Notes: generated by a model not told the origin, from the sequence alone. Counted from the stretch's first letter, positions 1 to 64,000 are shown. The stretch: DNA of 64,000 nt from an uncultured virus (IMG/VR IMGVR_UViG_3300029305_001143) (IMGVR_UViG_3300029305_001143), one strand, 5' to 3'. Program-made: numbers and translations.

Positions 1-101
1 GATACTATCAGGAGCTCACACTCTTCAGGAGCACAATTACCACTAGTTTTTATCTGTTGGTAAGAACACTCTGAGAGATTACACGCTACACATCTCTGCA
101 T
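1..101 (-). CDS. 5' fragment of a gene running off the window; possibly the Cys-rich UDG-like N-terminal domain of a phage DNA polymerase
   Basis: Read by hand: ATG at 101, MQRCVACNLSECSYQQIKTSGNCAPEECELLIV. The CxxCxL...G...LLIV pattern resembles family-4 UDG-like N-termini. It overlaps the end of the upstream kinase. Only 33 codons are visible. Confidence 0.4.
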   Translation of the reverse strand, partial: MQRCVACNLSECSYQQIKTSGNCAPEECELLIV

Positions 102-780
102 CATCTAAATCCTGCACCTCCATATCCTCCGCCAACTCACATCTCAGAGACTTAGGATCTACTTCACAATTCTTATCAGGGTGTCTGCAATAGCCATAGC
201 TATGATGACCACAACCCTCACACGTCTCAGAGAGTCTAGACAAACTATCATCATACTGATTCTCGAAGACAATATACTCTACTCCTGCTTCCTTGAAGCA
301 GATCTCATACTTCCGAGTATAGTTTAGAGCTTCCAGCCACATACACTCTAAGTCATCCTCGTCAAGATACTTCGTGAATCTACTCCTCTGGAATCTTTTA
401 TAACTTTCTTCATCACAAGTTACCAAGATATGGAGTACCTTCATATCTCTAAGCATCTTAGGATAATCTCTTGCTATCTCTAAATCATCATTGTACACAG
501 CACCACTAATAACTCCTCTATCAAAGAGCATAGCACAGGAACCTGAACTATGGTGGAAATGACTGAAGATATCCCAGAAGAATCCAGATACTTTCCATCT
601 ATCAGGCTGATGATGACTATACTTCTGCCAGAGATTATAGTCTGGACGGTAAGGTGTCACTTTGAGCACCTCAGATAATTTGTTCAGTACTCTACCCTTA
701 CCTACTCCATCATATCCTTCTACTACGATAGCATCGTAGCATAGCTTACTATTCTCGATTAATCTAATGAGATCTTCCAT
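79..780 (-). CDS. Nucleoside monophosphate kinase-like (thymidylate kinase fold) with a C-terminal Cys-rich tail
   Basis: P-loop VEGYDGVGKG, LFDRG motif, C-terminal CEGC..YCRHP..C..C. Start placed at ATG 780 behind GAGGAGG. Confidence 0.7.
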   Translation of the reverse strand: MEDLIRLIENSKLCYDAIVVEGYDGVGKGRVLNKLSEVLKVTPYRPDYNLWQKYSHHQPDRWKVSGFFWDIFSHFHHSSGSCAMLFDRGVISGAVYNDDLEIARDYPKMLRDMKVLHILVTCDEESYKRFQRSRFTKYLDEDDLECMWLEALNYTRKYEICFKEAGVEYIVFENQYDDSLSRLSETCEGCGHHSYGYCRHPDKNCEVDPKSLRCELAEDMEVQDLDDAEMCSV

Positions 781-799
781 ATAGCCTCCTCCTCTCACT

Positions 800-835
800 A
801 ATAAGAAACGTGGTGGAAGTTATAGATAACCTAAG
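800..835 (-). promoter_or_regulatory. Class B phage promoter motif
   Basis: CTTAGGTTAT-N13-CACGTTTCTTATT directly upstream of the kinase RBS. Confidence 0.55.
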
Positions 836-1428
836 TTTTGTAGATCACGTATGATAAATAGTGCTGCTTCTGTCTGATCTGAAGTATCAAGAGCTATAGC
901 ATTCTTGAGATTCTTGAATACTTCATAATATTGAAGCTCTATAGTTCTATTACCTTTGACACTATATATCTTATGGTCAGAACGGAACTTCTGCTTGACT
1001 ACTTTACTCTCATCATACTCCGTAATATAAATCCTGTCCACACTATCACGGAACTTTACGATACGCTCGATCATCTCAGCTTGCAGGTCTAATATAGCTC
1101 TGGAGCACCACATACTGACCATAGAATATGTTAGCAGGTCTACCCAGCAGCAATCCAAGAATACAAGATGATCCGTATCTTTGTACTTTTCTAGGTACTC
1201 CTCATAGTACTCCAGCACTTTAATAAGATACACACAGATGAAATCACTATCTCTGACTATCTCATCATAGCTACTAAATATGCCTTGATCTACTAGATTA
1301 GACCAGACAGTATTATACAAATCTGGACTGAAGACAACTCCAGAGGTCTCAGGATATATACTTAGGTAGTCTACTAATGAAGTCTTTCCTGTCTGAGCAG
1401 GACCTGATATTGCTACGAACTTAGCCAT
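820..1428 (-). CDS. P-loop nucleotide/nucleoside kinase-like (AAA_28/NadR-like)
   Basis: N-terminal ISGPAQTGKT, and LVFLDCCWVDLLTYS in the DR..D..Y position. Confidence 0.65.
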   Translation of the reverse strand: MAKFVAISGPAQTGKTSLVDYLSIYPETSGVVFSPDLYNTVWSNLVDQGIFSSYDEIVRDSDFICVYLIKVLEYYEEYLEKYKDTDHLVFLDCCWVDLLTYSMVSMWCSRAILDLQAEMIERIVKFRDSVDRIYITEYDESKVVKQKFRSDHKIYSVKGNRTIELQYYEVFKNLKNAIALDTSDQTEAALFIIRDLQNLGYL

Positions 1429-1440
1429 GATAAAATCTCC

Positions 1441-1480
1441 TTAAAAGAATAAGGGAGAGCTATAGGCAGCTCTCCCTTTT
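1441..1480. terminator. Intrinsic terminator-like hairpin
   Basis: AAGGGAGAGCT / AGCTCTCCCTT stem flanked by A- and T-rich tracts, just after the ThyX-like stop. Confidence 0.7.
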
Positions 1481-1484
1481 GATA

Positions 1485-2555
1485 TTAGAAAGGATCTACT
1501 ATAGGTCTATCGAAAGGACCTAACTTATCAGGATTTTCTCTATCCCAACCGAGCACAATCAGATACTTGTCCTGCCAAATCTGAATGTACAGGGACTTAA
1601 GATAATCATAGAACTCAATGTCAGTATGCTTAGGCATGGAATATCCTTTATAAGCCAACCAGAGAGGATCGCAAGGAATCTTATCACGACCACTGTAACG
1701 ATCTTCATTATCAGCATTCATGATATAACCAGTGACTACATACTCTTCGAAATCAGTCTTAGTCACTTCTACCATAGGCTTACCGATGAATGGAGATACG
1801 ATATCGAAGAGTCCTACTCTCCTTAATTCCTGACAGATACCTGCTACGATAGGCAACCACAGAGAAGCCTGAGCAATCCAGTCACATCTCTTATTCAGAA
1901 TAGTAATAAGAGTACGGATAGGAACCATCCAATAGACACGGTGAGTATGTCCCTGCGGTTGCAGTCTGATGTCCTCCATAGGTACACCACACTCGTCAAC
2001 CAAGAAACGATAAGTATCACGAATATAATCCACACACTCGTTATACTTAGACACAGCTTTCTCGCCACCGATGATACGAATGCTGTCATTCATGTTCACA
2101 TCCATTGTAGTCATGTCCATGATACGAGTACTCATGGTCCAGAATTGCTGAGAGATACGACCTCTGACTAACTGCTCTCTCCAGGCTACATTAGCATCAT
2201 CGATCTGAATATTGAAGTGTACTGCTTCACCTGCTGGGACATTAGACTCGATAACCTTACGAGCGATAGAGAGAATAACATTGACGTAGTTGTCACCACT
2301 TTCACCTGCGTACTCAGGATACCACTGACAGATAGTATCAGCGACTCTACGCATCTTTGGAGTCAACCACTTATCAGAGATACCTACCTCATACAGTCTC
2401 TGGATCTCTTCAGGACTCATGATATCTGGATAACGAGTACCACTCCATACACAGAAGAGAGTACCGATAGGATTCTCAGTCTTACTAATAATCTTGATTT
2501 TCGGACGAATAGGTCCTGTGAATGAATTCTGGACCATACGCTCAGACTTTGCCAT
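1485..2555 (-). CDS. Divergent flavin-dependent thymidylate synthase (ThyX/Thy1) family protein
   Basis: REQLVRGR-x8-STR (canonical RHR-x7-SxR), EDIRLQPQG, and LNKRCDWIAQ matching the ThyX LR...AQ segment. Confidence 0.65.
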   Translation of the reverse strand: MAKSERMVQNSFTGPIRPKIKIISKTENPIGTLFCVWSGTRYPDIMSPEEIQRLYEVGISDKWLTPKMRRVADTICQWYPEYAGESGDNYVNVILSIARKVIESNVPAGEAVHFNIQIDDANVAWREQLVRGRISQQFWTMSTRIMDMTTMDVNMNDSIRIIGGEKAVSKYNECVDYIRDTYRFLVDECGVPMEDIRLQPQGHTHRVYWMVPIRTLITILNKRCDWIAQASLWLPIVAGICQELRRVGLFDIVSPFIGKPMVEVTKTDFEEYVVTGYIMNADNEDRYSGRDKIPCDPLWLAYKGYSMPKHTDIEFYDYLKSLYIQIWQDKYLIVLGWDRENPDKLGPFDRPIVDPF

Positions 2556-2599
2556 GTTACCTTTCCTCCTTAGATGTAATATTCCACGATGTTCGTCAT

Positions 2600-2635
2600 A
2601 ATAAGAAACGCAAGAAAGTGTAATGTTGAGCTACT
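2600..2635 (-). promoter_or_regulatory. Class B phage promoter motif
   Basis: AGTAGCTCAA-N13-TGCGTTTCTTATT upstream of the ThyX-like gene. Confidence 0.65.
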
Positions 2636-2637
2636 TA

Positions 2638-3669
2638 TTAGAAGAGTCCTATGAACTCGTCATATTCCACAGAGTCTCGAATATGTTGTAATACCTCTGC
2701 TCTTGACATGTCCGCAGCATCTGCTTTAGGTCCATACCTGTCTGTAGTTATCTGGACTACTCTGACTTTAGCACCTCTATCGTGCAGATACTGTGCTGTC
2801 TCTCTAGCTTCCAGAGAAGCATCCTTGTCATAGAATATGATATACTGCTGGAACTTCTTAGATAATAGCTTCTCTCCTTGACTAGTCACTCTTACCTCAC
2901 TACTCGAATTCTTCGCTACCGACTTACCATAAGTAGCACATGCAGCAATCTTACCTAGTGCTGCATTCACTGCTATGGATGTAAATACTCCTTCGCATAT
3001 GACTACATATGGAGTGTCTATGATATCTAGTGACCAGACATCCTCAGAAGCTACAGATAATTCTTTAGGAGGATTCAGATACTTAGCAGCTTTGTCTCCT
3101 ATATAGTCTCTAGCTACGTAGAATGATATCAATCCATCTTTCCTCAAGGATGGTACTAATATTCTACCACTATAGTCCCTACCAATATACTCTACGTTAC
3201 CTATGTTGAACTTCTCTCCATACCTATTGATACCTTCCCTCATACCTAATGCGTGTATGAATCCGTGAGAAACTCCTCTGTTGAGTAGGTACTGGTAAGC
3301 TTGGATTGATAATTCTTTCGTATGCAGTGTATAGTATTCCGTCAGAGCTTCCAAACTAGTACTATATTCCAATATCTGCTCGGATTTCTTAGACTTCTTC
3401 CTATCTATTATCATATCTAACTCTTTATCTTTATCACTATATAATCTTCCGTAATCGTAAGATATATCAATATGGAGAGCTCTAAGGAGACTCTCCATAC
3501 GTTTACCTCCCATACTGCACTTAAAGCAATGCCAATACCCTTTGTCGTAGTTCACGTACATGTGACCACTACCAGTATCCCCTTCGCAGTAAGGGCACCT
3601 ATATATAACATCATTATTCGACTTACCTACAGGCTCTAACTTTCGTTCTACGAGACTCTGAAAGTCCAT
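2638..3669 (-). CDS. DNA primase
   Basis: N-terminal zinc finger CPYC...HCFKC, KYLNP, TOPRIM ICEG, YDKD and DAAD; adjacent to the helicase. Confidence 0.9.
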   Translation of the reverse strand: MDFQSLVERKLEPVGKSNNDVIYRCPYCEGDTGSGHMYVNYDKGYWHCFKCSMGGKRMESLLRALHIDISYDYGRLYSDKDKELDMIIDRKKSKKSEQILEYSTSLEALTEYYTLHTKELSIQAYQYLLNRGVSHGFIHALGMREGINRYGEKFNIGNVEYIGRDYSGRILVPSLRKDGLISFYVARDYIGDKAAKYLNPPKELSVASEDVWSLDIIDTPYVVICEGVFTSIAVNAALGKIAACATYGKSVAKNSSSEVRVTSQGEKLLSKKFQQYIIFYDKDASLEARETAQYLHDRGAKVRVVQITTDRYGPKADAADMSRAEVLQHIRDSVEYDEFIGLF

Positions 3670-3767
3670 CTGCTCACCTCTAAGAAACTCTCAATAATAT
3701 AATTAATACAATCAACAGGAATATGATTACTATCTCAGACACTACCAGAACCTACCTCCTATTAAGA

Positions 3768-5171
3768 TTACTCTGCAAAAGTGTTCTTGGTAGGCTTAGT
3801 AGGATCATTACCAGGTTGATAATTATTCATAGTAGCAATACCATTGCTACTAGTTTGTGCTGCTGTATTACGAGATACGTAAGACTCCTTAGCAAACATT
3901 CTCTCATAATCAATCAGGAGATCAACTGTGAAATCAGATCTACCACGTCTCATTTTAGGAACATACATCTGATAGGATGTATCACTCTTCTTAGTCATCG
4001 TAATCATACCATCGATGATATGCTGCTTCATAGAAGATTCTGCTAAGCTGGAAAGTCCTGCTACTCCGTCAGAATCCCAGAACTCAATCTTAGGCTGAGA
4101 TGCTGTCCAACCTACTAGCTTTAATTCTTCGCAGATATTCTTCATCTTCTTATAAAGTTCACCGAGAGCTTCATAAGAATTCATCATATCATTTCTACGA
4201 CAGTTATCAATATAGTCTACCACGAAGATGGCAGGTTTAATACCTCTTCGTATCATATTCTTAGTAATGAAGGATCTGATATCCGCTATGCTAGGTCCAT
4301 CAATAGGATAAGCTCCTATGATAAGATTACCTAGATTGAAGTTACTCTTCAGGTAATTCCAAGACTCCAGATACTGAGCAGAGTTCAACATAATCTGAGA
4401 CATAGGTACTCCTGTCAATCTAGCACAATATCTCAGAACACCATCAGCTTCAGTATTATCACCTACTAGGATATGAATTACATCTTTACCTTGCAGTAGA
4501 GCTGAAGCTCCAATATTCACTAGCAGAGTAGACTTACCACGACCTGGAGGAGCAGATACTACATACATCTCTCCAGGTAGTGGTCCACCTGCCATATGAG
4601 CATTGTCGAATGTAGGGATACCTGTCTTCACTATAGAACCTTTATCATAACGATTCTGACTCTGCATGAACTCCAGAGGATTATCAGCTACATCCGAGAA
4701 CAATACGCCATCAGTGTCTCTTGCCTTGATAGTGATAGCTTTCTCTATACTCTCATGGATATTCTCATAATCTCTCTCAGAGAGGTCATCACCTTTATCC
4801 TTGATAGTCTTCGCTGCATCTATAATAGCATCTGTCAGCTTATTAGTAGTAGCAAACTTGATGAAATTATCTCTGACATAATCTAAGTTGTAATTTATAC
4901 GATAGCACTCCTGCAATATCTCTATCGCATACTGCTTCATAGACTCATCGATACCGTACCTAGTGCAATATCTACCTAAGTCAGAATACATCTCCTCCTG
5001 AGTAGGTAGCTTATTATACTTTTTAGTATAATCTATATACACATTGATACAAATCTTACAACTAGATGTAGCGAACATTGTGTCATCTATGATAGAGCTA
5101 TACTGAGCATAGAAAGACTCTTCTCTCAGAAAAGCTGCGACAACTAATTTCTCTAATGTATGATCAAGCAT
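3768..5171 (-). CDS. Replicative DnaB-like (T4 gp41-type) helicase
   Basis: Walker A APPGRGKS, Walker B VVDYID, WTASQ, KMRRG arginine finger. GTG start. Confidence 0.9.
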   Translation of the reverse strand: MLDHTLEKLVVAAFLREESFYAQYSSIIDDTMFATSSCKICINVYIDYTKKYNKLPTQEEMYSDLGRYCTRYGIDESMKQYAIEILQECYRINYNLDYVRDNFIKFATTNKLTDAIIDAAKTIKDKGDDLSERDYENIHESIEKAITIKARDTDGVLFSDVADNPLEFMQSQNRYDKGSIVKTGIPTFDNAHMAGGPLPGEMYVVSAPPGRGKSTLLVNIGASALLQGKDVIHILVGDNTEADGVLRYCARLTGVPMSQIMLNSAQYLESWNYLKSNFNLGNLIIGAYPIDGPSIADIRSFITKNMIRRGIKPAIFVVDYIDNCRRNDMMNSYEALGELYKKMKNICEELKLVGWTASQPKIEFWDSDGVAGLSSLAESSMKQHIIDGMITMTKKSDTSYQMYVPKMRRGRSDFTVDLLIDYERMFAKESYVSRNTAAQTSSNGIATMNNYQPGNDPTKPTKNTFAE

Positions 5172-5200
5172 ATTACCACAACTTTCTTCTTATCATTCAG

Positions 5201-5236
5201 AATAAGAAACGTGACGACACTGATAGTTAGCCTTAG
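5201..5236 (-). promoter_or_regulatory. Class B phage promoter motif
   Basis: CTAAGGCTAA-N13-CACGTTTCTTATT upstream of the DnaB-like gene. Confidence 0.6.
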
Positions 5237-6765
5237 TTCGATGGAGGAGACAATTCATTCAAAGCTTGCTGGATACTACTTACATCATGCAAATAGTAGA
5301 CAGGCATACCTATTTCATCATACAGCTCTTTCCGTCTCTTGAAGTGAGACTTAGTGACTACATTGAACTGATCTCTGAAGTCTATGATGAAAGCTGTATT
5401 ATCTCCAGCTTTAGGTCTCAGAGCTCTCCCTAAGCGTTGTACTACTTTAAGGCGACCCTTGCCACCACCTGCTAGTATGACAGCGGATAAAGAAGGTATA
5501 TCTACTCCCTCATCTAGAGTAGAAGTACCTACTAGAGCATCTATCTTGCCATCATTGAAATCTCTGATGACCATATTGTCATTGTCTACATACTTATCTA
5601 GGATACGACCATCCATGAATATATTGATAGTCCTACCTCCAGTCATCATATAGACATTATATCCTAGCTTCGATATAGCTTTAGCTAACTCCTGACCATG
5701 AGCTATCTGCTGGACTAGTATCAGAGGTCTCTTACCTTCATTAATGAGAGTAGCAGAGATATCACGAATAAGCTCATTTCTCAAAGTATTATTCACGATA
5801 CCATTTTTATTCACTACTTTCCAGTCTATCACCTGCAGGATATTACCTTTGTACTTAGTATCGATAGCTAATACATAAGGCTTAGCTAAGTAACCATGTT
5901 CTACTAGATAGTCCATAGTGACTCTATGGATTACAGGACCTAATAATCCTCTCAGAACTAGATCACTAACAATATGGTTCTTGTCTCTATGGAAAGGCTC
6001 AGCTGAGAATCCTAGTAGATATTCAGGAGCTACTCTATCTATCAGGGTACTCCAAGTCCTACACTTACTATGATGAGCTTCATCCATCATCAAGCAACCT
6101 ACACTAGAGAGCCACAGCATATAATCATCATGCTGGTCTAATCTCTTGTAAGCAGACTGGACTGTTGAGATAGCTACTCTCCTAGTAACATCAATCTTGT
6201 TACCATCACCTAGCATAGATATCTCATCATCTGGGATACCTCTTGCTATCATACGATCATAAGTCTGATACAATAGATTAGTGGTAGGTACGCATAGAAG
6301 AATATTCATCCCCGTAGAATCTAATAGGAGTCTAGTTACTCCTATCATCATCTCAGTTTTACCTCCACCTGTATGTACCTGTATGATACCTCTCTTATGA
6401 GCTAGAGCTGAAGAGATTCCCTCTGTCTGGTACTCACGAAGAGAGATACCTTCCAGGATATCCTTATCTATCTCAGGATACTCCGCAGACATCAACTCTT
6501 GAGGAACTTCATTATTACAAGAGATACCTAGAGAGTAAGTTTCCTTCAGTATGATATTTATCAACCCATGGACTATATAGTGACTAGAGAGATATTCATC
6601 ATAGAAGATGATACTATCTACTTCATCTTCATCATCTCTACCATAGCTATTCTCAGGAGGAGCATATTTGTTGTCAAGAGAGAAGATTAACCTACTCATC
6701 TCTTGAGGAGACTCCTCTTCTAAGTATACTCGAAGAGGATGATCTGGTAGTGCATAGAATCTCAT
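5233..6765 (-). CDS. Superfamily 2 DEAH helicase (UvsW-like)
   Basis: LREYQ, HTGGGKT, DEAHH, DEGVDIP, QRLGRALR. Confidence 0.9.
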   Translation of the reverse strand: MRFYALPDHPLRVYLEEESPQEMSRLIFSLDNKYAPPENSYGRDDEDEVDSIIFYDEYLSSHYIVHGLINIILKETYSLGISCNNEVPQELMSAEYPEIDKDILEGISLREYQTEGISSALAHKRGIIQVHTGGGKTEMMIGVTRLLLDSTGMNILLCVPTTNLLYQTYDRMIARGIPDDEISMLGDGNKIDVTRRVAISTVQSAYKRLDQHDDYMLWLSSVGCLMMDEAHHSKCRTWSTLIDRVAPEYLLGFSAEPFHRDKNHIVSDLVLRGLLGPVIHRVTMDYLVEHGYLAKPYVLAIDTKYKGNILQVIDWKVVNKNGIVNNTLRNELIRDISATLINEGKRPLILVQQIAHGQELAKAISKLGYNVYMMTGGRTINIFMDGRILDKYVDNDNMVIRDFNDGKIDALVGTSTLDEGVDIPSLSAVILAGGGKGRLKVVQRLGRALRPKAGDNTAFIIDFRDQFNVVTKSHFKRRKELYDEIGMPVYYLHDVSSIQQALNELSPPSN

Positions 6766-6771
6766 GAGATC

Positions 6772-7614
6772 TCACATAGAGTCCATCTGTGATATATCGA
6801 ACTTAGGGATAGACTCTAATCCTCCTCTTTTCACTTGTTGTAGGAAGCTCTGCAATTCCTCAGTACCTCTGATATGAGTGAGGAGAGATACTAGCAGCAT
6901 GACATTGATACCATAGCCATAGTCAGAGTAAGTGACTACAGGGATTCCTCTAGCATAAGCTTGCCCGATCATCCAAGATACGATAGTCTTCCTATCATCG
7001 ATGACAGCGATCATATACTGCACATCTCTGAAGATATCATCGATATTAGCATAGATCTGCTTGTGGTCTTCATACACCCAACGGATATTAGCTCCGCTCT
7101 CTACTACATAAGATGCAATCTTACTATCCACATCAGGGACACCTGCACCTACTAGCAGAACCTTTGAGCTAGGAGTAGTAGGCTTCACATAGACTTCCAG
7201 GAAGGCATCCAATGAGCTATAGTTGTAAAGAATACACTCGAACCCATCCATGATACCGAAGAATCTCTGAGAGATATTCTCTTTACTCAGAGCGAATCCT
7301 ACTACGGGAATGTTGTGAGCCATAGCATATCCGATCTCATAGATAGTACCTGGATCATTGTAGCTATCGATACTATCGATATTAGCTACTACCAAGTCAG
7401 CTCCTTCGATATGCTGGATATTGTCCTTGAAGATATTCTCACGGAGAGTAGTATCATGCTTCTGGTTAGGAGGTAGCATGAATCCGTCTCTACGAGGAGA
7501 GTAGAGATTAACCTTAGGATGCTTAGACAACATAGACTCCAAGCAATCCAGGATATCTCTAGTTCTCTCCGTGAACCATCCTCCTGCAAGGTAAATGGAT
7601 ACTTTATTATTCAT
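6772..7614 (-). CDS. Nucleoside 2'-deoxyribosyltransferase / nucleotide N-glycosidase family, tandem domains
   Basis: IYLAGGWF, YSPR, DPGTIYEIGYA in domain 1, and a second degenerate copy VSWMIGQAYARGIPVV. Start placed at ATG 7614 behind AAAGGGTG. Confidence 0.8.
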   Translation of the reverse strand: MNNKVSIYLAGGWFTERTRDILDCLESMLSKHPKVNLYSPRRDGFMLPPNQKHDTTLRENIFKDNIQHIEGADLVVANIDSIDSYNDPGTIYEIGYAMAHNIPVVGFALSKENISQRFFGIMDGFECILYNYSSLDAFLEVYVKPTTPSSKVLLVGAGVPDVDSKIASYVVESGANIRWVYEDHKQIYANIDDIFRDVQYMIAVIDDRKTIVSWMIGQAYARGIPVVTYSDYGYGINVMLLVSLLTHIRGTEELQSFLQQVKRGGLESIPKFDISQMDSM

Positions 7615-7644
7615 AGTTGACACCCTTTCAATCAATCTTCACAT

Positions 7645-7680
7645 TATTATAAACGTGAGATTTTCAGAGATTGAGCTACT
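7645..7680 (-). promoter_or_regulatory. Class B phage promoter motif
   Basis: AGTAGCTCAA-N13-CACGTTTATAATA upstream of the NDT-like gene. Confidence 0.65.
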
Positions 7681-9458
7681 AATGTGATATTACCTTCATC
7701 GACTTGCTTGATATAGGATAGTCTGGAGCGTAGAGCCCACTCTCCAAGCGATACCAGTCTCTTACTCGAACCCCTCTTCAAAGAGATATCCTCTAGAGTG
7801 TCTGTAGCTAGGATATCAACTAGAGAATCACTTCTGAATTTGTTATCCATCCTACTCATGACATCAGCAGTCACTGCGATCAGTCCTTGACTATCATAGA
7901 AGACATAGTACTTGAAGTCGGCAGATACTACAATCTTGTCAGACAAGTCCATATCGAGTAGCTCAGTCGCATGTACTTTCTGATACTTGTTATCCCTAGT
8001 AGCTACATAATAGATGGAAGAAGGCTTAGCTTTAATCAAGATATCATTGTACTTGATCTCGATGAATTCTTGTACATCATCGATATGAGTTGCTCTCTTC
8101 GTCTCATCTTTATACTCTTTCAGAAGAGACTTAATGTCTAACTGGATCTTGTAAATAGGATCCTCCAGATATTTCTGATATTCCTCGATCTGCTTCAAGA
8201 GTTCCTTCCTCTTCATCAGGAGCTTCTCAGCATTATCTTTCATCATACTAGAGAGTGAAGAAGATACGATACGGAGAGCGATATCCTTAGTAGCTCCATA
8301 TCTCACTACGATATCTGCTACAACCTCATCACGAGACTTGTCAAACATAGTACGGATGTAATCCTTATCCTGTTTGAACTTCAGCAGAACATCAATGAAC
8401 TTCACTTCTTCCTCATGCTTCTGGATGAGGTCTTGATACTTCCTTAGGATATACTGAGTCTTAGCTTCGATGAAGTCATCGTACAGTTCAGCTAGCTTAT
8501 AGCACTTAATCTGTCCATTGTGCTCAATATACATACGATAACCCATAGAGCTGACGAGTCTATCCTCTACGGACTCTAAGATATCCTTCCTATTAGACAG
8601 AAATACATAGCGAATCCCTTCTTTAGATTCATTACGTAACTCCAGATCTCCTGCTTCTACAGCTTCAAGGATATGAGCAGTCTCCAGTCTACTCTTCCTG
8701 AAGTCTGGAGGGAATGCATCTACTACGAGAGCTAACTTACCATCAATACTCTCGTAGTGAGTCTTAGCCTTATACTGGATGGATCCTTCTCCTGTCCTGT
8801 ACAACTTCTCAATATCCTTCTTAGGAGTCATGATGATAGACTCCTCGCAAGTCTCAGGACTAATGAGAGACAAGTACTTGTCAGAGGTAGGATTCTTGAT
8901 ATAGGCTAGCAAGGACTGACATACATCTCTGATAGTATGAGTAGGAACATTAGTAGAAATACCTACTGCGATACCTGAAGATCCTGTGAGTAGAGATCCT
9001 GGTATAGGAGGATAATAACGAGTAATCTCCTTCAGACGACCATCATAGTTATCCTCTCTATCTGCGTAGTCTGAAGAATTCAGATAGAACTTCTCACAGA
9101 ACTCAGTCAACCTACACTCGATATATCGACTAGCAGCTACTGAGTTAGGATTGTCAGGTGAGCCATAGTTTCCCTGACCTTCGAATAGAGGATATCTAGT
9201 CTTAAAAGGCTGAGCTAAGATTACAGGAGAAGCTCCTCCGTGGGGGTGATAATCACCCATGACCTGACCTTCCAACTTAGCTACCTTCAGGAATTTCTTG
9301 TTGTGATACAGCTTCAAGTCATCTGCTGCATTAATGCATCTTCTATGTACAGGCTTCAACCCGTCTACTAGATTCCCGATAGATCTAGAAGTAGCTACAT
9401 ACTTAGCATACGATGCAGTATACTCAGAGGCTATATCCTTCGCATAATGATTACTCAA
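7647..9458 (-). CDS. Type IIA DNA topoisomerase subunit A (GyrA/ParC-like)
   Basis: DGLKPVHRR, YHPHG, GQGNYGS, catalytic AASRY, GIAVGISTNVP. Confidence 0.95.
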   Translation of the reverse strand: MSNHYAKDIASEYTASYAKYVATSRSIGNLVDGLKPVHRRCINAADDLKLYHNKKFLKVAKLEGQVMGDYHPHGGASPVILAQPFKTRYPLFEGQGNYGSPDNPNSVAASRYIECRLTEFCEKFYLNSSDYADREDNYDGRLKEITRYYPPIPGSLLTGSSGIAVGISTNVPTHTIRDVCQSLLAYIKNPTSDKYLSLISPETCEESIIMTPKKDIEKLYRTGEGSIQYKAKTHYESIDGKLALVVDAFPPDFRKSRLETAHILEAVEAGDLELRNESKEGIRYVFLSNRKDILESVEDRLVSSMGYRMYIEHNGQIKCYKLAELYDDFIEAKTQYILRKYQDLIQKHEEEVKFIDVLLKFKQDKDYIRTMFDKSRDEVVADIVVRYGATKDIALRIVSSSLSSMMKDNAEKLLMKRKELLKQIEEYQKYLEDPIYKIQLDIKSLLKEYKDETKRATHIDDVQEFIEIKYNDILIKAKPSSIYYVATRDNKYQKVHATELLDMDLSDKIVVSADFKYYVFYDSQGLIAVTADVMSRMDNKFRSDSLVDILATDTLEDISLKRGSSKRLVSLGEWALRSRLSYIKQVDEGNITLVAQSLKISRL

Positions 9459-11238
9459 CTAGCACACCTTCTTTCACTAATAAGGAACGTCGATACGATG
9501 TATCTGAGCCCATGATTCTACGTACTTCATCCAAGCACTCAGGAGAACTATCAATCCTGATGATACTACGAGTCTCAGGATTCATACACGCGATAGCTAA
9601 CTGTTCAGGATTCATCTCACCAAGTCCCTTATATCTGGTGATAGAGTATCCTTTCTTCAGATACTTAGTCTTTAACTCTTCATCATTGATAGGAATGAAC
9701 TTCTTACCTTCATATGTACCATAGAGAGGAGGAAGAGCTAAGTATAGATAACCAGACTCTACCATTTCAGGCATAGTAGCTAAGAAGAAGGAGATGAGCA
9801 GACAGGCAATATTCTTGCCATCCTCATCAGCATCCGTGAAGATAATGACCTTACTGTACCTAGACTTCCTGATATTGACATCGTCGAAGATACCAACATC
9901 AATACTAGATACAATAGTAGCTACCTCAGCATTCTTCAGTAGAGAAGCTGCATCTGCTGTGAATGCGTTAATGAACTTACCTCGAAGAGGTAGTACTGCC
10001 TGAGTATTCACATTTCTAGCTTGGATAGCAGAACCTGCAGCAGAGTTACCTTCTACGATGAAGAGCTCAGCTTGCTCTCTATCTTTAGTATTACAGTCAG
10101 CGAATCCCGAGACACCTAAGGTATTCAGGAATGTACTCTTCCTATCTCTACGTACATTACTTTTATTATTACGCTTGTTGATCTCGTTACGCTTATACTT
10201 GAGCAACTCAAGGATCTGAGTCTTCACCTCAGGATTCTGTCTGAAGTACTTACCTAACTCAGACTGGACAGTAGTCGTAATCCAAGCTCTCATATCCTTA
10301 GAGATAGCCTTAGTCTTAGCCTGACTATCATACTCTACTGCAGGATACATAGCAGAGACTGCAATGTTCAATCCGTAAGTAGCGTCTGTATTACTAAAGT
10401 AACTTACTATAGCATCATAGACTGCTCTTTCATGATCTCCGCCATTATGAGTATAAATGGAATTACAGTAAGTTCTCTGAGTAGTCTTGTTAGTATCCTT
10501 AGACCAATTCAGAGCTACCATCAAATTCTTAGACTTGATGAGTATAGAATCTTCCAGGAGAGGATCTTTAGAGAGAATCAAGAATTTTCTGAAGTCAGTG
10601 ACTTTTACTTCTTTGCTATTATATATAAAAGTAACATGAGGCATCAGAGTCTTCAGGAGAGAGATCTTATTCTCAATTTCTCTTTCATAGTCAGCTAAGC
10701 TATCAGTGAAAAGAGGATGCTCAGTATCAATATGATACATGACTCTCGTACCACTATCAGTCTTTAGCTTGTTCACTTTACCTTTATTATAATCAACCTC
10801 TTGACCATACTGGAACTCTGCACTAATCATATCCTCTCCTCTCCAAGAGGTTACCATCAGATCTCTGGAGAGAGCGTTGACAACAGTAGAGCCTACACCA
10901 TTGAGTCCTCCACTCATAGCATAAGACTCTTGATCGTACTTACCACCTGCATTGAGTTTCTGGTAGATGGCAAAGATAGTAGGCTTATTCAAGTCTTTGT
11001 TCATACCTTGAGGGAGTCCTCTACCATTGTCTTCGACAGCGATATAATTATTATTATAATCTAAAGTGAATATGATTTTATCGGCATAGCCATTCATGGC
11101 TTCATCGATAGCATTATCAGCAATCTCAGTCCACATTTGATAAGAAGGTCTATCCGTAGAGATATACATACTTGCTCTCGTACGGATATGCTCAATATCA
11201 GACAAGACCTTGATAGCATCATCATTATATGCTTTCAA
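9451..11238 (-). CDS. Type IIA DNA topoisomerase subunit B (GyrB/ParE-like)
   Basis: EIADNAIDE, DNGRGLP, GGLNGVG, VEGNSA, PLRGK, DADEDG, RYKGLGEM. TTG start with GGAGG RBS. Confidence 0.95.
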   Translation of the reverse strand: MKAYNDDAIKVLSDIEHIRTRASMYISTDRPSYQMWTEIADNAIDEAMNGYADKIIFTLDYNNNYIAVEDNGRGLPQGMNKDLNKPTIFAIYQKLNAGGKYDQESYAMSGGLNGVGSTVVNALSRDLMVTSWRGEDMISAEFQYGQEVDYNKGKVNKLKTDSGTRVMYHIDTEHPLFTDSLADYEREIENKISLLKTLMPHVTFIYNSKEVKVTDFRKFLILSKDPLLEDSILIKSKNLMVALNWSKDTNKTTQRTYCNSIYTHNGGDHERAVYDAIVSYFSNTDATYGLNIAVSAMYPAVEYDSQAKTKAISKDMRAWITTTVQSELGKYFRQNPEVKTQILELLKYKRNEINKRNNKSNVRRDRKSTFLNTLGVSGFADCNTKDREQAELFIVEGNSAAGSAIQARNVNTQAVLPLRGKFINAFTADAASLLKNAEVATIVSSIDVGIFDDVNIRKSRYSKVIIFTDADEDGKNIACLLISFFLATMPEMVESGYLYLALPPLYGTYEGKKFIPINDEELKTKYLKKGYSITRYKGLGEMNPEQLAIACMNPETRSIIRIDSSPECLDEVRRIMGSDTSYRRSLLVKEGVLVE

Positions 11239-11261
11239 GTTATCTCCTCCCTTACATTATT

Positions 11262-11289
11262 ATAATTCGTGATATCTTCTAGAATCCCT
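11262..11289 (-). promoter_or_regulatory. Class A promoter motif
   Basis: AGGGAT-N12-CACGAATTAT upstream of topoisomerase B. Confidence 0.7.
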
Positions 11290-11325
11290 TCCAGCTAGAC
11301 ATGAAATTCTATTTCATGGCTTCTT

Positions 11326-11452
11326 AAGCTTACATGCTAAGCATCTTATATAAAGATTATAATTATTTATAATTATAATATAGCTCCCCTATTTACGTAG
11401 TTGCTTGATTGCTCCGCAATCCTTGTAAGCATTAAAGCTTACATGCTAAGCA
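11326..11452. repeat. 18-bp direct repeat pair flanking an AT-rich tract
   Basis: AAGCTTACATGCTAAGCA at 11326-11343 and 11435-11452, with TTATAATTA-type AT-rich sequence at about 11345-11382. Confidence 0.85.
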
Positions 11453-11480
11453 ACGTTCTAAATCTTAAGGTTGAGCTACT
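11445..11480 (-). promoter_or_regulatory. Class B promoter motif firing leftward into non-coding DNA
   Basis: AGTAGCTCAA-N13-AACGTTGCTTAGC. Confidence 0.55.
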
Positions 11481-11497
11481 TTTATCATATCTCAGAA

Positions 11498-11533
11498 AGT
11501 AGCCTAACTATTGGATTACTCACGTTGCTTATT
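11498..11533 (+). promoter_or_regulatory. Class B promoter motif for the plus-strand operon
   Basis: AGTAGCCTAA-N13-CACGTTGCTTATT, followed by the AAGGAGG RBS and ATG 11566. Confidence 0.65.
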
Positions 11534-11565
11534 GTAGGAGATCAAACTCGAAGGAGGAGTACTAT

Positions 11566-12237
11566 ATGATTAACAATAAATTCCTGAAGATTACTGCTAG
11601 TCCTCTCATGAACTTAGACCATACATACAGATATAGTGGTACTAAGTTAGTTGAACCTGAATCTCTATCTCAGCATATTGTAGATACTATCATGATGGGG
11701 TTGAAGATTATCGATGAAGTTAACTTCATCGCAGGCAAGGAACTGCTAGACTCTAGCAAGTATCTCATGAAAGCTGTATGTCATGATCTGGAAGAAGTTA
11801 TCACAGGTGATATCCCTAGACCTCTGAAGTATTATAACGAAGATACTACTAAGTCTATGAAGGATGTAGCCGATCAGGTAGCTGATAAATTCTTCAGAGA
11901 GCAGTTTTATGCTCATGTGAGCTACTATGAAGCTTGGAGAGACGCTAAGGAAGATAAGGAAGGTTACATCTTAAAGATTGTAGATACTCTCGTAGTCGTG
12001 AGTAAGGTACTGAAGGAAGTGTCTATGCTTCATAACTTCTATATGTTGAGAGTCGCTCATGAAGTGTCTCAGTATCTGCAGGAGCTTATCAAATCTCCTA
12101 ATACATTATTCGAGGATGACGTGCAGAAATATATTAATGATCTACTCTATGGTGCTCTTACTGCTATGACTCGCACCCTTCGAGACAATGCAGATATCAT
12201 GCGTGATTTCAATATCCACAATTTATCTATGATTTGA
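11566..12237 (+). CDS. HD-domain deoxynucleotide phosphohydrolase (YfbR/DatZ-like)
   Basis: RYSG...ESLSQH, CHDLEEVITGDIPRPLKY, KIVD. Confidence 0.85.
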   Translation: MINNKFLKITASPLMNLDHTYRYSGTKLVEPESLSQHIVDTIMMGLKIIDEVNFIAGKELLDSSKYLMKAVCHDLEEVITGDIPRPLKYYNEDTTKSMKDVADQVADKFFREQFYAHVSYYEAWRDAKEDKEGYILKIVDTLVVVSKVLKEVSMLHNFYMLRVAHEVSQYLQELIKSPNTLFEDDVQKYINDLLYGALTAMTRTLRDNADIMRDFNIHNLSMI

Positions 12238-12246
12238 GGTGAGATA

Positions 12247-12963
12247 GTGAACTTATTCAAAAGAACTCTCATAATAACTCCACACTTTGATGATGAGACT
12301 ATAGGATGTGGAGGTCTGATGAGTAGCTTATCTATGAACCCTGATAATCAGATTAAGGTAGTAGTGGTAGCTACGAACAAGAGCACATATAATTATAATG
12401 TGAACAGAGTAGTCAATAATGATGAGAGAAAGTTAGAATCTATCAATGCACTAGCTGAACTAGGAGTCCCTAAAGAGTCTTTGATTCAGCTAGATGGGTT
12501 CGAAGATGGTAGACTTGATATGTGTGATAGAAAGTCACTAGTCACTGTGCTGGATAGTATCATCAGGACTTTCAAGCCTACTGCTGTACTATTCCCATAC
12601 AGTAGTCATCATCAGGATCATCAAGCAGTCTACCAGGCTAGTATAGCTGCTCTGAGACCTACTGTATCTACTAACTTCATTCAATTAAAGGCTATGTATG
12701 AGTACCCCTATGTCACTTCTTGGAGTAGCTCAGTCAATCCAGATAGTAAGCTTTATTATCCTCTGTCTAAGTTGGATATCGCTAGGAAAGAAGCAGCACT
12801 GAAAGCTTACAAATCTCAGCTAGTGAGAGACCCAAGAGATATCCTTGATGTTTCTTCTATCATTAACTTAGCTAAGGTCAGAGGTACTGAGATAGGACAC
12901 GACTATGCTGAAGCATTCTACCCTATGACTATTATAGCGAGGGATTGTTATGGTGACCAATAA
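12247..12963 (+). CDS. PIG-L/LmbE family N-acetylhexosamine deacetylase
   Basis: PHFDDETIGCGG, HHQDH, AYKSQ, AEAF. Confidence 0.9.
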   Translation: MNLFKRTLIITPHFDDETIGCGGLMSSLSMNPDNQIKVVVVATNKSTYNYNVNRVVNNDERKLESINALAELGVPKESLIQLDGFEDGRLDMCDRKSLVTVLDSIIRTFKPTAVLFPYSSHHQDHQAVYQASIAALRPTVSTNFIQLKAMYEYPYVTSWSSSVNPDSKLYYPLSKLDIARKEAALKAYKSQLVRDPRDILDVSSIINLAKVRGTEIGHDYAEAFYPMTIIARDCYGDQ

Positions 12964-13771
12964 TCATATACGTAGATACTTGAAGCTACCTGCATCTGAA
13001 AGAGAATTCCAGATAGAGAGAGTAGATGCTGTTAGCAATAATCAGAAGACTCTCATGTTCATCAACAAGCCTGGACTGGACTTGAAGAAATTAGATATCA
13101 GTAATAATTGTGTCTTCCTAGTAGATCCTATTTATCCAGAGTATGTCTCCAGCAGGAATGATTTCATTCGTGTAGATAATCCTAAATACAGATTCTGTCT
13201 CCTAGTGGAGTCTTTCGAGCTACCTTCTAGACTCCAGCTAGACTTCCTCAAGCTTGAACACTTTACTCCTACTAGCTACTGCAAAGAGTGTCTGATAGGT
13301 AACAATTGTCGTATCGATCCTGGAGCTATTATAGGAGGTACTGACTTCAGTCCTGTCATGGGAGATACTAGAGATCAGCTAGTACAATTCCCTCAGATGG
13401 GAGGAGTCATGATAGGAGACAATGTAGTCATTAAGTACAATACTATGGTAGGTAAAGGTACTTTCGGATTCACTGAAATCGGGAATAAAACTATGATAGA
13501 TTATAGCTGTCAGATAGGTCATAATTGTATCATAGGTAATTCTTGTATTATAGCAGCAGGTACTATTATCGGAGGTAGCACGAAGGTAGGTAACAACACT
13601 ACTATCGGTATTGGAGCTAAGATCAGGAATGGTATCAGTATAGGGTCTAATGTATCGATCGGTATGGGTTCTGTCGTCATAAAGGACGTACCTGATAATG
13701 CTGTAGTAGTAGGTAATCCTGCTAGGATTATTAATCATAAAGTTATTTTTGATGAAGGAGGTTTAGTATGA
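12950..13771 (+). CDS. Left-handed beta-helix N-acyltransferase (LpxD-like)
   Basis: Hexapeptide repeats, FPQMGGVMIGDNV, QIGHN (LpxD catalytic His position), VVVGNPAR. Confidence 0.85.
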   Translation: MVTNNHIRRYLKLPASEREFQIERVDAVSNNQKTLMFINKPGLDLKKLDISNNCVFLVDPIYPEYVSSRNDFIRVDNPKYRFCLLVESFELPSRLQLDFLKLEHFTPTSYCKECLIGNNCRIDPGAIIGGTDFSPVMGDTRDQLVQFPQMGGVMIGDNVVIKYNTMVGKGTFGFTEIGNKTMIDYSCQIGHNCIIGNSCIIAAGTIIGGSTKVGNNTTIGIGAKIRNGISIGSNVSIGMGSVVIKDVPDNAVVVGNPARIINHKVIFDEGGLV

Positions 13772-14892
13772 ATATCACTAACAAAGCAGACTTATTAGCT
13801 TCTCAGTCTCATTGTCATCTAGGAGTACCTAAGAGTAAAGAAAGAGATATTAATCTCGTCATCCGCACTTCAGGCTCTTCAGGTAATCCTCTATCTGTAG
13901 CTATGAATCAGATTGACTTCGAGAAGATTACTGATGTAGGAGCTAAGTGTTTCATCAATGCTGGAGTCAAGCCTGGTATGCGTATTATACATTGCTTGAA
14001 CTTCCAGATGTGGGCTGGAGGTGTACTGGACTTCCATAGTCTAATGAAGTCAGGAGCTGCAGCATTCCCTTATGGAGTAGGTAATACCAAAGAGCTCATC
14101 AACGCTATCATGTATTATGATATCGAAGGTATCTCTTGTACTCCTTCCTACATGCGTAGACTGAAAGAAGTATTACGTACTGAGTTCAATATGCACCCTA
14201 AGACTCTGGGATTGAAGTACGGATTCTTCGGAGGAGAGAGTGGATTACAGAGTCCTAACTTCCGTAAGAATATCGAGGAAGAGTGGGGTATCGAAGCTCT
14301 GAATGCTAACTACGGTTCCGCTGATAGTATCTCTATCTTAGCTTCAGAGAATTATAACACTAGAGATGGCTTGCAGTTCATGGCTAGTGATATTGCTAGA
14401 GCTAGTATCAAAGTAGGAGATCAGATCTTACCTCCTAGTAAGGGTCTCGTAGGTGAGCTATTGATTACTACTACCTATGAGGGAGGTCTCATCAATAGGA
14501 ACAATTACAATATCGGAGATATCGTAGAGGTTACTTCTGATGGTCCTGACTTTAAGTTTAATATTCTAGGAAGATCCGATGATATGGTAATTATCAGAGG
14601 ATTAAATGTGTATCCTAATGCTGTCCGAGATATTGTATCTGAAGTAGGTATGTCTCACGGACATCCTGAGATCACATGCCAGCTGTTAGTATCTAAAGAG
14701 GATCCGATTGAGAAAGCTGAGTTAATCTTCGATACAGACTTCATCCATCATGGTTTCCTCATTGAGGAGATTAGAGAAGCTATCAGCAAGGAACTTCGTG
14801 ATAGATTATCTCTCAGTATCCCTGTACACTATAGCGACCTAGAGATGTCTGCTAATATGAAAATCAAGCAAGTAAGGAGGGTATTAGAGTGA
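13768..14892 (+). CDS. Adenylate-forming acyl-CoA ligase (phenylacetate-CoA ligase PaaK-like)
   Basis: RTSGSSGNP, CTPSY, GGE, NYGSAD, YNIGD, GRSDDMVIIRGLNVYP. Confidence 0.85.
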   Translation: MNITNKADLLASQSHCHLGVPKSKERDINLVIRTSGSSGNPLSVAMNQIDFEKITDVGAKCFINAGVKPGMRIIHCLNFQMWAGGVLDFHSLMKSGAAAFPYGVGNTKELINAIMYYDIEGISCTPSYMRRLKEVLRTEFNMHPKTLGLKYGFFGGESGLQSPNFRKNIEEEWGIEALNANYGSADSISILASENYNTRDGLQFMASDIARASIKVGDQILPPSKGLVGELLITTTYEGGLINRNNYNIGDIVEVTSDGPDFKFNILGRSDDMVIIRGLNVYPNAVRDIVSEVGMSHGHPEITCQLLVSKEDPIEKAELIFDTDFIHHGFLIEEIREAISKELRDRLSLSIPVHYSDLEMSANMKIKQVRRVLE

Positions 14893-15962
14893 GTCGTAAG
14901 TATGAGTTCAAACAACTAATCAGCAAGCATCTTCGTGACAAGTTAGATTATCTAAAAGAGACTTACGGAGAAAAGTCTCCTGAATATCTTTCCATTTACA
15001 ATCAGTATGTCTATAATGAGATGGAAGATAATCAGACAGATGAAGTCAATGCTAAGCACTACGAAGCTGGATGTAGTGATGGTTTGGTGAAGAATCTGGA
15101 GAGACTATATCAGAGACATGGATGCGTAGAGATTGCTTGGAGTTGCGTATCTAACTGTAGATATTGTCTTCGTAGTAACTACGAGGATCATACTTTACTA
15201 AAAGACGAGAATTTAAGAGCTATCGCAGAATATTGCAGAGACAACAGTCTTGAAGAGTTGCTGATTACAGGAGGAGATCCTTTCTGTAATCCTAAGGCTC
15301 TGAGTATCCTGCTAGGATATCTCTACGAGATAGCTCCTAATGTGCAGATTTATCGGATCGCTACTAGAATGATTACGCAGTCTCCTGACTCTATCCCTGA
15401 GAAAGTATTCGCTATCTTAGAGAGATATAGTAAGTTGAAGAGAGTAGAAGTAGCTACTCAGATCAATTCTCATTGTGAGTTCGACGATAAGGTAGATGCA
15501 GTCATCCGTAGGATCCAGAGTATGGGTATCACTATCTATTCTCAGAACGTATTCTTAAAGGGAGTGAATGATACTCCTGAGCAGCTCATCGAATTGTATC
15601 ACTCCATGCGTATGAGAGGTATTGAAGCTCACTACCTATTCCATGCAGTACCTATGAAAGGTACCCACCATCTCAGACCTTCTGTAGCTAGTATGATCTA
15701 CTGCTACGAGAATTTAGTGAATTCAGGTAGAGTCACTGGACGTAGTAAGCCTATCATGGCTATTATGTCACAGATAGGTAAAATTACACTGACTCCTGAT
15801 AATGTCATCGCTTATAATCCTAAGCAGTATACTGTGACTCTTAGATCTAACTACAAATATGTAGATCGTATGAGATACAATCCTCATTGGCAGATCCCTG
15901 AGTCTGCTTATGTAGATGATAATGGTTACTTGTGTATCAATTACCTTGATGGAGAGAGTTAA
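14889..15962 (+). CDS. Radical SAM amino-acid 2,3-aminomutase (KamA/lysine 2,3-aminomutase family)
   Basis: CVSNCRYCLR (CxxxCxxC), LITGGDP, RIATR, SQNVFLKGVND, HYLFH, and GK at the PLP-lysine position. Confidence 0.85.
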   Translation: MSRKYEFKQLISKHLRDKLDYLKETYGEKSPEYLSIYNQYVYNEMEDNQTDEVNAKHYEAGCSDGLVKNLERLYQRHGCVEIAWSCVSNCRYCLRSNYEDHTLLKDENLRAIAEYCRDNSLEELLITGGDPFCNPKALSILLGYLYEIAPNVQIYRIATRMITQSPDSIPEKVFAILERYSKLKRVEVATQINSHCEFDDKVDAVIRRIQSMGITIYSQNVFLKGVNDTPEQLIELYHSMRMRGIEAHYLFHAVPMKGTHHLRPSVASMIYCYENLVNSGRVTGRSKPIMAIMSQIGKITLTPDNVIAYNPKQYTVTLRSNYKYVDRMRYNPHWQIPESAYVDDNGYLCINYLDGES

Positions 15963-15972
15963 GGAGGATATT

Positions 15973-17040
15973 ATGAAGCTCTGTATCTGCACACTGCACA
16001 ATTCGTTTGCACCTAATGAAGTAGGAGGAGGTAGTTCCGCTCCTATCTACTTCTATGACCAGATGAAGAATTACTTCGATGAAGTAGATATCATCACTCT
16101 CAGAGATAATAAGAATTACCAGACTCCGTTCGCTTCGGAGGTAGCATACCGTAGCGATCCTGCAGTCTTGGAGAAGTATGATTTCGTCATCTTCACTGCT
16201 CCAGGACTGACTTACGAGAAGTATGAAGAGGTCAATCGTAATAAGTACGTGGATATACTGAATCATGCTAAGAAGTTTGCATTCATGTGTCATGAGGAGA
16301 ATGACCGTAAGCTCTATCCTTACTACATGAATTTCTTGACGCATCCCAACATGACCTTCGTACTGTTCAACTGTCCTACTATGGCTACGTTCACATTCCC
16401 TGATTATGTAGAGACTGCAGGAGATTGGGACTATGTTAGCTTCTGTCCTATCCTGCCTACTAAGGAAGAGATCTTGGAGAGAGCTAAGCTCAAGAAGGAC
16501 AAGATCATGTCTACTTGTAGATGGACTACCTCTAAGAGAATCTTTGAGTATCTATCCATGACTGAAGACTTCATCAATAATGGTATCGAAGTGCATGCAG
16601 CAGGAGCTCATCAGAGTTACTGGTATAATCTGAAGATGGAAGAGTTACCTTCTAAGAACTACACAGACCATGGATACTTCGAACCTAGTCAGGTACCTGA
16701 GCTTCTCTCTGATGTGAAGTACCACTGGAATTTCTTGTTCCAGCTGAGAGGTATGGGTCAGAAGACTCATCAGCCTAGACTGGAAGTGGCTACTATGGAA
16801 GCTTTCAGAGAAGGATGTTTGCCTGTCATCTGTAAGGAGTTCACTCCTGACTGGGTAGGAGAAGACTCTGCTGTACGTATCAGTAAGAATGACTATACTA
16901 ATCTCCCTTCTATCCTAGGAGCTATGTCTGATGAGGAGAGATTGGATCGTCTCAGTAAGTTCTATGACTTAGTAGAGGAGCATGTATTATCTCATTACGC
17001 AGAGATCAGAGATCATATACTGAAGGTTTGTTCGGAGTAA
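15973..17040 (+). CDS. GT-B glycosyltransferase resembling T-even DNA glucosyltransferases
   Basis: CRWTTSK and FQLRGMGQKTHQPRLEVATMEAFREGCLPVI resemble, from recall, T4 alpha-glucosyltransferase (GRTTTWK; YQLSKLNQKYLQRSLEYTHLELGACGTIPVF). Start placed at ATG 15973 behind AAGGAGG. Confidence 0.7.
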   Translation: MKLCICTLHNSFAPNEVGGGSSAPIYFYDQMKNYFDEVDIITLRDNKNYQTPFASEVAYRSDPAVLEKYDFVIFTAPGLTYEKYEEVNRNKYVDILNHAKKFAFMCHEENDRKLYPYYMNFLTHPNMTFVLFNCPTMATFTFPDYVETAGDWDYVSFCPILPTKEEILERAKLKKDKIMSTCRWTTSKRIFEYLSMTEDFINNGIEVHAAGAHQSYWYNLKMEELPSKNYTDHGYFEPSQVPELLSDVKYHWNFLFQLRGMGQKTHQPRLEVATMEAFREGCLPVICKEFTPDWVGEDSAVRISKNDYTNLPSILGAMSDEERLDRLSKFYDLVEEHVLSHYAEIRDHILKVCSE

Positions 17041-17120
17041 CTCTAATTCAAGTGAATATCCGCTCTTAGAGCTTCGAGGAGACTCTTCTCAGATATTGCC
17101 TAGGAAGGCTAAGGGTATAT

Positions 17121-17160
17121 AAAAGGACGCTCCTACGATGCTGTAAGAGCGTCCTTCTTA
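17121..17160. terminator. Terminator hairpin between convergent genes
   Basis: AAGGACGCTC / GAGCGTCCTT stem with a T-tract on the minus strand. Confidence 0.7.
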
Positions 17161-17166
17161 CTTATT

Positions 17167-17194
17167 ATAATTCGTGGTAAAAGTCAGAATCCCT
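17167..17194 (-). promoter_or_regulatory. Class A promoter motif with no downstream minus-strand ORF
   Basis: AGGGAT-N12-CACGAATTAT. Confidence 0.6.
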
Positions 17195-17196
17195 TC

Positions 17197-17805
17197 TTAA
17201 TCCTCGTAATATCCTTTAAAATATTCGATAGGTAATTCTATCTTGTGCATAGCTGCGAGACCTCTTACAGTATCCTCCAAGAACTTCATAGCTACTATGA
17301 TTCTCTTATATCCGATACCTGTCTCTTCAGCTACCCAAGATAAATTGAGTCTGCTATTGATGTAGTGATTCAAGTCTGACCTACAGCTCACTACGTCTCT
17401 AGGAACTTCATCACGAGTGTCGATGTCAGAGAGTATGATGTCTAAGAGTTTCATAGAGAGCTCTAACATATTACTATCCCACTTATTGTATCCAGGTCTA
17501 GACAATTCTCGCTTGATGAGCTTGACTAGTTCATCGAATTGGAGCATCTCATCTTCCTTGCTATCATAGGATATATTCAGTACATCCAAGTCTAAGTAAG
17601 GTACTTCTGGAGCTTGTCTAGTCTTCACTTTCCTCCAGAAATCGATAGCTTTACGATAGAGATCGTAGTAGTTGTCAGATACATAGTAAGCATGGATTCT
17701 CAGCTCTTGTGCTAAGTCTTCATGCCACGGAGATAGATTGTCGAACTTATAACAGATAAGAGATATTTTCTCTTCTACTTCTTTCCAGTCTATGTTGTGA
17801 TTCAT
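17197..17805 (-). CDS. Putative phage sigma-70-family sigma factor
   Basis: Region-2-like EDLAQELRI and a C-terminal HTH-like LSWVAEETGIGYKRI; 202 aa. Confidence 0.55.
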   Translation of the reverse strand: MNHNIDWKEVEEKISLICYKFDNLSPWHEDLAQELRIHAYYVSDNYYDLYRKAIDFWRKVKTRQAPEVPYLDLDVLNISYDSKEDEMLQFDELVKLIKRELSRPGYNKWDSNMLELSMKLLDIILSDIDTRDEVPRDVVSCRSDLNHYINSRLNLSWVAEETGIGYKRIIVAMKFLEDTVRGLAAMHKIELPIEYFKGYYED

Positions 17806-17853
17806 AAGATAGCTCCTTCTAGTTAAATTCTATGGTGGGATACTTACATTAAC

Positions 17854-17881
17854 ATAATTCGTGATAAAATTCAAAATCCCT
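17854..17881 (-). promoter_or_regulatory. Class A promoter motif
   Basis: AGGGAT-N12-CACGAATTAT upstream of the sigma-like gene. Confidence 0.7.
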
Positions 17882-17892
17882 CCTTCCTAAAC

Positions 17893-17927
17893 AAAAAGAG
17901 GACTCCAATTTAGGAGTCCTCTTTTTT
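17893..17927. terminator. Intrinsic terminator ending the structural operon
   Basis: AAAAAGAGGACTCC / GGAGTCCTCTTTTT; bidirectional. Confidence 0.85.
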
Positions 17928-18056
17928 ATTCTCTAGCTCTTTGATTCTCTTTTCTAGCTCTGCTACTTTCCTGAGCAGGTACTTGATATTCTTAGTATCT
18001 TCGTCTTCCTCGAATAATAGAGTACCTGTCTTCTTGTCTACTTTCTCTACTATCAT
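17910..18056 (-). CDS. Small coiled-coil protein, 48 aa (not in the ORF track)
   Basis: MIVEKVDKKTGTLIFEEDEDTKNIKYLLRKVAELEKRIKELENKKEDS; ATGA overlap with the upstream stop. Confidence 0.7.
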   Translation of the reverse strand: MIVEKVDKKTGTLLFEEDEDTKNIKYLLRKVAELEKRIKELENKKEDS

Positions 18057-21000
18057 GCGTTGTAAGTGATAGCTCTCAGTCTACGGAAAGCTGGAGTCTG
18101 GTAATGATTTGTACTACTCATGTCAATAATGACTTTACACTTAGCAGACTTCCTAGGCATCTCTGCTGTGTAAGTTACCTCACTCCAACCCTGACTCATA
18201 TACTCTGTCCTAGTCACTCCTGCAGGTACTAGAGTATCTCCATTGTCAGAGCTGACATATACTGCTAGCTTCTGTGAGTCAGACGGAGTGTACACATCTA
18301 GTATGATATCTACTCTATCATACCCCTCAATCTCCGCAGACCCTGAGCTACTGGAATATCCAGGGAACTCTATGGATAGATAAGTGCCTTCCGTATCATA
18401 AGAAGAAAGAGAAGCACAAATAGTGTCTACAGCTACCAGAGGAGAGATATTAGGATTAGCTCCTCTAGATAGGGCAGCTTTCACGGATATCTTATCATGC
18501 ATACTATCCCGTACGACTACATTGTATGGAGATATATTATTGTAGGTAGACCCTCCATCCAGACTATAGTACCAGTGGATAGCAGTACCTTCAGGTACTA
18601 TAGAGTCTGCCAGTAAGTATATCTTACTGAACTGCTCTACTGTGATATTAGATAACACTAGCTCACTATTAGTGCTATAATTATCTGCTATCAGTCGGAA
18701 CTTAACATCTGTAGTCTGATGAGCTGTCCAAGAAGAGTTGTTGGAAGAGGACATCATAACTCCTATCAGGTACGGATTAGATAGTACGGTATCTCCAGAT
18801 ACGATATCAGTACCTCCTAGATCAGCTACCCATATCCTGTAGCTAGGAGAAGTAGATCTAACTACGAATGCATATTCTTTGTTCTCTTCTAATAGGACAG
18901 GATCATCGAATACGAATCTAGTAGCTGTACGGCTATCACTACTAGTATGCACTTCGCTTGCAGAGAGTGTCTTGTGCCCATAGATAGTAGATGTGATAGT
19001 ACCATCTACCACTTCACGTATGTCACAAGTCACAGGAGTATTGTCCTGAGGTTTAGCTTCGAAGTAAAGATCGATACCGCTGATGAGAGTCATCCGATCT
19101 AGTACGAATGTCTGACCTACAGGATCTATAAATGTAGTAGTGTGGACTGTAGTTACTCTTTCTAGTAGAACATTGTTAATAGTAGTGATAGTACGCTGAA
19201 TAGTTCTCACAGTACCTGAAGCTTGATATAGTGCGAAAGCAGATCCTGATCCGTCATCATAGCCATCAATAGATGTCTCTAGTCTCACTTCTCGGATACC
19301 TGTTAGGAATCTATTCTCAGGGATAGGTAGTAGAGCAGTGACTTTACCATCTGCAGTAGCCTTAACAGTACCTGTACCTAGACTGCGCTCTGCTCCTTCT
19401 ATAATTTCATCTCCGCTGGTAGTAGCTCCTGTAGGATAGATAGGTACTATTACTCCATCAAAGTAGCATCTAATGTTATTGAGCTGAGGAGGGAAGTTAC
19501 TACCAGATATTTCTAAGGTTCTACTCCGGATATAGGTAGCAGCAGTATCGCTGATAATAGACTCTGATGTCTCTATATCTACGGTAGTACCTATCGCTGT
19601 ATCACTGTAAGTCTCACTTGAGGTGCTGTACGTATCGAAAATTGTACCTCTGTACGTAGTACTTTCTGTGTGTCTAGTAGAGGTAGCTACCACTCTAGGA
19701 TTTTCTCTAGACTCTGCTACTTCGATGTAATTAGGCTCTATCCAGGAGTCTACAGCAGGAGTCAGATACATTTCAGGGAGCTGTGGGAATGTACTATAAG
19801 GATTGATTAGGAAAGACTTAGTAGCATTCATCTGAGATAGTACTACAGTACCTACATTGTCTAACTTACCTAGTGTAGCTAGTCTAGTTTGCTTGTGAGT
19901 GGAGCTCTCTTCTGAGTAACTGAGATCATAGGTATTCACTCTAGAAGGCAGATAGCATAGATTACGCCAGAAGTCTATAGTAGCATCATACGCAGGAAGC
20001 TGAGGATCTACCTTGACGTCTCCATCCCTGTTATAGTGATAGTCTACCTTGGAGAAGTCTACCAGAGGATCAGTAAATATACCCTTTCTAGTACCTATGA
20101 CTGTTCGCTGCTTGGTATCTTCTAGTAGAGAGGAGAGTACTTGATTATATTCTAGAGATCTTACTCTTTTCAGTAGATTCTGAATATCATTCATTGTGAA
20201 TCTAGTGAGTCCTACATTGGATACAGAAATTCCTCGATGATCTCCACCAGGTAAGTGGTAGATATGAGATAGAGGTAAGGTATTGATAGGAGCCTCAGGG
20301 AATGTCTCTAATCCATACTGAGCAGGAATGCCCTTCACGATAGAGATATTTCCATAGTGGTCTATATAGATGACATCCTTACGTGCTAGGTAAAGATCGT
20401 AAGAGAGCTTCATAGAACCTCCTACCTTGGGAGTATCACCTCCAGGAACCCATCCTAGGATATGCATACCCTCAGAGCTCCTTAGTTCATAATCTTTACC
20501 TTCTACAAAATGGTGATAATAATCATACTCAATACTATAAGTCTCTCTAGGATAATCATTACCTCGCCAAGTAATAGTAGCTACATTCTCTGTGAGTACA
20601 GCTATATAGTCTACTCCAGCTATGTAACCGTTAGGATGAGTAGAGTCATAGATAGACTTGATCTCATTGAATTCACTATCAGAATCTAATTGTAGTGTTT
20701 GTGTACTCTGATCGGAGTTAGGTCTTTCCATATTAGTCTTAGTGGCAGTCCTCACTCCATATACACTATTTATCTGTCGTACATACTCTCCTGTGGATAG
20801 TATGTATTCATTGATAGCACTATAAGAAGGAGTAGGGGTGACAGTGATATAGTCGATAGATCTATCTAGGTCTAGTCTTCTAGAAGAAGGTATCTTCAGC
20901 TCATAACCTAGTACGTAAGCTTTACCTGACTCAACTATCACACGTACTTTATCACTACTCTCTGGATGCTCCTCAATACGAGTATTCAGACCCTCTACTA

Positions 21001-21604
21001 TATACGATCCAGACTCATCATAGGTACGTCTAGCTAGAGTCTGAGTCATAACATCGTAGTTAGGAGCATACTTCTCGACGGAGACAGCTCCATCTATGAG
21101 TGTCACTAGAGTAGCAGAGTCCGGATCATCCTTGACAATACGAACCTCGCTCTTCAAACGATGACAACCTGGCTGATTGAAGTTATCATACCCTTGAGCT
21201 GGATCTCTCAAGGTACTATCTCCACTCTCATCCACAATCCGCTCTATCAGTTTGAAGCCGATAGTCTCCGTACCTACACCTAAGATAGGGACCTCTATAT
21301 CTACAGGATTGCCGTTGGAGTCTAGACCATGTACAGGCAGTACCATACCATTCAAGTAGACTTTACCTATAGTAATAGTAGCTTTCTGCTTAGATTCGTC
21401 TATGATGACCTGACAACCTTCGATGATATTTCCGTCTTTCATGATACTATCTCCGATAGACTTGATAATATCTTTTAGTACAGACTGCATCTGTGTTATC
21501 TCTCTAGCCTGAGCTACTCTACCAGGTACAGCGAGTAGCTGAGTATATTGTTTCTTACTGTCATAGTCATCAAAGTAAGGGAACTCTCTCATTTCTTTGA
21601 TCAT
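18053..21604 (-). CDS. Large virion/baseplate protein (DUF4815-like)
   Basis: PYFDDYD...PGRVAQAREITQMQS, LARRTYDESGSY, GKAYVLGYE, DPVGQTF. Confidence 0.8.
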   Translation of the reverse strand: MIKEMREFPYFDDYDSKKQYTQLLAVPGRVAQAREITQMQSVLKDIIKSIGDSIMKDGNIIEGCQVIIDESKQKATITIGKVYLNGMVLPVHGLDSNGNPVDIEVPILGVGTETIGFKLIERIVDESGDSTLRDPAQGYDNFNQPGCHRLKSEVRIVKDDPDSATLVTLIDGAVSVEKYAPNYDVMTQTLARRTYDESGSYIVEGLNTRIEEHPESSDKVRVIVESGKAYVLGYELKIPSSRRLDLDRSIDYITVTPTPSYSAINEYILSTGEYVRQINSVYGVRTATKTNMERPNSDQSTQTLQLDSDSEFNEIKSIYDSTHPNGYIAGVDYIAVLTENVATITWRGNDYPRETYSIEYDYYHHFVEGKDYELRSSEGMHILGWVPGGDTPKVGGSMKLSYDLYLARKDVIYIDHYGNISIVKGIPAQYGLETFPEAPINTLPLSHIYHLPGGDHRGISVSNVGLTRFTMNDIQNLLKRVRSLEYNQVLSSLLEDTKQRTVIGTRKGIFTDPLVDFSKVDYHYNRDGDVKVDPQLPAYDATIDFWRNLCYLPSRVNTYDLSYSEESSTHKQTRLATLGKLDNVGTVVLSQMNATKSFLINPYSTFPQLPEMYLTPAVDSWIEPNYIEVAESRENPRVVATSTRHTESTTYRGTIFDTYSTSSETYSDTAIGTTVDIETSESIISDTAATYIRSRTLEISGSNFPPQLNNIRCYFDGVIVPIYPTGATTSGDEIIEGAERSLGTGTVKATADGKVTALLPIPENRFLTGIREVRLETSIDGYDDGSGSAFALYQASGTVRTIQRTITTINNVLLERVTTVHTTTFIDPVGQTFVLDRMTLISGIDLYFEAKPQDNTPVTCDIREVVDGTITSTIYGHKTLSASEVHTSSDSRTATRFVFDDPVLLEENKEYAFVVRSTSPSYRIWVADLGGTDIVSGDTVLSNPYLIGVMMSSSNNSSWTAHQTTDVKFRLIADNYSTNSELVLSNITVEQFSKIYLLADSIVPEGTAIHWYYSLDGGSTYNNISPYNVVVRDSMHDKISVKAALSRGANPNISPLVAVDTICASLSSYDTEGTYLSIEFPGYSSSSGSAEIEGYDRVDIILDVYTPSDSQKLAVYVSSDNGDTLVPAGVTRTEYMSQGWSEVTYTAEMPRKSAKCKVIIDMSSTNHYQTPAFRRLRAITYNA

Positions 21605-21642
21605 ATATTGTCTATTCCTCCTTTACGAGATAATAGTATAAG

Positions 21643-22374
21643 TTAGAATTCTATAATGAGAGATAACATCTCACGCTGATTGATATCTCTATGAGCAACA
21701 ATTCTGTTGTCTAGTATCTCTAATATACCTAGAGAGTCGTATACGGTACCGCTATACTTAGCAGCCAACTCAGGATCTAGTAGGATATCTACACTACTAG
21801 GAGTGACTCCAGAACATAAACCTATCTGTCTGTAAGGTTCTAGAGGGAACTTATCATAGTCCAGATGACACTCTACATAGACATACTTAGCTCCTTCTAC
21901 GATAGCTCCTCCTAATACAGGACTACCAGGGACGATATCCTCAGGAGCTGCAGTGTCCAAAGTGACATACAGACCTGAGATACTCTGGACAGTGCCTTCA
22001 TAAGTATTATTTATACGTAGTCTACTACCTACCTTGATTAAAGACAATGACTCGACAGGGACTACAGTAGCTCCTTTAGATACACCAACAGACTTAGGGT
22101 CTACCTTAGTCTCTACGTAGGCTTCTACTCTTTTCCAATTCTGATTTCTATAGGAAATAACATTCTCTGTCTCTGTGGTAGGTATCACCATGTAAGTAGT
22201 CTCTACTCGCTTCAGACCTATTACACCATTTAGCTTATAATCTTCTACTTTAGGATTATCTGGAGCACTCTCATCAGTCCAAGCAGTAGTACCTCCGATG
22301 ATGAAATACTTACCTGGAGCATTATAGAAATCTAGTGCTCTAGATATATGTCCTCCATTTACAGCAATAGCCAT
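21643..22374 (-). CDS. Putative baseplate structural protein
   Basis: Position before the DUF4815-like gene; TAWTDESAP, YRQIGL, C-terminal LIIEF. Confidence 0.55.
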   Translation of the reverse strand: MAIAVNGGHISRALDFYNAPGKYFIIGGTTAWTDESAPDNPKVEDYKLNGVIGLKRVETTYMVIPTTETENVISYRNQNWKRVEAYVETKVDPKSVGVSKGATVVPVESLSLIKVGSRLRINNTYEGTVQSISGLYVTLDTAAPEDIVPGSPVLGGAIVEGAKYVYVECHLDYDKFPLEPYRQIGLCSGVTPSSVDILLDPELAAKYSGTVYDSLGILEILDNRIVAHRDINQREMLSLIIEF

Positions 22375-22376
22375 TA

Positions 22377-22721
22377 TTACACCTCACTTAGATTATCGAA
22401 TTCTAAGATCTCTCTCATGGTAGGTAGCACTTCATCTACCCAAGCAGCGAACTTATCGAAAGGAATCCACTTCTTGACATAAGGGAACTTAGTACAGAAT
22501 TCGTCATATACTTGAGACAGTTTTAGCTTACCTGTCTTACTACCTAACTCGATCTCTGCATTAGTCACATAGATCAGTAAACGCTCTTTGATCTCTTTAA
22601 CCTTCTTCTCTGTGGGATACCCTATAAACTCTACGATCTTGATAATACCTAGGATCAGAGCACAGATAAAGGTTATGATAATGTACCAATTCTGGGCGAA
22701 GAACTCAAGATACTCCAGCAT
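22377..22721 (-). CDS. Holin-like membrane protein
   Basis: N-terminal TM helix and AEIELGSKTGKLKL; lies in the lysis cassette. Confidence 0.55.
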   Translation of the reverse strand: MLEYLEFFAQNWYIIITFICALILGIIKIVEFIGYPTEKKVKEIKERLLIYVTNAEIELGSKTGKLKLSQVYDEFCTKFPYVKKWIPFDKFAAWVDEVLPTMREILEFDNLSEV

Positions 22722-22804
22722 ATTATACTCCTCCTTAAGATGATTTAATTCGCTCTGGAATTCGATAAAGAAGTCACTACTATTACCTACTATACTAGAC
22801 TAGT

Positions 22805-23380
22805 TCAGTGCTGTTCTGAGAGATAGACGATATCTTCCTCGACTAGTCTCCAGGTATACATTTCTTTAGCTACCTTCGAGTGCACGAAAGAGTTAACTCC
22901 TCCTGCAGCTTCATACTCTGCAATTAGATCCTCCAGAGCTTCTTGCTCCATATGAGTCCACTGCCCTCTACTATGGTAAAGTCTATAAGATTGACCTATC
23001 TTATCTTTCAGCTCTGCTCGTGCTCTTTTATCTTCTCTTTCTCTGCTTTCTCGAAATCGCTCCTCTGTAGTCTTGGTTAACTCATCTAATCTATCATTGA
23101 TAGCCTTGATAGCATCAGTGAGCTCCTTCTGGATTTGGAACGATTGCTCTCTATCATTTATACGATTCTGCTCGTACTTACCGATACGAGTATGGTCTTC
23201 TTCTATCATCTTCTTATAAGTTTCATTCTTAGTCTCTCTCTTATAATTCTTGATGATATAATCTTTCAGCTTAGTGAGCCATGGAGTTACTACCTTCACT
23301 GCGATACTCACTAGTACGATAAGAGCCACTAGTGTAGCGAGATCTACTGTGGATAGCTTCTGTAACAACGAATCTGACAT
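22805..23380 (-). CDS. Membrane-anchored coiled-coil lysis-cassette protein
   Basis: N-terminal TM, coiled coil, YEAAGGVNS motif; next to the endolysin. Confidence 0.5.
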   Translation of the reverse strand: MSDSLLQKLSTVDLATLVALIVLVSIAVKVVTPWLTKLKDYIIKNYKRETKNETYKKMIEEDHTRIGKYEQNRINDREQSFQIQKELTDAIKAINDRLDELTKTTEERFRESREREDKRARAELKDKIGQSYRLYHSRGQWTHMEQEALEDLIAEYEAAGGVNSFVHSKVAKEMYTWRLVEEDIVYLSEQH

Positions 23381-23406
23381 AACGCCTACCTACTCCTTAA
23401 TAGATA

Positions 23407-24426
23407 TTATAATTTCTTAGCGTACTTCAAGCTGATCCAGCCATCCACTCGCTTACCTTTATATAGTTGTTTAGATTTTAATCTACCCCAGTCACCTGAG
23501 GTCTCTACTATAGTATAGACTCCTGCAGGGATATAGTTTATCCTATCATAGGTAGTACCAGGACCTGTTCTAATATTCAGATTCGTCACAGATACATGTA
23601 CCTTGAAAGTAGAGAACTTGGCACTAGCTAATGTCAGATCTTTAGCATGGATAGGACTATTGATCGAACGCTTACCATCTTCACTCTTATCTATGACTAC
23701 TCTATCACCACTGATAGCACTAACATACCAGTTTAATTCCTTGACCCAGACAGGAATGAATTTACCTGAATAGTACTTAGCTAGAGGATTGATCTTAACT
23801 AGAGAGCCTACCTTGATACTATGACCTAATATAGTATTAGGTTTGATGACAGCAGTCTTGCCTCCCATAGCAGCCTTGACATCCTGTCTGAATTGGTCCA
23901 TAGTAAGTCCAAAGGCACTCCATAGATGCTCTACGTCAGCATGATTAGTACCAATACCTCTCTTCGCACACTCTCTATGACTTAGTACCACACCATCTAC
24001 CAGAGGGTCTAATCCGTGGAATATGCACAGTTGAGAGAAGATAGATACAGCATTCTTGTATGTAGCTAGTACATGAGCCTTAGTCTTCTCAGGATTCAGA
24101 TCTACCCAATTAGCTCCTCCTGTATACTTGATAGTAGCAGGCTCAGTCATTTCAGCTCCGATAGAGTCTTTATTCGCATTACCTACATGCCAAGTGAATA
24201 CAGCCTTACCTTTAGTCTGGATGCAAGGCAATACCTCGTAAGCCTTCTCAGCTCCTATCACTATATGAGCAGGATACTGCTTCGCACTATTATTCCAATT
24301 ACGTACGAATACTTCAGGAGAAGGCTGACTACAACCTACACTATGCAGGACTAATCTCTTTACATCGATAATCTTATTGTTCTTATAGTGCATGTTCTCA
24401 GTGATATAACTTTTTATGAGCTCCAT
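23407..24426 (-). CDS. Endolysin, N-acetylmuramoyl-L-alanine amidase with SH3-like binding domains
   Basis: LVLHSVG, WHVG, IGAEM, SHRE, NHAD; C-terminal LNIRTGPGT...WGRLKS...GWISL. Confidence 0.9.
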   Translation of the reverse strand: MELIKSYITENMHYKNNKIIDVKRLVLHSVGCSQPSPEVFVRNWNNSAKQYPAHIVIGAEKAYEVLPCIQTKGKAVFTWHVGNANKDSIGAEMTEPATIKYTGGANWVDLNPEKTKAHVLATYKNAVSIFSQLCIFHGLDPLVDGVVLSHRECAKRGIGTNHADVEHLWSAFGLTMDQFRQDVKAAMGGKTAVIKPNTILGHSIKVGSLVKINPLAKYYSGKFIPVWVKELNWYVSAISGDRVVIDKSEDGKRSINSPIHAKDLTLASAKFSTFKVHVSVTNLNIRTGPGTTYDRINYIPAGVYTIVETSGDWGRLKSKQLYKGKRVDGWISLKYAKKL

Positions 24427-24458
24427 AGCACATCCTCCTTCTACGTCAATAATTATAA

Positions 24459-24806
24459 TTAACCTAAAGATGCTGGAGGATCTTTAGGATTCTTGTCAGA
24501 GTTTAGTTTATTGGATATGCATTCCTTGATATCAGAGATTATAGTGATGACACATGTGACTACTAACTCAGTACCGAAGAACTGATACACTCTCTCTGTT
24601 AGTACAGGAGAGAGTTCTATATTCAACCGATAGCTCAAATATATCTCAGCGATAGTGTACAAGACTATAAAACTGATACAGAATACTACTACTCTCTTCA
24701 AGAATTTATGATGGGAATCTCTCTTAGGTCTAGCTACCTTGACCTTCTCTCGCTTCTGTTTCTTATCTACTTTAAGGAGTCTAGCTCCTCCTTTATTCCT
24801 AGCCAT
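24459..24806 (-). CDS. Two-TM membrane protein (holin candidate)
   Basis: Basic N-terminus and two hydrophobic helices; upstream of the endolysin. Confidence 0.5.
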   Translation of the reverse strand: MARNKGGARLLKVDKKQKREKVKVARPKRDSHHKFLKRVVVFCISFIVLYTIAEIYLSYRLNIELSPVLTERVYQFFGTELVVTCVITIISDIKECISNKLNSDKNPKDPPASLG

Positions 24807-24834
24807 CAGTACACCACCTTCATAAATAGAGAGT

Positions 24835-24871
24835 TACCCTCACTAGGCATGATTAGTACCTAGTGAGGGTA
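24835..24871. terminator. Hairpin (terminator or RNA-stability element)
   Basis: TACCCTCACTAGG / CCTAGTGAGGGTA, 13-bp perfect stem. Confidence 0.55.
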
Positions 24872-24880
24872 TTACTAGGA

Positions 24881-25057
24881 TTACTCCTCTACAGGATAAT
24901 CCTCACCAATGAATTCTTTATACTGCTCAGCAGTGATGACTCCATCAATAACATCCTGCTTAGCTAACTCACGAATCTCTTCCTTCAGTTCCTCCTTAGG
25001 AACATCAGCGAAGAATCGAGTACCAGCCTTAATACGTCTCCAATAAATCTTAGCCAT
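24881..25057 (-). CDS. XkdX/CD1375-like small protein, 58 aa (not in the ORF track)
   Basis: MAKIYWRRIKAGTRFFADVP...GVITAEQYKEFIGEDYPVEE; ITAEQY..I.G.DY is XkdX-like. Confidence 0.75.
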   Translation of the reverse strand: MAKIYWRRIKAGTRFFADVPKEELKEEIRELAKQDVIDGVITAEQYKEFIGEDYPVEE

Positions 25058-25499
25058 TGATAAGTCCCTCCATTAATTCGTAGATATCGATGATAGCTTC
25101 ATCTTGTTCAGCATTGATGCTCTCATTAGCTAGACTAGCTTCATAGAGATCAATAGCGATCTCGTCAGACTCAGCTAATCTCTCGTTGATGATCTTGTTC
25201 TCCTCTTCTAAGTTTCTACGAGCTAGCTCTAGTTTCTGAATACGGTATTGAGGAGTAGTAGTCATATCTGCAATGAAGTGGTTAGCATGATTGGATAATG
25301 TTAAAGTGCCACTCTTCATATCGATATACTTATAATCACTAACTACATCTCTACTCAATAAGAAGTCACTATCACTGAATAACTGTAGCACACCAGAGAT
25401 TTCTTCAGGTGCAGGTGTAACTCCTAAGAATTTTACAGTACCTTTTCTGTACTTGCGATCAGAACAGGTATACTTTTTATCATTTATTAATAGATACAT
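25050..25499 (-). CDS. Tail-fibre-associated protein with C-terminal coiled coil
   Basis: Repeated DEIAIDLYE / DEAIIDIYE; precedes the XkdX-like gene. Confidence 0.5.
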   Translation of the reverse strand: MYLLINDKKYTCSDRKYRKGTVKFLGVTPAPEEISGVLQLFSDSDFLLSRDVVSDYKYIDMKSGTLTLSNHANHFIADMTTTPQYRIQKLELARRNLEEENKIINERLAESDEIAIDLYEASLANESINAEQDEAIIDIYELMEGLING

Positions 25500-25510
25500 A
25501 CTTTACCTCC

Positions 25511-26914
25511 TTAAACTGGCTCACATACGTTTATGAAATCTCCAGCAGTACCTTCTTCTAATGCTACACCACTAATAGTTCCATCAAAAGATTTAACAAG
25601 AGGATTTGGATTACTTACTATACCTCGTAAACTACTACTAGAACCATAACTAGACTGACTAGTATAGTAAAATAGAGTTACACAACTATCTTCTAGGAAT
25701 TCGAAACCTACTATAGAAAAATTTCCACCAGCACCAGTGATATTACTCCATGAAATACTAACAGTATCGCACATCGGATCAGCAGCAGTAGCAGTAATTA
25801 AATTCTCTTCGAATGATACTTTAAAAGTAATCTCGTAAGGTGTATAGGTATGAGTACCGGAACTGCCGTTAGAAGAACCTCCGCTCTGCAGTGCTATTGC
25901 AACAACAGTATTGGCATTCAATTTATAGCAAAAATTAGACGCACTTAAAGAAGTAGTACTCATAATGTTAGCTAAGTTTGTAGCAGATGTAAAGAGGATA
26001 CTAGGTGTTACATCATTACACTCAACAATACTCGCAGAGGTCAATCCAGAGATAGCTACCAGCTGTGTATCATTTAATTTAATAAATCGATAATTACTGC
26101 TGACAGGAGAAGAATCAACTACATCACCTACTGTTATGCTATTATTGTAGCATTTTAATATTCTCATTTTATAATTAGATGATGATTTTGGTAAAATCAG
26201 TACCCTGCCATCACCCAAATCTTGATAGACAACGCCACGTGCTATATCTTCGCTTATACTTACAGCATAAGCAGATACAACAGTAGTAAATCCACTAGAA
26301 GTAGCTTTAATAATAGCTAATTTGTACGCTGCTTGAGGATAGAAGATACCTGAAGAATAGGAACCTCCAGATTGATAGAACAACATGATATTGTCATTAT
26401 CACACGCTATAGGAACTAACCACGAACTAGTACTAGTACTTAAACTTGTTGAAGTGCCTATAGTAACTGTCATACCACTGATAGTAATTATGGAAGCATA
26501 ACGTTGAGAAATATAACCATAAGTCGGATTTGAAACATAGGAAAAAGCCATTATATAGCCGCTAGTCGTCTTGACTAAATGATCAATAACACGAGAATCA
26601 GTCACATAGACAGCATTACCTTTAGTGATAGTATTATCTTTTACCCTTATGACTACTAGATAGCTTGACGTTCCTAGGTCACTGCCGTAGCTAACAAGAA
26701 CATCTGTATCGTTGATAGCTATTGTGCTATTTATAGAGCCTGTAAAATCACTCTGAACAGTGAGTAAGTCAGATTTGCCAGCTGATACAAACTCCACAAA
26801 GTCGCCAGCACTGACACTCTCTCCTGAAGCAACCTTATAAGAGTTAATTATACCATTAATGAAAGAGGATCCAGCACCTCCTCCACTACCTCCTCTTCTC
26901 ATATAAACACTCAT
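25511..26914 (-). CDS. Putative receptor-binding/tail fibre protein (beta-rich)
   Basis: Gly linker, VASGESVSAGDFV N-terminus and GVALEEGTAGDFINV C-terminus, Ser/Thr-rich beta repeats, atypical composition. Confidence 0.55.
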   Translation of the reverse strand: MSVYMRRGGSGGGAGSSFINGIINSYKVASGESVSAGDFVEFVSAGKSDLLTVQSDFTGSINSTIAINDTDVLVSYGSDLGTSSYLVVIRVKDNTITKGNAVYVTDSRVIDHLVKTTSGYIMAFSYVSNPTYGYISQRYASIITISGMTVTIGTSTSLSTSTSSWLVPIACDNDNIMLFYQSGGSYSSGIFYPQAAYKLAIIKATSSGFTTVVSAYAVSISEDIARGVVYQDLGDGRVLILPKSSSNYKMRILKCYNNSITVGDVVDSSPVSSNYRFIKLNDTQLVAISGLTSASIVECNDVTPSILFTSATNLANIMSTTSLSASNFCYKLNANTVVAIALQSGGSSNGSSGTHTYTPYEITFKVSFEENLITATAADPMCDTVSISWSNITGAGGNFSIVGFEFLEDSCVTLFYYTSQSSYGSSSSLRGIVSNPNPLVKSFDGTISGVALEEGTAGDFINVCEPV

Positions 26915-26947
26915 TTTATCAACCTCCTGTGAGATATTGATTCCTAC

Positions 26948-27331
26948 TCACTGCATGATAGCGATATTGACAGGGACATTCACAGTAATCTCTTCCATAG
27001 AGTAGAATCTTAGAGTATCAGCCATAGTCTGCTGCACTCTTTGACTACTAATAGATCCCCAAGCTTCTAGTAGTACCTTGTCAGCATCAATATCACCATT
27101 AGCTCCACTCAGTGCTACGTCTGCAAGGATAATCTGAGTATCATCATTCTTACGTACTCCTACTACTACGACATCCTGATAGAATCTACCATATGTAGTA
27201 TTCTCATCCCAATTATCCGCATATAAAGTGACAGTAACAGTATTTGGTAGATTAGCTAATGACTCATAGTCAATCTGATGCTCTACTCCATCTGAGGTCT
27301 TTATTCTTCTAATTAAAGTGGGATCAGCCAT
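26948..27331 (-). CDS. Tail-fibre region hypothetical protein
   Basis: ORF with RBS; HQIDYESLANLP and VTLYADNW. Confidence 0.5.
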   Translation of the reverse strand: MADPTLIRRIKTSDGVEHQIDYESLANLPNTVTVTLYADNWDENTTYGRFYQDVVVVGVRKNDDTQIILADVALSGANGDIDADKVLLEAWGSISSQRVQQTMADTLRFYSMEEITVNVPVNIAIMQ

Positions 27332-27363
27332 TTAATATCACTCCTTATCATATCTTGATATCA

Positions 27364-27723
27364 TCAAGTCATATACAATACTCCATTAGAGTCTATGGAG
27401 ATCTCTTTCTCTGCAGTAGTCTGCACATGAGCTAGCTTACGATCACAGTTCAGTAAGATAGATACAATAGAGTCTGCTGCCCATGCTTCATGATCTACTG
27501 ACTCACAACAAGTATCTACGATACCATACTTTACTCCATCTATAGTGATTCCTTTAGTAACAGAACTATAATTACAAGGAGCAGTGAATTTCACTAGAGA
27601 TCCTGTAGTAGCAGGTACTGGTAACTCTAGTACTAGCTCTCCTCCACTCAGAGCTACGGAGGAAGCTGTGATGATCTCATCACGTATATCTCTCATTTCT
27701 CTCAGTATCTTAGGCATCGACAT
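27364..27723 (-). CDS. Hypothetical protein (tail region)
   Basis: ORF with GGAGG RBS, collinear with the operon. Confidence 0.5.
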   Translation of the reverse strand: MSMPKILREMRDIRDEIITASSVALSGGELVLELPVPATTGSLVKFTAPCNYSSVTKGITIDGVKYGIVDTCCESVDHEAWAADSIVSILLNCDRKLAHVQTTAEKEISIDSNGVLYMT

Positions 27724-27742
27724 AGTACTTTATCTCCTCCTA

Positions 27743-28351
27743 TCAATCTAATTTGTACATGTAGCTGATTCTACCAGCAGTATTGACATTAGCAGTATCA
27801 GATAGACTCGCTACTACTTGTAAACTACGCTCAAATCTGATCACCTTAGGGAGATATAGACAAATATTATTATAGTCATTGTCAGGTAGAGATACATTAG
27901 TTGTACTACCCACCTGCAGATACCCTCCTGGAGCTACTACTGCTAATCCTGTAGTAGAAACTCCATATGTCATTACTCTGCAGGCAGGAGTTATAATTCC
28001 GTAGGATACAGCAGCAGTCTCCATGTAAGTGCTACTGTATATTTCAATATCATCTACTACAACTTTGAAATTATTAGTGATGCCTGCAGTAGCTGAGGAT
28101 ACTAGCACTGCTGTAGTATATAATATACCATATATCTCTCCTGAACCTGAGATATTAAGGTATGTAGTAGGTACAGCAGTATTCACAAGCACTCTACCTA
28201 CTTTGTACTTCTGTAGGATATCCGTAGCAGTCATAGAGTCACTATACGCAGGACTAGAGGACATCATATTCTCTAATCTAGACACAGCATCGTAGGTATT
28301 GTCTAGAGTCTCTTTATCTGCTATATATAATCTATCACCTGTTGCCATCAT
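27743..28351 (-). CDS. Hypothetical protein (tail region)
   Basis: ORF coupled to the upstream gene; YIADKETLD N-terminus. Confidence 0.5.
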   Translation of the reverse strand: MMATGDRLYIADKETLDNTYDAVSRLENMMSSSPAYSDSMTATDILQKYKVGRVLVNTAVPTTYLNISGSGEIYGILYTTAVLVSSATAGITNNFKVVVDDIEIYSSTYMETAAVSYGIITPACRVMTYGVSTTGLAVVAPGGYLQVGSTTNVSLPDNDYNNICLYLPKVIRFERSLQVVASLSDTANVNTAGRISYMYKLD

Positions 28352-29700
28352 TACACCTCCTCAATATATAGCATACCATTATCAACACCGAATTTATATT
28401 TGACACCACTACCGTCAGAGATTAATCTAGAATCAGCAACAGCCTTAGGAGTAGCTGCTACTCCATCACTGGCATCTAATGAACTATCGATATCATCAGA
28501 TAGTCTCACGTGAGCTTCTATACTATTAGAACCTCTCTGAGTCATATGTGTAGTGAATGTAGAAGTTATGTTAGTAACATCATTAGCTTCGACTATTCTA
28601 GTGACCTTAAAGGTTATCATATCCCCCGTACTCACTATGAAGTCTGGTGCAAGATCTATTGAGTCATTCTGATAGTCTACGGTATAATGTTCTCCTTCGA
28701 CTAGTACTAGTCCTTCGTAGTTGACCTGTAAGATATCTCCTTCTTCTATAGAGAGATTCACAGGATAACGACCTCCAGCTGCAGGAGGATTAGATCCCAC
28801 ATGACTCACGGACTGGTACTGTAGGAATCCCATAGTGGCTGCACTATCTACGAATCCCTCTCCAGTTATGTATGTCTTGAACTCTCTAGTGATAGGACTA
28901 TACCAAACAGTACCATCTACATACTCACCTACAGGCTCTGTATCACTCTTTATGAATTCCTGACGATCTTCTCCTCTAGCAGCGATAGCAGGATGTACAT
29001 GGACAGACTCTACTAGTCTAGTGGATGCATTATAGTGATAATCTAAAATAGGTATCACATATAATGTATCTCCCTCAGCAGGGAAGTTAGTAGGAGTGCG
29101 AGCTTTTAGTACCTCATTAGAGTACACATTAGCTACCACACTATAATGATTCTCTTGGTCAATATCACCAGACTCTGTCAGCGAGGGGAGAGGTACTTCT
29201 AATAAGTTACCTAGAGAGTCCTTAGATACTAACACAGGTATCCATCTAAATTGGTACCTACTAGTCAATTGAGTCTTGAATTTATTGTCTAGTAAGTCAT
29301 TTTGTAGGTCGGAGTTATATAATCCTCCGTAGTTCTTCATAGTACTACTAGCTAGGATAGATTGATACCAACCTACTATACAGACAGTACCGTCTGAGTA
29401 ACCTTTCCCACGGATAGCTTCAGTACTAATGAATACAGAAGAATCATCTGCCTGTATGAGTGATATATCTCCATCTATTAGTATCACAGCAGGTTCTTGT
29501 AGTTTGATACCTTTGCTGGATAGGACTAATCCAGGCGTATTCATCAGTCCTGAGCCTAATAGATTATTCATGATATAAGCATTCTTCATGAATACAGTAT
29601 CAGCATACTCATGAATATCTTCACTCATGATAGGTAGATGATCATAATGCTTGATACCTCTGTACAATTTATTGTCAGAGTATTGATTACCTATTAGCAT
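28351..29700 (-). CDS. Tail fibre-related protein
   Basis: Fibre repeat HVRLSD...AATPKAV and VLVEGEHYTV module. Start placed at ATG 29700 behind GAGGTG. Confidence 0.6.
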   Translation of the reverse strand: MLIGNQYSDNKLYRGIKHYDHLPIMSEDIHEYADTVFMKNAYIMNNLLGSGLMNTPGLVLSSKGIKLQEPAVILIDGDISLIQADDSSVFISTEAIRGKGYSDGTVCIVGWYQSILASSTMKNYGGLYNSDLQNDLLDNKFKTQLTSRYQFRWIPVLVSKDSLGNLLEVPLPSLTESGDIDQENHYSVVANVYSNEVLKARTPTNFPAEGDTLYVIPILDYHYNASTRLVESVHVHPAIAARGEDRQEFIKSDTEPVGEYVDGTVWYSPITREFKTYITGEGFVDSAATMGFLQYQSVSHVGSNPPAAGGRYPVNLSIEEGDILQVNYEGLVLVEGEHYTVDYQNDSIDLAPDFIVSTGDMITFKVTRIVEANDVTNITSTFTTHMTQRGSNSIEAHVRLSDDIDSSLDASDGVAATPKAVADSRLISDGSGVKYKFGVDNGMLYIEEV

Positions 29701-29770
29701 AGAGTCACCTCTTCCTCGCATGGTTTACAAGCTTATAGTCTCTCATAATCTCTTGCATAGTACTACGCAC

Positions 29771-29809
29771 AGTAGGGTAGTCAGATTATCGAACTCTGAC
29801 TACCCTACT
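29771..29809. other. 15-bp perfect hairpin
   Basis: AGTAGGGTAGTCAGA / TCTGACTACCCTACT, with no T-tract on the sense strand. Confidence 0.7.
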
Positions 29810-29824
29810 AACTTGTATATGATA

Positions 29825-30355
29825 TTAACTAATAGTCACTGTAGGCTGAGTAGTTACCTTAACTCCTGTCAATACTGTAGCTGTATTCTTAGTACCTGTA
29901 GCTACTGTGACATTAGAGGTAGAAACTGATGTCGGAGTATTCGGAGTAAAGGTGAATGAAAGTACTCCGTTACTATCTACACTTGTAGTCATAGCAGCTG
30001 CAGAACCTGCGGAGACTGTTGGATTCTTAATAGTGGTAGTGTTCAGTTCAGTAATAGCAGATGCAGTACCGTTAGCTCCAACAGCTGTACCTGAAGCTGT
30101 AGCAGATAGTGAGATATTACTGCTAAGAGACTTACCATTGACTGTAGTAGTCTTTGGTACCATAGTACCTGCTAATGATTTAGCCTCCTCTGCTAGAGCA
30201 TTAGCTTCACCAGCTAACGAGGAGTTCTGAGTAATACGAGAGTCGAACTCATTAGCCATACCATTGAAGCTATCAACACTTACCTTAGTATTTAAAGCAT
30301 TCGTAATATGCTGCCACATTCTCTCAAATGCTCTGAATATAGATTGATTAGCCAT
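29825..30355 (-). CDS. Thr/Ser-rich fibre-like virion protein
   Basis: N-terminal coiled coil and TVNGKSLSSNISL fibre repeat. Confidence 0.55.
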   Translation of the reverse strand: MANQSIFRAFERMWQHITNALNTKVSVDSFNGMANEFDSRITQNSSLAGEANALAEEAKSLAGTMVPKTTTVNGKSLSSNISLSATASGTAVGANGTASAITELNTTTIKNPTVSAGSAAAMTTSVDSNGVLSFTFTPNTPTSVSTSNVTVATGTKNTATVLTGVKVTTQPTVTIS

Positions 30356-30520
30356 GTGATTACCTCCTCAATCAATTAATATTATGTCTCAACTTTATCG
30401 ATATAGAGACTGCAAGTAGTTCTGAATATAGTCACTTAATGAGACTCACGTTATTTAGTTAATTTATGTTACATTCATTCCCCACTGAGTCGGGGTTCTC
30501 TCAACGTCGTTTCATCGATG

Positions 30521-31006
30521 TTAACTCAGTGTACCGCAAATCCACTGATATGTATAACCAGCTTTTAGCGGATAAGTTGAAAGTGCTCTGAATTTTATAT
30601 TAGTATCATCAGCAAAAGAAGTGTCTGTAAAGTTTACAATAGTGTTCGCAGCTTGACTGTTACTATTTTGATAAACGACAAGGCCTCTTGTGTAGTTCAC
30701 TGTTCCGTTTGAAATGAACGGCTTATGCCCCAACACCTGAAAGGTCTGTGTCGATGTCAAAGCAGTGGTTGCGGCATCATTAAGAAGCATCAAAATAGCG
30801 AAATCTGGCTTCTTGCCAAGTCCATGAGCAACGGAATAGTCCGCTGTGATATTGGATGTTGGTGCTATAATACCGCTCGTCAGAGCAGAAATTCCTTCGG
30901 GCAGACCACCAGAGCCTCCACTACCAGCATCGGGCAGGGCATTGACCTTAGCCAATACGGTCTGGAGGTCAATGTTGTTAGATTGAAGTTCGGATTTGAT
31001 ATTCAT
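30521..31006 (-). CDS. Small tail-associated adhesin-like protein
   Basis: LQSNNIDLQTVLAKVNALP helix, Gly linker, HGLGKKP; atypical composition. Confidence 0.55.
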   Translation of the reverse strand: MNIKSELQSNNIDLQTVLAKVNALPDAGSGGSGGLPEGISALTSGIIAPTSNITADYSVAHGLGKKPDFAILMLLNDAATTALTSTQTFQVLGHKPFISNGTVNYTRGLVVYQNSNSQAANTIVNFTDTSFADDTNIKFRALSTYPLKAGYTYQWICGTLS

Positions 31007-31020
31007 TTGTTAGACCTCCT

Positions 31021-32166
31021 TTAGTATAAGTCAATATAGATAGTTGCCCCTGCTGTTTTAGGAGCGTTAAATGTGGCATGGCCAAAATTGGAGGAGTCAA
31101 TGTCAAACTCGTCAATTCCTGCGTTCATAAAACTTTCATATATAACTTCACCATTGTCCTGTGACCATCCATGACATACTATGCGAGAATTACACACAGC
31201 AATTATTGGATAATATGAACCAGCTAAGCCTTGCACTGTACCAAGTATTGCCCCGTCCCTCATAGTTGTAAATTCGACGTTACCCCAATATTCGTTTAAT
31301 CTCCGAATGTTGATAGTACAAGTCTCCACACTCGCACCACCACCACCCGCAGCTTTTCCTTCCAGAGCAGTCAGAATGTCAGCAATCAAGGCATCCTGTG
31401 CAGTTACCTCCGCTTCGGCAAGGTACTGGTCGGGGATTGGTCCAACAGTTACAGCTCCTGTAGTATACTTTCCACTAGCAACAGCTGTCTGAGAAGTAGT
31501 ACTAGGCGTGATTGTCTTAGATGCCTGTGTAGGTAACTGAGTAGCTGTAGGCAGACCACCAGAGGTAGCTCTGATCATACCTGCTGAGCTGACCGTGATA
31601 GTAGGATAGGTATCGAAGTAGAACTGTAGTGTATCGTTATTGGAGTGCTGGGAGCTATCCTTGATGAACTTAACATCGATGAAATGCTCCCCTACGCTGA
31701 CACTACTGTAGGTAACAAATACAGGTGTAGCACTTTGCTGACCTTTGAAGTTCTTCTGATAATTGCTATCTGCTGTACTAGATAGAGTTAATGCTGTATC
31801 TACCTTTCCGAAGATAGCATAATCGTAATTACTCTCTGCATAGTTGATAGCCTTAATAGTAACCTCACAAGGAAGTTTCACATCCAGGATGATACGGCAG
31901 ATAGCATAGGAGCTATTTACTCCTTTATTCTTAGACTCGTAATAACCACTAGAGTTAAGATCGAATCCATATTGAGCTCCTGGAATAGGTTCTACCCTAT
32001 AAGTGTAAGCTGTAATGAATTGGTTATCGGATCCTCCTTTGATACTGCCAATACCTTCGACAATATCCTCCAGAGTCATCTCATCTGTAGTGCCAGTACG
32101 TGAACGTACAGCATCAGCGATGTCTACTAGATTAGTCCGATTGACAATAACCTTAGTTGTACTCAT
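31021..32166 (-). CDS. Tail fibre/adhesin-like modular protein
   Basis: LVDIADAVRSRTG N-terminus, AESNYDY beta-sandwich, KTITPSTTSQ repeat, ALEGKAAGGGG linker and a variable C-terminus. Confidence 0.55.
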   Translation of the reverse strand: MSTTKVIVNRTNLVDIADAVRSRTGTTDEMTLEDIVEGIGSIKGGSDNQFITAYTYRVEPIPGAQYGFDLNSSGYYESKNKGVNSSYAICRIILDVKLPCEVTIKAINYAESNYDYAIFGKVDTALTLSSTADSNYQKNFKGQQSATPVFVTYSSVSVGEHFIDVKFIKDSSQHSNNDTLQFYFDTYPTITVSSAGMIRATSGGLPTATQLPTQASKTITPSTTSQTAVASGKYTTGAVTVGPIPDQYLAEAEVTAQDALIADILTALEGKAAGGGGASVETCTINIRRLNEYWGNVEFTTMRDGAILGTVQGLAGSYYPIIAVCNSRIVCHGWSQDNGEVIYESFMNAGIDEFDIDSSNFGHATFNAPKTAGATIYIDLY

Positions 32167-34772
32167 TAGAATTTCACCTCACTAATAGTAGCATCTAATA
32201 AAGTAGTGCCACAGATGGAGTCGATATCCTCTACTGAGATTAGCTCATCAGAAGCTGCAGAGACTACATCTACAGTATCTGTCCAAGTCTTACCGTCGAG
32301 AGAGTACAAGAATGCACCACTAGACAGTGCGATTACGAATTGGCCATCAACGAAGTCAGACCACAGTATAGTGTTATCAGGCTGATACTGGTCTGGTATG
32401 GGTGCGAAATCGTATTTCTCTATATAGCCCTCAGATGTATCAGGTACAATCCACCAACACCCTAATAGACCAGCAATGTCTACTTCAGATGATGTGATAA
32501 TGAATCTTCCGTTACCATAAGAGATGGAGTCCCAGTTATAGCTGAAATCCCCATTCATAGTGAGTACTTGCAAATAGTCCCACTTCAGTTCCTCGTTATC
32601 CGCAGCATACACTCCTGGACTAGCATATACGATAGCAGACTGGTTTTGATATTTACAGGATACAGCTAGTATACCTGATCCATAAGCTATACCCATTACA
32701 TCTGTGCAGTAATCAGGTAGTAGTATAGCACCCATATAACCTGTATATGCATCGAACATAGATATGAAATCATCACCAGCATATCCGTACAATCTAGTAT
32801 CACTAGATGTGAACATACTATGATACTCTAAATTATTGATACTCCCCCTCACCCAACAATCTGGATCATAGGGATAATCCATATTAACTACACAGATTCC
32901 TGTATCTGGACTCGTGATGATAAATTGCTGATTGTAGTATGTGATTGACCACCAAGGTTGCGGGAACTCCAGATCCACAGTATCCCAGTTATATCCATCT
33001 TCTGATATAGCTAAGATACCTGAATCAATCGCAACAGCAATGAATACTTTAGATCCATAAATGTCACCATATGCAATATCAATCCAGCGCTGTGACAGTG
33101 GCAAGTTCACAGATTCCCACACACCTCCGTCAGCTTTTACAGCAGCTACATTAGTATTAGGAGCGATGGCTACCATTACACCATTACCATGAGCTACAGC
33201 TACATAAGAGGTAACGTCTATAATAGGAGGACTAGAGGTTTGCTTAGATAGGATACCAGAGTTCTCTAGGTAAGACTTAGGGACATAGTCTGCAAAATTT
33301 CCTTCAGGGATAGGGAGATAGATACCATTACTACCATACTCATGCCATACTTTCTTATTATTTACAGAGAGTATAGGATATACAGACTTATACTCAGGTA
33401 CCCCATTATTAGCTTCTTCCTCATACATCTTTCTGATTAGTGTCTGTCCATACGCTGGAGGCTCATCTTTGCTTACAGGAGCGTATCCACCTACAACTTC
33501 AAGAGACTCATTCATCACAGGGACCTGACCTGACATTATATTATCAGTAGGGACGAAGTCTCTTTGAGTCCAGAAAGAATGTCCGTCTTCAGTGGTAAAT
33601 GGTACGATAGGCATGCCAGGACCTAAAACATGAAGTGGATCTAAGTCCAGTGCATTAGTGATATCGTCAGAGGTTAACTCACTACGAATAGTCTCTGAAG
33701 ACTTGTTCTCAACATTACCTAAACCTAGATCAGATTTAGTAGTTCCATGAGGATTACCTGTAGTAATTTGAGAATGATCATAGGCAGTCTTACCATGATC
33801 ACCTCTATAAGCAGTAGATGAGGTAGTACCTAATGCTAAGGAAGCAGAGATTTCTACGAAGGCAGATCCTGACCAGCGATACGTCTTGTTGCTAGTAGTA
33901 TCAACATAGATCTTTCCAGACTCTCCGTATCCTTGTAGAGTGATACCAGTAGAAGTCCTGAAACTAGAAGAAGACAAATAAGTTCCCTCAATCACATCAT
34001 CTACATAAGCAGGAAGTTGTGATGAAGGCACTCTTCCCTGAGCATCTAATTCAGCTACTCCATTAGCAACTCCCTTGAGAGACTTATCTAGCTTATTATT
34101 GAGAGCAGCACTAACTGCCTGATTCTGTACAGGATTTGTAGAAGTACCACTTATATCTTCGTCTACAATGGTCTTATTAGCTCCATCTTCTATCCCGTCT
34201 ACCTTCTTCTTATCACCAGAAGACATCAGACCTGCAGCAGACTGAGTAGCTTCGTTGTATGTGGTGTCTTGAGCAGGTATACCTAGGTCTGTAATATCAG
34301 ACTTCTCTACAGCAGAGGCACCATTTACATGACCTTGACCATCTACTGTGATCTTATACAGACCACTAGTTCTAGGGGTATGAGAAGGATGAGTGTACAC
34401 GGTATCTCTGGCAGAGATCGTGACCTTATCATTAGTAGGGTCTGTAGTGATAGTTACATTATCACCTGCTGCTAAATTCAGAGTATCAGCAGCACTATCA
34501 GCAGATACAGGACTCTGTCCACTCACTTCGATAGTACTAAACGATTTATGAGCATCGAGCTCACTTCTTAATTCTGAGATACCTTCTAAGATAACTTCAT
34601 CTGTGAAAGGCAGCTGAGTATATTTCTTAGTGCCATCACCGATCTTAAATCTGAGATCACCTTCAGCTGTATCTACTAGGATCAATTCTCCATTCAGTAA
34701 TACAGGATCCTTAGAAGTCCAGTTAGCAGATGTGTCTCTTTTGTGCTTGATACGAGTATTTAGCTCAGACAT
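32166..34772 (-). CDS. Tail fibre protein with Mtd-N/hyaluronidase-like N-terminus and beta-propeller-like C-terminus
   Basis: KRDTSANW...PVLLNGE...KIGDG, GLMSSGDKKKVDGI, GVAELDAQGRVPSSQLP, W..I.YG repeats. Confidence 0.75.
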   Translation of the reverse strand: MSELNTRIKHKRDTSANWTSKDPVLLNGELILVDTAEGDLRFKIGDGTKKYTQLPFTDEVILEGISELRSELDAHKSFSTIEVSGQSPVSADSAADTLNLAAGDNVTITTDPTNDKVTISARDTVYTHPSHTPRTSGLYKITVDGQGHVNGASAVEKSDITDLGIPAQDTTYNEATQSAAGLMSSGDKKKVDGIEDGANKTIVDEDISGTSTNPVQNQAVSAALNNKLDKSLKGVANGVAELDAQGRVPSSQLPAYVDDVIEGTYLSSSSFRTSTGITLQGYGESGKIYVDTTSNKTYRWSGSAFVEISASLALGTTSSTAYRGDHGKTAYDHSQITTGNPHGTTKSDLGLGNVENKSSETIRSELTSDDITNALDLDPLHVLGPGMPIVPFTTEDGHSFWTQRDFVPTDNIMSGQVPVMNESLEVVGGYAPVSKDEPPAYGQTLIRKMYEEEANNGVPEYKSVYPILSVNNKKVWHEYGSNGIYLPIPEGNFADYVPKSYLENSGILSKQTSSPPIIDVTSYVAVAHGNGVMVAIAPNTNVAAVKADGGVWESVNLPLSQRWIDIAYGDIYGSKVFIAVAIDSGILAISEDGYNWDTVDLEFPQPWWSITYYNQQFIITSPDTGICVVNMDYPYDPDCWVRGSINNLEYHSMFTSSDTRLYGYAGDDFISMFDAYTGYMGAILLPDYCTDVMGIAYGSGILAVSCKYQNQSAIVYASPGVYAADNEELKWDYLQVLTMNGDFSYNWDSISYGNGRFIITSSEVDIAGLLGCWWIVPDTSEGYIEKYDFAPIPDQYQPDNTILWSDFVDGQFVIALSSGAFLYSLDGKTWTDTVDVVSAASDELISVEDIDSICGTTLLDATISEVKF

Positions 34773-34805
34773 CTATAATACAACCTCCTTAACTTACGTG
34801 AGGTA

Positions 34806-34833
34806 TGTGGCGTAGACATTAGCCTACGCCACA
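34806..34833. other. GC-rich hairpin downstream of the 1870-aa gene
   Basis: TGTGGCGTAG / CTACGCCACA; no T-tract. Confidence 0.6.
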
Positions 34834-34882
34834 CCCCACTATGATTACGATATTATAGTTAACATTTATGGAGATATATCAC

Positions 34883-37800
34883 TTAATTTCTAGTAGTAGA
34901 CTTACCAACGCAGATACCGAAGATATTACCATGAGCAGCATAGGAGGCATAAGTACTAATACCTCCACCTAGAGTAGATATCATCCAGTATGCAGTGGAG
35001 CTATAAGGTACAGGAGATCTAGTCCAGTATCTCTTCGCATATCCTTCTGCAGTACATCTGATACGATGTAGTCTACTTTCTTCCTCATCCATACCTATCA
35101 TATAAGCGTAGGTATGACCTTCTGCTGCATAGATCTCAACATTAGAATAACTATCGATCAACTCTATGAGAGCAGGCTTCCAGATAGTATCAGTAGTAGT
35201 GATAACCTCAGACACATCCACTGAACCAGATCCTGCTGAAGTCCTCTTGAGTATAGGTACGATATTCCTCCTTAGCTCTGCAGAGAGAGCAGGTAAGATA
35301 GTATTCATCAGATATTCTCTGTTATCACAGCCTTCCCAGCTGACTCTGTTCAGATCAGAAGAGTTACTCATGATGTAAGACTTCTTCAGTACTCCCTTCA
35401 GTAGCCAGGAGATTCCAGCCTTACCAGAGCCATCAGCTAGATCATCGTGGTCATGACCAACTACCTCTAACTCAATGAGCTCAGCAGTACCATCTTCATA
35501 AGTGAGCACCTCACGCTTCAATGCTCCAAGAGGATAGAGAGTCTTGTAGGTACCATTCTCCACATTAGCAGAGATAGTATCCCAACTATCTAAGATATGA
35601 TCAGATTCTGCGAAGTTAGCGTAGTAGTTAGCATCTCCCTCAATCATGACTAACTCAGGAGACCATCCTAAGAACTTATAGTCTTGTGGATACTCTACAT
35701 TTAACTTCTCAGGCTGAGCTAGATTATAGGTAGGCATCTGACCATACTCTCTAATGTATTGGAGTAAGAGTATATCCTCATTGTAGAAAGAGATCTGGTA
35801 GGATCTTATAGTCTCTATGAACACTGCCTTGACTACAGTGACTCCTTGGATATCAGCAAATACTGTATCCCACTCTTCGAATGTATAATCGAATTGAGCT
35901 GTACTCTCCTTAGTAGGAGTATTAATCATACCAGACAGGATAGGATCAGTGACTGTATCTCCAAGAGATCTATACTCCATGTGGAGTAGGGTATCATCAC
36001 AGTAGAATCTGACAGCGTAGAAGACATTGTAGGTAGCCACGAAAGACTTACTTCTCTGAATATTCTCCAGAGAGTCACTCCAACCCTTGTAGGTGTAATG
36101 ATAATCTATCGTGTCTTCTCTGACAGGCGTATCTATGATACCCTCAGCTACGATATCTGCAGCATTAGTACCTCTCTCAACCGTGGTGACATATAGGAGA
36201 GTACCATCTGCGTTATAGTAGCTGACTGTACAGAGAATGACACCATCAACAGAGATCATCAACTCTGGGAAGGAGGTGTTAATATCTCTTAGCAGATCTT
36301 CGCTAATAGAAGGAACATGCACTATGCCAGATACAACAGCCTTATTGGTATTGAGACCTGTCTCGTCGATTCCTCCGCATCTAAGGAGCTTCTGGTAGAT
36401 GCCTTGTAACTGATCTTCTGTGCAGCTCCATTCGACATTTATGAGACGTGCTCTTACTAGATTAGGAGTACCTAATAGTATATCTGCGAGAGGTACTGCA
36501 GCTGACTTAACTATGTGAAGCTCAGTGATACTTTCATAGGATTCCATGGAGAAATCCTCTAAGTAATCCTGATTCCTGATAGTTAAGTTAGTGATAGTAC
36601 CTGGTAAGTGTACAATCCTCAGATATCCAGAATCAGTCAAATTCAAGCTAGTAATACTAGAACCTTCAGCATAGACTTCTTCGATACCAGGACAACCTGC
36701 TAGATTGACAGGATTCGTTAGACTCTTGCAGTTACGGATATCCAGCTTCTTAAGTAATCTGTTAGTACCAAGACTTAGAGTATGCAACTGACTCTGATAT
36801 GTCGGATCTTCGTTACCTAACTTCAGCTCTATCAGCTTCTTAGCATGAGAGACATCACAGTAGTTGCAGTATAGCAGTGATAGATCTCCCAAGCTAGATA
36901 GCTGAGAAGCTCCATAGATAGCAGTCTCCGCATCATTGAAGATACCTGCAGGAGCCTTGAAGGTATAAGGTTCATTCTTCTGTAGCCTCTTCTGCTGTAG
37001 GGAGCCATTAGCTTTATAACGTACTCCTGCATACATAGCACTGAAAGGTGTCACTGTAATATCTGCACAAGGAGCTACATTGCCATATTTCCCCTCCTCT
37101 GGAGTATTGATACGGATAGTGATACGATCCTCAGCGTAATAGGAAGAATACCATTTACTATCGCAGTAATTGAATCTACCATCTAGGAAGTACTCTAGAT
37201 GATGCTCACCTGTACCTCTGATCTGAGGGACATTATTAGCATCTCCTTCACTACGTAGCATAGACAGATACTTGAAGTCAGAATCTTCATTGTAGATAGA
37301 GGCAGACCACTTATCGGAACCATTGACTACGAACTGGTCACGGATCTTAGTATAAGTCAGTTTACCATTCTCAACTCCTGTATCAATATTCTTACTACCT
37401 CTAAGTCCTACGTAAGTCTCCTGTATCTCTTTAGCGAATGCAGCAGAGAATTTAGTCCAGAGGACGCTATTCTGACCATTGTAGACCTTAGTACCTCCTT
37501 CCAGATAATCGGTATCTTCGTGGTAGTAGTCGAATACTAGCTGACCTTCGTTATTAATACCAAGGCAAGTATCGTTATCGTAGAACCAAGGCTCCCACTT
37601 ACCTGTAGTAGCCCAGTAAGTTAGGAACATATTCTTAGCTCTCTGATCGACCATCAGTAGGAAGAAAGTGAACACATAGTAGATCAGAGTCTTGTGGAGA
37701 TTGAATCTCTCTTGGAACTCTTCTCTATATCTAGCTAATGTAGTACTGTCAGTCAGATCATAATCCTTAGTAGAGACTATCCAGTTGTGTAAGGTCCTAA

Positions 37801-40495
37801 GTCTAGAGATAGCTACTTCTCTATCTTCCTCTCCGTCTTTGATGGTATCATGGTCAGGATATCTTCTCTCAAAGTCCTGATCCCATCCTACATCATTATT
37901 GTTCTCATCTTTCATGATGTACTCCTCAGGGATATGACCTAAGAAGTTACAAGCATCTGATGTATTATTCTTGAACTCCCAGCACTCTGCATCAAAAGAT
38001 CCGTCGAATCCGAAGACTTCCTCTGATCCCTTATCGTAGTTGAAATTATACTTACCTAGGAACATTGGAGTACTGTCTTCTGTCTCCTTGTGATAGATAA
38101 CACAGGGGAATCCTTGGATAGTAGTTCTACATCTCTCGTCCTTCTCTTGAGCAGGTGTCTTATCATCATACAGATTGTGTACAAAGTTAGCAATCTGTGT
38201 GTTGTGAGTACTAGTAGCTTCAGCATAGTCAGCCTTCATACAGAAGACCTTAGAAGGAATAGCTCCTTCCATGTGTGTGATACGCTCATTGAACTTCAGC
38301 TTATAGTTCTTTCTGACGTACCACTGAGAGGAGGTACCTTGTACGTCTATTTTACAGTAGAGATCTTTGAAATCTCTAGCAGAGTCAGCAGGATCCTCAT
38401 ATGTGATGTACACATCCTTCTTATCACCCTTACTAGCAGGAAGAGGACCAGTGATAGTCATGACAGGTATCTTCTTCTTGACCTTCTCATAGACTAGATT
38501 ATGAGCACCATCATATAGATCGTTTTCATCATACACTTCAGATCTCTCTAAGACATCTACGATATCACAGATATAGTTATTACGAAGATCTTCCTGATTC
38601 AATGCTGTACTATAAGATCTCACTGTATACAGGTCAACTGCGCAGTAAGGAGATCCTACGGTGATATTCACAGGAGTAGACTGCTCGAAGTTATCGTTAG
38701 AGTACTGGAACGCTCTAGTGAGTACGCCGTCCAGGTAAATAGACATCAATTTGTACTCACTCGTCGCTTCGATAACGAAAGCTATTCGCATTCTACGTTC
38801 TGAGCGGAAGCTACAAGACAAACTAGAGGTATTAGACTTCAGGGTACCTGTATCTGCCGTAATTTCGATACCGATACCACCGCTCATACAAGAGATGACC
38901 TTAGCCTCACGATTATTGACATCACGTACAGCAAAGTCGAATTCCAGAGTCTTACCGTAGGCTCTCGGGTCACTAGAGAATGGTTGGAATTCTATAGTAG
39001 CAGTGGACCCTCCTGCTAGATGGAGAGCAGTATCTCCTACATCATCTAGCAGCCAGCCAGAGGAAGCCCAGTTTACGTCTTCGAATGTAGTTTTAACATC
39101 CCCATACTCCCATACATCAGGATGCTCTTCAGCATTAGATCTGTTAGCAGAAGATAGATGTAACTCTAAGTCGTTAGTAGCAGGGGAGATAGGAAGCTTA
39201 TTCTCCTTTACCTCAATAATCTTAGATCTACTGATATCTCTCAGAGATACTTCGAACTTAACAGTACCTAGAGGATAATCTCTAGTAGTCCAATGTTTGA
39301 GAGCTCTATCTACTGTCCGAGTCTCTTCTCTGTATAACTGATATCCTGTCTCCTGTAGACTGTATATCCTCAGAGTAGCAGTAGACTCTGTAGACAAGGG
39401 ATCGTATACGATATAAGGTAGATCAGCGATCTCACCTTGTAATAATGTATCTATGTTACAGTTCAAACTGATGATAGGATCCACGGAACCTTCAGTATTC
39501 ACTATAACATCATAGACTAGATGATTACTAGTAATGTTAGTACCTAAGATCTCTGCAGTAGCGTAGACATCTAAGGTATGTAGTCCATGGGATAGACCTG
39601 AGAAAATTGTAGTGTTCTGTCTACCTGAAGACTCGATGATGACAGTCTCTTGAGGTACACCATCCAGGATGAAATGTACAGTCTTCTCTACTTCTCCATA
39701 GACTGTATACTTGAAGGTAACACTAGAGCCATAAGCTAGTGTATAATCGAATGTAGAGCTAATACTGATCTCGATAGCTTCGATATTCCATGTCATAGAC
39801 TTAGTATCTCCGTCTACGTTCGTTACTACCACAGAGACTGTATTACTACCGACACTCAGGTAAGGTCCACAGTCGAAGAAATTATCTCCTTGTTCGATAG
39901 GAGTATTCAGCACCAGATGATCATTCACGTAGTAAGATGCAGTACCTGTACCTATAGCCATACTATTCTCAGAGAAAATAAATGTATACCCTAAGATAGT
40001 AGGACTACCATAAGCTACAGAGAAGGCAGTAGTATCTGTTAAGCTTCTTACTCTGAAGATACTCTCGAAACTGCCATTAGATAGATAGATTCCGTGTTTA
40101 GATCTAACTCCCTGGAAAGTAGGATACACAATACCTGAAGTATCCTGTTCTAGTCCAAGATCATCAGCTAGGATAGTCTGGATGATCTCTCCTCCGCCAC
40201 CACCTTCAGGTAGATTACTTACTACCTCTTCTAGGGACTCGAGTTTAGCTCCTAAAGATCTTACAGCATCTCCTGCACTCTCATGCACATTACCTTCATG
40301 ATCTTTACGTATGTCCAGAAGCTCTTCATAACCTTCTAATTCAGGAGTTTCCTGTATGGTCTGCAGTATCTGCTGTATCTGATTATCTAGGATATCTGCA
40401 TTACTATTGAAGTCTTGTATATCTACAGGATCATCATATCCTGGTTTCTTCAAATTGAGATTCTTAGTGTATTCCAATTCATCCACCTCACTCAC
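34883..40495 (-). CDS. Giant multidomain virion protein: LamG-like, CotH-kinase-like, LRR, beta repeats, DUF6273-like C-terminus
   Basis: QGTSSQWYVRKNYKLKF, KADYAE, MVDQRAKN, FYDNDT; LKKLDIRNC LRRs; YTYKGW/YTFEEW/YKFLGW repeats; YWTRSP...FGICV. Confidence 0.65.
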   Translation of the reverse strand: MSEVDELEYTKNLNLKKPGYDDPVDIQDFNSNADILDNQIQQILQTIQETPELEGYEELLDIRKDHEGNVHESAGDAVRSLGAKLESLEEVVSNLPEGGGGGEIIQTILADDLGLEQDTSGIVYPTFQGVRSKHGIYLSNGSFESIFRVRSLTDTTAFSVAYGSPTILGYTFIFSENSMAIGTGTASYYVNDHLVLNTPIEQGDNFFDCGPYLSVGSNTVSVVVTNVDGDTKSMTWNIEAIEISISSTFDYTLAYGSSVTFKYTVYGEVEKTVHFILDGVPQETVIIESSGRQNTTIFSGLSHGLHTLDVYATAEILGTNITSNHLVYDVIVNTEGSVDPIISLNCNIDTLLQGEIADLPYIVYDPLSTESTATLRIYSLQETGYQLYREETRTVDRALKHWTTRDYPLGTVKFEVSLRDISRSKIIEVKENKLPISPATNDLELHLSSANRSNAEEHPDVWEYGDVKTTFEDVNWASSGWLLDDVGDTALHLAGGSTATIEFQPFSSDPRAYGKTLEFDFAVRDVNNREAKVISCMSGGIGIEITADTGTLKSNTSSLSCSFRSERRMRIAFVIEATSEYKLMSIYLDGVLTRAFQYSNDNFEQSTPVNITVGSPYCAVDLYTVRSYSTALNQEDLRNNYICDIVDVLERSEVYDENDLYDGAHNLVYEKVKKKIPVMTITGPLPASKGDKKDVYITYEDPADSARDFKDLYCKIDVQGTSSQWYVRKNYKLKFNERITHMEGAIPSKVFCMKADYAEATSTHNTQIANFVHNLYDDKTPAQEKDERCRTTIQGFPCVIYHKETEDSTPMFLGKYNFNYDKGSEEVFGFDGSFDAECWEFKNNTSDACNFLGHIPEEYIMKDENNNDVGWDQDFERRYPDHDTIKDGEEDREVAISRLRTLHNWIVSTKDYDLTDSTTLARYREEFQERFNLHKTLIYYVFTFFLLMVDQRAKNMFLTYWATTGKWEPWFYDNDTCLGINNEGQLVFDYYHEDTDYLEGGTKVYNGQNSVLWTKFSAAFAKEIQETYVGLRGSKNIDTGVENGKLTYTKIRDQFVVNGSDKWSASIYNEDSDFKYLSMLRSEGDANNVPQIRGTGEHHLEYFLDGRFNYCDSKWYSSYYAEDRITIRINTPEEGKYGNVAPCADITVTPFSAMYAGVRYKANGSLQQKRLQKNEPYTFKAPAGIFNDAETAIYGASQLSSLGDLSLLYCNYCDVSHAKKLIELKLGNEDPTYQSQLHTLSLGTNRLLKKLDIRNCKSLTNPVNLAGCPGIEEVYAEGSSITSLNLTDSGYLRIVHLPGTITNLTIRNQDYLEDFSMESYESITELHIVKSAAVPLADILLGTPNLVRARLINVEWSCTEDQLQGIYQKLLRCGGIDETGLNTNKAVVSGIVHVPSISEDLLRDINTSFPELMISVDGVILCTVSYYNADGTLLYVTTVERGTNAADIVAEGIIDTPVREDTIDYHYTYKGWSDSLENIQRSKSFVATYNVFYAVRFYCDDTLLHMEYRSLGDTVTDPILSGMINTPTKESTAQFDYTFEEWDTVFADIQGVTVVKAVFIETIRSYQISFYNEDILLLQYIREYGQMPTYNLAQPEKLNVEYPQDYKFLGWSPELVMIEGDANYYANFAESDHILDSWDTISANVENGTYKTLYPLGALKREVLTYEDGTAELIELEVVGHDHDDLADGSGKAGISWLLKGVLKKSYIMSNSSDLNRVSWEGCDNREYLMNTILPALSAELRRNIVPILKRTSAGSGSVDVSEVITTTDTIWKPALIELIDSYSNVEIYAAEGHTYAYMIGMDEEESRLHRIRCTAEGYAKRYWTRSPVPYSSTAYWMISTLGGGISTYASYAAHGNIFGICVGKSTTRN

Positions 40496-40850
40496 TACTC
40501 ATGTCTTTTAGATTCTTCCAAGTGAGACTTCTCAGATCTCCCCAAGTACCTCCTCCACCTGACGTAGGAGCATCTATGAGAGCTATATTACCATTCTCAT
40601 CTACTCCTAGTACTTTACCTGCATCTTCTGGAGTAGTATGGATAGATACAACATCTTCTAGTATCTCTACTATATCAGAGTCTAGGAATGGGAGATCAGT
40701 ATATCTATTGACTCCGTCTCCAACTTTTTGACGAATCTTATTTTCTATAGATACTAGGATAACTTCACCATCTAGCAGTACAGGATTACTAGCTGACCAG
40801 GACTCATCTGTGTCCTTACGATGATGAACTCTAGTATAGATATTAGCCAT
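40488..40850 (-). CDS. Small Mtd-N-like domain protein
   Basis: RKDTDESWSASNPVLLDGE...KVGDG..YTDLPF. Confidence 0.65.
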   Translation of the reverse strand: MANIYTRVHHRKDTDESWSASNPVLLDGEVILVSIENKIRQKVGDGVNRYTDLPFLDSDIVEILEDVVSIHTTPEDAGKVLGVDENGNIALIDAPTSGGGGTWGDLRSLTWKNLKDMSSE

Positions 40851-40873
40851 AGTTAATCCTCCTCATAGTGAAA

Positions 40874-40897
40874 GAGGGGTAGGATACCCTACCCCTC
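40874..40897 (-). terminator. Intrinsic terminator-like hairpin
   Basis: GAGGGGTAGG / CCTACCCCTC stem followed by TTT on the minus strand. Confidence 0.6.
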
Positions 40898-40919
40898 AGT
40901 CACGATATTGCACAGTAGA

Positions 40920-42278
40920 TTAGATGACAGTCTTAGAGTCGCCGCAGTTCAGGACCAGAGTAGCAGTGCCGTTCTTCAGCAGGTCAACGGAAACACCAGT
41001 GACAACGAAGTCGGTGCCATTCTTGTTACCGTCAACACCAGAGATGCTCTGAAGAGCAGTGTTAGCAGTACCAGCAACAGTGGACAGCTCCTCGCCCAGA
41101 CTCTCGATAGCATCAGCATTAGCAGCAACGTCAGCCACCAGACCAGCGTCAGCATTGCCAACGACATCTTCCAGAGCCTTGGCACGATCCTGCAGAGCCT
41201 TGTCAGCATCCTCACGAGCCTTAGCCTCCAGAGCCAGAGCAGCAGCAGCGGTAGCCTCAGCAGCAGCCTGAGCACCATTCCACTTAGCTACATCGCCATC
41301 CAGAATCTTATCCAGCTCAGTCTGGTTGCCGTGAGTGTGAGCATCCTCTTCCAGTTCAGCGATAGCAGCCTCAGCGTCAGCCATCTGCTTAATCAGGCCA
41401 GTAGCCTCAGCTCCATCCTTAGCAGGCTCACCAACCTTCTCCTCCAGAGCAGTCAGACGAGTACCTTCAGCAGAGACATCGCCCAGCTCATGGAACACAC
41501 CATTGTGGAAGACGTACTCCTTGTCGCCATAGACAACAACGTCACCAGCCTCATAGCCTTCGACGTCATAACCATCAGCAGTAGGATCGGAGTCAACAGT
41601 GCCTTCGAAGTGCATAGCACCAGTCAGACCCTTGATCTGCTCCTGCAGAGTGTCGATCTCACTCTCAGCAGTATTCAGACGACCATCAATCTTGGAGACA
41701 TTCTCATCGGTCTTCTCCAGATTTGCGATGGTAGCATAGGTAGCAGCAGCAGTAGCGGACTTCAGGAAGTCGCCGATCTTCTCGCCAGAGTCAACGATGG
41801 CACCATCAGCACCGAAGTTAACGATGTTGCCAGCAGTACCCTCAACCTTGTCAACCTTAGTAGACAGGTCGATGTCCAGAGCTACCAGATCCTTGTACTC
41901 GGTCTCAGTAGCTTCCTTGTGCTTGATGATCAGCTGATTGTTCTTATACTCGAAAGTGTAAGTGGTGTTAGTGTCCTGAATCTCACCAGCGATGAACTCT
42001 TCCAGTCCAGAGATCTCCTCAGCAGTGTAGGAAGGCTTGTTAGCTTCCTTAGCCCAGCTGTAGACATCACCAGCTGTCGCCTGAATCCAAGGGAGCTGCT
42101 TGAAAGTCTTCTCACCATCGCCGACCTTGATGCCGATGGCAGGAGGAGTCAGACCAGTCTCAGTCTGCTGAGCAGGGATAGCAGCAATAGCTAACTCGCC
42201 AGCATTCAGTACGATAGTAGACTCTTGCCAACGCTCGTAAGTATCATACTTGTGGCTAATTCTTACATTTAGTGACAT
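40920..42278 (-). CDS. Probably abundant fibre/whisker-like coiled-coil virion protein with Mtd-N-like start
   Basis: VLNAGE...IKVGDG..FKQLPW, a long coiled coil, and capsid-like codon bias. Start placed at ATG 42278 behind GGAGG. Confidence 0.6.
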   Translation of the reverse strand: MSLNVRISHKYDTYERWQESTIVLNAGELAIAAIPAQQTETGLTPPAIGIKVGDGEKTFKQLPWIQATAGDVYSWAKEANKPSYTAEEISGLEEFIAGEIQDTNTTYTFEYKNNQLIIKHKEATETEYKDLVALDIDLSTKVDKVEGTAGNIVNFGADGAIVDSGEKIGDFLKSATAAATYATIANLEKTDENVSKIDGRLNTAESEIDTLQEQIKGLTGAMHFEGTVDSDPTADGYDVEGYEAGDVVVYGDKEYVFHNGVFHELGDVSAEGTRLTALEEKVGEPAKDGAEATGLIKQMADAEAAIAELEEDAHTHGNQTELDKILDGDVAKWNGAQAAAEATAAAALALEAKAREDADKALQDRAKALEDVVGNADAGLVADVAANADAIESLGEELSTVAGTANTALQSISGVDGNKNGTDFVVTGVSVDLLKNGTATLVLNCGDSKTVI

Positions 42279-42300
42279 AATTGAATACCTCCATAAAATA

Positions 42301-43716
42301 TTAGTCAGAGTCACCTGCGTTTAATATTAACTCTTCCCCTTCAGGGACTATCATCCTAGTAGCGTCTATACTGTTGACAGACATAGTACCATCTGCTTCG
42401 ATGAAGACTTTGTTATTGTCTGTCGAAGATTTGACGACTCCTAGATTATCAAGACCCCCTACGGGAATAGTTACTAATTTGTTCACTATAGGTAAGATAG
42501 TATCTCCTATAGCTACTTCTTCAATCTTATTCTCCTGAGCACCATTCTCTATATCAGGAAGTAGTCCTGAGAGAATTAGTCCATCATCTCCAAATAATTC
42601 TTCTTTAGAGACGAAGGAGTCATAATCAGGAGGAGGAGCATTCCAGGTATCAACCATCTCCTGCGTGATACTATCAAGGACTTCTTTATTAGGGTGGGTA
42701 TGATAGCTATCAAGATCAGGTAGTCTGCCTGTAGCTCCATAGCCTACGAAGGTGAATAAATCTCCAGCGTAAGTAGAGTGACCTATCAGAGTAATAAAGC
42801 TATCAGATACAGTATAGTGGGTATTCTCTACTAAGAGCATACCATTGTGATACACATAGACGCTAGAGTAAGGTAAGATCTCCTCTGGGATCTTTATGAT
42901 ATAGACTCCTGAAGAGCTCAGAGTGACAGTAGATGTCGTAGAGCCTGCGATTATCTGTTCTTTTAGTACGATATCAGAAGATGTCAGACCACAGCACTGT
43001 AGTTTACCATCATCTGTAGCTACTAGTAGAGATCCAGGAGTAATACTACCTTCGATCTCTACTTTCTTAGAAAGTGTACTGAAGATCTCTTGAGGTGTAG
43101 TGGAAGCATGTTTCAATCCACCAGCACCATCAGATACTAGTAGAGCACCTTCCACGATAGGGTCAATGATCTCAACTTTCCTACTCATAGTACTCATCAA
43201 TGACTGTAAAGTCATATCAGAGCCTGCGATATTACCTGTACTATCTGCTATCATCAGAGCTCCAGGTATAGCCTTATTGGTGATGCGTAGTCTAGACGCT
43301 AAGATCTCTTCTAGACCTTCGATGAAACTAATAGGATAACTAGTAGGCTTATTCTTGATATAAGCTGGATGATTTGGATTAGTGATAGAGAAGTCAGCTT
43401 GGACAGATGTAGTAGATGCTGAAGAAAGACTAGCTAACGCTCCTGTATGGTCTACGATATAAGCCATACAGAGATCTTTCTCTAAGATAGTGATGATCTG
43501 TCCACGACAGTCATGCTCTCTTACCCACTCTTCAGCTTCACCATAACTAGTGAATTTGTTGCGAGATTCATAGATCTGTAGACGTCGATTAAGGTCATAG
43601 AAGAATATTTCATTACTGTCTTCAGTGAGTATAATACAACCAGGAGGTATGATCTCTCTTTCGATAGCGTACGAGATATTATCTCTAGCACCATAAGCTA
43701 CCTTATAGTTAGCCAA
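42301..43716 (-). CDS. Virion fibre-like protein
   Basis: AYIKNKP, three GALM/LL...G repeats, YHNGMLLVENTHYTV, HTHPNKEVLD. Confidence 0.55.
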   Translation of the reverse strand: MANYKVAYGARDNISYAIEREIIPPGCIILTEDSNEIFFYDLNRRLQIYESRNKFTSYGEAEEWVREHDCRGQIITILEKDLCMAYIVDHTGALASLSSASTTSVQADFSITNPNHPAYIKNKPTSYPISFIEGLEEILASRLRITNKAIPGALMIADSTGNIAGSDMTLQSLMSTMSRKVEIIDPIVEGALLVSDGAGGLKHASTTPQEIFSTLSKKVEIEGSITPGSLLVATDDGKLQCCGLTSSDIVLKEQIIAGSTTSTVTLSSSGVYIIKIPEEILPYSSVYVYHNGMLLVENTHYTVSDSFITLIGHSTYAGDLFTFVGYGATGRLPDLDSYHTHPNKEVLDSITQEMVDTWNAPPPDYDSFVSKEELFGDDGLILSGLLPDIENGAQENKIEEVAIGDTILPIVNKLVTIPVGGLDNLGVVKSSTDNNKVFIEADGTMSVNSIDATRMIVPEGEELILNAGDSD

Positions 43717-43731
43717 AATATCCCTCCTTTC

Positions 43732-44328
43732 TTAGAATATTATGAGAGTAGACTCCTCATTATCATCATCAGCATTACTGAATAGTATGAGAGAGTCGTC
43801 TGCATCATCTTCAGAAACAGAGGGAGGACTGACTCTATTGAATAGGATCAGTGTACCATCTGCATCCTTTCGTTGGATCTTTCTATGATTAAACTTACAT
43901 ATTAAAGCAGTATTACTCAGATAGAAACTCCTAGAAGACATAGGAGTCAATCGTCCAGTTTCGAACTCAGGAATAGCATAGGCACTCTTGATAACACTGA
44001 GATACGCTCTATCTACGAGAGTATAATGAGTACCTGTATTGACTTCGATGACAACATCATACACATAATTACCAGGTACTAAGACCCTGTAGTCTTCCAT
44101 CTGGAAGCTAAAAATAGAAACTTCCTCTGAATCTACTATGATAGACTCAGAGATCTTCTTCAGGAGGACTTTATCTGTATTCATATCTCTGATATAGAGG
44201 GTGATGATATCAGATGCTGCGAAGTTTAAGATATTCCCTTCTTCGTCTCTATGTACGATCTTAAATGCACACTCATCACCTTGATGAATGTATATTTGAG
44301 TACCTACTATCGAGAACAAGAATATCAC
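43732..44328 (-). CDS. BppU-N-like baseplate/fibre adaptor
   Basis: IHQGD...PGNYVYDVVI. Confidence 0.5.
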   Translation of the reverse strand: MIFLFSIVGTQIYIHQGDECAFKIVHRDEEGNILNFAASDIITLYIRDMNTDKVLLKKISESIIVDSEEVSIFSFQMEDYRVLVPGNYVYDVVIEVNTGTHYTLVDRAYLSVIKSAYAIPEFETGRLTPMSSRSFYLSNTALICKFNHRKIQRKDADGTLILFNRVSPPSVSEDDADDSLILFSNADDDNEESTLIIF

Positions 44329-44336
44329 CTCCTATA

Positions 44337-44555
44337 TCATAGAAATCTTTTATTTGATCTTAAGCTCTCACTAACATTACTAATTTCTTCTAGCTCACAA
44401 GGATAGAACCATATCTCTCTCAGATCTTTGGTTCTACAAAGGATCTGCTCATTGCCGTGTCTCAGTACCCAAAGATACTCTTTAGTGTACTTATGCTGTA
44501 TTTTAGTCCCTACTGGAAACATTAATTTCACCTCACTGGACTGGAATATACTCAT
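44337..44555 (-). CDS. Small hypothetical protein (SH3-like)
   Basis: FPVGTKIQHK...WFYPCELE; collinear. Confidence 0.5.
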   Translation of the reverse strand: MSIFQSSEVKLMFPVGTKIQHKYTKEYLWVLRHGNEQILCRTKDLREIWFYPCELEEISNVSESLRSNKRFL

Positions 44556-44557
44556 AT

Positions 44558-45583
44558 CTATATGATAGCTTCCCCTAATAGGGATTCTCCTAGAATAAAA
44601 TATCCTGGATACTCAGAAGTGATCAACTCGCCTTTACGATTGTACAAGTCACGATTTATAGAGACCAAGGAGTCCTCAGGAGTACAGTACAGATAGTAAT
44701 TTATCAGATACTGTGTATGATGCTTAGCAGTGATCGAGTATACAATCTCACTGATAGACGGGATAGTATTGACGTAGATGCCTAGATCTCCATACAGTTT
44801 ATAAGTATTCAGCTCTATGAGAGGTAAATCTAGTAAGTGAGTTAGTTCTAGGAAGATAGCACCTCTACCTGACCAAGCAGAGTCTTCACTTTTCTTACTC
44901 AGAGGATTATATCCACTCCAAGTAAGTCCTTGGTGAGCTTTTAATACTTCTAACTGTAAGTCTATTAATGTATCTTCAGATACTAGATATTGATAAGGAT
45001 TAGACGAGGGATTACTTCCTAAGACATCCATATGAAGAGTATTCGTGAAGTAAAAATAGTTACCAGCAGCGACTAGTTCTTTTATCAAGAATTCTCTTAG
45101 ATCAGGGATAGGATAGGTATTATTGATTAGTCTTACCTCATACACACCAGTTCTATTCAGAGAATTGTCTTGGAATACATGAGTACCTGACAACTTAGAT
45201 ATACTGTATCTGAATAAGTTATATGAAGGTATGATTACTTTTACATCTTTAGGTAGTTTACCTCCATAGTACTTCCACATATTCTCTATAGTATCGATAG
45301 AGCCTCTTTTACTATAGACATATAGTATGTTATCTAAGATATTTAATTGCTCCTGTATATCAGCATCTTCTCTGACAGTGAACAAGAACTGATCAGCTAT
45401 AGCTTTCAAGATATCTAATCTGTTAGTACTAGGAGTAACTATCTCAGGGAACTTATCAGTATAATCGTATAGAGTCTGTAACTTCTGAGTTATCAACTCT
45501 AACATAGTATCCTGGATGATAGTTGGATACTGCTTAAGAGGTTCTAGTAAATGAGATCTTATGAAAGCTCTGATATCAGCCAC
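44558..45583 (-). CDS. Baseplate wedge protein (P2 gpI-like N-terminus)
   Basis: YSKRGSIDTI, LVAAG; follows the baseplate J-like gene. Confidence 0.6.
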   Translation of the reverse strand: MADIRAFIRSHLLEPLKQYPTIIQDTMLELITQKLQTLYDYTDKFPEIVTPSTNRLDILKAIADQFLFTVREDADIQEQLNILDNILYVYSKRGSIDTIENMWKYYGGKLPKDVKVIIPSYNLFRYSISKLSGTHVFQDNSLNRTGVYEVRLINNTYPIPDLREFLIKELVAAGNYFYFTNTLHMDVLGSNPSSNPYQYLVSEDTLIDLQLEVLKAHQGLTWSGYNPLSKKSEDSAWSGRGAIFLELTHLLDLPLIELNTYKLYGDLGIYVNTIPSISEIVYSITAKHHTQYLINYYLYCTPEDSLVSINRDLYNRKGELITSEYPGYFILGESLLGEAII

Positions 45584-45595
45584 TACGACACCTCC

Positions 45596-47035
45596 TTACT
45601 GAACTCTTATAGTCAGATTACCTAATCTAATTACAGACAAGTCTTGGACATCTACTACATCGTTCGGAGTAACAGACAAGATAGTTCGAATATCCTCTAC
45701 TCTAGATAATCTAGATACTAAATCAGCTGGATAGAAGTCTTCTCCTATGAGTCCTTCTCTTTCCTTGAAGTAGTCATTCACTACCTGCTGTATAGTATAA
45801 GATAGTCTACCCTCTGTCGTCCTATCATGCTTTCTAGCTACTATCTCTATATCTACATAGATATAAGAAGGAGTCAGTACTTGCAGATTAGTAGGAGGTA
45901 TCATGCGTCTGTATAGATAATCATATACTCTCTTCTTGAGTAATTCTACCGATCCGTCAGGATCTTCAGGAGTCACTAATACCTTTACTTCATGATAGTC
46001 ACAAAGTTCAGGTTTAGTATTTATATCATAAGCTCTAGCGTCGGCAACCCCATCTACCGTCTTAGCTAGATATTCAAAATCTGATAGTGTTACTGCTCTG
46101 TCCTGAGACTTGATAACTCCAGGAGCTAACTCTCTAATTTCCTGACTACTCTGTACTGAGGATCCTCCTACGCTAGCTGTAGGATTGTTGACAGAGAAAT
46201 TGATGATCTGTCCGTTATCTAGGATCATATCATCCAGTATGACTAATGAATTCTCACTCACTCGCCCTGACTCAGCGGAGGAAGTCATGTACTGGATAGT
46301 AAGGATATCAGAGATCTGAGGAATGATACCTCTTTCTCCGTCTCCAAACTTAATAGAAACTGTATCATCAGGATTCAGCTCTACTTGATAGACTCTATCT
46401 AATTCCGTAGAGAATGTGATATACTCTACAGGACTCCACAGTCTATTCAGATTATCTGTAATCTGTATTGAATCTAAATCGATATTGTAATCTACTAGAC
46501 GGATTGATTGATTAGCTGCTCCTGCTACTGGACTCAACCGAGAAATACCTGTTCCAGTGTATGTCACAGTCATTAACTTACCTTGGATGCAAGGAACTGT
46601 GACTCTAGTCTCTCCAGCAGACAAGTAAGCATCTTGCATAGTCAGGTAAGTGATACCTGACATAGTAGATATTTTCGTATATTTTGGGATCCTGATCGTA
46701 TGATTATAAATCATCGAACTAGTGAATACTACATCGCAAGTAGCTCCCTTTGCTGATAGTATCTTGTAAGATAGCTGTTTAGCTAGTCTGAAGATATTCT
46801 CTCTTTCTTTAGCTGTAGTGATAAAAGCCTCTAGTGCTTGATGATCTTGATAGTAGTTCATCATGTCTACTAGAGCATGCACATAGTCTAGTATGATGAT
46901 ACCAGGATCTGTAGCATTCAGATCTGTCCAATGACCTTTACTGATGATAGGTATCTTAGCGAGTCCTTCTCTTCTAGATCCTTCATAGTCTCTCCTAGTG
47001 TAACTGAATATAGGATTCTCTGACATGTCAATCAC
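45596..47035 (-). CDS. Baseplate wedge subunit (gpJ / T4 gp6-like)
   Basis: YTRRDY, TDPGIIILD, FGDGERG, QDRAVTLSDF. Confidence 0.85.
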   Translation of the reverse strand: MIDMSENPIFSYTRRDYEGSRREGLAKIPIISKGHWTDLNATDPGIIILDYVHALVDMMNYYQDHQALEAFITTAKERENIFRLAKQLSYKILSAKGATCDVVFTSSMIYNHTIRIPKYTKISTMSGITYLTMQDAYLSAGETRVTVPCIQGKLMTVTYTGTGISRLSPVAGAANQSIRLVDYNIDLDSIQITDNLNRLWSPVEYITFSTELDRVYQVELNPDDTVSIKFGDGERGIIPQISDILTIQYMTSSAESGRVSENSLVILDDMILDNGQIINFSVNNPTASVGGSSVQSSQEIRELAPGVIKSQDRAVTLSDFEYLAKTVDGVADARAYDINTKPELCDYHEVKVLVTPEDPDGSVELLKKRVYDYLYRRMIPPTNLQVLTPSYIYVDIEIVARKHDRTTEGRLSYTIQQVVNDYFKEREGLIGEDFYPADLVSRLSRVEDIRTILSVTPNDVVDVQDLSVIRLGNLTIRVQ

Positions 47036-47040
47036 CTTCT

Positions 47041-47478
47041 TTAATTATAGCTGGTATCTATTGTATCGTAAGTAGACAACTTGTAAGGATATACATAGTT
47101 AGCTTCAACAGTAGTGTTGATGATACGATAACTAATAGATATGTAGAGTATGCTATTATCAATAGCTTGAGCATCTGCTAAGAACTCTACACTAGTAAGG
47201 GATACTCTAGGCTCCCATCTTTTGATATCCTCTGTAATAGTATATCTCAGTCTCTCCATCAATACTCTATCTAAAGGATCAAATCTATATTTCCTGATAT
47301 CGGAACCGAACTCAGGCATCATCAGTCTACTCCCTTTAGGAGTTTCGAATATCAAGAAGAGACTCTGATTGATCCGTTCTATATCTTCTGTATACTCTAA
47401 TCCATTAGTGATAGACTTGTTGTATGGAAATGATGGACCTCTTCCTAGCAGACTCCTGGAAGTTATATTCAAGGACAA
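47041..47478 (-). CDS. Baseplate wedge gp25-like protein
   Basis: TPKGSRLMMPEFGS, RWEPRV. Confidence 0.9.
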   Translation of the reverse strand: MSLNITSRSLLGRGPSFPYNKSITNGLEYTEDIERINQSLFLIFETPKGSRLMMPEFGSDIRKYRFDPLDRVLMERLRYTITEDIKRWEPRVSLTSVEFLADAQAIDNSILYISISYRIINTTVEANYVYPYKLSTYDTIDTSYN

Positions 47479-48011
47479 TCACACTCCCTATTGCAAGATC
47501 CGTTGATAATAATGTTATTAAACGTAGCAGTACCAGATACAGTGAGATCACCTGTTATCTTAGTATCTCCTAATAGTTCTATCAATCCTTTGGATACTCT
47601 AACTTTCGTATCTCCTATCTGGATCATATAATAATTTTCTTTCCGATGATAGGAGATCTTGCTATCTCCTTCTATATAGAAATCAACTATATCTTGATCG
47701 ATTTCTAACTCACCTTTAGCGTAAGTACCTCCTAAGTAAACTGGGAATTCTTTCACAGCTCCTTCGAAGAATACCCAGACTATATCTCCTTTATCAGGAA
47801 GATTCACACTACCTCTCACTTTACCTGAGTCATCTTTACCTACAGGAGATAGTACTAGAGGTCTAGCCCATGGTAGTATATCTATAGGATAAGTTAACTC
47901 TCCGTGTATAGAAGGGACTCGAATCTTACACCTTCCTAGATTCTCAGGATCTTCAATACTCTCTACGATACCTCTATAGAGAGATGGACACTGCCTAGAG
48001 TAATTAGACAT
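47469..48011 (-). CDS. Baseplate spike (gp5 N-terminal OB fold / gpV-like)
   Basis: DPENLGRCKIRVP, LPWA, PDKGDIVWVFFE, C-terminal Cys cluster. Confidence 0.85.
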   Translation of the reverse strand: MSNYSRQCPSLYRGIVESIEDPENLGRCKIRVPSIHGELTYPIDILPWARPLVLSPVGKDDSGKVRGSVNLPDKGDIVWVFFEGAVKEFPVYLGGTYAKGELEIDQDIVDFYIEGDSKISYHRKENYYMIQIGDTKVRVSKGLIELLGDTKITGDLTVSGTATFNNIIINGSCNRECDCP

Positions 48012-48020
48012 CTTCTCACC

Positions 48021-49766
48021 TTACCTCACTAACCACTTAGGATTTAACAACTCAATTCCTTCTACACTGAAAGTAGCGTTTCTGACTAGCTTCATTGTAG
48101 TCACCATCTCTCCACCTTGTATAGAATCTATGACATCATTGATACGATAGACTCCTGAAGTGTGGTGTAGGTACCCTGCATCCGTCACATTGATGATACG
48201 TATATAGTCATTCAACTTCACTGTAGGATCACCTACTATAGTCATAGTAGCTCCATAAGCATCATATCTCATAGCTTTCATATTGTAATATAGCTTACTC
48301 TTCATCTGAGCAGCTGAGTAACCTGCAGCGTCTACTGAAGGGACAGACTGATATGAGTTAGTATGAGTCATATCTCCTGTAGCTACAGTCACTACAGAAG
48401 ACTTAGTAGCTTTATGACTACTAGGAGACTTAGTCTTCGTATCGAATACAGAGCTTTTATAGCCTGTAGTGATCTCGAAGTCTCCTCTACCTCCGAATAC
48501 TCCTTTTATGTCGAAAGACAAGTCAATGACAGGACTATCATAACCTTTCTGGTATATGTAAGTCTTCATATCAGTGATCAAAGCGCTATCAGCGTCATAG
48601 CTTTCTCTCTCGAAATGAGGATAACCTTCCTCATCAATATAGAATGTGAAAAGTTCTTCACCTTCCTGAGAAGCTTGAGGGATGATAGTATCATGTATAT
48701 AAGTCAGAGGATAATCTTCTATCATATTGAAAGGATTGTCTGCTACTACATCTGCAGAACTATCGAAGTACTCAGGGTGAGTTGTAGTATCATACCCTAG
48801 AGACTCACAGATCTTCTTCACAGCTTCTGTAGGATTGTAAGTACCTAGTGTTAAAGACCTAGGAGATAGATTCTCATAAGCTCCTTCTGTAACTGAAGAA
48901 ACTGAGAGGATGGCTCCTGTGTTCACGAAAGAGATAGAGTAGTTAAGTAGTCTGTGTTTAATCTTCTTCGACTTTAGACCTGTACCATAGTAGCCATATT
49001 CTATATAGATATGATCGAAATTCTGTGAAAGAACCCACTCTATCTCTTCCCAGTTATCATCGAATACAGTGAAAGATGCAGACTCTCCTGCATCTTGCAT
49101 ACGATTATATTCGAATGACTGTAGTATGTTAGGTTTGGGAGGCTCTGTTGAAAGTAATACCAGATTATCTCCTATATAGATATTTACGAAAGCATGTAAT
49201 GGTTGAGGAGTAACGTCTGACACTCTCCTAGCCATGAAGAGTCCACTAGATGCATCGACTGTATACATAGACTCTATAGAGTCAGTACTACTAGAGTTAG
49301 AACTACTACCTGTATAGTCTGGAGATACTATACTAGATCCTCCTGCTGTTATGTAAGGTTGAGGATCTATAGGAGTACCATTGATTCGTATCTCGAAATG
49401 CAGGTGAGGTCCTGTACTAGCACCTGAACTACCTACGTATCCTAGTAGATCACCTGCAGTGACGATATCTCCTGCACTGAGATGACTTCGGCTGTTCATG
49501 TGAGCATATCTAGTCTCTACCCCATCCGTGTGCTTGATGATGATATAGTGTCCGTATCCTCCATCCTGATAAGCTACAGTACTTACTGTACCATCAGCTA
49601 CGGCTAGTATAGCTTCTGCTGCTCCTCCATACGTGCCTAGGTCTATACCTTTATGCTCAGAAGAGGTAGTACCTTTAGATGTATCCATAGGCTTTCTATA
49701 TCCAAAAGTGCTAGTGATAGTATAGGTACCGTCCTTCAAAGGATTATTCTTATATAGAAAAGCCAA
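48021..49766 (-). CDS. M23 peptidase fused to a baseplate hub-like domain
   Basis: HKGIDL, YAHM, STGPHLHFE; C-terminal IVGDP...SGVYRI. Confidence 0.85.
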   Translation of the reverse strand: MAFLYKNNPLKDGTYTITSTFGYRKPMDTSKGTTSSEHKGIDLGTYGGAAEAILAVADGTVSTVAYQDGGYGHYIIIKHTDGVETRYAHMNSRSHLSAGDIVTAGDLLGYVGSSGASTGPHLHFEIRINGTPIDPQPYITAGGSSIVSPDYTGSSSNSSSTDSIESMYTVDASSGLFMARRVSDVTPQPLHAFVNIYIGDNLVLLSTEPPKPNILQSFEYNRMQDAGESASFTVFDDNWEEIEWVLSQNFDHIYIEYGYYGTGLKSKKIKHRLLNYSISFVNTGAILSVSSVTEGAYENLSPRSLTLGTYNPTEAVKKICESLGYDTTTHPEYFDSSADVVADNPFNMIEDYPLTYIHDTIIPQASQEGEELFTFYIDEEGYPHFERESYDADSALITDMKTYIYQKGYDSPVIDLSFDIKGVFGGRGDFEITTGYKSSVFDTKTKSPSSHKATKSSVVTVATGDMTHTNSYQSVPSVDAAGYSAAQMKSKLYYNMKAMRYDAYGATMTIVGDPTVKLNDYIRIINVTDAGYLHHTSGVYRINDVIDSIQGGEMVTTMKLVRNATFSVEGIELLNPKWLVR

Positions 49767-49780
49767 AAGATATTACCTCC

Positions 49781-50113
49781 TTACAGCAAGATTCCTTTAT
49801 GACCATATAATGTTTCTATATTAGGTATCCTGATTAGAGCTCCAGGCTCTAATAGTTCAAAAGGATCATATATATTATTAGCTTGAGCTAAGATCCACCA
49901 GAGGAGTGGATTATTATAATATTGATGAGCTAGCATGTCTAGTCGAGAGACTTCATGAGACTGGACTCTATGATAAGTGTCTCTAGGATGTACAGGTATC
50001 TCGACTATCTCTCTAGTGGATAGAAGTACCTCTCCTGTAGCTTTATCCTTCAATAAGTGACAATTCTTGTATCTGTCATATACATCTCTAGAATTATTCC
50101 TTAATCTTTCATA
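49781..50113 (-). CDS. LysM-like / T4 gp53-like baseplate protein
   Basis: RLDMLAHQYYNNPLLWWILAQAN, IRIP. Start uncertain (ATG-less; track gives GTG 50128). Confidence 0.6.
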   Translation of the reverse strand, partial: YERLRNNSRDVYDRYKNCHLLKDKATGEVLLSTREIVEIPVHPRDTYHRVQSHEVSRLDMLAHQYYNNPLLWWILAQANNIYDPFELLEPGALIRIPNIETLYGHKGILL

Positions 50114-51819
50114 GTAACTTGTGTCCACCCTCTATTCCTCCTTTCTGTGAATACAGGAGCTACAGTAGCAGGACCTGAATACTTGTCATAGAGGGAACTT
50201 ATATCCTGAGTAGATGTCGCTGTGTATTGATTATCTCGGACATCTCTATAATCAGGAGGATTAACTGCAACCTGAGTTACAGTGAAACTGACTTTCAGAT
50301 ACATAGCTCTATTGAACTCATCTAGAGGTTTCAGATGCTCCACTGTGACATTGCTCACTACACCTACTATATTAATAGCAGATCCTAGTATAAGATGAAC
50401 AGTAGCAGGTGGACGAGCTATCACATTTGAATAGTCAGGATATTCCAGAGATTTGAGGAAATAAGCATCAGAGTGCAGTCTACTGACAGTATCTAATCCA
50501 CTCTCTCCTGACTTAGCAGCATATAATCCCACTCCTGCATACAGATCTAGACTGATAGTGATAGTTCTTGAATTAGTAGAATCATAAGACTGTACTGCAA
50601 CTGATCTGCCTCTAATATTCACAGGAGACCAATTAGCTCCTGCCTGCTCTGTGAATTCAGGGATATAGAATTTGAACTCTTCACCGTAAGTCATATCGAT
50701 TAAGTAACCATAATCGTAACCTACAGCTTCCACTCTAGATAAATTATGCCCTATAGTCTCAGTATGAGGATCAGCAGCACTCAATGATATATAGTCGATA
50801 GCTTCTCCTCCACTCTGTGAGGAAGTACTACTAGAAGAGTTGAAAATAGTAGTCTCGGAATCTGCTAATATTCTGAGGATATAAGTAGGATTTCCTATAG
50901 GCTCTCTAACTATAAGACCAGCTCCAGAGGAGGCATACACTCTAGTATCCTGACTTGTAGCGATAGCTATTGTACCTATCTTACCTTCTGAGTTCTCATA
51001 GAATAGTAAGTCTCCGAGAGCTAAATCATCCAAGGTGACTTTCTTAGCAGACCCTATATACAAGTCATAGTAACCTTGTGCCGTAGAAGGTCTAATACCT
51101 ACTCCTGCCTCTCTGTAGCAGTAATAGACTAAACCTGGATCATCTGCTCCTGATTTATTGGTATCATACATGTCTCCTCCTGCTATGTATGATTTACCTA
51201 CACAGTTGTTAGCATTATCGACTATCTTACTACCTATATTACTCACAGGAGCAGAGGACTCTGAATTGTCTGGGTCTGAGTAATGAGCCCAGTATACATT
51301 ACGTGCGGTACGTCCCCTAGCAGCTGCTGTAGTCTCTCCTCCTGCAGGTCTCTCGAATTCTCTACAGAACTCAGCTCCTGCAGCTTCTGCTCCTGCAGCA
51401 GTATCCTGGTAATCTAATAGATCATTCCATAGATCTTTGAAGTCAGCCTTCAGCTCTTTTATCAGGAAATTTATCTGCATACTAAGATCACCTATAGAGG
51501 TTTTCATAGTATTCCTAGCATAATTATAGAGAGCACCTTTACGAGTGGAGTAAGTCCACTGAGCTATACCGTATCCTGCGGAGTCAAATGTGAATCGACG
51601 CTGGTCATAATTGCCACTATTTACAGCACTAGTATAAGATTCGTCAGTATAACCTAACTTATTCTCATAACTATTCTGTAAGTTGATAGGATTAAATCCT
51701 GACTCTGCTTGAAGATTAGCTAATACTCCACAAGCTGCAGCTCTATTGAGACCTGCAGCCATCAATCCTCTGTATATCTCTAATTCATTATTAGCATACT
51801 TTCCAGTAGTTGCAGGCAT
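50101..51819 (-). CDS. Tail lysozyme + degenerate NlpC/P60 + tube-initiator-like domain
   Basis: ANLQAESG, GYGIAQWT, FERP; GADDPGLV; C-terminal LEYPDY...PPATVHLILG. Confidence 0.8.
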   Translation of the reverse strand: MPATTGKYANNELEIYRGLMAAGLNRAAACGVLANLQAESGFNPINLQNSYENKLGYTDESYTSAVNSGNYDQRRFTFDSAGYGIAQWTYSTRKGALYNYARNTMKTSIGDLSMQINFLIKELKADFKDLWNDLLDYQDTAAGAEAAGAEFCREFERPAGGETTAAARGRTARNVYWAHYSDPDNSESSAPVSNIGSKIVDNANNCVGKSYIAGGDMYDTNKSGADDPGLVYYCYREAGVGIRPSTAQGYYDLYIGSAKKVTLDDLALGDLLFYENSEGKIGTIAIATSQDTRVYASSGAGLIVREPIGNPTYILRILADSETTIFNSSSSTSSQSGGEAIDYISLSAADPHTETIGHNLSRVEAVGYDYGYLIDMTYGEEFKFYIPEFTEQAGANWSPVNIRGRSVAVQSYDSTNSRTITISLDLYAGVGLYAAKSGESGLDTVSRLHSDAYFLKSLEYPDYSNVIARPPATVHLILGSAINIVGVVSNVTVEHLKPLDEFNRAMYLKVSFTVTQVAVNPPDYRDVRDNQYTATSTQDISSLYDKYSGPATVAPVFTERRNRGWTQVTMKD

Positions 51820-51827
51820 ATACTATA

Positions 51828-54800
51828 TCACCTCTCTGTAGATAAGTAACTCTGGATGAAGCTTCTGCCTACAGAGTGTCTATTCCTACTCTCAGATGCA
51901 GCTTCTCTCTTGATATTATCTGACTTCCACTCAGCCAGGAACTCTCTGATCTCCTTGAGCTCTTCTACGAATGAAATAAAGTACTCTCTAGTCTCTCTAG
52001 TAGTAGATTCTTGAGTAGCCTTTATCTGATCTGCCATAGACTGCATCTCAGCAGTATTAGCTGCAGGATTATACTTCTTAGGTACGACAGCTTCACCTTC
52101 ATGTAGTAGAGCTATCTGGTCGTGAGGAATATAGTTAGTACCAGTAGCGTAACCTGTCAATCCCCACTTCTCAGCTGCAGCACCTATCTCTGTATACTTT
52201 TCACTCTTATAACCCTCTTCTTTGAGCTGATCTAGGAATTCCTTGGCAGTCTCTTCATTAGGAGCATGTAGAGCTTTAGCTGCTAGTTCCAGTACATGAC
52301 TAGCCTCCTCTACTCCATAATAAGTACCTTCTTTAGGAGTGACACTACCTACTATCTTAGCTCCTGTCTCATTAGCTGCAGCCATCTTCTCAGTAGCTCT
52401 CATGAATTCTTCAGCTCCAAAGTTAGCATTCTGGAATACAGTATTCCAGGCTCCCTTGTCTAGGATACGATTAGCTTCCTTCTTGGATAACTCTCCGTCC
52501 TCGTAAGCTTTGACCATCTCTTCATAGATCTTCTGAGTATTCTTATCGAATTCGACTCCATTAGCTTTCTGAGACTCTAGATCTTTCAATAGAGAATACA
52601 TCAAGGCATCAGTAGCTTCTAGTTCTTGACTACCTTCCTTCAGCTTCCCTGAATCATTCCAGTCCTGGAGTGCTTCCTCAAGACCCATTTTCAGGTCTTT
52701 GATATACTGCTTATCACTCTTCTCGTACTTGTCTAATGCGAGCTCATAGTCAGGAGTAAATTGTTTAGTAGCCTTTAGGTAAGCTTCAGTCAGAGACTTT
52801 AATCCTTCTATATCAGCTTCCCTAGCCTTCTGTAAATCTGACTCTGACAAGATACCGGACTGGATTAGCTTAGATCTCATCTTCTCAAGATCTTCATCAT
52901 GTTTCAGTCCAGCTTTTACCTCTAGTAGTGTATCTTCATTGTCCTTAGCTTGATTGACTACAGTCTTCTTAGCTTGCTCATAGGCTTTCTCTATAGCTGC
53001 TGTCTCTCCTATAGTAGTAGCGGACTTGATAATATTCTTAGCTAGTAGAGCAACTCCTCCTACTGCAAGAGCTACCCAGCCTATAGGATTGGAGACTCCT
53101 AGAGCTACTAAAGCTCCCATACCTGCTAATCCTCCAGCAGCTTCGACACCTGCAGCTACTCGAGTACCAGCATTATTCTGCTTATCTAGCATGTCCTTGA
53201 CTCCATCATAAGTCATAAGACCTCCAGCAGCTAGACCTCCTGCCATCATAGCTGCACCACCTAGACCTCCACCTAGAGAAGCAACTTTAGTTAATCCGTC
53301 ACTAGCTCCCATAGCAGCATTACCTATACTTGATCCGCCCATAGTAGAGAAGGTAGAAAATTGCCCCTTTACAGCACTCTTAGCACCAAATGTCTGCAGG
53401 ATATTACCTAATCCTCTACTAGAAGTAGCTCCAACTCCTGAAGCTACTTCTCCAAGAGCAGACCCTCCACCTCTTAATGTCTTGATGGACTGTATAGCTG
53501 TAGGTAATATACCTGCTAATAATGCAACATCTGAGAAACCAAACCCTAAAGGATTCATCTCCTGTATACTAGCTAACTTCGAGTATATCTTCTCTAGCCA
53601 GTGGTTAGCTTTATCAGCCATACTGACATACTTATCCTCAGCTAGCTCTGTCATAGTAGGTTGAGCATATTTACTCTTACTCAGGAACTCTTCCAGACTG
53701 ACATAATTAGCGGAGTTCATAGTATTCCATGCATCCATAGCTGTATCTCTATCTAATCCTAGATTATCTAGAGCAGCTCCCATAGCATAAGAACCATCTA
53801 TAGTATTGAATGCAGAATAGATACCATTCATCAGAGCTTTAGTTAGCTCTTCGAACTGACCTGCCTTCGCCATATCTGTAGCTGTAGCAGTGTCCTTTAT
53901 ACCTCCACGAGTTAGTATATTAGCTAACTCAGGATGACTACTATAATCACCATAAGCTATAGCATTCAGGTACTGAGTATAAGGAGCAGAGTTGATATCC
54001 ATACTCTCTAGCCAGGATGTATAGTGAGAGATAGTCTCTAGCATCTCTTCTCTCTTAGCGTTATCATTACCAGCACTGTAGCTTATCCACTTCTCTAAAG
54101 CTTGGATATTCTGTAGAGTAGCTTCAGCGTTAGCAGAGTTACCTGCTGTATTACCTCTGATTTCATTCAGAGCATCTTCCATGTTAGTGGAAGAGAAGCT
54201 ATATCTGGTATAGAATTTATTGAATAGGTCAGCTACTGTATTGATACCTACATCTAGAGTCTCTTGAGTAAGTAGTAGAGGCTTAGCCATCTCTTCTATA
54301 GCTTCAAGATTACTAGTAATTCCCTGAGTAGCAGCTACTATCTGTCTATAGGACTCAGTAGGACTATACAAATATCCTGTCTCTTTATTCAGGTCGGATA
54401 CTATAGAGACTATCTCTGATCTGAACTCTCTCACAGTGGCTCCGCTCATACCAGAGAGCATGATCATCTGATTACTGATAGTAGAGAATTCATCTGCTGC
54501 TCTACCTATAGTACCCATATGCTTCATCAGGAAGTTCCCTGCTCCTGCTAGTACTGTCATGAACTTAGAACCTGAAGAAGCTAACTGGTCCCCTGTATCC
54601 TTCATCTGCTTACCTGAATTCTCTGCACTACTCTTGAAACTAGCTGCTGCTGCATTAACTGTAGTACCAGCTTTATCCATCTGTCTAGTGAATTCTTCAG
54701 CTTTACCTGTCAGATCCTTAGTAATAGAAGCTACATTCTTAGCTGTAGCTTCTGAGGCACGTGACATATTTTCGATAGCAAGCTCCATCTTACTCATAGA

Positions 54801-54920
54801 ACTTGCTAACTGCTGACTGATACGCAGACTATCTCCAAATGACTTATCTAGGGACTCTAGCACTTTCAACTGTTTGTTCTGGTAAGCACTCCAGTTAAGT
54901 TCTTGTTTGAATACAGCCAA
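51828..54920 (-). CDS. Tape measure protein
   Basis: 1030 aa, helical and Ala/Gly-rich, NPIGW motif, YATGTNYIPHDQIALLHEGEAVVP; downstream of the chaperones. Confidence 0.85.
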   Translation of the reverse strand: MAVFKQELNWSAYQNKQLKVLESLDKSFGDSLRISQQLASSMSKMELAIENMSRASEATAKNVASITKDLTGKAEEFTRQMDKAGTTVNAAAASFKSSAENSGKQMKDTGDQLASSGSKFMTVLAGAGNFLMKHMGTIGRAADEFSTISNQMIMLSGMSGATVREFRSEIVSIVSDLNKETGYLYSPTESYRQIVAATQGITSNLEAIEEMAKPLLLTQETLDVGINTVADLFNKFYTRYSFSSTNMEDALNEIRGNTAGNSANAEATLQNIQALEKWISYSAGNDNAKREEMLETISHYTSWLESMDINSAPYTQYLNAIAYGDYSSHPELANILTRGGIKDTATATDMAKAGQFEELTKALMNGIYSAFNTIDGSYAMGAALDNLGLDRDTAMDAWNTMNSANYVSLEEFLSKSKYAQPTMTELAEDKYVSMADKANHWLEKIYSKLASIQEMNPLGFGFSDVALLAGILPTAIQSIKTLRGGGSALGEVASGVGATSSRGLGNILQTFGAKSAVKGQFSTFSTMGGSSIGNAAMGASDGLTKVASLGGGLGGAAMMAGGLAAGGLMTYDGVKDMLDKQNNAGTRVAAGVEAAGGLAGMGALVALGVSNPIGWVALAVGGVALLAKNIIKSATTIGETAAIEKAYEQAKKTVVNQAKDNEDTLLEVKAGLKHDEDLEKMRSKLIQSGILSESDLQKAREADIEGLKSLTEAYLKATKQFTPDYELALDKYEKSDKQYIKDLKMGLEEALQDWNDSGKLKEGSQELEATDALMYSLLKDLESQKANGVEFDKNTQKIYEEMVKAYEDGELSKKEANRILDKGAWNTVFQNANFGAEEFMRATEKMAAANETGAKIVGSVTPKEGTYYGVEEASHVLELAAKALHAPNEETAKEFLDQLKEEGYKSEKYTEIGAAAEKWGLTGYATGTNYIPHDQIALLHEGEAVVPKKYNPAANTAEMQSMADQIKATQESTTRETREYFISFVEELKEIREFLAEWKSDNIKREAASESRNRHSVGRSFIQSYLSTER

Positions 54921-54953
54921 GTACTATCACCTCCTAGATGAGTTGACTGTAAA

Positions 54954-55265
54954 TTATAGGATATTGATATTAAATATACTTTCGACAATCAGTAAGAGGA
55001 TGCCTACGATCACTAGTACTCCAGTAGCAAGAAGGAGATACCCTCCATCAGAAGGATGACTATTGTAGTGACCTCTACGACTACCACTCACGCTCCTAAT
55101 ATTACGAGCGATGATGACAACTTCGCCAGGACTGAGGATATGATCTTTCAGATCACTATAATCAATGTATCCTCCAGGGACAGAGTGACCTAAGTTCTTC
55201 TCGATATTACGAAGATTATTTCGGATAGTTACAACCTCGCCAGGACTAAAGATTTTGTTATTCAT
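54954..55265 (-). CDS. Moron-like small membrane protein with internal repeat
   Basis: Two SPGEVV repeats, a C-terminal TM helix and its own class A promoter. Confidence 0.6.
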   Translation of the reverse strand: MNNKIFSPGEVVTIRNNLRNIEKNLGHSVPGGYIDYSDLKDHILSPGEVVIIARNIRSVSGSRRGHYNSHPSDGGYLLLATGVLVIVGILLLIVESIFNINIL

Positions 55266-55310
55266 AACTCATTCTCCTCTCGGATTAGGTAACTTCTTCC
55301 TTACATTATT

Positions 55311-55338
55311 ATAATTCGTGATATATCTCTATATCCCT
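55311..55338 (-). promoter_or_regulatory. Class A promoter motif
   Basis: AGGGAT-N12-CACGAATTAT. Confidence 0.7.
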
Positions 55339-55342
55339 TTAA

Positions 55343-55561
55343 TTAATTAGGTAGGAAGTTACCTAATCCTCCAGACACCTGAGCTAAGTTCATATCATAC
55401 TCTCTATCTGTCTTCATTGACTCATTTAATAGCTGCATATACTTATTGAATTCATAAGTAGATAACTGATCTACCTCAGATGGTTGTATATGAGCGTAAT
55501 AAGACAGATAGAATGAAGACGTCACTGTGGACTCTAAATCACCTGCTAATGTGAGGACGAA
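55343..55561 (-). CDS. Tail assembly chaperone C-terminal extension (probably frameshift-expressed)
   Basis: Open +1 frame overlapping the chaperone end, no good RBS/start, lies between chaperone and tape measure. Confidence 0.5.
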   Translation of the reverse strand, partial: FVLTLAGDLESTVTSSFYLSYYAHIQPSEVDQLSTYEFNKYMQLLNESMKTDREYDMNLAQVSGGLGNFLPN

Positions 55562-56309
55562 AGAAGTCGGCAGAGAACTGCAGGTCGATATCGATGTACT
55601 CACCGCACTCAGGACAAGTGTACTCCATCACAGGGAGGATACCATAAGTAACGCTATCTCTAGCAGCGATAATAGTAGCAGCATCCAGGTCAGTCAGAGC
55701 ACTGATATATCTCTCGATATCTAAGGAGCCAGTGAGTTCCTTCTTGCCATCCTTATTAGGAGAGGCTAATTCGATTCTCTCAACAGAACGTACGATACGC
55801 AGGATGTAGTCAGAATCATCTACTGCATTTCTCTTCTTTCTACGCTTCAGCTCTCTAGCAATTTCCTCATGATCTTCATTCGTCAGGATCTTAGTATACA
55901 CTTTATCTCCTCTATGAGGCAGAGTCACTACTAGCTTCTCATCGTATCCATCCTCTAGCATCTCCACAGGGATCTCAGAGAGATCAACTGAAACATCGAT
56001 CTTTTTACCACACTCAGGGCATCTAGTACGGAACTTATAATCCTTACCATAGGATAGGATACGTAGCTTGAACAATAGATACAGAGTGTCAGCAGTAGTC
56101 AGCTTAGATACATCGAAACCCTCAGGAGAGGTAACAGTACGCTGCAGTAACTGATGAATAGCAGATCCTGCAGATTGATTAGAACCTGATAGGAATTTCT
56201 GATCCGCCACCATCATACACCTCTGGACCAGCTTGCCTTCAGGGATCTCAGGATTCAGTAAACCCTGAGAAGGTAGGGTGATTTCTTGAGTGAAATTAGA
56301 ATTTTTCAT
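55539..56309 (-). CDS. Tail assembly chaperone / T4 gp26-like
   Basis: ITLPSQG, LRILSYG, two CPECG motifs, C-terminal FFRP. Confidence 0.75.
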   Translation of the reverse strand: MKNSNFTQEITLPSQGLLNPEIPEGKLVQRCMMVADQKFLSGSNQSAGSAIHQLLQRTVTSPEGFDVSKLTTADTLYLLFKLRILSYGKDYKFRTRCPECGKKIDVSVDLSEIPVEMLEDGYDEKLVVTLPHRGDKVYTKILTNEDHEEIARELKRRKKRNAVDDSDYILRIVRSVERIELASPNKDGKKELTGSLDIERYISALTDLDAATIIAARDSVTYGILPVMEYTCPECGEYIDIDLQFSADFFRPHISR

Positions 56310-56392
56310 AAGGATGTCTCCTCCTCCAACAATAGTTCAGTCATTAAGTCTTACCTGATCAGAGCTTATGGACCTAATAGTAGTATAATACT

Positions 56393-56424
56393 AAAGGAGC
56401 CTCAGGTAATCCCAAGGCTCCTTT
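56393..56424. terminator. Intrinsic terminator after the tail tube gene
   Basis: AAAGGAGCCT / AGGCTCCTTT. Confidence 0.7.
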
Positions 56425-56443
56425 GTAGTACTAAGATATCAAA

Positions 56444-56992
56444 TTAAGCGTTAGTCAGCATCTCCTGCTCGTACTGCTCACGGCTAATAGTAGCCTTGTC
56501 GTACTGGAGAGTGATGTTGATAGTCTTGACACCAGGACTATCGTAGCTTACCTGACCATAGTCAACAGCACTAGGCCAGACTCCCTCCAGATTCCACACA
56601 CGGAGTAGAGTTCCGTCAGGAGCATACTGAGTCACGTAGGCAGGTTTCTTGTAGTTGGCAGCGAATCCGATCTTGTCAGTAGCCTTGTCGTAGACAGAGG
56701 CACGCCAATCGTCGATGACTTTCTCCATGTCCTCCTGGATCAGGTCTCTGACGACCAGAGAACCACTACCATTAGCATTAGCCTTACCAGCCACAGTAAT
56801 AGTAGTATTGCCGTAGTTCAGAGAGATTACCTCGTTAGACTCGTTAGGCAGGAATCCAGACACGACAGCTAAGATCAGAGGTCTAACCTTAGTGACATTA
56901 TCGATCTGAATCTCAAAGTTGTTAGTACGCTGTACTTCGTATCCAGCAGAAGCAAGATGGGAAGCACCTAAAGATTCAATAGTACTAGGCAT
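56444..56992 (-). CDS. Tail tube protein (T4 gp19-like)
   Basis: RTNNFEI, WNLEGVWPSAVDYG, ITLQYD; follows the sheath gene. Confidence 0.85.
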   Translation of the reverse strand: MPSTIESLGASHLASAGYEVQRTNNFEIQIDNVTKVRPLILAVVSGFLPNESNEVISLNYGNTTITVAGKANANGSGSLVVRDLIQEDMEKVIDDWRASVYDKATDKIGFAANYKKPAYVTQYAPDGTLLRVWNLEGVWPSAVDYGQVSYDSPGVKTINITLQYDKATISREQYEQEMLTNA

Positions 56993-57007
56993 AGTATCCC
57001 TCCTCTA

Positions 57008-58480
57008 TTATTCGACAGCTATACCATTAGCTTCCAGTACTTCATTGAAATCAGCACCAGTGCTAGTGATAGTAAAGTAAATAGGAATCTCCTCAGCAGC
57101 CTTAGTAGGTCTAATCATGACCATACAAGGCATTCTGTAGTTGTCGATATCCTCATCAGTGACGATAGTCTCACCCTTAATCACTCGATAATCATAGATA
57201 CCACGCTTAGACTGAATATTCTTCAGCACAGGGATAATCTTCATCTCGAAGCTATTCCAGGTGACTCTATCGTTAGGCTCGAAGGTCAGGTAGTTACAGG
57301 CAGCAGTGATGACTCTCTTCAGATAGTTCATCAGTCTACGTACGTTGACTCTGTTCAGAGCAGTATCAGCTCTCAGCAGAGTCTTCTGCCCCCACAGGAC
57401 CAGTCCAACCTGAGGATCATCGTACAGAGCATTGACATTATTGCCGTCACTATACAGCATCTCGGTATCAACCTTGTTCAGCTTAGTGATAGAGTCTAAG
57501 ACTCCTCTCACTACACCTCTATTCAGACCAGCAGGAGCGTACCAGACTTCAGTAGTACGATCACTGTAAGCGTAGGTAGCAGCTACCACGACACTAGGAG
57601 GTACGTTGACCTTGACCTTATTGACAGAGTCATAGATAGTCACCCAGTCATAATACAGAGCACCATAGCTGGAGTTGAATGCAGGGTGTTCGAAGTCTCC
57701 TCCTCCTAGATGCCAAGCAGCAACACCATCTCTAGTAAGTCCCTCAGGAGGATCTACCAGATATAGGCAGTCGCCTCTAGTCTCCGCAATGGAGAGCATA
57801 GCAGTGATGACAGCAGCAGAGGACTGTCCAGGAACAGCGAACAGGTTCATGTCGATAGTGTCAGCTACCAGAGCTTGAGCAGCATTGATATAGTCTCCAT
57901 CATCGATGTCGTCCATACCGTCATTACCGCCCTCGAAAGTGTAACTACCAGCAGTCAGAGTGGCAGCAGCATTGACAGCTGATACCTTGAAGTACTTAGT
58001 AGTATAGCCTTCCACCATATCCTCTAGCTTGACTCCCTTCAGAGACTCTAGAGTGATACCTGCGATATTCTTCAGTACTAGATCATAAGATCCATCTGTC
58101 TCACTATCCTTGATAGTGATGACATAACCGTCAGCGTAAGTACCCTTTTCTAATACCTGGAGAGTAATAGCGTCTGTCACTGTAGTACTCTCGCTGTTAG
58201 TACCTGCGATTAGGGCGGTAGCTTCAGCTGCTGACTTACCTGCAGCTCTGACGAAATAAAGCTTGGAGGACTGACTTAAGAAGTACTGACCAGCGTAGAG
58301 ACCGTAACTTCTAGTGTCCAGAGGACCGAACTTGGATACCAGATCCTGAGCACTAGTACAGACTGTCGCTACTCCGACAGGACCTCTTGTAGCAGTACCT
58401 ACGACAGCTAAGATAGTCTTAGCAGCATAGGCTACATAATGCGAATAGTCTCTTTCTATCGCATAAGTTCCTATTTTCAT
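57008..58480 (-). CDS. Contractile tail sheath protein
   Basis: VGTATRGPV, WYAPAGLNRG, WGQKTL, RVNVRRL, FEPND. Confidence 0.95.
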   Translation of the reverse strand: MKIGTYAIERDYSHYVAYAAKTILAVVGTATRGPVGVATVCTSAQDLVSKFGPLDTRSYGLYAGQYFLSQSSKLYFVRAAGKSAAEATALIAGTNSESTTVTDAITLQVLEKGTYADGYVITIKDSETDGSYDLVLKNIAGITLESLKGVKLEDMVEGYTTKYFKVSAVNAAATLTAGSYTFEGGNDGMDDIDDGDYINAAQALVADTIDMNLFAVPGQSSAAVITAMLSIAETRGDCLYLVDPPEGLTRDGVAAWHLGGGDFEHPAFNSSYGALYYDWVTIYDSVNKVKVNVPPSVVVAATYAYSDRTTEVWYAPAGLNRGVVRGVLDSITKLNKVDTEMLYSDGNNVNALYDDPQVGLVLWGQKTLLRADTALNRVNVRRLMNYLKRVITAACNYLTFEPNDRVTWNSFEMKIIPVLKNIQSKRGIYDYRVIKGETIVTDEDIDNYRMPCMVMIRPTKAAEEIPIYFTITSTGADFNEVLEANGIAVE

Positions 58481-58504
58481 AGTGAGAATCCCTCCTTAGG
58501 ATGA

Positions 58505-58888
58505 TTAAATTTCATTATGAGATCTATTCTTATGAGAAGCTAAGCCTCTCGCAGAACCAAACTCTGCACCACAGATATCACAGATGAAAGTCTCTCCTGC
58601 TAGAGGAGCGGTATCCTCTACATCAGGAGTAGGCTCATCAGGAGTGGCATCAGGGTCAGCATTATCAACAGCAGGAGGAGTCTCTACCGTAGGAGCTGAG
58701 ACTCTCTGTACGACTGGAGCTCCTTCGATTTCGAAGATACCAGTAATATCATTAGGCTCGACAATGATCATTCTATCGAGATCTGTAGTACCAAAAGGTA
58801 CAACATAGATATCATACAGTCTCTTCTCTCCTACGATCTCCCTCACTACCATCTTCTGGACATTTGGAGTCAAATTCTTAATCTTCAT
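58505..58888 (-). CDS. Hypothetical protein with C-terminal C2H2 zinc finger
   Basis: FICDICGAEFGSARGLASHKNRSH and a Pro/acidic linker. Start placed at ATG 58888. Confidence 0.6.
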   Translation of the reverse strand: MKIKNLTPNVQKMVVREIVGEKRLYDIYVVPFGTTDLDRMIIVEPNDITGIFEIEGAPVVQRVSAPTVETPPAVDNADPDATPDEPTPDVEDTAPLAGETFICDICGAEFGSARGLASHKNRSHNEI

Positions 58889-59513
58889 CCGACAAGTCTC
58901 CTTCATAATCTTCATAAATATTAACAGGGATACAACCACAGAACTTAGTAGTCTTCACATCTCTCACGAGAGTGATGCGAGCATCTATAGTGAATGTGAT
59001 AGTGTGCCTGTAAATCTTTCCTATCTCTGTCTCTCTTTCTAAGTCAGAGTTATCTGTCCAAGATACATCTAATATATGGAATCTGCCATTCTCTCCATCT
59101 GGATTGATAGGAACTTCCAGTACTTGATCTTGCATATAAATCTTCGATATCAAGGAGATAGCCATATTATTCACTTCTACAGCCTTAGATGCCCAGATAT
59201 CCACATTATATGTTAGATTAACAGGTATATTCTGTACATACCTTGCTTCACGATCGAAGTCTGAATATCCTCTAAGTCTCACAAAATCACCTGTTACTGT
59301 AGCAGGATTATTCATGCGACTGAAGTCTATCTCGAATGAAGGATTACGATAGTAGCTGACGAAGTTCCAAGGCTTCTTATCAGCAAACTTCTCTCTCCTA
59401 GTGATATTTCTGACAGCTGTCTGAGTAGTAGAGTAAATAATGGCAGGAGATATGCTAGCTAAGTACGCATACACCGCTCTGTCATAGAGTTCTAACTCAG
59501 AGTACTCCTCCAT
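58878..59513 (-). CDS. Putative tail terminator/completion protein
   Basis: Position; PVNLTYNVDIWA...IYRHTITF. Confidence 0.55.
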   Translation of the reverse strand: MEEYSELELYDRAVYAYLASISPAIIYSTTQTAVRNITRREKFADKKPWNFVSYYRNPSFEIDFSRMNNPATVTGDFVRLRGYSDFDREARYVQNIPVNLTYNVDIWASKAVEVNNMAISLISKIYMQDQVLEVPINPDGENGRFHILDVSWTDNSDLERETEIGKIYRHTITFTIDARITLVRDVKTTKFCGCIPVNIYEDYEGDLSDED

Positions 59514-59514
59514 A

Positions 59515-59997
59515 CTATATCACTCCTTTCATTAAGAGATATCCTTTGAACAGATCATAGATGTTAGAATTGATTTCTCTGATGATCTTAGAGAAGATAG
59601 GACGGGCATTGAATTTAGATGTACCACTATCGATAGCACGTAGTACTTTCGAGAGAGGGATCCTAGTGCCTGGATACATGTACCGAGGATTGAATCTCAC
59701 CATGCAGTAGTAACCTATCTTCTTAGCCTCTAGTGCATCTCTCATCAGTAGAGTCATATCCTCTACAGGAGTCACGCCTATATACTCTTTATATCCATCA
59801 TCGTCAACAGGCTCCCACTTGCCTTTATATCTATTAGAATATATAGCTTCTACTAGGAGCCTACCATAGAGTTCTAGGACGTACTCAGAGAAAGACTTTA
59901 TCATCAATACTAAAGTCTTTTTATCTATGGTATCATCCAGAGACTCACTATAGTCCATCAACTTATTTATACTTATTTTAATATCTAGGTTACTCAT
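59515..59997 (-). CDS. Putative neck/tail completion protein
   Basis: GTSKFNARPIF motif; position. Confidence 0.5.
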   Translation of the reverse strand: MSNLDIKISINKLMDYSESLDDTIDKKTLVLMIKSFSEYVLELYGRLLVEAIYSNRYKGKWEPVDDDGYKEYIGVTPVEDMTLLMRDALEAKKIGYYCMVRFNPRYMYPGTRIPLSKVLRAIDSGTSKFNARPIFSKIIREINSNIYDLFKGYLLMKGVI

Positions 59998-60463
59998 GCA
60001 TATCAGACCTAAACGGAACTAATTTACAAGTGTAATAGATAGTATTAGGGAATCCATTACCTTTGAAGTCTTTGATCAGGAATAGTCTCTTACTACTATT
60101 CTTATCGATAGGATTCGCTACCAGAGTAACTCTGTCATCTACAGCTGGATGGAATGAGGCTACCTTACCATCACGCTTCAGATACATGACTGGAATATAT
60201 GCTATCACAGGGAAATCCTCTGTTTCTACATACCATCCGAAAGATCTTAAAGTCTTGATACTAGGCACTTCCTCATAAGTAATCCAGGTATCTATCATAG
60301 CATCGAATGAATCATCATCGATTACATCATTGTAGAAGTCATAAGCTTTCTCGTGCTGATCAGCTATTGACTCTATCTGACACTTGATACCATGTACTTT
60401 CATATTCTCGTACATCTGTTTTCTATGATAGAGTGTCTCTTTCTCAGATATCTGTAACCCCAT
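59990..60463 (-). CDS. Putative head-closure/neck protein
   Basis: Position in the head-tail block. Start placed at ATG 60463 behind GGAGGTG. Confidence 0.45.
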   Translation of the reverse strand: MGLQISEKETLYHRKQMYENMKVHGIKCQIESIADQHEKAYDFYNDVIDDDSFDAMIDTWITYEEVPSIKTLRSFGWYVETEDFPVIAYIPVMYLKRDGKVASFHPAVDDRVTLVANPIDKNSSKRLFLIKDFKGNGFPNTIYYTCKLVPFRSDMHE

Positions 60464-60467
60464 CTTC

Positions 60468-60959
60468 TCACCTCCGTAGGAACTTACCTTGCTCAATATC
60501 TCGAGCGATAGAGTTCCAGTTCATAGGTAGAACGGAGATAGCAGAATAGCAGTGTTTACACATGACTCCCTGTAACTTAGGATTCCTAATCTTAGGGAAT
60601 CTATGCTCATCTCTATCCTCATTAGTATCTAACTGAGTCAGTATGTACTTATAACCCCAATAGAGATACGCAGGACAGTTACAGCTGATCTTGACATCTC
60701 CTGCTAGAGCAAGTCTTACTTTATCTCTAACAGTCATATCCTCATCTTCTGCAACTTCTGCATAGTCCAAGAGACTAATCTTGACGACATAATTCCTAGG
60801 AGGTTGAGTAGTGACTGAAGGTACTCGGAAGAATACTGTATAGTCTTCTGTGATGCCTAGATATCTAGCTTGTCGAACTAGCTTAGCCTTATCCTTAGTC
60901 CATTTATCTACATCAGCTACTAGATCTTTTCTAGTGAGCTCATCGATTCTCTTGCTCAT
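60468..60959 (-). CDS. SWIM-type zinc-finger protein
   Basis: SCNCPAYLY...MCKH. Confidence 0.6.
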   Translation of the reverse strand: MSKRIDELTRKDLVADVDKWTKDKAKLVRQARYLGITEDYTVFFRVPSVTTQPPRNYVVKISLLDYAEVAEDEDMTVRDKVRLALAGDVKISCNCPAYLYWGYKYILTQLDTNEDRDEHRFPKIRNPKLQGVMCKHCYSAISVLPMNWNSIARDIEQGKFLRR

Positions 60960-60972
60960 AAGCTCACCATCC

Positions 60973-61680
60973 TCAGACTCTGATACCCCAACGTAGGTTC
61001 TGGAATTCGTTCACTAGTCTAGATTCGATATCCTGCTTCTCACTCATACCTTCAGACACTAAAGAGTCTCCATCTAACTGAATAGCTCCTGGAGCAGACT
61101 GCAGCTTTCTACGGATATTTCCTTCGATAATCTTGCAGAGAGCGAGTGCATACTCTTTCACTCTCTGTAGTACATCTACATCTTCGATCTCCTCTATGTT
61201 ACGATACTGTCTAAAGTATCTAACGCAGAGTTTATCTCCGTCATGATTACTAATGTAGAGTTTATGAGTACTCTTCTCGAATCTCCAGTCAGTCAGTCTT
61301 ACGAAGCTTTGCAGTGTGGATACTGCATTCTTCTGCATCAAGAAGATATAAGGATCACTCAGGTCATTGTAGTTGTAGAGATATCTACTGACAGAGAATA
61401 AGTCAGTATCATCAGCGACTACTCTAGCCTTAGTAGCAGAAGGTTTATCTAAGTTTAGTATCTCTACGACCGTAGTCGTATCGACAGGTAACTGGATACT
61501 ACCTCCTGATACATCGAACACTTCTGTACATACATAAGGAGCATAAACACTAATCTTCCTCAATGCTTCCTTGACCTTAGTCTCGATAGAAGAGTCACTG
61601 ATACCTAGAGAGTTGATATCGCATCCTAGATCAACTTTAATCTCTTGTACTAAATCCTCTAATAGCACGAGGTAGCTCAT
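60973..61680 (-). CDS. Neck / head-tail adaptor (T4 gp13-like)
   Basis: KEYALALCK..GNIRRK...IQLDGDSLVSEG; follows the capsid gene. Confidence 0.7.
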   Translation of the reverse strand: MSYLVLLEDLVQEIKVDLGCDINSLGISDSSIETKVKEALRKISVYAPYVCTEVFDVSGGSIQLPVDTTTVVEILNLDKPSATKARVVADDTDLFSVSRYLYNYNDLSDPYIFLMQKNAVSTLQSFVRLTDWRFEKSTHKLYISNHDGDKLCVRYFRQYRNIEEIEDVDVLQRVKEYALALCKIIEGNIRRKLQSAPGAIQLDGDSLVSEGMSEKQDIESRLVNEFQNLRWGIRV

Positions 61681-61706
61681 CTCCTTTCAGTAAGTTTATA
61701 GAGAAA

Positions 61707-61735
61707 TAGGGGAGGAGGATCTCCCTCCTCCCCTA
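61707..61735 (-). terminator. Intrinsic terminator after the major capsid gene
   Basis: TAGGGGAGGAG / CTCCTCCCCTA followed by TTTCT on the minus strand. Confidence 0.7.
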
Positions 61736-61770
61736 CTCTTGAGCCTAAATGCTCATTGAGAGACAACTAA

Positions 61771-63207
61771 TTAGATAGCAGGCACCATGCGAGTAGCAGA
61801 GAAGTTCTTGATAGAACCCTTAGCATACAGCTTGTTGTTCAGCATGATCTGACCATAGGAAGTAGCCAGACCCTTGCGGAAGATGAAGTCGTCCAGTACC
61901 TGAGTAGGAGTAGCGTACAGAGGCATGTAAGGAGCATAGACGAAGCCAGCATCCAGCCAAGAGCTACCCTTGTAGCCGAGCACGAAGTGGTCAGCATTGT
62001 AGAAGGGGTTCTTGTAGACAGTCCACTTGTTGGACAGAGTACCGATCTTGTGAGGACCATTGATCTGCTTAGTGCCCAGAGAGTCAGCCTTGAACTCTTC
62101 CAGAGTCTCGATGATGTTACACACATTGACACCAGCGATGATGAAGTTAGCTCCAACACGCTTAGTGCTAGTGAAGATCTTGTTGCTCATCTCAGTGAAC
62201 ATATCGATGATAGTACGCTTGTACTCCTGGTAGCTCAGAGAAGACTTGGGATTCTGGCAGTCCCACTCGAAGCCAGTGTGAGCAGCCTTAGCATACAGTT
62301 CCTTCAGCAGCTCGCCGTCGATCTCGAACTTGATCTCGTTGGACATAGCAGTGACCAGCTCGGACTCAGCGTCGATGCCCTTCATCTTCTGCAGTTCGAA
62401 GCCAGCATCAAGCAGCCAACGAGCACGCAGCTTGCGAGGGAAGGCTTCCAGAGACACAGAAGCCAGATCCAGATCGATCTGAGAGAAACCAGTGGTAGTC
62501 AGATCCATGTCGTAGCGATAGTCGACAGTGATAGGAGCGTCAGCAGCAGGAGCAGTGGTGAACTGCATGACTAGAGCACCAGTAGCATAGTTGATAGTAC
62601 CAGTGACACCAGCACCCTCGATAGCACCCTCGCCATTATCAGTAGCCAGGATACCGCCAGCATTGATAGCCACAGTGCCCTTGCGCAGAGGAGTGTAAGC
62701 CAGAGCGACAGAGAACTCGGTCTTAGAGCCATCACCTAGACCAGCAGACTCACCGAAGATTCTGTCATTGGAGAAGTTGAACTCTCCATCCTGACCAGTG
62801 AAGGGGTTGTTCAGAGCAGTGCCCTGCTGAACAGTGCCCTTGTTATTACCATACAGATACTGCAGGTAGAAGATAGCACCATGCTTGGCGTTCATAGGCT
62901 GAACGGACACGATCTCGTGAGCGATCAGGTTAGGAACAGTAGCGGAGATGACATCGAAGCCATAGTCGATGAAGGTACCCAGGTTAACAGCACGAGTAGT
63001 CTCGTCCATACGAGCAGCGTACTGATAGGTGTTCTCCAGCAGAGTAGCAGTGGTAGCGATGATAGTGTCGGAGATAGAAGTCTTGTTCTTCTCCTGATAT
63101 CCTTCACGGATAGCGACAGTGTAGTCTTTCCATCTACGAGACTCAGACAGATCTAAGCCACGAGCAATGACACTCTCAGCGAGAGTCTTGTTATTACTGA
63201 ACTTCAT
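61771..63207 (-). CDS. Major capsid protein (T4 gp23 family)
   Basis: PNLIAHEIVSVQPM, RKLRARW, LGYKG, DAGFVYAPYMPL; strong codon bias. Confidence 0.95.
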   Translation of the reverse strand: MKFSNNKTLAESVIARGLDLSESRRWKDYTVAIREGYQEKNKTSISDTIIATTATLLENTYQYAARMDETTRAVNLGTFIDYGFDVISATVPNLIAHEIVSVQPMNAKHGAIFYLQYLYGNNKGTVQQGTALNNPFTGQDGEFNFSNDRIFGESAGLGDGSKTEFSVALAYTPLRKGTVAINAGGILATDNGEGAIEGAGVTGTINYATGALVMQFTTAPAADAPITVDYRYDMDLTTTGFSQIDLDLASVSLEAFPRKLRARWLLDAGFELQKMKGIDAESELVTAMSNEIKFEIDGELLKELYAKAAHTGFEWDCQNPKSSLSYQEYKRTIIDMFTEMSNKIFTSTKRVGANFIIAGVNVCNIIETLEEFKADSLGTKQINGPHKIGTLSNKWTVYKNPFYNADHFVLGYKGSSWLDAGFVYAPYMPLYATPTQVLDDFIFRKGLATSYGQIMLNNKLYAKGSIKNFSATRMVPAI

Positions 63208-63223
63208 TGTGAATTAACCTCCA

Positions 63224-64000
63224 TTATACTTTTGATACTATAGCAGCCAACCCTGACAGCTTTCTATCCTTCTTGAGGATCTCACTCTCAGTCAGAGTTT
63301 GACTCTCAATCTTGATCTTAGCTGGACGAGTTCTACCTAGTGAAGACAGAGAATTCAATCTATTCTCGATTTCTTCGTCAGTAGTCGCTCCTTCTAGCAG
63401 CTCCGATACTTTACTATAAGACATGCCACGCTTTTCAACAGCTAGCTGCTTCTGAGTCTCAATAAGCTTCTCCTGCATCTGATCGTAATCTTCTCTAGTC
63501 AGCGAAGATTCCTTCAGAGAATTGTAAGCTTCTTGGAGCTTGAACATATTCTTGAGTAGCTTCTTGTACTTAGACTCAGACTCTTTTAGCTCTTGCTTCA
63601 GACTCTTGATCTGTTCTCTTGACTTGACTAATAGCTCAGTATCTGATTCGATAGTAGCTTGTGAAGATTCTAATAGACTTCTTAGACTATTGATCTCCAC
63701 TTCTTGTATATTAATCTCTTCGTTAGGAGTAGTCTTCCTCTCGATGAGAGATTCACGGATTCTATGTATCATATCCCGGATAGATTGAGTCTCTACTGCT
63801 TCATTCAAAGGTAGCTTAGACTCGATATAGTGTAAGCTATCAGAGAGCTCAGTAGATTTATCTGGAGATAAGATAGCGCTAGCGAATGATGGATCAGCTA
63901 CTAAGTCATAAGTGATAAGCTTCAACTGAGTAACATCTACTCCATCTCTAACTTGTCTAGTAGCTCCCAGACCTCTGGAAGAGATACCTAAGGGAATGCC
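63224..64000 (-). CDS. Prohead protease (T4 gp21-like) fused to a coiled-coil scaffold, 5' truncated by the window
   Basis: The frame is open to 64000: GIPLGISSRGLG...TYDLVADPS, then a coiled coil. Confidence 0.85.
   Translation of the reverse strand, partial: GIPLGISSRGLGATRQVRDGVDVTQLKLITYDLVADPSFASAILSPDKSTELSDSLHYIESKLPLNEAVETQSIRDMIHRIRESLIERKTTPNEEINIQEVEINSLRSLLESSQATIESDTELLVKSREQIKSLKQELKESESKYKKLLKNMFKLQEAYNSLKESSLTREDYDQMQEKLIETQKQLAVEKRGMSYSKVSELLEGATTDEEIENRLNSLSSLGRTRPAKIKIESQTLTESEILKKDRKLSGLAAIVSKV

Follow-up and report, generated by a model that had tools for sequence, protein, structure and literature searches.

G/C-only sequence purged and A/T-containing sites kept in an SP-15-related phage, most likely through thymines shielded by bulky sugars

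Introduction

The window analysed here, a 64,000-nt stretch of DNA from an uncultured virus (IMG/VR IMGVR_UViG_3300029305_001143), is about half of a myophage genome related to Bacillus phage SP-15; along it G/C-only stretches have been purged and A/T-containing cut-sites kept, most likely through thymines shielded by bulky sugars. We infer an altered form of SP-15-type thymidine glyco-hypermodification, in which the phage probably swaps much of its thymidine for a hydroxyl-bearing C5-substituted uracil to which sugar is afterwards attached, as in SP-15, YerA41 and Carin-5. The SP-15 base is a glucosylated, phosphoglucuronated 5-dihydroxypentyluracil (available text of PMC5977210), and thymidine glycosylation is proven in only three SP15-like phages, its generality across the group being posed as a question in the accessible part of PMC13697223. 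The window's T4-like major capsid protein (61771-63207, - strand) has HSE3, SP-15 and LIS04, the last a cultured relative, as its best named matches (41-42%), and three relatives, G001-G003, stood in for the genome half beyond the window. Proteins identical to those of the window also occur on a contig of 122 kb.

A/T-free sequence is avoided along the window

Exact counts over the 64,000 bases give five GGCC, five CCGG, six GCGC and one CGCG; these 17 G/C-only palindromes compare with 80.7 expected from a second-order Markov model and with a mean of 117 (sd 9.4, minimum 93) when synonymous codons were permuted in 52 genes over 200 shuffles. They are the four lowest-ratio tetramers among all 256 (0.08-0.25 by the Markov model, with the fifth lowest at 0.67), and the depletion named in the original prediction, which might have vanished on correction for composition and codon usage, survives both controls. 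The four GGCC sites listed there are real, but a fifth, at 32342, was overlooked; CGCG, of which none had been noticed, occurs once (9589) and still has one of the four lowest ratios. The claim that A/T-containing palindromes are abundant stands for their sum (2220 for the eight mixed palindromes against 2034 expected from codon shuffling) and for the raw counts of AGCT (566), CTAG (413), GTAC (353), GATC (341), TCGA (238) and TGCA (201), but by Markov expectation GATC (0.70), CTAG (0.82), CATG (0.81) and ACGT (0.77) are mildly low. CCWGG and GGWCC, at 68 observed against 92 and 30 against 44 by codon shuffling, both fall slightly under all shuffles.

The avoidance extends beyond palindromes. 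Non-palindromic all-G/C tetramers reach only 0.19 of their base-composition expectation and number 230 against 412 after codon shuffling, so A/T-free runs are avoided generally and palindromes additionally. Equal rarity of these tetramers had been put forward as evidence against modification; they are indeed rare, so that this objection holds by half, yet palindromes make up only 17 of the 267 G/C-only 4-mers in the window (6%, as against 25% in T4). G/C runs longer than 6 are absent, AA/TT is low (rho 0.64; 6430 against 7814 by codon shuffling), and Val and Leu codons end in G/C at a frequency of 0.20 ahead of a G/C-G/C codon versus 0.62 ahead of an A/T codon, which means that the depletion spans codon junctions. 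By composition counts and codon shuffles, AA/TT, G/C runs and G/C-only palindromes are jointly depleted across positions 1-64000 and restriction-type sites that include A or T are kept, a pattern that is even along the window except at 30001-32000 (- strand). There, a less-ameliorated accessory-gene block adjoining the tail-fibre gene has a G/C-triplet index of 0.62 (0.26-0.45 elsewhere) and holds two of the five GGCC sites, with a third nearby at 32342, in agreement with the foreign-looking cassette that had been noted. Gapped G/C palindromes (gaps 2-9) show no consistent deficit against dinucleotide expectation, their counts tracking codon periodicity, and for CCSGG/GGSCC a maximal-order Markov model is uninformative because its expectation falls to about 1.

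The signature recurs in phages with glycosylated thymine

The G/C-triplet ratio lies at 0.54-0.77 in 16 of 17 SP-15-like or ThyX-like sets, whereas all 15 controls, at 0.92-1.04, are free of the signature. Among its bearers are three genomes with proven glycosylated thymine, namely SP-15, YerA41 and Carin-5. SP-15 resembles the window in composition (G/C palindromes 16/191, GATC 0.69), with the AA/TT loss stronger in the window (0.64 versus 0.90). YerA41 and Carin-5 have triplet ratios of 0.54-0.55, the palindrome deficit of Carin-5 being weaker by Markov expectation (0.70), and oligosaccharide-modified thymine, akin to what we propose here, is described for these phages of the SP15-like polymerase group (available portions of PMC9023294, PMC12686479 and PMC13697223). 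EP_H11 is without the G/C-run signature (0.92) and RP13 without a palindrome deficit (104/105), while HSE3 carries the signature with neither a ThyX-like nor a glycosyltransferase match in its record, which may be incomplete. Two ThyX-like gene carriers, G002 (145/149) and G007 (29/31), retain their G/C palindromes by Markov expectation and keep the run depletion. A C5 methyltransferase as the reason for the escape of G002 was not supported, none being detected in G001, G002 or G003.

Loss of GGCC and CGCG is not by itself diagnostic of a modified base, since phages P100, K and Bastille purge GGCC too (GGCC/CGCG ratios 0.05/0.28 in P100 and 0.00/0.00 in K). These three phages hold no GATC and no GGWCC at all, against 341 and 31 in the window. 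Kruger and Bickle reportedly described the loss of GGCC and CGCG in hmU- and U-containing Bacillus phages in 1983; in our counts both sites are nearly absent from SPO1 (hmU) and AR9/PBS1 (U), as in the window, but there GCWGC and CCWGG, which the window spares, are purged too, and G/C runs are not depleted. The available portion of PMC6286503 does not mention hmU, uracil, SPO1 or GGCC. The informative features are thus the retained GATC, CCWGG and GGWCC sites together with the general loss of G/C runs. Our literature searches found no description of a composition signature of thymine hypermodification, although supplements and subscription papers could have one.

A natural pair is provided by two phages outside the window lineage. 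The siphovirus-like G006 encodes a divergent ThyX adjoining a dCMP deaminase and a dUTPase, shows the signature (G/C palindromes 0/70) and replicates with a DnaE polymerase, of a family unlike that of the window lineage; its relative G008, whose shared proteins reach 40-61% identity, carries a 239-aa ThyX of the standard kind, is without the signature, and contains no GATC, CTAG, GTAC, TCGA or GGWCC in 12.4 kb. This is a single independent pair (n = 1), the signature being otherwise largely confounded with one phage lineage.

Such comparisons bear on an explanation that needs no shielding, in which a context-dependent mutational bias (C lost in CC, CG and GC, T in TT) is combined with host restriction systems directed against G/C palindromes. 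The loss of GGCC and CGCG in P100 and K, phages with no known modification, would fit it, as would the tendency of the G/C-run signature to follow one lineage and the palindromes kept by G002 and G007 despite run depletion. We nevertheless consider it unlikely: the four palindromes drop jointly, GATC, CCWGG and GGWCC persist although they are purged in the Firmicutes-phage controls, the signature is present in G006 with its DnaE polymerase and missing from the relative with a standard ThyX, and the window carries modification genes.

Nucleotide-pool genes argue for a thymine target

The edge of the window cuts a family A DNA polymerase whose N-terminal ~34 residues (approximately 1-105, - strand) match the start of the G001 polymerase, which comprises UDG, exonuclease and DNA_pol_A domains. 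The N-terminal UDG fusion is present in G001 and G002 and is shared with the YerA41/Carin-5 group (accessible parts of PMC9023294, PMC12686479 and PMC13697223), whose hosts, however, are Gram-negative and whose polymerases differ from the shorter ones here (980-997 aa in the relatives of the window). The SP15-like polymerase subfamily is characterised by three large insertions; in the BLAST ranking, LIS04 and SP-15 come together with Bastille and SPO1. Two dNMP-kinase-like proteins follow on the - strand, the first at 79-798 (phrog_761 thymidylate kinase, E 2e-6) and the second, a P-loop protein, at 820-1428 (AAA_28, E 3e-5; TIGR00041, E 7.5e-4, below cut-off).

Beside them lies a divergent, C-terminally extended ThyX-fold protein of 356 aa (1485-2555, - strand; Thy1), a candidate dUMP C5-modifying enzyme that is 44.5% identical to LIS04_124. 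A profile-profile match (prob 89.9, E 1.7e-6) to the SP-15 gp130/Carin-5/GXN1/YerA41 set suggests kinship with the second ThyX-like genes that SP-15, Carin-5 and YerA41 carry. The window-family profile matches YerA41 (6e-7) and misses SP-15, and the reverse profile matches six relatives and misses the window protein, so that the tie to SP-15 gp130 (~20% identity) runs through YerA41 and relatives rather than through a direct match. A profile search of the genome contigs database with this family gave no confirmed match. As G001, G002 and LIS04 have only one Thy1 match each, the divergent ThyX could simply be their thymidylate synthase.

Further pool functions are suggested by a nucleoside 2-deoxyribosyltransferase-like protein (6772-7635, - strand), common to SP-15 (gp127), LIS04, YerA41, Carin-5 and GXN1, and by an HD 5'-deoxynucleotidase of YfbR/DatZ type (11566-12237, + strand; 35% to SP-15 gp90), which we interpret as a nucleotide-pool editor. 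No dCMP deaminase, an enzyme that could supply dUMP, was detected in G001, G002 or G003, which counts against the proposed route; SP-15 and LIS04 have one, and the window is a partial genome. Within the window, searches returned no tRNA, no reverse transcriptase and, at 11150-11700, no sigma-70 consensus.

The thymine/uracil target originally predicted is supported by the ThyX-fold protein, the UDG-fused polymerase N-terminus and a homologue of SP-15 gp153 described below. Adenine, the alternative then offered, could be replaced or modified (as 2-aminoadenine or acylated adenine) without any difference in strand-symmetric composition, and the HD protein matches phrog_7076 (E 1e-24), which is annotated as dATP triphosphohydrolase. 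That HD family is found in thymine-modified SP-15 and Carin-5 as well, PurZ is missing from all three relatives (control 14/14) and neither PurZ nor PurA appeared in the window scan, and three Z-phages show no G/C-run depletion (0.97-1.01), with phiVC8 purging GATC (4/136); we regard an adenine target as very improbable.

A putative glycosylation and tailoring cassette

Downstream of the deoxynucleotidase on the + strand, sequence matches outline a likely tailoring cassette of four genes: a PIG-L/BshB-type N-acetylglucosaminide deacetylase (12247-12963), an LpxD-like hexapeptide acyltransferase (12950-13771; TIGR01853, E 6e-37, below cut-off), a PaaK-like acyl-adenylate/CoA ligase (13768-14892) and a KamA-family radical-SAM/PLP 2,3-aminomutase (14889-15962). 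In alignment with 2A5H, aminomutase residues C86, C90 and C93 (CxxxCxxC), R95 and K298 meet their counterparts, R95 and K298 being, we presume from KamA, the carboxylate-binding Arg and the PLP Lys. KamA Asp293 and Asp330, which we take to bind the lysine side chain (a role for which our literature searches found no support), align to V254 and M293.

The next gene encodes a GT-B glycosyltransferase (15976-17040, + strand) homologous to SP-15 gp153 (33%, E 9e-68; HMM E 3e-93), so that an enzyme of the SP-15 linker-decorating cluster type is present; that cluster, genes 146-155, is proposed to decorate the modified uracil (available text of PMC5977210). The predicted structure of the window's enzyme (pLDDT 90.9) has T4 alpha-glucosyltransferase as closest solved fold (Foldseek TMq 0.72; Z 26.3, rmsd 3.4, 333 aligned), with BshA near behind (Z 23.9), and points to an AGT/BGT-like DNA glycosyltransferase fold. 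A profile search of G003-G007 with this enzyme returned nothing, YerA41 and Carin-5 have no gp153-type match in common with the window, and in G004 and G005 genes of ~380 aa look like a BGT-type enzyme by eye only, matching no Pfam or PHROG family.

T4 alpha-glucosyltransferase acts on hydroxymethylcytosine, and its fold, together with a broad family profile that reaches T4 (E 6e-7, presumably near the agt region), might suggest glycosylated cytosine. The original prediction disfavoured cytosine, and we likewise give it only a very small chance: a ThyA-fold dCMP or dUMP hydroxymethylase, detected in the T4 and SPO1 controls, is absent from G001, G002 and G003, as is a C5 methyltransferase, and T4 presents the reverse of the window's pattern, retaining G/C palindromes (217/207) and losing GATC (0.33).

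Alternatively, the cassette could glycosylate virion proteins or the host surface, with the DNA bearing at most a small modification introduced through the core ThyX-like gene. Its aminomutase, ligase and acyltransferase derive from surface-glycan loci (legionaminic, pseudaminic and others): around bacterial aminomutases the ligase and the hexapeptide transferase each occur in 28 of 40 loci, and the six of these 40 loci that were scanned (42 proteins) are glycan-biosynthesis clusters. The cassette is also exchanged among relatives, G002, G004 and G005 carrying a GT4 and a methyltransferase. In the window, however, the module is joined, within a phage, to a DNA-type glycosyltransferase matching gp153 and, as first gene, a deoxynucleotidase, and small thymine changes, as in SPO1 and AR9, fail to spare the GCWGC or CCWGG that the window spares. 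We find a non-DNA role improbable. The originally suspected link between operon and thymine target is refined in that the + strand operon looks like the tailoring module and the base-specifying genes lie outside it.

Thymine glycosylation would follow SP-15 in part. The related capsid, gp153-type transferase, gp127 and gp90 counterparts, composition and, through the indirect tie above, a divergent ThyX are shared. Scans of the window and of G001 proteins showed none of the TagF-like, UDP-glucose dehydrogenase, GalU and reductase genes of SP-15, and the deacetylase, acyltransferase, ligase and aminomutase stand in their place. Carin-5, too, has genes for a deacetylase and a HexNAc transferase (portions available of PMC9023294, PMC12686479 and PMC13697223).

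Proposed pathway and implications

From the observed composition, homologies, folds and comparative pattern, we propose which base is targeted, how it is modified, in what order, and what selection lies behind the pattern. A modified dUMP would be made by the ThyX-like enzyme, the pool edited by the kinases, HD nucleotidase and deoxyribosyltransferase, and the base incorporated by the UDG-fused polymerase. The AGT-like enzyme would then add a sugar, probably GlcNAc, the deacetylase would free an amine, and aminomutase, ligase and acyltransferase would attach a beta-aminoacyl group, the predicted precursor being a neutral amino acid rather than lysine. Each A:T pair could thus bear a bulky major-groove shield; A/T-containing sites, mostly protected, would drift near expectation, and exposed A/T-free patches would be removed by selection, above all the four G/C palindromes cut by common type II enzymes. 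Modified T in the flanks can, however, block enzymes with G/C-only sites as well (PMC6449724). Avoidance of neighbouring same-strand TT is plausibly steric.

More tentatively, and as a conjecture that may well fail, phages with bulky glycosyl-thymine would space the shield evenly, avoiding both G/C runs of at least 3 and same-strand TT clumps, the codon-corrected G/C-triplet ratio would predict the chemistry, and the extended ThyX would be the long-missing linker enzyme, transferable to unrelated phages; here the DNA sugar would be N-acylated with a beta-amino acid by a module captured from surface-glycan loci of bacteria, and our literature searches found no example of such a modification of DNA.

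Glycosylated-thymine DNA often resists standard sequencing, and a composition signature combined with a marker gene family would make such phages selectable from metagenomes, with kept sites weighing more than palindrome loss, which alone is insufficient to imply a modified base. The linker and glycan steps, so far unsolved, now have specific candidate enzymes. The swappable cassette may generate variety in the DNA glycan, comparable to that of bacterial surface antigens, and G/C-triplet depletion may be a candidate sequence signature of hidden DNA chemistry.

Depletion of G/C-Only Motifs in the Window

In the window, whose G+C content is 40.8%, GGCC, CCGG, GCGC and CGCG occur 5, 5, 6 and 1 times, and a second-order Markov correction leaves these four palindromes as the lowest-ratio tetramers (0.21, 0.25, 0.25 and 0.08, respectively; next lowest 0.67). 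The G/C-only palindrome depletion put forward in the original prediction is real, as it also survives permutation of synonymous codons within 52 window genes (17 observed versus a mean of 117 and a minimum of 93 in 200 shuffles). Non-palindromic G/C-only tetramers are not equally rare: they are depleted (230 versus 412 in codon shuffles), but the palindromes far more so. This wider G/C avoidance is a second layer that the original prediction overlooked: G/C triplets in window genes drop to 1467 versus 2180 in shuffles, G/C runs reach at most six where base composition predicts 66 runs of 7–9, and Val/Leu third positions are G or C in 20% of cases ahead of a G/C-G/C codon versus 62% ahead of an A/T codon. 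AA/TT is low too (6430 versus 7814). The pattern is even across the window with the sole exception of 30–32 kb, and the modification cassette holds 0 G/C palindromes versus 4.9 expected.

The accompanying claim that A/T-containing palindromes are abundant holds for the total of the eight mixed palindromes (2220 versus 2034 in codon shuffles); GATC, CTAG, CATG and ACGT have mildly low Markov ratios (0.70–0.82). In the codon test GATC stands at 316 versus 341, and CCWGG (68 versus 92) and GGWCC (30 versus 44) fall slightly under every shuffle. Long antisense ORFs opposite real genes, at 40908–42194 (+, 428 aa) and 61987–62574 (+, 195 aa), look like shadows of codon bias. A 54-bp intergenic motif, present in two 85% identical copies (11238–11290 and 55287–55339), reads on the minus strand as an element that contains TATAAT and is probably a phage promoter; the first copy sits immediately 5' of the gene for the topoisomerase large subunit. 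A ~40-bp inverted repeat separating minus-strand genes (29771–29809) is possibly a terminator.

The Signature in Relatives and Control Phages

The window phage is a myophage encoding T4-like capsid, sheath and baseplate proteins together with amidase/M23/NlpC enzymes, topoisomerase II, helicases and primase, from which we infer a Gram-positive host; among named phages, its capsid protein best matches those of HSE3, SP-15 and LIS04 (41–42%). Three relatives stand in for the genome half outside the window: G001 (112 kb, with gene order and cassette as in the window), G002 and G003. G001 carries a gene with a Spo0A C-terminal domain (L017:8127–8510), suggesting a spore-forming Firmicutes host, and shares an anaerobic ribonucleotide reductase with G002; in G003 a reverse transcriptase adjoining tail genes (L112:6526–7623) possibly marks a diversity-generating retroelement.

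T-glycosylating phages are already known, and older literature describes hmU Bacillus phages that have lost sites made only of G and C; literature searches listed no account of G/C-run depletion as a signature or of the window's modification cassette. We compared codon-corrected G/C-triplet ratios, with named records mostly sampled in part (39–160 kb). The ratio is 0.67 in the window, 0.64 in G001, 0.72 in G002, 0.63–0.70 in G003–G007, 0.64 in HSE3, 0.73 in SP-15, 0.65 in both LIS04 and GXN1, 0.54 in Carin-5, 0.55 in YerA41, 0.77 in RP13, 0.56 in RHph_TM30 and 0.92 in EP_H11, the last being the exception among 17 SP-15-like or ThyX-like sets otherwise below 0.78. Fifteen controls of our choosing (SPO1, SP10, AR9, T4, P100, K, Bastille, G, 0305phi8-36, S-2L, phiVC8, SH-Ab 15497, phiW-14, ViI and 9g), with modification labels taken partly from cited papers and partly from general background, span 0.92–1.04.

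P100, K and Bastille share the GGCC purge with the window, yet have zero GATC and GGWCC. SPO1 and AR9, which carry small changes to T, purge GCWGC (6/73 and 3/17), whereas the window keeps it (128 versus 128 in codon shuffles). This purge is consistent with the resistance of hmU DNA to only ~8% of enzymes, as given in PMC7653180. The retention of A/T-containing sites, unlike in SPO1 and AR9, therefore suggests a bulky shield.

A Probable Modification Cassette with a Putative Glycosyltransferase

The + strand cassette (11566–17040) holds genes for an HD deoxynucleotidase, PIG-L deacetylase, LpxD-like acyltransferase, PaaK-like ligase and KamA-like aminomutase, and last for an unannotated 354-aa protein. 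The model of the latter, built from 34 sequences (pLDDT 90.9), most closely resembles T4 alpha-glucosyltransferase (TMq 0.72; Z 26.3, rmsd 3.4, 333 aligned), followed by BshA (Z 23.9), pointing to a predicted glycosyltransferase fold. The protein is homologous to SP-15 gp153 (33% identity, E 9e-68), encoded in the gene 146–155 cluster that PMC5977210 proposes to decorate dihydroxypentyluracil.

The aminomutase keeps the iron-sulfur cysteines, Arg and PLP Lys of lysine 2,3-aminomutase, with KamA Asp293 and Asp330 replaced by Val and Met; literature searches on the roles of these residues brought up nothing. Its bacterial homologues have a ligase nearby at 28/40 loci, a hexapeptide transferase at 28/40 and a deacetylase at 5/40. 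The neighbors scanned (42 proteins, 6/40 loci) are legionaminic/pseudaminic, NDP-sugar and glycosyltransferase genes, and we infer a beta-aminoacyl amino-sugar; that the cassette targets proteins or surfaces is nevertheless unlikely in our estimate.

At the same position G002 and the related contigs G004 and G005 carry another cassette (HD, deacetylase-like, GT4 and methyltransferase). In G004 and G005 it closes with ~380-aa unannotated genes (L115:9072–10220 and L118:3450–4586) that resemble T4 BGT-type glycosyltransferases by eye alone, with no match in Pfam and PHROG searches.

Thymidine as the Probable Target

Outside its cassette, the window encodes two kinase-like genes, a 356-aa ThyX-fold protein and a deoxyribosyltransferase common to SP-15, LIS04, YerA41, Carin-5 and GXN1. 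SP-15 has a second ThyX-like gene, gp130, a hypothesized dUMP modifier (PMC5977210). Profile alignment of the window ThyX family with the gp130/Carin-5/GXN1/YerA41 set gives probability 89.9 and E 1.7e-6; the window-family profile matches YerA41 and misses SP-15, and the reverse profile matches six relatives and misses the window protein, so that kinship to gp130 would be indirect. The polymerase start at the window edge matches the G001 UDG-PolA fusion, a trait of the T-modified phage group in PMC13697223, although SPO1-like polymerases have it as well.

PurZ, a ThyA-fold hydroxymethylase and a C5 methyltransferase are absent from all three relatives. Adenine and cytosine are each a highly improbable modified base in our estimate; the predicted T/U target rather than cytosine is supported. 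dCMP deaminase is likewise absent from all three, which counts against thymidine glycosylation.

Alternatively, lineage mutational bias combined with the host restriction repertoire could shape the composition, an explanation to which we give little credence. G006, an unrelated phage contig with siphovirus-like head genes and DnaE polymerase, shows the signature (G/C palindromes 0/70). It also carries what may be a compact locus for uracil modification (L122:4432–10794), where the divergent ThyX lies next to a dCMP deaminase and is accompanied by two SDR reductases, a dUTPase/5'-nucleotidase and an FAD protein. In the related G008, whose 239-aa ThyX is of the standard kind, run depletion is not marked, and GATC, CTAG, GTAC, TCGA and GGWCC all number zero in 12.4 kb; this single natural pair goes some way towards separating the signature from lineage. 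HSE3 shows the signature without the modification genes; its 124-kb 'complete' record MF418016 (L014, L107) lacks the ligase, SbcCD, ThyX-like and GT region of its relatives and the whole region after the polymerase in LIS04, and may therefore be incomplete.

G/C palindromes are kept by Markov expectation in G002 (145/149), G007 (29/31) and RP13 (104/105); palindrome loss is therefore a host- or cassette-dependent layer, and run depletion the steadier trait. G002, a complete-looking genome, carries a SAM recycling set of LuxS, SAM synthetase and an MTA/SAH-nucleosidase-like gene (60516–61046 and 93165–96239; L003, L027).

We consider it likely that a C5-linked, glycosylated and aminoacylated uracil stands in for T, partly or fully, and that selection would purge the A/T-free patches left without this shield. 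Partial substitution, described for SP-15 (over 50%; PMC5977210) and YerA41 (~56%; PMC9023294), would account for A/T-containing sites remaining mildly below expectation.
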